A stretch of 20,000 nucleotides of DNA from an uncultured virus (IMG/VR IMGVR_UViG_3300031595_000004) (IMGVR_UViG_3300031595_000004); one strand, 5' to 3'. Numbered from the stretch's first letter, positions 1-20,000 are shown. Made by a program: numbers and translations. Notes: generated from the letters alone by a model not told the origin.

Positions 1-270
1 CTTGCCAGCTCCAGGAGGACCCGCTACAAGGCTCACGCTCGTTCGCGCCAAGCCTCCGCCGAAGACGACGTCAAGCATTCCTGTCTTATAGCGTTCGATG
101 ACGGCAAGTTTGGCGTCAGAGAGGATGACCGTCTCTTCGTCGTCGGACGTGGAGTTCTTATCAGGGAGGTGCCAATTCTTGCACTTCGGACAACGCATCT
201 TGTCCGAAGGGACTTGACCTTGACAGAGTTTGCAGGTGTAAGTGCCGATAGAGCCACTAGAGGAGGACAT
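1..270 (-). CDS. radA: RadA/Sms-like RecA-family ATPase, N-terminal part (runs off the window edge)
   Basis: Not in the ORF track. Manual translation from ATG 270: MSSSSGSIGTYTCKLCQGQVPSDKMRCPKCKNWH...YKTGMLDVVFGGGLARTSVSLVAGPPGAGK. This is a C4 zinc finger (CxxC..CPxCxxW), then TG-LD-V-GGG and Walker A, which is the RadA/Sms architecture. Confidence 0.8.
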   Translation of the reverse strand, partial: MSSSSGSIGTYTCKLCQGQVPSDKMRCPKCKNWHLPDKNSTSDDEETVILSDAKLAVIERYKTGMLDVVFGGGLARTSVSLVAGPPGAGK

Positions 271-276
271 GATTGC

Positions 277-582
277 TTACCATTCTAGATCTGGCAAATC
301 AATAATCTGCCCCACAAGATCGTGAGAGCAGTCTGGACAATAATGGATCTTACCCTCTGTCATTACAAGGTGACAGCGGCGCTGCTTTGGGTCCGGATGA
401 TTCTCGCACGTATTGAGAAGAGATGGCGTGAAGGACGGAGACTCGAGATTACCATTGAACTCCCAGGTTATTGGGCCAGTTGTGTAGAACACATGGCCAC
501 AGTCGCAACCTGGACAGTGAAATACCCAACCTTCTACGGAGCCACCGGATAGTGGTTTGAGTTTTTTTGTAAGAGAATTCAC
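277..582 (-). CDS. Cys/His-rich phage protein (DUF6527-like)
   Basis: CPGC..H, WEFNGNLESPSFTPSLL and RCH..TEGKIHYCPDCSHDLVGQIIDLPD match a widespread phage/bacterial family, recalled as DUF6527. GTG start overlaps the upstream stop. Confidence 0.7.
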   Translation of the reverse strand: MNSLTKKLKPLSGGSVEGWVFHCPGCDCGHVFYTTGPITWEFNGNLESPSFTPSLLNTCENHPDPKQRRCHLVMTEGKIHYCPDCSHDLVGQIIDLPDLEW

Positions 583-800
583 GAATTGTTATCCTGAGTT
601 TTGAATGCTGCACACCACGGACACGAAACCTCATCACATACGCCTCTTTGATGAGCAATCCCTAAAGACGTATTCGTAAATCGTCGTAAATCACCGATAA
701 CCCAATTGCAGTACCCACCATTTTGACATGACGGATCTGCAATATAGCTCGGGCGAATCCGACCGCATTTGTTACAAATCTCACTACTGTCATTGCTCAT
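579..800 (-). CDS. hypothetical Cys-rich protein
   Basis: 73 aa with CNKC and CPWC pairs; 4-nt start/stop overlaps with both neighbours. Confidence 0.65.
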   Translation of the reverse strand: MSNDSSEICNKCGRIRPSYIADPSCQNGGYCNWVIGDLRRFTNTSLGIAHQRGVCDEVSCPWCAAFKTQDNNS

Positions 801-1084
801 GTCGGAGTCCCCTTCCCATTCGAACCGTACTTGCCCGCTCCAAGGTTCGGCCTCTTCGGCAGTCTCTTTATGCTCTCTTGATGTTCAAGGCGCTCTTCTA
901 CTTGAGTTCGTCCACCAAACGTTCGATACGTAATTCTGGTGGCCTTGTCCGTAACCTCCCAGACTCCTTCTTCTTTAGAGACGGCTGAATGAAACGCTGT
1001 CTCTATCGCTTCGGAATTGTGAGTTGTCCGTCCTTGTTTTCTACCAGCCTCCCGGAGCGAGTGAGCTCTGAGAGAGGCGCCCAC
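797..1084 (-). CDS. hypothetical protein (start uncertain)
   Basis: Fills the gap in the leftward operon and its stop overlaps the next ATG. The first ~80 nt overlap the upstream gene, so the true start is probably nearer 1000. Confidence 0.45.
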   Translation of the reverse strand: MGASLRAHSLREAGRKQGRTTHNSEAIETAFHSAVSKEEGVWEVTDKATRITYRTFGGRTQVEERLEHQESIKRLPKRPNLGAGKYGSNGKGTPT

Positions 1085-1527
1085 GTCCGAGCTTTCTCCT
1101 TCGAGTTGGCGTGAGGATACATCCTTATTATCTGTCCTCTTAGTTGTGGGCCTTTCATTCGGATGATTTCTATAATCTGACTTTTCTTGTCCAGAGTTGG
1201 ATCTGGCATCCAGTTCTCTGGAATTGGCGGTAACGCTCCGCTGTGATCCAGATAATCCAATACGGCGCGCGCCTCCATCGCTAGGATTGTTTCTTCTTCG
1301 TCGTCTAAAGGGGCAGATGCCTCTCCCCCGTTCTCTCCTTCGTTCACCTTCTGTCTAGGCTTATACTTCTTAACTCCACCGAGCTTTGCGAGTAATTCGT
1401 CGAGCTCTATGATTCGAGCCATGTACATAGATCGCTCTGCAATAATCTTCGCTTTGAATTCTTCTTGCTTCTCGATGAGAACGCGCGCTTCTTCTTCGAA
1501 TGAGTTTGGTTTTGAATCAGAGTTCAT
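1003..1527 (-). CDS. coiled-coil protein with C-terminal winged-HTH-like domain
   Basis: N-terminal heptad-like helix; C-terminal KKSQIIEIIRMKGP...LSELTRSGRLVENKDGQLTI resembles a wHTH. The start codon lies inside a 13-bp motif copy. Confidence 0.7.
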   Translation of the reverse strand: MNSDSKPNSFEEEARVLIEKQEEFKAKIIAERSMYMARIIELDELLAKLGGVKKYKPRQKVNEGENGGEASAPLDDEEETILAMEARAVLDYLDHSGALPPIPENWMPDPTLDKKSQIIEIIRMKGPQLRGQIIRMYPHANSKEKARTWAPLSELTRSGRLVENKDGQLTIPKR

Positions 1528-1530
1528 GAA

Positions 1531-1743
1531 TTATTCCTCTTTCTCTCTCCCATCTACTGTCGTCCACCCTTCAGACTCTTTGACTTCCGTTTGCACATAA
1601 AACGGAGCCGTCTGTTTCCCATCATCCGGGATGTTGGCATTCACGCAAATGCGGATAGGGCCAATCTTGAATACGATAACGAGCATCTCTCGGTCTTTGG
1701 AATTGACCTTGATTTTTGAGTATCCCCGAAGTTGAATTATCAT
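1531..1743 (-). CDS. hypothetical protein
   Basis: ATG at 1743 (MIIQLRG...), first gene after the leftward promoter; its stop is the TAA of the 13-bp motif. Confidence 0.65.
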   Translation of the reverse strand: MIIQLRGYSKIKVNSKDREMLVIVFKIGPIRICVNANIPDDGKQTAPFYVQTEVKESEGWTTVDGREKEE

Positions 1744-1754
1744 TGAATTACCTA

Positions 1755-1783
1755 TTGACAATCGCCGGGGATTGTAGTAGTTT
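1755..1783 (+). promoter_or_regulatory. sigma70-type promoter, rightward
   Basis: TTGACA (1755-1760), 17-nt spacer, TAGTTT (1778-1783), upstream of ORF 1847. Confidence 0.7.
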
Positions 1784-1806
1784 GCGGGACTCGTCGATTG
1801 GATAGG

Positions 1807-1836
1807 AAACTACCACAATTCACGGGCAAATGTCAA
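1807..1836 (-). promoter_or_regulatory. sigma70-type promoter, leftward
   Basis: Minus strand TTGACA (1836-1831), 18-nt spacer ending in TGG (extended -10), TAGTTT (1812-1807). Confidence 0.65.
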
Positions 1837-1846
1837 TGAGGGTTTC

Positions 1847-2299
1847 ATGATCGTTCTCGCCCCTAATCACATTTTCAACTGTCATGGGTGCGAACTCTTT
1901 CTTCGCAACGTGACCAAAGCCAACGTCGAATTTCGCGACGGCAAATGTCCTCAGTGTCACGCTCAGATTCGAGACACGGACATTCGATCAGCGGATACAG
2001 CCGCTTCGATCGATACGCTCAAACTCTTCCCTCCACACGGAATGAGTTTCAAGAACGAACTCGGAAGCGAAGTAACGATCAAGTATCCGCGTGGACGAGA
2101 GCTCGAACTCTTTACGGAGCTCCAACGTCAACTCCAGAATTGGATTGGTCCCATCGCGGCCAAGCAGCAAAGCGGCTCTACCGGATTCGTGGGAAACGTA
2201 ACGCGCGCGGCGCGCACGATGCCCAAGATTACGGTCGACGAAACCGGAGGCATCGTCATCGAGGAATCGGACGGTCCTCCTGAAGCCGCCAACACATAA
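1847..2299 (+). CDS. hypothetical zinc-ribbon protein
   Basis: RBS GAGGG; CHGC and CPQC pairs at the N-terminus; 150 aa. Confidence 0.75.
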   Translation: MIVLAPNHIFNCHGCELFLRNVTKANVEFRDGKCPQCHAQIRDTDIRSADTAASIDTLKLFPPHGMSFKNELGSEVTIKYPRGRELELFTELQRQLQNWIGPIAAKQQSGSTGFVGNVTRAARTMPKITVDETGGIVIEESDGPPEAANT

Positions 2300-2417
2300 G
2301 ACTAATTCACGAACTTTTTACCGACTTATCCTTAGCGTAACGGGCAAGTCACGAGAACGTCGAATAATCGAACCTTCTCGATGATTCGCTCTTCGAATCC
2401 AACCAAAAGAGAAAACA

Positions 2418-3014
2418 ATGGCCACACCGAACACTGCCAAAAAGCACGACGACGACACAAAAGCACAACCGGCTCCCACCACCCATACGCCAGCGGCAGC
2501 GAGTACCAACGGAGGAGACCGATTCACCAAGATCGAAACCGAACGGTATATGTATAACCCCAACAAGGGTTGCGATACCGTCCTCGTCGGCTACCTACTC
2601 AATCTCCTCCCCATGCCTCCTATGATGATGGGCGGCGAAAACAAAGACTGGAATTGCTTTCTCTTCCGATTGACGGAACCCTGCAAGGTCATCAATCGTG
2701 AAGGAAACGTCATCACGGTTCCACCGGGAAGCGAAGTCCTCTCGCCCGCTACCCACCAGCTCACGCAATATATCGAGCGGGTATCGAGCCGGCCGGACCT
2801 CTGCTTCGAGATGCGGATTAGTCCCAAGAGCAAGCTCGAGATCGGAAAGGGCCAGACCATGTGGCTCTATGACCTCGGCATCAACATGGGCAGTCCCAAG
2901 CCGCGCAAAAGCTTCGGACCTGCGGCTATGCTCGGCGGACCACCTGCATTGACCGGCGGACAAGGGATCGCAGAGCAGGTAGGCGGACCGGGCGCCGACC
3001 AAATCCCGTTCTGA
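2418..3014 (+). CDS. putative single-stranded DNA-binding protein
   Basis: Apparently beta-rich core, Gly/Pro linker, and C-terminal ADQIPF resembling the SSB tip DDDIPF; located in a replication region. Confidence 0.6.
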   Translation: MATPNTAKKHDDDTKAQPAPTTHTPAAASTNGGDRFTKIETERYMYNPNKGCDTVLVGYLLNLLPMPPMMMGGENKDWNCFLFRLTEPCKVINREGNVITVPPGSEVLSPATHQLTQYIERVSSRPDLCFEMRISPKSKLEIGKGQTMWLYDLGINMGSPKPRKSFGPAAMLGGPPALTGGQGIAEQVGGPGADQIPF

Positions 3015-3042
3015 GAGCGAGAGAGAGAAGCGCGTAAGAAAG

Positions 3043-3084
3043 TCCGGGCCACTCGCCACTTTGGTGGATGGCCCGGGATGTTTT
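3043..3084 (+). terminator. probable intrinsic terminator
   Basis: CCGGGCCA (3044-3051) pairs with TGGCCCGG (3069-3076), followed by GATGTTTT, just after the SSB-like gene. Confidence 0.55.
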
Positions 3085-3099
3085 ATAGGGAAAAGGAAA

Positions 3100-3540
3100 A
3101 TGATCAATCCGAAGAAGAAGAGTGACACGGCGGTTGGATTCGACGTAGAGCTCGGGGGACTCTCGCGCCTACGTGTCGCGCTCAAGACCGACCGAAAGTT
3201 GGACAAAGCGCTTGTCGTCTTGGCCGTCCGACCCTTGGACGTACTCATCGAAGAGATTGGCGTACTTCATGCGGACATTGCTGGACCCGAAAAAGGTCTC
3301 TCGTCCTTGAAGAAGCGCGCCGGAGGACTTGTTCGAAAGAGAGACAATGGCTTCGAGTCCGATATCGGAATGCTCTCCAAACTTCGGACGACCGTACGCA
3401 TCGATACCTCTCTTCCAAGAGCCCATGCGGACAAAGCGGTTGCTTCTATCGATGAACTCACCGATGCGCTCTTGAATCTCCACGAGTCCGTGCTCGCTCG
3501 CAAGAGCGCAGTTGCGTCTATTCAGAGAAAGACTGGTTAG
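3100..3540 (+). CDS. hypothetical protein
   Basis: RBS AGGA, ATG 3100 (MINPKKK...), 146 aa. Confidence 0.7.
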   Translation: MINPKKKSDTAVGFDVELGGLSRLRVALKTDRKLDKALVVLAVRPLDVLIEEIGVLHADIAGPEKGLSSLKKRAGGLVRKRDNGFESDIGMLSKLRTTVRIDTSLPRAHADKAVASIDELTDALLNLHESVLARKSAVASIQRKTG

Positions 3541-3556
3541 GAGGACACAAACACCC

Positions 3557-3601
3557 AAAAAGGAAACGCCCCACCCCCAGGCTCAATCCGAGGGGTGGGG
3601 C
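3557..3601 (-). terminator. intrinsic terminator (leftward, possibly bidirectional)
   Basis: 10-bp perfect stem GCCCCACCCC (3568-3577) / GGGGTGGGGC (3592-3601); the minus strand continues GTTTCCTTTTT. Confidence 0.7.
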
Positions 3602-3637
3602 TGCCAATGGGTTGTCGACGACGAAACCGATTACCCG
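3557..3637 (-). ncRNA. candidate ~80-nt small RNA
   Basis: Bounded by the leftward promoter 3644-3672 and the terminator 3557-3601, with no convincing ORF between. Confidence 0.45.
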
Positions 3638-3643
3638 ACTCCC

Positions 3644-3672
3644 AACATAAGATAGTCTAAAGAGACTGTCAA
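3644..3672 (-). promoter_or_regulatory. sigma70-type promoter, leftward
   Basis: Minus strand TTGACA (3672-3667), 17-nt spacer, TATGTT (3649-3644). Confidence 0.65.
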
Positions 3673-3714
3673 GAGGGAGTTCGGCCACGAGCGAGGGATT
3701 CGCGACATGGCAAA

Positions 3715-4407
3715 TTGAAGAAGGAAAGTCCGTGGGCGAAGGGAGCCCGGACCAGGAAACGCAATGCTCGCGCTCGTGAGCGCGCCGCACGCGAGAGATC
3801 CGCCCGCGCCAAGCATGCTGCGCTCGTTCGTTGGTATGGAGAGAAAGGCAAGAAGGGACTCGAAAAGAAGAAGGGACTCGAAAAGAAGAAGGGAGTCGAA
3901 AAGAAGAAGGGAGTCGAAAAGAAGAAGGGACTCGAAAAGAAGAAGGGACTCGAAAAGAAGAAGGGAGTCGGGAAGAAGAAGGTAGTCGGGAAGAAAAAGC
4001 CTGGACCCAAACCGAAATCGAAAAAGGAAGCGGCAATCCAGGCAGAGAATATGAAGCTCAAAAGAGATAATCGGAAACTACTTAAGATAATAGCTGACCA
4101 AAACGTACGAGAGCAGATTACGGAAGCCAATCTCGGAAAAGGAATCATGAAAGAGAGAGGGAAAGGGAAGAATCGAATTTTCGATACGTTGGCAAGGCAC
4201 GGAGCCAAAGAGCATTTGCCTCCAAGGATGCGTCACGAGAGTGACGAAGATTACGCGAAACGCATCATCAAACAACTCATGGGGAAGAAAAACTATACGG
4301 TAGAAGCGGGAAATCTGGCTATGGAGTTTTATCAAGCCATTTCGAACGCTACAGGGGTACAACCTAGAAGGGTGTATACGCTCTTTATGAGTCCAGAAGT
4401 TGCGTAG
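3715..4407 (+). CDS. highly basic protein with KKKG(L/V)E repeats
   Basis: 230 aa, Arg/Lys-rich N-half with tandem hexapeptides and a non-repetitive C-terminal domain; TTG start uncertain. Confidence 0.7.
   Translation: MKKESPWAKGARTRKRNARARERAARERSARAKHAALVRWYGEKGKKGLEKKKGLEKKKGVEKKKGVEKKKGLEKKKGLEKKKGVGKKKVVGKKKPGPKPKSKKEAAIQAENMKLKRDNRKLLKIIADQNVREQITEANLGKGIMKERGKGKNRIFDTLARHGAKEHLPPRMRHESDEDYAKRIIKQLMGKKNYTVEAGNLAMEFYQAISNATGVQPRRVYTLFMSPEVA
3847..3990 (+). repeat. 18-bp coding tandem repeat, 8 units
   Basis: Unit AAGAAGAAGGGA(C/G)TCGAA; first and last units degenerate. Confidence 0.95.
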
Positions 4408-4440
4408 AATTCATGCACTAAAGAGGACGGTCAATTCATC

Positions 4441-4668
4441 ATGGGCACCAAGAATGATCCAAGTCAATTCGACTGCTACGCCAACGCAAAACCCGATGAG
4501 CCGATGTTCATTTTGCTTGGCCGCGACCCTGGAGCCGGTTCACTTGTAAGACAGTGGGCAAGCGACCGTGAAGCTCGCGGGGAAGATCCAGCTATCGTAG
4601 CGGAAGCGCGCGCGGTTGCGGATGCGATGGATGATTGGACTCGCGGTCTCGGTAAGAGGCCAAGATGA
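4441..4668 (+). CDS. conserved phage hypothetical protein
   Basis: RBS GAGGA; DCYANAKPDEPMFILLGRD is a motif I recall from phage small proteins. Confidence 0.8.
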   Translation: MGTKNDPSQFDCYANAKPDEPMFILLGRDPGAGSLVRQWASDREARGEDPAIVAEARAVADAMDDWTRGLGKRPR

Positions 4669-5021
4669 GCACGGTGCGACCGTGGAGACTCGTCATTATC
4701 GAGTCGCCATACGCAGGCAATCGAGAACTCAATATCGCCTACGCGCGCGCGGCCATGCTCGATTGTCTCAAGCGCGGAGAGGCGCCCATGGTGCCCCATC
4801 TTCTCTATACGCAAGTCTTGGATGACAATGTCATTGCCGAACGGGCACTTGGTATCGAGGCGGGTACGAGTTGGTATTACGCCGCCCAAGCGTGCATTGT
4901 CTACGAAGACTTCGGCATTTCAAAAGGAATGTCTCTCGGCATTATCGCAGCCAAAAAGCACGTTGTACCGATTGAATACCGAAAACTCAATGACCCAATG
5001 TGGAAACCGAAAGTGAAGTAA
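4665..5021 (+). CDS. DUF4406-like / nucleoside deoxyribosyltransferase-fold protein
   Basis: VIIESPYAG..NIAYAR...GEAP..PHLLYTQVLDD...ER..G...GISKGM pattern; ATGA overlap. Confidence 0.75.
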   Translation: MSTVRPWRLVIIESPYAGNRELNIAYARAAMLDCLKRGEAPMVPHLLYTQVLDDNVIAERALGIEAGTSWYYAAQACIVYEDFGISKGMSLGIIAAKKHVVPIEYRKLNDPMWKPKVK

Positions 5022-5025
5022 ACTC

Positions 5026-5241
5026 ATGGCCGCTATCGATTGGCAGAAGAGACCTGCAATACCGACAAAGCCGTACTGTGGCAAGTGTAAGGGGAGCGGC
5101 ATCTATCGAGAGAGGTCAAGGAGGGGCGCTTATCACAAATGCAGTTGCGGACGGCTCCCAAACGCGACCGCCGCACTCAAGCTCACCAAACAGGATGTTC
5201 TCCTAAAACGTCTCTCCGAACTCAAAACGAAAGGCTGGTAA
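5026..5241 (+). CDS. small zinc-finger protein
   Basis: CGKCKGSG...CSC (CxxCxGxG type). Confidence 0.7.
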   Translation: MAAIDWQKRPAIPTKPYCGKCKGSGIYRERSRRGAYHKCSCGRLPNATAALKLTKQDVLLKRLSELKTKGW

Positions 5242-5468
5242 TGCCCATGGCCGGCTCCGACGATTTACAACTTGCTGCCGACGTCAAGCGAGAGATGCTC
5301 ACCAAACTCAAAGTGATTCAGGAACGGCTAAAAGGAGGATTTCCAACTTCGAGGGAACTACACGACCTCGCCGCCAACCGTTGGAAGGGCGGGGAAGGTA
5401 AAGAGATCATCCGGATGTCGCTTGTCGAACTCACCGAACTCATTGACATTCTCATCCGGAAAGCGTGA
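5241..5468 (+). CDS. hypothetical protein
   Basis: TAATG coupling to the upstream gene at 5241; 75 aa. Confidence 0.65.
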   Translation: MPMAGSDDLQLAADVKREMLTKLKVIQERLKGGFPTSRELHDLAANRWKGGEGKEIIRMSLVELTELIDILIRKA

Positions 5469-5477
5469 GAGAGTCCC

Positions 5478-5771
5478 ATGTCAAAAGTTCATGAACTGCG
5501 CCCTCCTCACTACGTAACGAAAAAAGACGGAACGCTACTACTCGACAAGGAAACAGGTGCGCCTGTCTGGTGCGGGAGTGCGGCAAGCCGTATCGAGCAA
5601 TATAAGAGTCAAGCGGCTCCCGAGCTTACGAAAGAACTCGAGAGAGTCAAAGCGAGACTCGCATACTTCGAAAACAAATACGGTTTTATGGAAACACAAG
5701 AGTGGCAAGAAGCTATCAAGAAAGACAATGAACTCTATACAAATAGAGTCAGCGGAAAGGCTGTCCCATGA
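5478..5771 (+). CDS. hypothetical protein
   Basis: 97 aa, in operon; ATGA overlap downstream. Confidence 0.7.
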   Translation: MSKVHELRPPHYVTKKDGTLLLDKETGAPVWCGSAASRIEQYKSQAAPELTKELERVKARLAYFENKYGFMETQEWQEAIKKDNELYTNRVSGKAVP

Positions 5772-6031
5772 TCCATGAAAGTCCAGAAAACTGGCCGAAT
5801 CACCAAGCGCCGCTCAATGACGATGAGGCGCTCACGGTCGCCAAACTCATCTTGAACGGTAAACACAAGAGCTACATCGAAGGAGCCAAACGACTCGCGC
5901 AGTACGTCATCGCGCTTCACCAGCAGGCAGAAGACATCGAAAAGCTTCTGGACGATGCAGTCCACGATACGATTCCTGAGATATTTGCAGCCGAGGCGCC
6001 GCTCGCTATAGCCGAATCTGCCGAGCCGTGA
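5768..6031 (+). CDS. hypothetical protein
   Basis: 87 aa, coupled on both sides by ATGA/GTGA overlaps. Confidence 0.7.
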   Translation: MIHESPENWPNHQAPLNDDEALTVAKLILNGKHKSYIEGAKRLAQYVIALHQQAEDIEKLLDDAVHDTIPEIFAAEAPLAIAESAEP

Positions 6032-8289
6032 GACTCTCCTATCACTTTCCGTCTGGAGACCCATGCCGCATCTGTAAACGCCCCGCTTCTTCCCACCGTA
6101 TTACCCACGCCTCCGAGGGAAATCCTTGCGCGCGATGCGGCTACGGAGCGGGATATCACACGAGCATTGCGAAACGAGTATTGAGCGACAAAGAATCACC
6201 CCAAAACGAATACCTCGGCATCGACGGAGAGGGACAGGGGCGAGAGGACCACCGCTATATCTTTCTTGCCGTAAGCAGTAGTGACGGCACGCAAAGGTGG
6301 TCTATCGACGGCAAAGTAGAATCGGAGACCGACAAGCGAAGAGTGCGTCTCACGACCAAGGAATCGCTCGATTTCATTCTTTCAATTCCTAAGACCAAAC
6401 GTACCAAAATCTTCGCATACGCCTTTCAGTACGATCTCACCAAGATTTTGACCGACGTCGACACTCGGTCCTTGTACCGGCTCTTTAGACCTGAAACGAG
6501 AAAACGCCGACCTGACGATACGCGCAAGGGCCTTATACCTATCTACTGGCACGGATACGTCATCAATCTTCAGGCGAGCAAGTTTACGGTCAAAAAGGGC
6601 CCAAGACGCGCGACCATTTGGGATATCTTCAAGTTCTTTCAAGGCCGATTCGTCGCTGCCATCCAAGACTGGAAAGTCGGCACTCCCGCCTTATGGGAGC
6701 GGATGGCGCGCATGAAAGAACAGCGCGCCGACTTTGACAAGCTCGATTGGGACAGTGTCAAGGAATACTGCTACGAAGAATGCGCCTCGATGGCCGCCTT
6801 GGCTCAAAAGCTCACCGAGGCTCACGAGAAGGCTGGACTCAAACTCAAGAATTATTACGGAGCCGGCTCAAGCGCCGAAGCGATGCTCACTGTAATGGGG
6901 ATAAAAGCGCGCCTGAGACCATGTCCAGAAGAACTAAAGGACGTTGCCCAGCGCGCCTTTTTCGGCGGTCGGTTCGAGAATTCAGTCTTGGGGACTATTT
7001 CAGGCACTCTCTACGGATACGATATCTCGAGCGCGTACCCGTACGAGCTATGCTTTTTGCCATGTCTCGAACACGGGAGATGGCAGTGGACTCTGGAGCG
7101 AAAGGATCTAGAAGGTCCCCACGTCACTTGCGCTTTGGTACAATATAAGTTGGGTAGAATAAAAAAGGAGGCAGGGCTGGCAACCGGACACTGGGGGCCA
7201 TTTCCTTTTCGTGAGAAAGACGGAAGTATTTGTTTCCCAGTCTCGTCGGGCGGAGGATGGGTGTATCGAGAAGAGTATCTCGTAGGCGAGAGACTTTTCC
7301 CCAATACGGAATTTCACGGAGCCTGGGTCTATAAAACGACGTGCGACTGCCAACCGTTCAAGAAGATTCCCGGGTACTACACCGAGCGGGTACGAATCGG
7401 AAAGGAAGGTCCGGGAATCGTCATCAAACTTGGATGCAATAGCTGCTATGGAAAGCTCGCGCAATCCGTTGGCGCCGCGCGGTTTCAATCGTGGCTTTGG
7501 GCGGGGATGATAACGAGCGGCACGCGCGCAAAGCTTTTGGAGATGGTGGGACTCGTCAAAGACCGAGCTTCAATTCTAATGATGGCGACGGACGGAATTG
7601 TTTCGAGAGAACGAATCAGGGCGCCACGTCCCAAGGACACGGGCACGTTTGACGTCGTCAAGATGAAGGACGGAAAACCGGATGGCGATCCAGTCCCGCT
7701 CGGCGGATGGGAAGAGAAAATCAATACCAAAGGGATGTTTTTCGCTCGACCTGGAATCTACTTCCCACTATCCCCAACGGCCAAAGAGGCCAGTAGCGTA
7801 CGCGGGCGGGGAGTCGGCCGGAAAGCCATCCTAGAGAACTGGCAAGACATCGTCTCCGGATACGAGCGCCTCAAAGAGGAAAAGAAACTCACCACGGGTA
7901 CGGTCAAGATATCAGAAGTGTCGCGGTTCTGCGGAGTCAAGAGTTCGATAACTCCGTCCGATAAGAACGGCAAAAAACTCTATACGCGCGCGTACGGCAA
8001 GCCTGACCCCAAACGCCCAGGCCACCAAACGCCGTCCTACGGGCAATGGATCGTGCGCCCCGTCGAGCTATCCTTCGATCCGATGCCAAAGAGGACCGCG
8101 GTCGGAGAGGCAATCCTTGGACATCTTGCAAGCAGTCTTACCGTACGGAAAGTGAGTCAGAGATTGACGAGCGCCGTGTATGAGAAAGCGCTTGACGAAG
8201 AAGGGAAACAACTCAGGGAAGCAAAAGACGAAGTCGAGGAACAACCGGACTGCGATCTATTCGAAGATGAAAACGAGAGTAATTCATGA
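6028..8289 (+). CDS. polB: family B DNA polymerase, protein-primed-like, with 3'-5' exonuclease domain
   Basis: ExoI IDGEG, ExoII FQYDL, ExoIII YCYEE, FFGGRFE, motif A YDISSAYP, motif B KLGCNSCYGKLAQ, ITSGTR, motif C variant MATDG; long insertion between motifs A and B. Confidence 0.92.
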   Translation: MRLSYHFPSGDPCRICKRPASSHRITHASEGNPCARCGYGAGYHTSIAKRVLSDKESPQNEYLGIDGEGQGREDHRYIFLAVSSSDGTQRWSIDGKVESETDKRRVRLTTKESLDFILSIPKTKRTKIFAYAFQYDLTKILTDVDTRSLYRLFRPETRKRRPDDTRKGLIPIYWHGYVINLQASKFTVKKGPRRATIWDIFKFFQGRFVAAIQDWKVGTPALWERMARMKEQRADFDKLDWDSVKEYCYEECASMAALAQKLTEAHEKAGLKLKNYYGAGSSAEAMLTVMGIKARLRPCPEELKDVAQRAFFGGRFENSVLGTISGTLYGYDISSAYPYELCFLPCLEHGRWQWTLERKDLEGPHVTCALVQYKLGRIKKEAGLATGHWGPFPFREKDGSICFPVSSGGGWVYREEYLVGERLFPNTEFHGAWVYKTTCDCQPFKKIPGYYTERVRIGKEGPGIVIKLGCNSCYGKLAQSVGAARFQSWLWAGMITSGTRAKLLEMVGLVKDRASILMMATDGIVSRERIRAPRPKDTGTFDVVKMKDGKPDGDPVPLGGWEEKINTKGMFFARPGIYFPLSPTAKEASSVRGRGVGRKAILENWQDIVSGYERLKEEKKLTTGTVKISEVSRFCGVKSSITPSDKNGKKLYTRAYGKPDPKRPGHQTPSYGQWIVRPVELSFDPMPKRTAVGEAILGHLASSLTVRKVSQRLTSAVYEKALDEEGKQLREAKDEVEEQPDCDLFEDENESNS

Positions 8290-8486
8290 ACTCAACAATC
8301 GATTGGTCCTCATTCGACAAGTACCTCGAATCCAATTGCGAATGCAGTTGCGGCGTCACATTTCAAAGTCACGCCAAAGCGGTTCGAGACGGAATAAGCT
8401 GGACGCTCGTGTCAAGAAAGCCTTGTCCGAAGTGCGGCAAAAGTAGCGGTCTTCGGTCCATTCGTTCGGACTCGGAAAACGGATAG
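8286..8486 (+). CDS. small zinc-ribbon protein
   Basis: CSCG and CPKCG; ATGA overlap with polB inside a 13-bp motif copy. Confidence 0.75.
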   Translation: MNSTIDWSSFDKYLESNCECSCGVTFQSHAKAVRDGISWTLVSRKPCPKCGKSSGLRSIRSDSENG

Positions 8487-8491
8487 TTCCT

Positions 8492-9007
8492 ATGTCCAAA
8501 GACGATAAGAAACTTCCCATCGTTTACTTCCACGTGGATGTCATATGCCACGAGTGTGCGCGGGTTACGGAATTTATCCTCGACAAGCCCATTGCATTCA
8601 AGGAAGAACTTGCCGAATGGCGGAAGAACATTCCTCTTTGTCAAGAGTGCAAATCTACTCAATCGATAACATCCGAACGTCATATCTGCTATGTGGACGG
8701 ATGCTTCGACGGAATAAAACTCAAACAAACGTGCAAACCACCACTTCATTTCTTGTGTCTCGCGCACGCGCGCTACGTGCGTAAGGAACTTATCCTTGCT
8801 CTTGCCAAAGAAAAAGCCGGCAGTCTTCGCCGTATTGCCGTACGCCACCGAACTCTCGCCGAGGTCACATTTCTTTGCTACGGAGGCGCCGTCGCCAAAC
8901 CGTATATCGAAGATGCGGAAAAATGGCGCAAGCGCGCATTCGATAACGACGAGGGAGACCCGCTCGAATATCCGCTATCCAAGTTGCCGCCACCTACGAA
9001 GGAGTAA
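8492..9007 (+). CDS. Cys/His-rich hypothetical protein (paralog of 9146-9478)
   Basis: CHEC/CQEC ribbon followed by a C..C..C..H domain ending VAKPY...AEKWR...GDPLE. Confidence 0.75.
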   Translation: MSKDDKKLPIVYFHVDVICHECARVTEFILDKPIAFKEELAEWRKNIPLCQECKSTQSITSERHICYVDGCFDGIKLKQTCKPPLHFLCLAHARYVRKELILALAKEKAGSLRRIAVRHRTLAEVTFLCYGGAVAKPYIEDAEKWRKRAFDNDEGDPLEYPLSKLPPPTKE

Positions 9008-9149
9008 GGGGGATACAGAGATGTCCACTGCCACTCCTTCCTCACGGACGGCAATTGGGAATATCAGGAAGACAGTCGACATGAGAGGGATGGGGATAAC
9101 AGTCCCATTACCAGACTTCCCACCAGAAGAAGCGGAGATTTGGTTATGA
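9008..9149 (+). pseudogene. frameshifted C-terminal remnant of a DUF6527-like gene
   Basis: One frame reads HCHSFLTDGNWEYQEDSRHE and the +1 frame continues GITVPLPDFP. Together they align with RCHLVMTEGKIHYCPDCSHDLVGQIIDLPDL of ORF 277-582. Confidence 0.55.
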
Positions 9150-9478
9150 CTCATGAATGTCACGCTCACGGTTGCAATGTTGAAGTACCTCCCAAACTCT
9201 TCATGTGTAAACCTCATTGGTATTCGCTCCGAAAGAAGATGCGAGACGCCATTTGGGATGAGTACCGCCCAGGTCAAGAGACCGATAAGAATCCTTCGGA
9301 ACGGTATATGGCAGTCCAGCAACGTGCCGTCGCCGAAGTCGCTTACCGAGAATTCGGAATATTGGTCGCCAAGCCATACAACGATAACGCAGAGCACTGG
9401 CGCGAAGTCGCCATCGTCCGAGGGATGGGGGATCCGCTCGAAGCACTTTCTAAGCGTATTGTCAAGGAAATTGCGTAG
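9146..9478 (+). CDS. Cys/His-rich phage hypothetical protein
   Basis: RBS GGAG, ATG 9146; HECHAHGC...MCKPHW...VAKPY...AEHWR...GDPLE. Confidence 0.8.
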   Translation: MTHECHAHGCNVEVPPKLFMCKPHWYSLRKKMRDAIWDEYRPGQETDKNPSERYMAVQQRAVAEVAYREFGILVAKPYNDNAEHWREVAIVRGMGDPLEALSKRIVKEIA

Positions 9479-9520
9479 CCTACATTCTACGACCTAATTC
9501 AAGAATTATTGCTCCAGTCC

Positions 9521-9549
9521 TTCACTTACTCGAAGACCGTCCGTACCAT
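9521..9549 (+). promoter_or_regulatory. promoter, CCG-TAC family
   Basis: TTCACT, 17-nt spacer ending CCG, TACCAT. Confidence 0.55.
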
Positions 9550-9557
9550 CATGCATC

Positions 9558-9776
9558 ATGCTCAAGGTCATCGTCTCCTCCACCTGGACCCTCTACAGCT
9601 CTAACCCTCCGTCCGGTGTTTCGGAAACTATCCGAGCAACCGAGGCTCCGACACAGCGCGTCTCGTCAGCGCCCACTACGCCGGCTCCCTGCGATGGCAC
9701 GGATTATGAATCCTGCAAGATGTACGCAGCCGTAGCAGTCAAGGGCGGCTTGGCTACCTACATGGCATCACAATAA
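9558..9776 (+). CDS. hypothetical protein
   Basis: 72 aa; ATG 9 nt after the -10 box (near-leaderless); stop is the TAA of the 13-bp motif. Confidence 0.55.
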   Translation: MLKVIVSSTWTLYSSNPPSGVSETIRATEAPTQRVSSAPTTPAPCDGTDYESCKMYAAVAVKGGLATYMASQ

Positions 9777-9789
9777 TTCACGCACTATC

Positions 9790-9818
9790 TTTACTTCTTC
9801 CGCGATTGGCCGTACAAG
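9790..9818 (+). promoter_or_regulatory. promoter, CCG-TAC family
   Basis: TTTACT, 17-nt spacer ending ATTGGCCG, TACAAG. Confidence 0.55.
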
Positions 9819-9834
9819 AAGAAGGGTACACACC

Positions 9835-10029
9835 ATGAAGCAAGCAGACATCAAGATCGGTCAAGTCGTTCTCACCAAGGTCGGCACTGACCTTGTGAAA
9901 GTCCGCGTGGACTCATGTTCGCTAGCTACGGCGTTTAGTAATCGTACGCGCTTCATCGTGAGCCGTCTCGATAACGGAAAGACACTCCCGAAAGCCCGGA
10001 CCGCAGCGTCACTTCGTCCAACCGGATAA
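9835..10029 (+). CDS. small basic protein (SH3/KOW-like beta barrel possible)
   Basis: MKQADIKIGQVVLTKVG..VKVRV pattern; 64 aa. Confidence 0.75.
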   Translation: MKQADIKIGQVVLTKVGTDLVKVRVDSCSLATAFSNRTRFIVSRLDNGKTLPKARTAASLRPTG

Positions 10030-10033
10030 GTCT

Positions 10034-10258
10034 ATGACCAACGAAGAGATCCAGTTCATCGTCAGCACCACCAAACTTGTGGCCGAGCGCATTCAGGCCG
10101 CGGGCGAGATTTACAGCGGTCACCTGTACGGCGACCTTTTGGACGTCATGAGTTTCGACGCCTACAAAGCCGCAGTCCACAGTCTCAAGTCCGGCGGACT
10201 CGTGACCGAGATGCCAGGACACCTGCTTGTGTGGCGGGGAATTCCGAAGGGGAAGTGA
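10034..10258 (+). CDS. small hypothetical protein (wHTH-like)
   Basis: SGHLYGDL...YKAAVHSLKSGGLV...HLLVW; 74 aa. Confidence 0.75.
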   Translation: MTNEEIQFIVSTTKLVAERIQAAGEIYSGHLYGDLLDVMSFDAYKAAVHSLKSGGLVTEMPGHLLVWRGIPKGK

Positions 10259-10262
10259 ATTC

Positions 10263-10469
10263 ATGCACGATCATCGAACCTGCGAAGACGACCAAGACGC
10301 AACAAGGATGGCCGAAACGATCCTACGTGAACTAGGGTATAACAATGTTCAGAAGGGAAGTAATAGGTACGACATACAGTTCAAGTTTTCAGAACGTCAG
10401 CTTCTCAACATCGCGCGGACCGCAGAGCGTATTGCAAGGTGGGCACGTGCAGAGATGAAAGGACGATGA
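10263..10469 (+). CDS. hypothetical protein
   Basis: ATG 10263 lies inside the motif copy GAATTCATGCACG. Confidence 0.7.
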   Translation: MHDHRTCEDDQDATRMAETILRELGYNNVQKGSNRYDIQFKFSERQLLNIARTAERIARWARAEMKGR

Positions 10470-10473
10470 GACG

Positions 10474-10713
10474 ATGAAAGTGAAACTACGGTTACAGATC
10501 AAATCGATGCATCGCGAGAACGAAAACCTGGCCCCAGACGCGATCATGGTCGTCGTTCACGCTTCCGGTGACGGTGTAGCAGTCACGGACGTACCGAGAG
10601 CGAAGGAATCGCGGGCGGAGATAGCTCTTCGTTTGAAACCACACGTCGCGGATGCGCTTCAGTTTGTTGGACAGTATCTTTTCGTTACGGTCTCAACCGA
10701 AGAAGAAGGATGA
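10474..10713 (+). CDS. hypothetical protein
   Basis: 79 aa, in operon. Confidence 0.7.
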   Translation: MKVKLRLQIKSMHRENENLAPDAIMVVVHASGDGVAVTDVPRAKESRAEIALRLKPHVADALQFVGQYLFVTVSTEEEG

Positions 10714-11102
10714 TGGTTAAACGAACTCCAGAAACTTGTGTCCAGACATACAGAACCCAAGGGAAGACACCGGCCAGAATTCAAAGGAAGACACCGGCCG
10801 ACGAGTTGAAGCTAATAGTGGAAGTGCTAGGGGAAGGTAAAGAGACACGTCCAACTATCTCCGTAATCTGCTGTATGATCGCAGTAGCTTACTGTTTCCA
10901 TGACGCGCTTCTAGGTAAGTTAATCCTTATCAACATATCAACAATCTTAGTCTGTACTGGAACCTCTTGGTGGTTAATCCGTCGGTACAACCGTTCCCAC
11001 GCTAAATGGCTTCTGGCTATGGCTGCGTTCGAGAATTACAGGTCTCGCCTGACCCACACCATGCCACCTAATTCATGCACTATTCTTGGCCATGACCCTT
11101 GA
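10710..11102 (+). CDS. putative membrane protein
   Basis: Two hydrophobic segments (ISVICCMIAVAYCF; LILINISTILVCTGTSWWLI); ATGA overlap. Confidence 0.6.
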   Translation: MMVKRTPETCVQTYRTQGKTPARIQRKTPADELKLIVEVLGEGKETRPTISVICCMIAVAYCFHDALLGKLILINISTILVCTGTSWWLIRRYNRSHAKWLLAMAAFENYRSRLTHTMPPNSCTILGHDP

Positions 11103-11127
11103 TCTGGTCCACCATTGGCCGTACAAG
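11099..11127 (+). promoter_or_regulatory. promoter, CCG-TAC family
   Basis: TTGATC, 17-nt spacer ending ATTGGCCG, TACAAG; shares ATTGGCCGTACAAGAA with the 9790 promoter. Confidence 0.6.
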
Positions 11128-11147
11128 AAAGGACAGGGAGATTCATC

Positions 11148-11543
11148 ATGACCGTCAAAGCCGCCGCTCGGCGCCTCACCATCTCAGTCTTTACGCTTCT
11201 CGCGTCCATCGTCGACCTTATCGTCGCGGTCGTGCGCCTTCTGACGAGGGCCGCCGTACTAGGGGCGGAGGCGCTTGAGAAACGCCAGATCCGCACGATC
11301 AAGCTTTTGCCAGCTAAGAAGGCTTTCCCGGTAGAGACGGTGGTAGAGCCGGTGGTAGAGCCGGCGGAAGACCGCCCGGACACGAAAGCGCGCCTCAGTA
11401 CGGCTCTCGTGGGACTCGGCTTCAGACAAGCCGCGGTACGGCAGTATGTGTCGTCAGTCGAGGGGCGCGTGGCTCGGGGGGAGCCAATCGAGATGCTTAT
11501 CAAGGACGGCCTCCGGGCGCTTGTGTGTGTGAGGGCGTCGTGA
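11148..11543 (+). CDS. protein with N-terminal hydrophobic helix and RuvA C-terminal-like domain
   Basis: RBS GGGAG; TALVGLGFRQAAVRQYVSSV...IEMLIKDGLRAL resembles RuvA domain III (AL..LGY...EELIR.AL). Confidence 0.65.
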   Translation: MTVKAAARRLTISVFTLLASIVDLIVAVVRLLTRAAVLGAEALEKRQIRTIKLLPAKKAFPVETVVEPVVEPAEDRPDTKARLSTALVGLGFRQAAVRQYVSSVEGRVARGEPIEMLIKDGLRALVCVRAS

Positions 11544-11794
11544 ATACGTGTCAAACCTGCATGTTCTGGAACCGAAACGGGGAAGCTCACGAGGTCTTTA
11601 CTGAAGCAAACGATTATATGCCTGAAGAAGTGCCGCACAGGCGCTGTCTAAAAATCATTCACGGAAACGGTTCAGGTATGGGGGAATCGATGAAAGAGTC
11701 AGAAGTGGCCTGCCTTGATGGTAGCGGATACGCCGCAAGCTTATGGACTAAACCAACATTCGGTTGCAACCTATGGACTGGGGATAGAAAATGA
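11540..11794 (+). CDS. Cys-rich phage hypothetical protein
   Basis: GTGA overlap; TCQTCMFW...C...TKPTFGCNLW. Confidence 0.75.
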   Translation: MNTCQTCMFWNRNGEAHEVFTEANDYMPEEVPHRRCLKIIHGNGSGMGESMKESEVACLDGSGYAASLWTKPTFGCNLWTGDRK

Positions 11795-12099
11795 GCGCCA
11801 AGTCCGACAAGATCGAAATCGTCCAGCGTATCAATGCCGCGGTGAAGTCCGCCGGACTGCCGGACCTTCCGTTTGAGCTACTCCACAAGGCGGACGCTAT
11901 CACGCTGAATCTGTTTTATGACATGTGGCTTACAGTGGTGCGGGGGAAAATTGTGGAACGTACACCAAGTGTCATTGGAGTAAACAAGGGGACCGTTACC
12001 GCCTATTGCAGAAATTGTAACGAAGTTATTACATTTACAGGAGGCTTCCTTACGGTCGGCAATGACGGAATGGTAACCTGTTCGGATTGTAGAGGGTAG
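11791..12099 (+). CDS. hypothetical protein with C-terminal zinc ribbon
   Basis: CRNC and CSDC; ATGA overlap. Confidence 0.7.
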   Translation: MSAKSDKIEIVQRINAAVKSAGLPDLPFELLHKADAITLNLFYDMWLTVVRGKIVERTPSVIGVNKGTVTAYCRNCNEVITFTGGFLTVGNDGMVTCSDCRG

Positions 12100-12144
12100 A
12101 CTGAGGTAGGACAATAATTCACGCACTACCGGGTCGATTTCTCC

Positions 12145-12173
12145 TTTACCTTTCGCCCGCTCGGCCGTACTGT
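12145..12173 (+). promoter_or_regulatory. promoter, CCG-TAC family
   Basis: TTTACC, 17-nt spacer ending GGCCG, TACTGT, upstream of the helicase RBS AGGAG. Confidence 0.55.
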
Positions 12174-12190
12174 CTCTTCAGGAGCTAGCA

Positions 12191-14236
12191 ATGATCCGAA
12201 TCACTTCCGAATCTAGCCTCGTCGTCATCCGACCGGCGGTCTACCTGGGCGGCGACAAATTCCAGTCCTACCGGACGGCAACCGCAGGCGCCAAGTACGA
12301 TCCTGCCCGCAAGGCCCAAGTCACAGTAATTACGAAGCTTCCCGCGATTGTCGAGAAGCTCAAGGCCGCAGGGTTTGGGCTCGACATCGCGCCGGACGTT
12401 CGGGCGAGCTTGGGCGCGATTGTCGCACAAGTGAGCATGGACATTGGAGCTACCGTCGCACGGGCGGACGCGAAGGACGCGGAGCTAGCAGCACGCGGTC
12501 GAGCGCTCTATCCGTTCCAGAAGACCGGGATGACATGGCTGTCGTCGCGTCACGGTGCGCTTATGGCAGACGAGATGGGCCTGGGTAAGACTGTCCAAAC
12601 GCTTATGGCCTTGCCGGACCTCGCGCCCGTGCTCGTGGTATGTCCGGCAGTCGCAAAGGGCGTCTGGAAGCGCGAAGCCGCTCTGTGGCGCCCGGAGTAC
12701 AAGGTCACGGTCCTCTCTGGACGCGGTTCGTTTCGCTGGCCAGCAAGGGGAGAAATCGTCGTCACCAACTACGACATCTTGGGTGTCCGAGACGACACCG
12801 ACGAAAAGGAAGTGTTCGACGCCTGCCCCAAGGGACTCGTTCTTGTGGGCGACGAGATTCATGTCACCAAAAACAGCAAAGCCCTCCGCACCAAGGCGTG
12901 GCGATCCCTCGCTGTGGCCACGCAAAAGGCCGGCGGACGCGTCTGGGGTCTTTCGGGTACGCCGCTCCTCAATCGCGGTCCCGAGCTCTGGGCGGTCCTC
13001 CAATCGCTCGGACTCGCGTCCGAAGCATTCGGTACCTGGGACAAGTTCGTAGCACTCATGGGCGGATCCAAAGGCAAGTACGGCTACGTCTGGCCGCGCA
13101 CTCCGCCGGACCCCGCCAAGGTCGGCGCGGCGATCAAGCCAGTCATGGTCCGGCGCCTTCGAACGGAAGTCTTGCCGGATCTCCCCACGAAGACCTACAA
13201 CACGGTCCAAGTAGATCTCTCCAAGAAAACCGCGAAGATCTGCGATACGGCCTGGGGCCTAGTAGAGCATGCCGCCAAAGACCGCTCGGGACCCGACGAG
13301 GGCCTCTCTATCGGGGAAGTTTCAGAAGCACGCGCCGCGCTGGCACTTGCCAAAGTCGATACGCTTCTCTCGATGGTAGAAGAATTCGAGGAAGCGGAAG
13401 AGCCTATTGTCGTTTTCAGCGCACACCGCGCTCCCATCGATGAGCTTGCCAAGCGCGAAGGCTGGAAGGTTATCACGGGCGACACGCCGAACGCGGAACG
13501 ATCGGCCATCGAGGCAAGCTTTCAACGTGGAGAGCTTAAGGGCGTTGGCGGCACCGTACGAGCGGCAGGCGTCGCCATTACGCTAACGCGCGCGCACCAG
13601 GTTATTTTCGTCGATAGGGACTGGACTCCGGCTCTCAACGAGCAAGCGGAGGACCGCGTGTGCCGGATCGGCCAGGACCGAGGCGTCATCGTGACGGATC
13701 TCGTGGGCGACCATGCGCTCGACTATCGCCTCTACGAAGTTTTGGCGCGTAAAACCGCACTCATTCAGACGACCGTGGAGCAGGGTAGGCAGATGGTGCC
13801 CACTATCGTCAACCGACAGAAGACGATCGAAGAGTTAATCGAAGCGTCGAGCCTGGGCGCTCCAGAGGCGAAAAAAGCTGTACGAGACTTGGCAAGTTCC
13901 GTTGGCCTTGAGAAGGCGACAGATGCTGTCTCAGGCGCGCTACGGCGGGCGGACGAACTTGAGGCTACCAACCGTCGCTACCAACCGCGCTCGGCAACCG
14001 AAGTGTGGACCGCCGACGCTTTGCGTCACCTGGCGGACAATGATCCGGACCGCGCACTTGAACAGAACGGAGTCGGATTCAATCGGTTCGACAATGAGAT
14101 CGGGCACAAGCTCGCCACAGAGCTTGACCGTGGGCTCACGGCTAAACAGTGGGAGCTCGCGGCGAGGCTGTGCGCCAAGTATCAGGGACAGGTGGGGCAG
14201 AAGCCGAATGCTGCACAAACTACCTTGGAAGAGTAA
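12191..14236 (+). CDS. SNF2-family (HARP/SMARCAL1-like) SF2 helicase/translocase
   Basis: Q motif LYPFQ, Walker A ADEMGLGKT, VVCPA, DEIH, LSGTP, AGVAITLT, QAEDRVCRIGQ. Confidence 0.93.
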   Translation: MIRITSESSLVVIRPAVYLGGDKFQSYRTATAGAKYDPARKAQVTVITKLPAIVEKLKAAGFGLDIAPDVRASLGAIVAQVSMDIGATVARADAKDAELAARGRALYPFQKTGMTWLSSRHGALMADEMGLGKTVQTLMALPDLAPVLVVCPAVAKGVWKREAALWRPEYKVTVLSGRGSFRWPARGEIVVTNYDILGVRDDTDEKEVFDACPKGLVLVGDEIHVTKNSKALRTKAWRSLAVATQKAGGRVWGLSGTPLLNRGPELWAVLQSLGLASEAFGTWDKFVALMGGSKGKYGYVWPRTPPDPAKVGAAIKPVMVRRLRTEVLPDLPTKTYNTVQVDLSKKTAKICDTAWGLVEHAAKDRSGPDEGLSIGEVSEARAALALAKVDTLLSMVEEFEEAEEPIVVFSAHRAPIDELAKREGWKVITGDTPNAERSAIEASFQRGELKGVGGTVRAAGVAITLTRAHQVIFVDRDWTPALNEQAEDRVCRIGQDRGVIVTDLVGDHALDYRLYEVLARKTALIQTTVEQGRQMVPTIVNRQKTIEELIEASSLGAPEAKKAVRDLASSVGLEKATDAVSGALRRADELEATNRRYQPRSATEVWTADALRHLADNDPDRALEQNGVGFNRFDNEIGHKLATELDRGLTAKQWELAARLCAKYQGQVGQKPNAAQTTLEE

Positions 14237-14269
14237 ATTCACGAACTAGAGAAATGGTAGAGAAGTACA

Positions 14270-14527
14270 ATGTCTGGAGTACACATAAAGAAGCTAAAGA
14301 CGCTTCCTAGCGCGTTCGAATACGACGCGAACGACGGACCTGCCACTGTCAAGATGGAGTGGATCCGTCACCGAGGATGGTGGCTTGTAGGCGAAGACGA
14401 AGAGGATTGTCACGGCGACGAGAACTGTTCAATCGTACCAGGAAGACCAGTTTATCTCACGGGGGAAGATGGTGTGATGTACTGTATCCACCATGCGCCG
14501 GTAAAACCACCTCCAGGAGTTAAGTAA
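14270..14527 (+). CDS. hypothetical protein
   Basis: 85 aa with C..C..C..H residues; flanked on both sides by the 13-bp motif. Confidence 0.7.
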   Translation: MSGVHIKKLKTLPSAFEYDANDGPATVKMEWIRHRGWWLVGEDEEDCHGDENCSIVPGRPVYLTGEDGVMYCIHHAPVKPPPGVK

Positions 14528-14610
14528 TTCACGAACTTAGACTAATCTTTCTTCACGTTCGACCGTACCATTACATAGGGTACACAGTACCAATTCAAAG
14601 GGGAACCTCA

Positions 14611-14832
14611 ATGCCTGTCATCTTCACGCAAGTCCAAGACCAAGAATTCGCCCGCGCCGAACTCCTCACCAACATCGCGTATCTCAAGACGAACGCGGAT
14701 AAGCTCAGTATCAAGACGAAGCTCCATGCGTACGCGCTCGTCCTCGATGCAATCCAAGAATACCTCGAAGCCGAGGAAGACCTGTCGGACCACGTCATAG
14801 AGGCCGCTATGGCGGTCGGGGAAGAAACATGA
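14611..14832 (+). CDS. hypothetical acidic protein
   Basis: RBS AGGGG; 73 aa; ATGA overlap downstream. Confidence 0.7.
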   Translation: MPVIFTQVQDQEFARAELLTNIAYLKTNADKLSIKTKLHAYALVLDAIQEYLEAEEDLSDHVIEAAMAVGEET

Positions 14833-15263
14833 GCGCCGCAAAGTTTAGGGTGCTAGCGTACGGGACTCTGGACGGTAAAAACTACGGTCCAATGATTGAC
14901 ATCGAGTATGCTGGGACTTCGATCGGATGGGTTGCAAAGGAAGGCATACCAGTCCATATCGGAAGTCTCACCATCGAGCCTGTCGGCGTATCACCTCCAT
15001 CTGTTTGTGGTCTTGCCGCAGTCGGCGGGTCTCCTACCTGCGAACTTGAGCGTGGGCACAAAGGCTTCCACGAGCACACCGAGAAAGATGAAACTGGTAA
15101 AGTCCGCACCTTCCACTGGGGAAAGGGTTGGCCGTCTACTGGCGACACTGAAGCCAGGCTCTTCCGAGCCCTCGAAGTGCTCAAGTACGTAGCAGACGTT
15201 TACCAGTCGCCACTCGTAAAGGAAGCTATCAAAGAGATAACGGCGGAGGAGTTCGTGCCATGA
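14829..15263 (+). CDS. hypothetical protein with C-x-L-x-x-GH-x-G-x-H motif
   Basis: CG...TCELERGHKGFH...W; the same motif occurs three times in ORF 18251. Confidence 0.75.
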   Translation: MSAAKFRVLAYGTLDGKNYGPMIDIEYAGTSIGWVAKEGIPVHIGSLTIEPVGVSPPSVCGLAAVGGSPTCELERGHKGFHEHTEKDETGKVRTFHWGKGWPSTGDTEARLFRALEVLKYVADVYQSPLVKEAIKEITAEEFVP

Positions 15264-15526
15264 TCCAAAATAGTAAGGTCGTGTACGACTCCGAGGGTGA
15301 GATCGTGTGTAGCCCGATCGTTCCGAGCGATTTTCGGACCACGTTGACGGGCGTTCGGGTGACGGCGAGACCGACGTGCACCATGCAAGTGAAGGTGAAC
15401 AAACCGGCCTTCTTCGTGCCTCCATCTGCGCCCATGCAAGAAATTCCATCGCAGTCAAACTGCCCGTCCGGACGGTTCCGGTACTGGAAATCGTGGCGAT
15501 CCGTTTTCGGACGTGGTACAAGCTAA
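15260..15526 (+). CDS. hypothetical protein (3' end uncertain)
   Basis: RBS GGAGGAG and ATGA overlap; an alternative frame (15376-15576) reaches the next gene. Confidence 0.5.
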   Translation: MIQNSKVVYDSEGEIVCSPIVPSDFRTTLTGVRVTARPTCTMQVKVNKPAFFVPPSAPMQEIPSQSNCPSGRFRYWKSWRSVFGRGTS

Positions 15527-15572
15527 AGAGTCGGCTGCGTAGACCGTTCTATCTAACTGAAGGAGCTAATTC

Positions 15573-16103
15573 ATGAACTACCGAGCCATCACCGCGTCAC
15601 TTCTCACTTTCTCGGCAGGATGCGGAGGCGCGGAGTTCACGCTGCAAAGTGCACCTGCCGCGGATACGGGAAACATCGTCACTACAGTAGACCCAATGCC
15701 GGAGCCGGATGCTCAAGCGACCCTGCCGACTGGGGACGCAGGCGACGCTGGGGACGCAGGCGACGCTGGGGACGCTGGGGACGCTGGGGACGCTGGGGAC
15801 GCTGGCGACGCTGGGGACGCTGGAAACGCCGCTTGCGATAGCGGAGCGCCGGTCATGACGACCTGCGCCGCAACGAACGAAAGTGGATACCTCTGGTTTA
15901 CGGCACCAACCCAATACTGTTCGATGTACGTGCAAAACCTAGCTGGAGTCATCACGTCACAAGGGCTAGCGGTACCGTCCGAATGCTTGTGTAATTACAC
16001 GTGCGATTGCCTTATCGCATCGAGCGCGGACCTCTGTCCAAACGGGGGAAAGTTCGTGAACTGTCAAAACGATAAGGGCGGTCTAATCGTGGACTGCAAG
16101 TAA
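15573..16103 (+). CDS. putative lipoprotein with GDA repeats and Cys-rich domain
   Basis: RBS AGGAG; signal peptide with lipobox-like SAGC; (GDA)10; about 9 Cys in the C-terminal domain. Confidence 0.8.
   Translation: MNYRAITASLLTFSAGCGGAEFTLQSAPAADTGNIVTTVDPMPEPDAQATLPTGDAGDAGDAGDAGDAGDAGDAGDAGDAGDAGNAACDSGAPVMTTCAATNESGYLWFTAPTQYCSMYVQNLAGVITSQGLAVPSECLCNYTCDCLIASSADLCPNGGKFVNCQNDKGGLIVDCK
15732..15830 (+). repeat. 9-bp coding tandem repeat, 11 units
   Basis: GG(G/C)GACGC(T/A) x10 plus GGAAACGCC. Confidence 0.95.
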
Positions 16104-16118
16104 GGAGGATCCGGCCAG

Positions 16119-16412
16119 ATGAATTTTGAAGAATTTCTCGTCTCTATCAAGGACCAACTCCAGAAGATGGGAACTCCCGATCCGGAGAAACACAACATCG
16201 ATTGCGGGAGCCGGGTCTGTTTCCTCTGCCGCTATCACGACAGCATCCCCGCTGATGAGGCGCTCATCGGAGCCCTTTTTCTAGGACACGATCTGTGCCT
16301 TGATTCGCCCGAAGTGCGCCTTCACGTACTCAATCGGCACTTCTGCAAGATTCACATCACTCTTTTCTACGAATTCATGAAAGTAGAAAAGCGGGAATCA
16401 TTCGGTAGGTAA
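16119..16412 (+). CDS. Cys/His-rich hypothetical protein
   Basis: Strong RBS AAGGAGG; 97 aa. Confidence 0.75.
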   Translation: MNFEEFLVSIKDQLQKMGTPDPEKHNIDCGSRVCFLCRYHDSIPADEALIGALFLGHDLCLDSPEVRLHVLNRHFCKIHITLFYEFMKVEKRESFGR

Positions 16413-16437
16413 GTAAGGAACTTCCGTACATCACAAG

Positions 16438-16458
16438 TTTTCCACAGGCTGTGGATAA
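16438..16458. promoter_or_regulatory. inverted pair of DnaA boxes
   Basis: TTTTCCACA (16438-16446), 3-nt gap, TGTGGATAA (16450-16458, reverse complement TTATCCACA); both fit TTWTNCACA. Confidence 0.65.
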
Positions 16459-16512
16459 GTGGTACGCGGTACCTGTGGAGGGAATAATTCGCACAATACC
16501 AATCCGTAGTTC

Positions 16513-16541
16513 TTGAATTGCCAAACACTCTCGACTAGTGT
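16513..16541 (+). promoter_or_regulatory. possible sigma70 promoter of the ParB-like gene
   Basis: TTGAAT, 17-nt spacer, TAGTGT. Confidence 0.45.
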
Positions 16542-16585
16542 CTAACCCCTCACAGCGTATCTCACGCACGCAGCGGCAGTACCTC

Positions 16586-17707
16586 ATGAAGCCTCAAACT
16601 CTCGTAGTGAAGACAAAGGCAGGCAAGCCAATGGCCGATCCGCAGAACATTATCAAAGAAGACGAAATCAAACACATTCCGCTCGCCGACATCTACGTGG
16701 ACTGGGCATGGAACTCGCGTTCCTTTGCGAACGTCGTCAGTGACCATTCCGAGAACGACAGCGACGCCGAGGGTATTACGGGACTTACGCGCGGCATCTT
16801 CCTCGACGGCCAGGACGAAGCTATCGTGCTTAGGCCGACAAGTGGCGAAGGTTTCTACAAAAAGGGCGCCAAGCAACCATACGCGCTCGTGGCAGGGTTC
16901 CGGCGCTTCGAAGCCATCCGACGCCTCAATAACCCAAAGGTCAAGACCGAGAAGGACCCGGGCGAAATCTCGGAAGACTTCGCGAAACTCATCGAAGAGC
17001 GAAAAGCCGCAAAAAAGTCCCTCGTCCCCAATACGGCGGACGGGACCATTCGGGCCGTGGTCAGGACTCTCGCCGAGTCCGAAGCTCGGATGTTGAACCT
17101 CCGGGAGAACACCAACCGCGATTCGCTCACGGCTCCCGACCTTATGATGGCGTGCAAGACCCTCAAGGAAAAGCACGATCTCACCGACACGCAAATTGCA
17201 GAGCATCTCGGCAAGTCCCAGGGGCACATTTCGATGCTCGGGCGCGTGGCCAAGTGCGACGGGGAAATCCTGAACCATTGGCGGAACGGCGGCGAGTTCC
17301 ACGGTCTTCCGGCCAACCTTCGCGCGACCGTGCGCGAGCTCGACGATATCTCTAAGCTCGAAGGCAAGGAAGCTCAGACCAAAGAGTACGTCAAGATTCT
17401 CCAGGCGAAGATCCCTGCCGGCGACGACAAGGACAATAACGCGTGGGTCAAGAGCGCCAAGAACAAGGCTGCCAAGATAGGCGCGCTCTTGGGCACACTC
17501 GAGAAAGCAGCCGTCCTCAAGGTTAATCCGAAGGTCGCTTCGGCGTGGCACGAGTTTATCGACCTCATCGTCAAAAACGGCAAGAAGGAACTCTCGGCGC
17601 GGCAGGCAAAATCGGTCGGAAAGGCCGCCGAAGAAGCGTACCTCGAAGCCCTCAATGCGGTCGAAGAAGAAGAAGAGGAGGACGAGGGAGACGACGCGAC
17701 GGCGTAA
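16586..17707 (+). CDS. ParB/RepB/Spo0J-like protein
   Basis: IPLADI...GQDEAIVLRP, YALVAGFRRFEA (GxRRxxA), ENTNRDSLT, HTH TDTQIAEHLGKSQGHISML, acidic tail. Start is ATG 16586 or 16631. Confidence 0.85.
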   Translation: MKPQTLVVKTKAGKPMADPQNIIKEDEIKHIPLADIYVDWAWNSRSFANVVSDHSENDSDAEGITGLTRGIFLDGQDEAIVLRPTSGEGFYKKGAKQPYALVAGFRRFEAIRRLNNPKVKTEKDPGEISEDFAKLIEERKAAKKSLVPNTADGTIRAVVRTLAESEARMLNLRENTNRDSLTAPDLMMACKTLKEKHDLTDTQIAEHLGKSQGHISMLGRVAKCDGEILNHWRNGGEFHGLPANLRATVRELDDISKLEGKEAQTKEYVKILQAKIPAGDDKDNNAWVKSAKNKAAKIGALLGTLEKAAVLKVNPKVASAWHEFIDLIVKNGKKELSARQAKSVGKAAEEAYLEALNAVEEEEEEDEGDDATA

Positions 17708-18023
17708 GTCAGGACTTCGGAGGGCTACGGAAGCAGGTCTCTAAGCCAAGAGTGAGCGGGTTTACCATCGCGCCCGAGCTCCCTATTGATGCTTAGACTA
17801 AATGTCTCTGTAGTTTGCGATTCTCGGCCGGAACGAGAACTCCGGAGACACCGGCAGTCGATGATCCGACGAGACTATCGTCGCCTAGGAACACGCTGAC
17901 AGACCGTGTCATCGCACGTCTGTCACCCTTCGGGGTTTTCGACTTTCGTACGCTGGGGCGTATCAGGTAGGACCGCTTGGCCCGAGTCCAAATTCATCCC
18001 ATAGAGAACTCAACCGTTTTACG
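17708..18023 (+). ncRNA. candidate structured non-coding RNA/element
   Basis: Unusually long gap for this window, with nested stems and a C(UUCG)G tetraloop at 17925-17936. Confidence 0.4.
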
Positions 18024-18242
18024 GTGTCGATCTCTATACAAGATCGGGCAGAGAGGAGTGGATGTCTTGATACGCTCCAGCGTAGGAGGGCCGAGAGATT
18101 GAAATACACACCACGTCACACGAAACTCCAAGGACGATTGTCCGTCCCCGCTCGCGCATACGAAGCGGAAAAGATGGTCCGAGAAGGGATGAAGCCTCGC
18201 CTCGTCGCAGAGCGATTCGGAGTATCCGAATCCATGAACTAG
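18024..18242 (+). CDS. small HTH protein, possibly truncated
   Basis: AEKMVREGMKPRLVAERFGVSES is HTH-like but stops within the recognition helix; start uncertain. Confidence 0.5.
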   Translation: MSISIQDRAERSGCLDTLQRRRAERLKYTPRHTKLQGRLSVPARAYEAEKMVREGMKPRLVAERFGVSESMN

Positions 18243-18250
18243 ATTCTACC

Positions 18251-18982
18251 ATGGACGGCATAGCTAACCCGCCGCCGCTATCACCAAAGAGACGGCCGAA
18301 ACCTGAACTCAAGTGGTCCTGCAAACGCTGCAATACTCCCATCGCAGAGAATAAGTCCAACCTCTGCAAAGCGTGCTTCAAAAAAAGACCGCTCATCTTC
18401 TGCAAAAAATGCGGAAAGAAGTGCCGGGCACGACGTAATGAGCTCTGTAACAGGTGCGCTCCTATTTGGTATAAGGCCCCTCCCGTCGAATTCGTGAAAG
18501 ACGGAGTCAAACTGTGCTGCTTCACTAGACACGAATCGTACGGAAAAGGGATTCAGAAGGACATCTTTCTCACCTGTCAACTGCCAGAAGGACACTTAGG
18601 AAGGCACGCTCAAGTAAGAGGGAAAGTCACTCACGAATGGGGAAGCATCTGCGGCGCCCTGAACCTCAGTCGTCCTTGCGTTCTACCGAAAGGACATATA
18701 GAGCCGCATCGAACATCGAAAGGGCTCACGTGGGGCAATGAGCCGCCGCCAGAGAAAAAGGCAGTCCCAATAGCCAAGAAGGTTCTGGCGGTCAAGGTTA
18801 GTAATAAACGATGCAACGTCCTCACGTTCTCAGGATCTTTCCACTGCGTTCTAAGACGTGGACACCTGGGAAGGCACGCTTACAAGTTTCAAGGACAATG
18901 GTTTGATTGGTCGGATAGAGATACTCGAGTTCGTCAAGTGAAAAAAGGAACTCTCCTATATGGTCAAAGAGGACCTAAATAA
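18251..18982 (+). CDS. basic multi-zinc-finger protein
   Basis: Four CxxC pairs, then CQLPEGHLGRH, CVLPKGHIEPH and CVLRRGHLGRH repeats, each followed by Trp. Confidence 0.75.
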   Translation: MDGIANPPPLSPKRRPKPELKWSCKRCNTPIAENKSNLCKACFKKRPLIFCKKCGKKCRARRNELCNRCAPIWYKAPPVEFVKDGVKLCCFTRHESYGKGIQKDIFLTCQLPEGHLGRHAQVRGKVTHEWGSICGALNLSRPCVLPKGHIEPHRTSKGLTWGNEPPPEKKAVPIAKKVLAVKVSNKRCNVLTFSGSFHCVLRRGHLGRHAYKFQGQWFDWSDRDTRVRQVKKGTLLYGQRGPK

Positions 18983-19205
18983 ACGCCTCAAACGATGTCT
19001 CGCCGCTTGGAGGAAGTCTATCGCCGAAGAACGATGCGGCGCCTGCGGAGCTCGAGTCCACCGAACACAAGAAGAGCTAGAGCTTGAAGCCGTCGCAACG
19101 AAGATCGAAGAGATAGAAGCCGAAGCACCCACGAGACCGAAGATGAAAAAGATCGGGGAGGGAGCTCCAAGACCTATCACCAATCGGCCGCCAAGGATAA
19201 AGTAG
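18960..19205 (+). CDS. hypothetical protein
   Basis: RBS AAGGA; 81 aa; CGAC. Confidence 0.6.
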   Translation: MVKEDLNKRLKRCLAAWRKSIAEERCGACGARVHRTQEELELEAVATKIEEIEAEAPTRPKMKKIGEGAPRPITNRPPRIK

Positions 19206-19238
19206 TCGGCTCTAGCCTGAAACTAGAGGAGTAATCGT

Positions 19239-19460
19239 ATGGCGAATGTAGGCTGCATCATACTTTGGTTTCTTGGAGGTTTCGAAATGTACTTGACGCT
19301 TATCAGTTTACCAAAGAGCGGTTTGCCAAAGAGACCAAGACCTCCGGATCATCCACCGTGGGCAGATACATGCGGAAACGTCTTTTGGGCTGTTCTATGG
19401 CCGCTCGCAGTGGTTATTCTTATTGTCAAGTGTCTCTTTTTCTACCTTTACGACGAATAA
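19239..19460 (+). CDS. small membrane protein with two TM segments
   Basis: RBS GAGGAG; two hydrophobic helices with a WP motif; stop is the TAA of the 13-bp motif. Confidence 0.75.
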   Translation: MANVGCIILWFLGGFEMYLTLISLPKSGLPKRPRPPDHPPWADTCGNVFWAVLWPLAVVILIVKCLFFYLYDE

Positions 19461-19551
19461 TTCACGCACTAATGTAGGTTCTTCTCCTACCTAATTCATG
19501 ACACTCTAGACACACTCTCGATTCAGTAGTGTGGGTACACTCATACCCACC

Positions 19552-19677
19552 ATGAACAGATGTCTTGTAATCGACGCGAAACGTCCCAACTGGTGGGCGT
19601 CTGAAGCCTGTTTGGAGTTCTGCCTATGCGGAGGGCTTGTGCTCGGAATCCTTGCCACTCTCCTCATAATCAGATAA
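19552..19677 (+). CDS. 41-aa single-TM peptide
   Basis: Below the ORF-track cutoff: MNRCLVIDAKRPNWWASEACLEFCLCGGLVLGILATLLIIR; no clear RBS. Confidence 0.4.
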   Translation: MNRCLVIDAKRPNWWASEACLEFCLCGGLVLGILATLLIIR

Positions 19678-19680
19678 GCT
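19652..19680 (+). promoter_or_regulatory. sigma70-type promoter
   Basis: TTGCCA (19652-19657), 17-nt spacer, TAAGCT (19675-19680). Confidence 0.5.
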
Positions 19681-19722
19681 AACCGCTCACGGTCCGAGTC
19701 TCCCTTACGGGAGCGAGTGACC

Positions 19723-19781
19723 CAAAGCCCCGTTCGGCCCTCCTGCCCCCCAGCGGCGACCCTGAACGGGGCTTTGCTTTT
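19723..19781 (+). terminator. intrinsic terminator
   Basis: 13-bp stem CAAAGCCCCGTTC / GAACGGGGCTTTG followed by CTTTT. Confidence 0.7.
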
Positions 19782-19867
19782 AAGCTTCCCCCCCTCCCCT
19801 TTCCCCACTCCACACTCCCTTTCCCCGCTCCCTCCAGGGACAGGCCGCCTTTCTAGTGATTGAACTT

Positions 19868-20000
19868 ACCTCCCTGCTCCCTGCTCCCCCGTCCAAGGTC
19901 CCCCGGACACCGGACTTCGGGCGAGGGGCCACCTCCCTGCTCCCTGCTCCCAGGTCCAAGGTCCACCGGACATCGGACATCGGACATCGGGCGAGGGGCT
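19868..20000. repeat. imperfect 63-70-bp tandem repeat with internal 7-mers
   Basis: Units 19868-19930 and 19931-20000: ACCTCCCTGCTCCCTGCTCCC..GTCCAAGGTCC.CCGGACA..CGGGCGAGGGGC. Internal CTCCCTG and CGGACAT iterations. Confidence 0.9.

Follow-up and report, generated by a model that had tools for sequence, protein, structure and literature searches.

The window analyzed here, a stretch of 20,000 nucleotides, forms the right-hand end of a contig of 73.7 kb that belongs to a soil virus not described before, and it carries a recurring short palindrome together with genes for a protein-primed DNA polymerase and an orphan protein of the ParB/Noc type. The main genes and predicted promoters, in coordinates of the window, are as follows.

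6028..8289, plus strand: gene for a family B DNA polymerase (polB) of the protein-primed type (PF03175)
16586..17707, plus strand: gene for an orphan ParB/Noc-like protein, the candidate binder, with a CTPase-type N-domain, GFRR and ENTNR motifs and a helix-turn-helix (HTH) at residues ~201-223
1755..1836, no strand assigned: overlapping divergent predicted TTGACA promoters at a switch in transcription direction, without a strong site nearby
9790..9818, plus strand: predicted sigma70-type promoter TTTACT-17-TACAAG, by pattern only
11099..11127, plus strand: predicted sigma70-type promoter, by pattern only
12145..12173, plus strand: predicted sigma70-type promoter, by pattern only

A reading made from the sequence only had described a 13-bp motif at gene junctions, and its nine exact copies and two first-base variants were all verified (9/9 and 2/2), as were seven more degenerate copies (575, 5485, 9495, 10257, 16051, 16508 and 18228), the TAA stops at 1531, 9774, 14525 and 19458, and the ATG/GTG codons at 582, 1527, 8286, 10263 and 15573. 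The quasi-palindromic character was also confirmed, whereas the length was revised, the unit being a 14-bp pseudo-palindrome, TARTTCA|YGMAYTA. The sites in the window are listed below.

575..588, plus strand: site of 18.6 bits, antisense to the local genes, overlapping the stop of 579-800 and the GTG of 277-582
1520..1533, minus strand: site holding the stop of 1531-1743 and the ATG of 1003-1527, kept in the relatives L009, L011 and L012
2303..2316, plus strand: site at a gene junction, 14/14 identical in L009 and L012, where the flanks have diverged
4407..4420, plus strand: site at a gene junction, motif match
5485..5498, no strand assigned: near-symmetric site, 7 bp into gene 5478-5771
8280..8293, plus strand: site at the polB end, followed by an extra gene in the relatives L009, L012 and L039
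9495..9508, no strand assigned: intergenic site whose orientation varies between relatives
9774..9787, plus strand: site with a predicted -35 box 2 bp downstream
10257..10270, plus strand: weak site (15.6 bits) where a stop and a start overlap
11069..11082, plus strand: site with a predicted -35 box 16 bp downstream
12115..12128, plus strand: site with a predicted -35 box 16 bp downstream, at the SNF2 helicase gene
14235..14248, plus strand: site at the SNF2 gene end, motif match
14525..14538, plus strand: site containing the stop of 14270-14527
15567..15580, plus strand: site containing the ATG of 15573-16103
16050..16063, minus strand: antisense site within gene 15573-16103, 40 bp short of its end
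16507..16520, minus strand: antisense site lying 66 bp ahead of the ParB-like gene
18228..18241, plus strand: weak site that strain G001 lacks; it arose through an 18-bp patch, which also cuts short a small HTH gene
19458..19471, plus strand: site seen at the same position in the complete relative G003:C100, with contig loose ends; from these two observations, probably at the inner edge of an inverted terminal repeat

The abundance of the motif was far above expectation: at two or fewer mismatches the window had 24 matches (three places count once per strand), whereas 0.92 were expected and 0/200 shuffles reached that number. The motif had been described as spanning the window, and its extent proved larger, the whole 73.7-kb contig being covered: a matrix trained on the same genome that it scored gave 47 sites of at least 17 bits and 59 of at least 14 bits, whereas 20 simulated genomes had 0-2 apiece. 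As for location, 39 of the 47 strong sites were at gene junctions against a 24% background, the remaining 8 being deep in genes; 18/47 overlapped a stop and 6/47 a start, and a site was present at 34 of the 129 gene junctions. The proposed flipping of orientation with transcription was borne out for 27 of the 35 asymmetric sites, which were in the sense direction (P = 0.002), although not for the antisense sites at 575, 16050 and 16507, and the weaker half-site was downstream in 17/17 sites. In the complete relative G003:C100, the centre bias was 20 vs 9 (P = 0.06). An RNA hairpin was ruled out by the pairings: pair 3-12 is A.C in 25/47 sites, and pair 5-10 is T.C in 17/47.

The spacing of the sites on the contig was even, with a CV of 0.54 compared with 0.97 for uniform and 0.98 for junction-matched placement, and 0/2,000 junction-matched draws were as even. 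Even spacing was also found in G003:C100 (42 sites, CV 0.56, 0/5,000 draws as even), in L018 (P = 0.0016) and in L040 (P = 0.008), whereas the evenness was not significant in L016 (P = 0.12). Nine in-gene sites were observed against 0.19 under synonymous resampling (maximum of 2 in 100), and they occupied long gaps between other sites (0/5,000). The polB of L040, which rests on the unpublished G002, had five sites inside against 0.39 expected, and 12 hand-picked orthologous sites exhibited 93% identity vs 33% and 46% in the ungapped flanks. Taken together, the sites are evenly spaced, under selection at the DNA level even inside genes, and specific to the virus.

The closest cultured matches of the polymerase, at 25-29%, were in phages of Rhodococcus, Streptomyces and Microbacterium (Toil, WheeHeim and Badulia), which we take to be of tectivirus type. 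A protein-primed polymerase and inverted terminal repeats, both tectivirus features, were found; for the contig the repeats are inferred from loose ends, and G003:C100 has a repeat of ~110 bp at both ends. The Microbacterium phages among the matches are described as tectiviruses (PMC11768872). Of the other tectivirus features, a jelly-roll major capsid protein and an A32-type packaging ATPase, the ATPase was not found, and the capsid candidate (G000 43232-43966) was conserved and beta-rich, with a model pLDDT of 36, no PDB or Pfam match and only unnamed viral clusters in the ESM Atlas. The virus is, hence, not filed as a tectivirus. An own palindrome at similar density was present in nine of the 12 related lineages judgeable for the motif (loci of at least 7 kb, plus L017), one of them a complete genome of 45 kb that has terminal repeats. 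Direct scans of viral contigs for polB and ParB revealed no close relatives and alignment-based ones three distant loci; the scan for the capsid candidate had no match. A close strain is held in a Polyangiaceae metagenome-assembled genome (MAG), G001, and no further polB carrier was found among 301 genomes of its family. No description of the virus family or of the palindromes was found in the literature, searched mostly as open-access main texts.

With regard to the binder, the dyad symmetry of the sites fits a dimer, and the ParB-like protein was the sole recognizable HTH protein common to the contig and G003:C100. Its best structural matches were Noc and ParB (Foldseek 2.8e-8, with Noc as the top hit; hmmsearch with a PDB profile 2.3e-12), with HTH_ParB at 20.3 bits, below the Pfam cut-off of 22.6. 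The 12-residue recognition segment was identical (12/12) in P0170, P0125 and P0177, which share the motif at 85-97% overall identity, whereas in L016, with a different motif, it was 4/12 identical at 59% overall, a divergence that is not extreme because 12% of windows were equally low. An identical recognition helix is also present in P0126-P0129. The recognition helix and the motif co-vary in five lineages, but in three of the eight ParB-bearing lineages (L005, L015 and L030, the last with only a ParB fragment), no repeated motif stood above a single shuffled control. Conversely, ParB was not found in the 7-11 kb fragments of the motif lineages L018, L019, L023 and L040, nor in G002. At the position aligned to ParB 173 the protein has Q, while the half-sites carry A2 and C6 in register with the NBS TATTTC, of which the adenine is read by Q173 of Noc (PMC7383237). 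L014 has P at position 173 and nevertheless keeps A2, and the permissive rule for K179/K184, in our reading, holds in three of five motif lineages. The site centre is 2 bp vs the 4-bp centre of parS and NBS. ParA was not found here, where the ATPases recognized were RadA/KaiC-like and SNF2 only, or in the complete relative; in the absence of a cognate ParA, the system is not a ParABS partition system. No KorA-like partner was recognized either, and a Noc-type N-terminal amphipathic helix was not found, residues 1-22 having a pLDDT below 50 and being variable in the alignment. Two other candidates were considered. The small HTH gene (18024..18242, plus strand) was rejected, as it is cut off at the recognition helix in this strain, and so was the winged-HTH gene (1003..1527, minus strand) proposed by the sequence-only reading, which was without a family match, limited to the close clade and undetected in L016 and G003:C100.

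On balance, we consider that there is about an even chance that the 14-bp dyad site, at intervals of ~1.5 kb genome-wide, is the loading site of a sliding coat formed by the virus's own ParB/Noc-like protein. ParB loading was the best supported of the three options raised earlier. The HTH would read the half-site and CTP would close the clamp, which would load at each site, slide and coat the linear genome, with the terminal proteins possibly keeping clamps from running off the ends. Such a coat may organize or protect the intracellular genome and, in the manner of KorB on plasmid RK2, may damp those early promoters whose -35 box is preceded by a site at 1-16 bp. All eight TTTACY/TTGATC-17-TACAAG promoters with a scored site nearby had it at that distance, by a pattern derived from the same examples it was counted on, and the ninth had a sub-threshold motif copy at the same place; a generic scan for promoters and terminators was near chance (15 vs 9.5; 20 vs 22.9). 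The proximal OB of KorB is 4-10 bp upstream of its promoters (PMC11790492). The position of site 16507..16520 makes autoregulation of the ParB-like gene possible. The sites are at gene junctions because a 14-mer costs least there, and the overlaps with start and stop codons could be a by-product of this location. The sense bias is unexplained by a symmetric clamp.

It is unlikely, in our estimation, that some other unrecognized virus-encoded dimer uses the sites as anchors to condense or tether the genome for assembly into a membrane-containing, motor-less virion. This would account for the ParB-bearing relatives without the motif and is consistent with the even genome-wide spacing, with the sites that border the terminal repeats on their inner side, with the abundance of small basic proteins and the conserved proteins of membrane type that match no known family, and with the failure to find an A32/FtsK ATPase, terminase or portal in 117 proteins of the contig or in 68 ORFs of the complete relative. 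However, the same structural genes were present in L021 and L030, where no motif was detected, no candidate had a recognizable DNA-binding fold, and packaging does not need a fixed place upstream of one promoter class.

A rather improbable alternative, raised by the sequence-only reading, is a stoperator-type network in which a dedicated non-ParB repressor blocks initiation at early promoters, and elongation elsewhere, silencing a carrier-state genome. The subset of promoter-proximal sites and the sense bias favor it, and the weaker downstream half, the junction location and the binning of a close strain in the Polyangiaceae MAG, compatible with a carrier state, also point this way, as does the consensus that differs by lineage, a property of Cluster A (PMC6550527). 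Against it, stoperators are asymmetric, whereas the sites here are dyads, nearly perfect palindromes with little or no orientation in relatives such as L018 and L040. Moreover, neither of the HTH candidates above suits the role, the one being truncated and the other undetected in L016 and G003:C100, no PHROGs match to a Cluster A-type repressor was found, and the strong divergent TTGACA promoters lack a strong site.

That the motif serves as a virus-specific promoter, RNA-processing or translation signal for each downstream gene is very improbable. The overlaps with stops and starts, and the location of almost all sites in L018 ahead of a ribosome-binding site, would agree with such a signal, but sites also lie deep within genes, polB included, the orthologous sites 9495 and 11069 flip orientation among relatives, no conserved hairpin or Rfam match was found, and neither was a viral RNA polymerase or sigma factor. 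The ATG in site 8280 starts a zinc-finger gene in this strain group only; the start/stop overlaps are not conserved, and therefore translational coupling is not the function.

The proposal that the sites are integron-like crossovers exchanging gene cassettes, with the site providing translational coupling, fared worse and is now extremely improbable. In its favor, one end of 3 of the 19 gene-scale indels in a close-strain alignment was within 12 bp of a site, a small gene in L011 was bracketed by two motif copies, and short patches gained or lost sites between close strains. In contrast, none of the 19 filled alleles was flanked by sites on both sides, the two scored as such being one site counted twice, and the 7/19 within 45 bp of a site were close to the share of junctions with a site (P = 0.21). 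No recombinase was found in the 117 proteins of the contig, which is incomplete at its ends, or in the 68 ORFs (of at least 70 aa) of the complete relative, and sites occur within essential genes too. Motif-to-motif joints were absent among those listed from contigs of four runs (X22 included), contigs being prone to drop rare variants. Loose ends at 2318 are accounted for by a second site elsewhere in the genome that shares ~21 letters, not by a rearrangement. Finally, a host regulator motif is scarcely credible, despite the precedent of tectivirus GIL01, which uses host LexA, since all 28 exact matches in the 6.5-Mb MAG G001, whose assignment as host rests on binning, were on six contigs aligning to this virus, the motif being absent from the rest, and the viral contig of G003 had every exact match in that assembly and, apart from two, every one-mismatch place.

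A wider and rather unlikely version of the ParB-like loading-site reading is that these viruses form an extensive family, not described before, with linear genomes, protein priming and no packaging motor, in which a CTP clamp of the Noc type and a palindrome particular to each lineage, placed every 0.5-1.5 kb, could act as a genome-wide self barcode. The coat between the terminal proteins would organize the genome for replication or assembly, and the site and helix would drift together, each lineage handling its own DNA only. If the pairing is true, CTP sliding clamps, known from centromeres and from plasmid silencers, would also be found as coats over whole viral genomes, and the family would provide a natural series for the evolution of ParB specificity and half-site spacing, as well as clamp-site pairs that may be orthogonal to one another. 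For the direct question of cross-binding, the family has no fewer than five natural combinations of a ParB-like helix with a palindrome of its own. Orphan phage ParB proteins are mostly without known sites; orphan proteins of the ParB fold occur widely on mobile elements, and the passages on them in PMC12704722 name no sites.

Among known systems, Cluster A phages have 20-30 stoperators genome-wide with transcription-linked orientation (PMC6550527), each an asymmetric 13-mer read by a monomeric repressor (PMC9283540), whereas the site here is a dyad with a partial bias, and a repressor of that kind was not found. Noc-NBS and ParB-parS share with this virus the best fold match, an orphan ParB with scattered palindromes, Q173 and the A/C register, but their sites are 16 bp with a 4-bp centre and chromosomal (PMC7383237; PMC8429893), and the N-terminal amphipathic helix of Noc has a predicted disordered N-terminus as its counterpart here. 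Plasmid RK2, in turn, is unlike the present system in having IncC (ParA) and the clamp-locking KorA, compared with ~50 sites on a linear viral genome without ParA or a recognized partner. About a dozen OB sites are present in its 60 kb. The likeness lies in KorB, a ParB-family CTP clamp, and in dispersed palindromes of which some are 4-10 bp upstream of promoters and others at a long distance from them (PMC11790492). KorB-OB is, with the repeats of Cluster O mycobacteriophages, the nearest precedent for the present sites. The dispersed palindromes of Cluster O mycobacteriophages have been unexplained since 2015. They comprise a 17-bp dyad repeat of function unknown, mostly away from promoters, alongside the orphan ParB-like Corndog gp90 (PMC4351075). 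It occurs more than 30 times, both intergenically and within genes, and the host lacks it; the palindrome of the present virus shares these properties. Cluster O is a cluster of tailed phages with a 7-3-7 layout and one sequence that is denser at one end (PMC4351075), whereas the virus described here has a 14-bp layout and even spacing, and belongs with nine lineages whose different sequences are comparable with their ParB helices.

The 13-bp motif that the sequence-only reading had placed at gene junctions was recovered at every place claimed for it (9 exact copies, 2 first-base variants, and 7 more degenerate places), and 24 matches with at most two mismatches were present in the window versus 0.92 expected. 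An iterated matrix gave the unit as a 14-bp pseudo-palindrome with the halves TARTTCA and YGMAYTA. The window is the final 20 kb of a 73,685-bp contig (G000), on which this matrix, trained on the same genome that it scores, detected 59 sites at 14 bits or more, compared with 0–2 per simulated genome (n = 20). At 17 bits or more, there were 47 sites: 39 at or near gene junctions versus a background of 24%, 18 overlapping a stop codon, 6 overlapping a start codon, and 8 deep within genes. The sense orientation was observed for 27 of the 35 asymmetric sites.

The CV of the gaps between sites was 0.54, versus 0.97 when sites were placed uniformly and 0.98 when they were matched to junctions (0/2,000 draws), indicating that the sites are evenly spaced. 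The same was observed in G003:C100, a contig of a distant relative (gap CV of 0.56; 0/5,000 draws), and in lineages L018 and L040, where copies less than 60 bp apart were merged; in L016, the evenness was not significant. Sites within genes numbered 9 versus 0.19 under synonymous resampling, indicating selection, and occurred where the gaps between sites are longest; the polB of L040 holds five (statements on L040 and L052 depend on the unpublished source G002). In G003:C100, each terminal repeat has a site as its innermost element, and site 19458 may occupy the corresponding place here, judging from 30-letter loose ends in three runs. The sites thus behave like landmarks at the DNA level.

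The contig encodes a polB of the protein-primed type; its closest cultured matches are 25–29% identical, and 1,424 of the 8,000 candidates scored are relatives of this polB. Lysis genes are also present, alongside genes for a RadA-like ATPase, an SNF2 helicase, spike-like proteins, and an orphan ParB-like protein. In a scan of 117 contig proteins, we detected no terminase, portal, packaging ATPase, integrase, or ParA. A close strain is spread over six contigs of the Polyangiaceae MAG G001. G003:C100 (45 kb), with the same gene order and an inverted repeat of ~110 bp at both ends, is read as a probably complete linear genome. The missing tail and terminase genes suggest a tailless virus, which we infer only, because structure prediction of the capsid candidate yielded no capsid fold; a packaging ATPase was found nowhere in this virus family. 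That conserved, beta-rich candidate (G000 43232-43966) has an acidic or Gly/Tyr-rich N-terminus and adjoins another conserved protein (42562-43140), whose Cys-His pattern marks it, by eye, as a possible maturation protease. Approximately twenty tiny Lys/Arg-rich ORFs at G000 32000-48100, many starting with MP(A/H)KR, are possibly protamine-like core proteins. At the left end (1-3300), spike-like genes are duplicated with copy differences between strains, and run X23 jumps 2,378 bp between their repeats. Past G-rich terminal repeats, L048:900-5757 (G001:C168) continues as motif-free DNA of 67% GC with a 555-aa ORF, primase-like by eye; integration, the presence of a second element, or faulty assembly could account for this. 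In the window, ORF 15573-16103 is lipoprotein-like, with a tandem DAG repeat of a type known from Polyangiales proteins, in agreement with the Polyangiaceae bin.

The motif is viral and family-wide. Relatives with a polB at least 80% identical keep the identical motif, and 12 hand-picked orthologous sites were 93% identical versus 33% and 46% in their flanks. More distant relatives carry different palindromes at comparable density, bringing the lineages with a motif to nine.

Palindromes of the more distant relatives
L016: CATTTCRYGAAATR
G003:C100: TATTCCRYGGAATA
L017 and L018: TAATCCTAGGATTA, with a looser form in L019
L040: TAAGCCTAGGCTTA
L004: AATCCT-N-AGGATT
L014: GAAGTCYRGACTTC, weaker signal
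L023: CTTACGCGTAAG, weaker signal

Three polB-tree groups (L015; L005/L006; L021/L022/L030) showed no motif above one shuffled control each. Between polB and SNF2, L015:3771-4030 holds three tandem repeats of ~100–140 bp, each with a 16-bp palindrome, GCCACAAGAGTGTGGC; in this relative, which carries ParB and lacks dispersed sites, the cluster may be a parS-like alternative.

The ParB-like protein (window 16586-17707, plus strand) has a Noc/ParB-like fold (pLDDT 80) and is the only recognizable HTH protein common to this virus and G003:C100. Its recognition segment is identical at 12/12 positions in ParB-like proteins that are 85–97% identical overall and share the motif, and at 4/12 in L016, which has a different motif (P0177, among the proteins compared, is assigned to L011). 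The half-sites mostly read N-A-W-K-Y-C, in a register matching the NBS sequence TATTTC. At the position aligned to ParB 173, the protein has Q; according to PMC7383237, Q at this position in Noc reads the adenine of TATTTC. The earlier suggestion of ParB loading sites gains from the fold and from a recognition helix that tracks the motif. Against it stand L005, L015, and L030, which have the ParB-like gene and no detected motif, and four motif lineages whose short fragments show no ParB, as well as the palindrome center of 2 bp, not 4, and the sense bias.

In the reading that we favor, with about even confidence, ParB/Noc-type clamps would load at sites approximately every 1.5 kb, slide along the DNA while being retained by terminal proteins, and thereby coat the linear genome, and nearby early promoters would be damped in a KorB-like manner. 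The analysis demonstrates that the sites exist, how they are spaced, that they are under selection, and the fold of the protein; binding, sliding, and repression are deduced from these. In this genome and three relatives, some sites precede, by 1–16 bp, the -35 box of a single class of predicted promoters, a pattern-based and partly circular association, and strong divergent promoters lack a strong site. A predicted site-plus-promoter unit is repeated ahead of small accessory genes (window 9790, 11099, and 12145; L011 14656, 14975, and 16553), whose order varies among relatives. A conserved predicted promoter, TTGACA-17-TATGTT (window 3644-3672, minus strand; also in L009 and L011), opposes the local genes and may yield antisense RNA.

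The clamp reading leaves the sense bias and the three ParB-bearing lineages unexplained, and a condensing or packaging protein of an unrecognized kind might instead bind the sites, although we consider this rather unlikely. Slightly less probable is the stoperator-type repressor proposed from sequence alone; identity with a stoperator system was rejected because the site is a dyad. A transcript-level signal is improbable, since mismatches between the half-sites break RNA pairing and orthologous sites can be reversed in relatives.

Cassette crossover, the remaining proposal of the sequence-only reading, is very improbable. Among 19 gene-scale indels or replacements relative to strain G001, an end fell no more than 12 bp from a site in 3 and no more than 45 bp in 7, matching chance (34/129 junctions carry a site; P = 0.21), and in no case was the filled allele flanked by sites on both sides; several other breaks were at start codons or short repeats. 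The joints listed for four runs, in which contigs hide rare molecules, included no motif-to-motif rearrangement, and no recombinase was found in the 117 contig proteins or the 68 ORFs of G003:C100; integron identity was rejected. The associated idea of translational coupling fell as well, because start-codon use is not conserved: the ATG within site 8280 starts a zinc-finger gene in the window strain group only, and L009, L012, and L039 have an extra gene in between. Sites are gained or lost through short patches. Weak site 18228 arose from an 18-bp patch replacing 42 bp (window 18024-18242; L045, L047), which cuts a small HTH gene short at the recognition helix; the G001 version is longer and uninterrupted. 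A host regulator can be dismissed almost entirely, as the 6.5-Mb G001 has 28 exact matches, every one of them on a contig that aligns to the virus.

No description of this virus family or of its palindromes was found in the literature searched. The system is not ParABS because there is no ParA, and it is not Noc because the ParB-like protein has no amphipathic helix. The sites also resemble a repeat of Cluster O mycobacteriophages that is 17 bp long and unexplained; those phages likewise encode an orphan ParB-like protein (PMC4351075). What is new is that sites are spaced evenly along a linear protein-primed genome, and that a set of lineages, each with its own site sequence, can be tested against their ParB helices; in their mode of working, the viral sites would most resemble KorB-OB.
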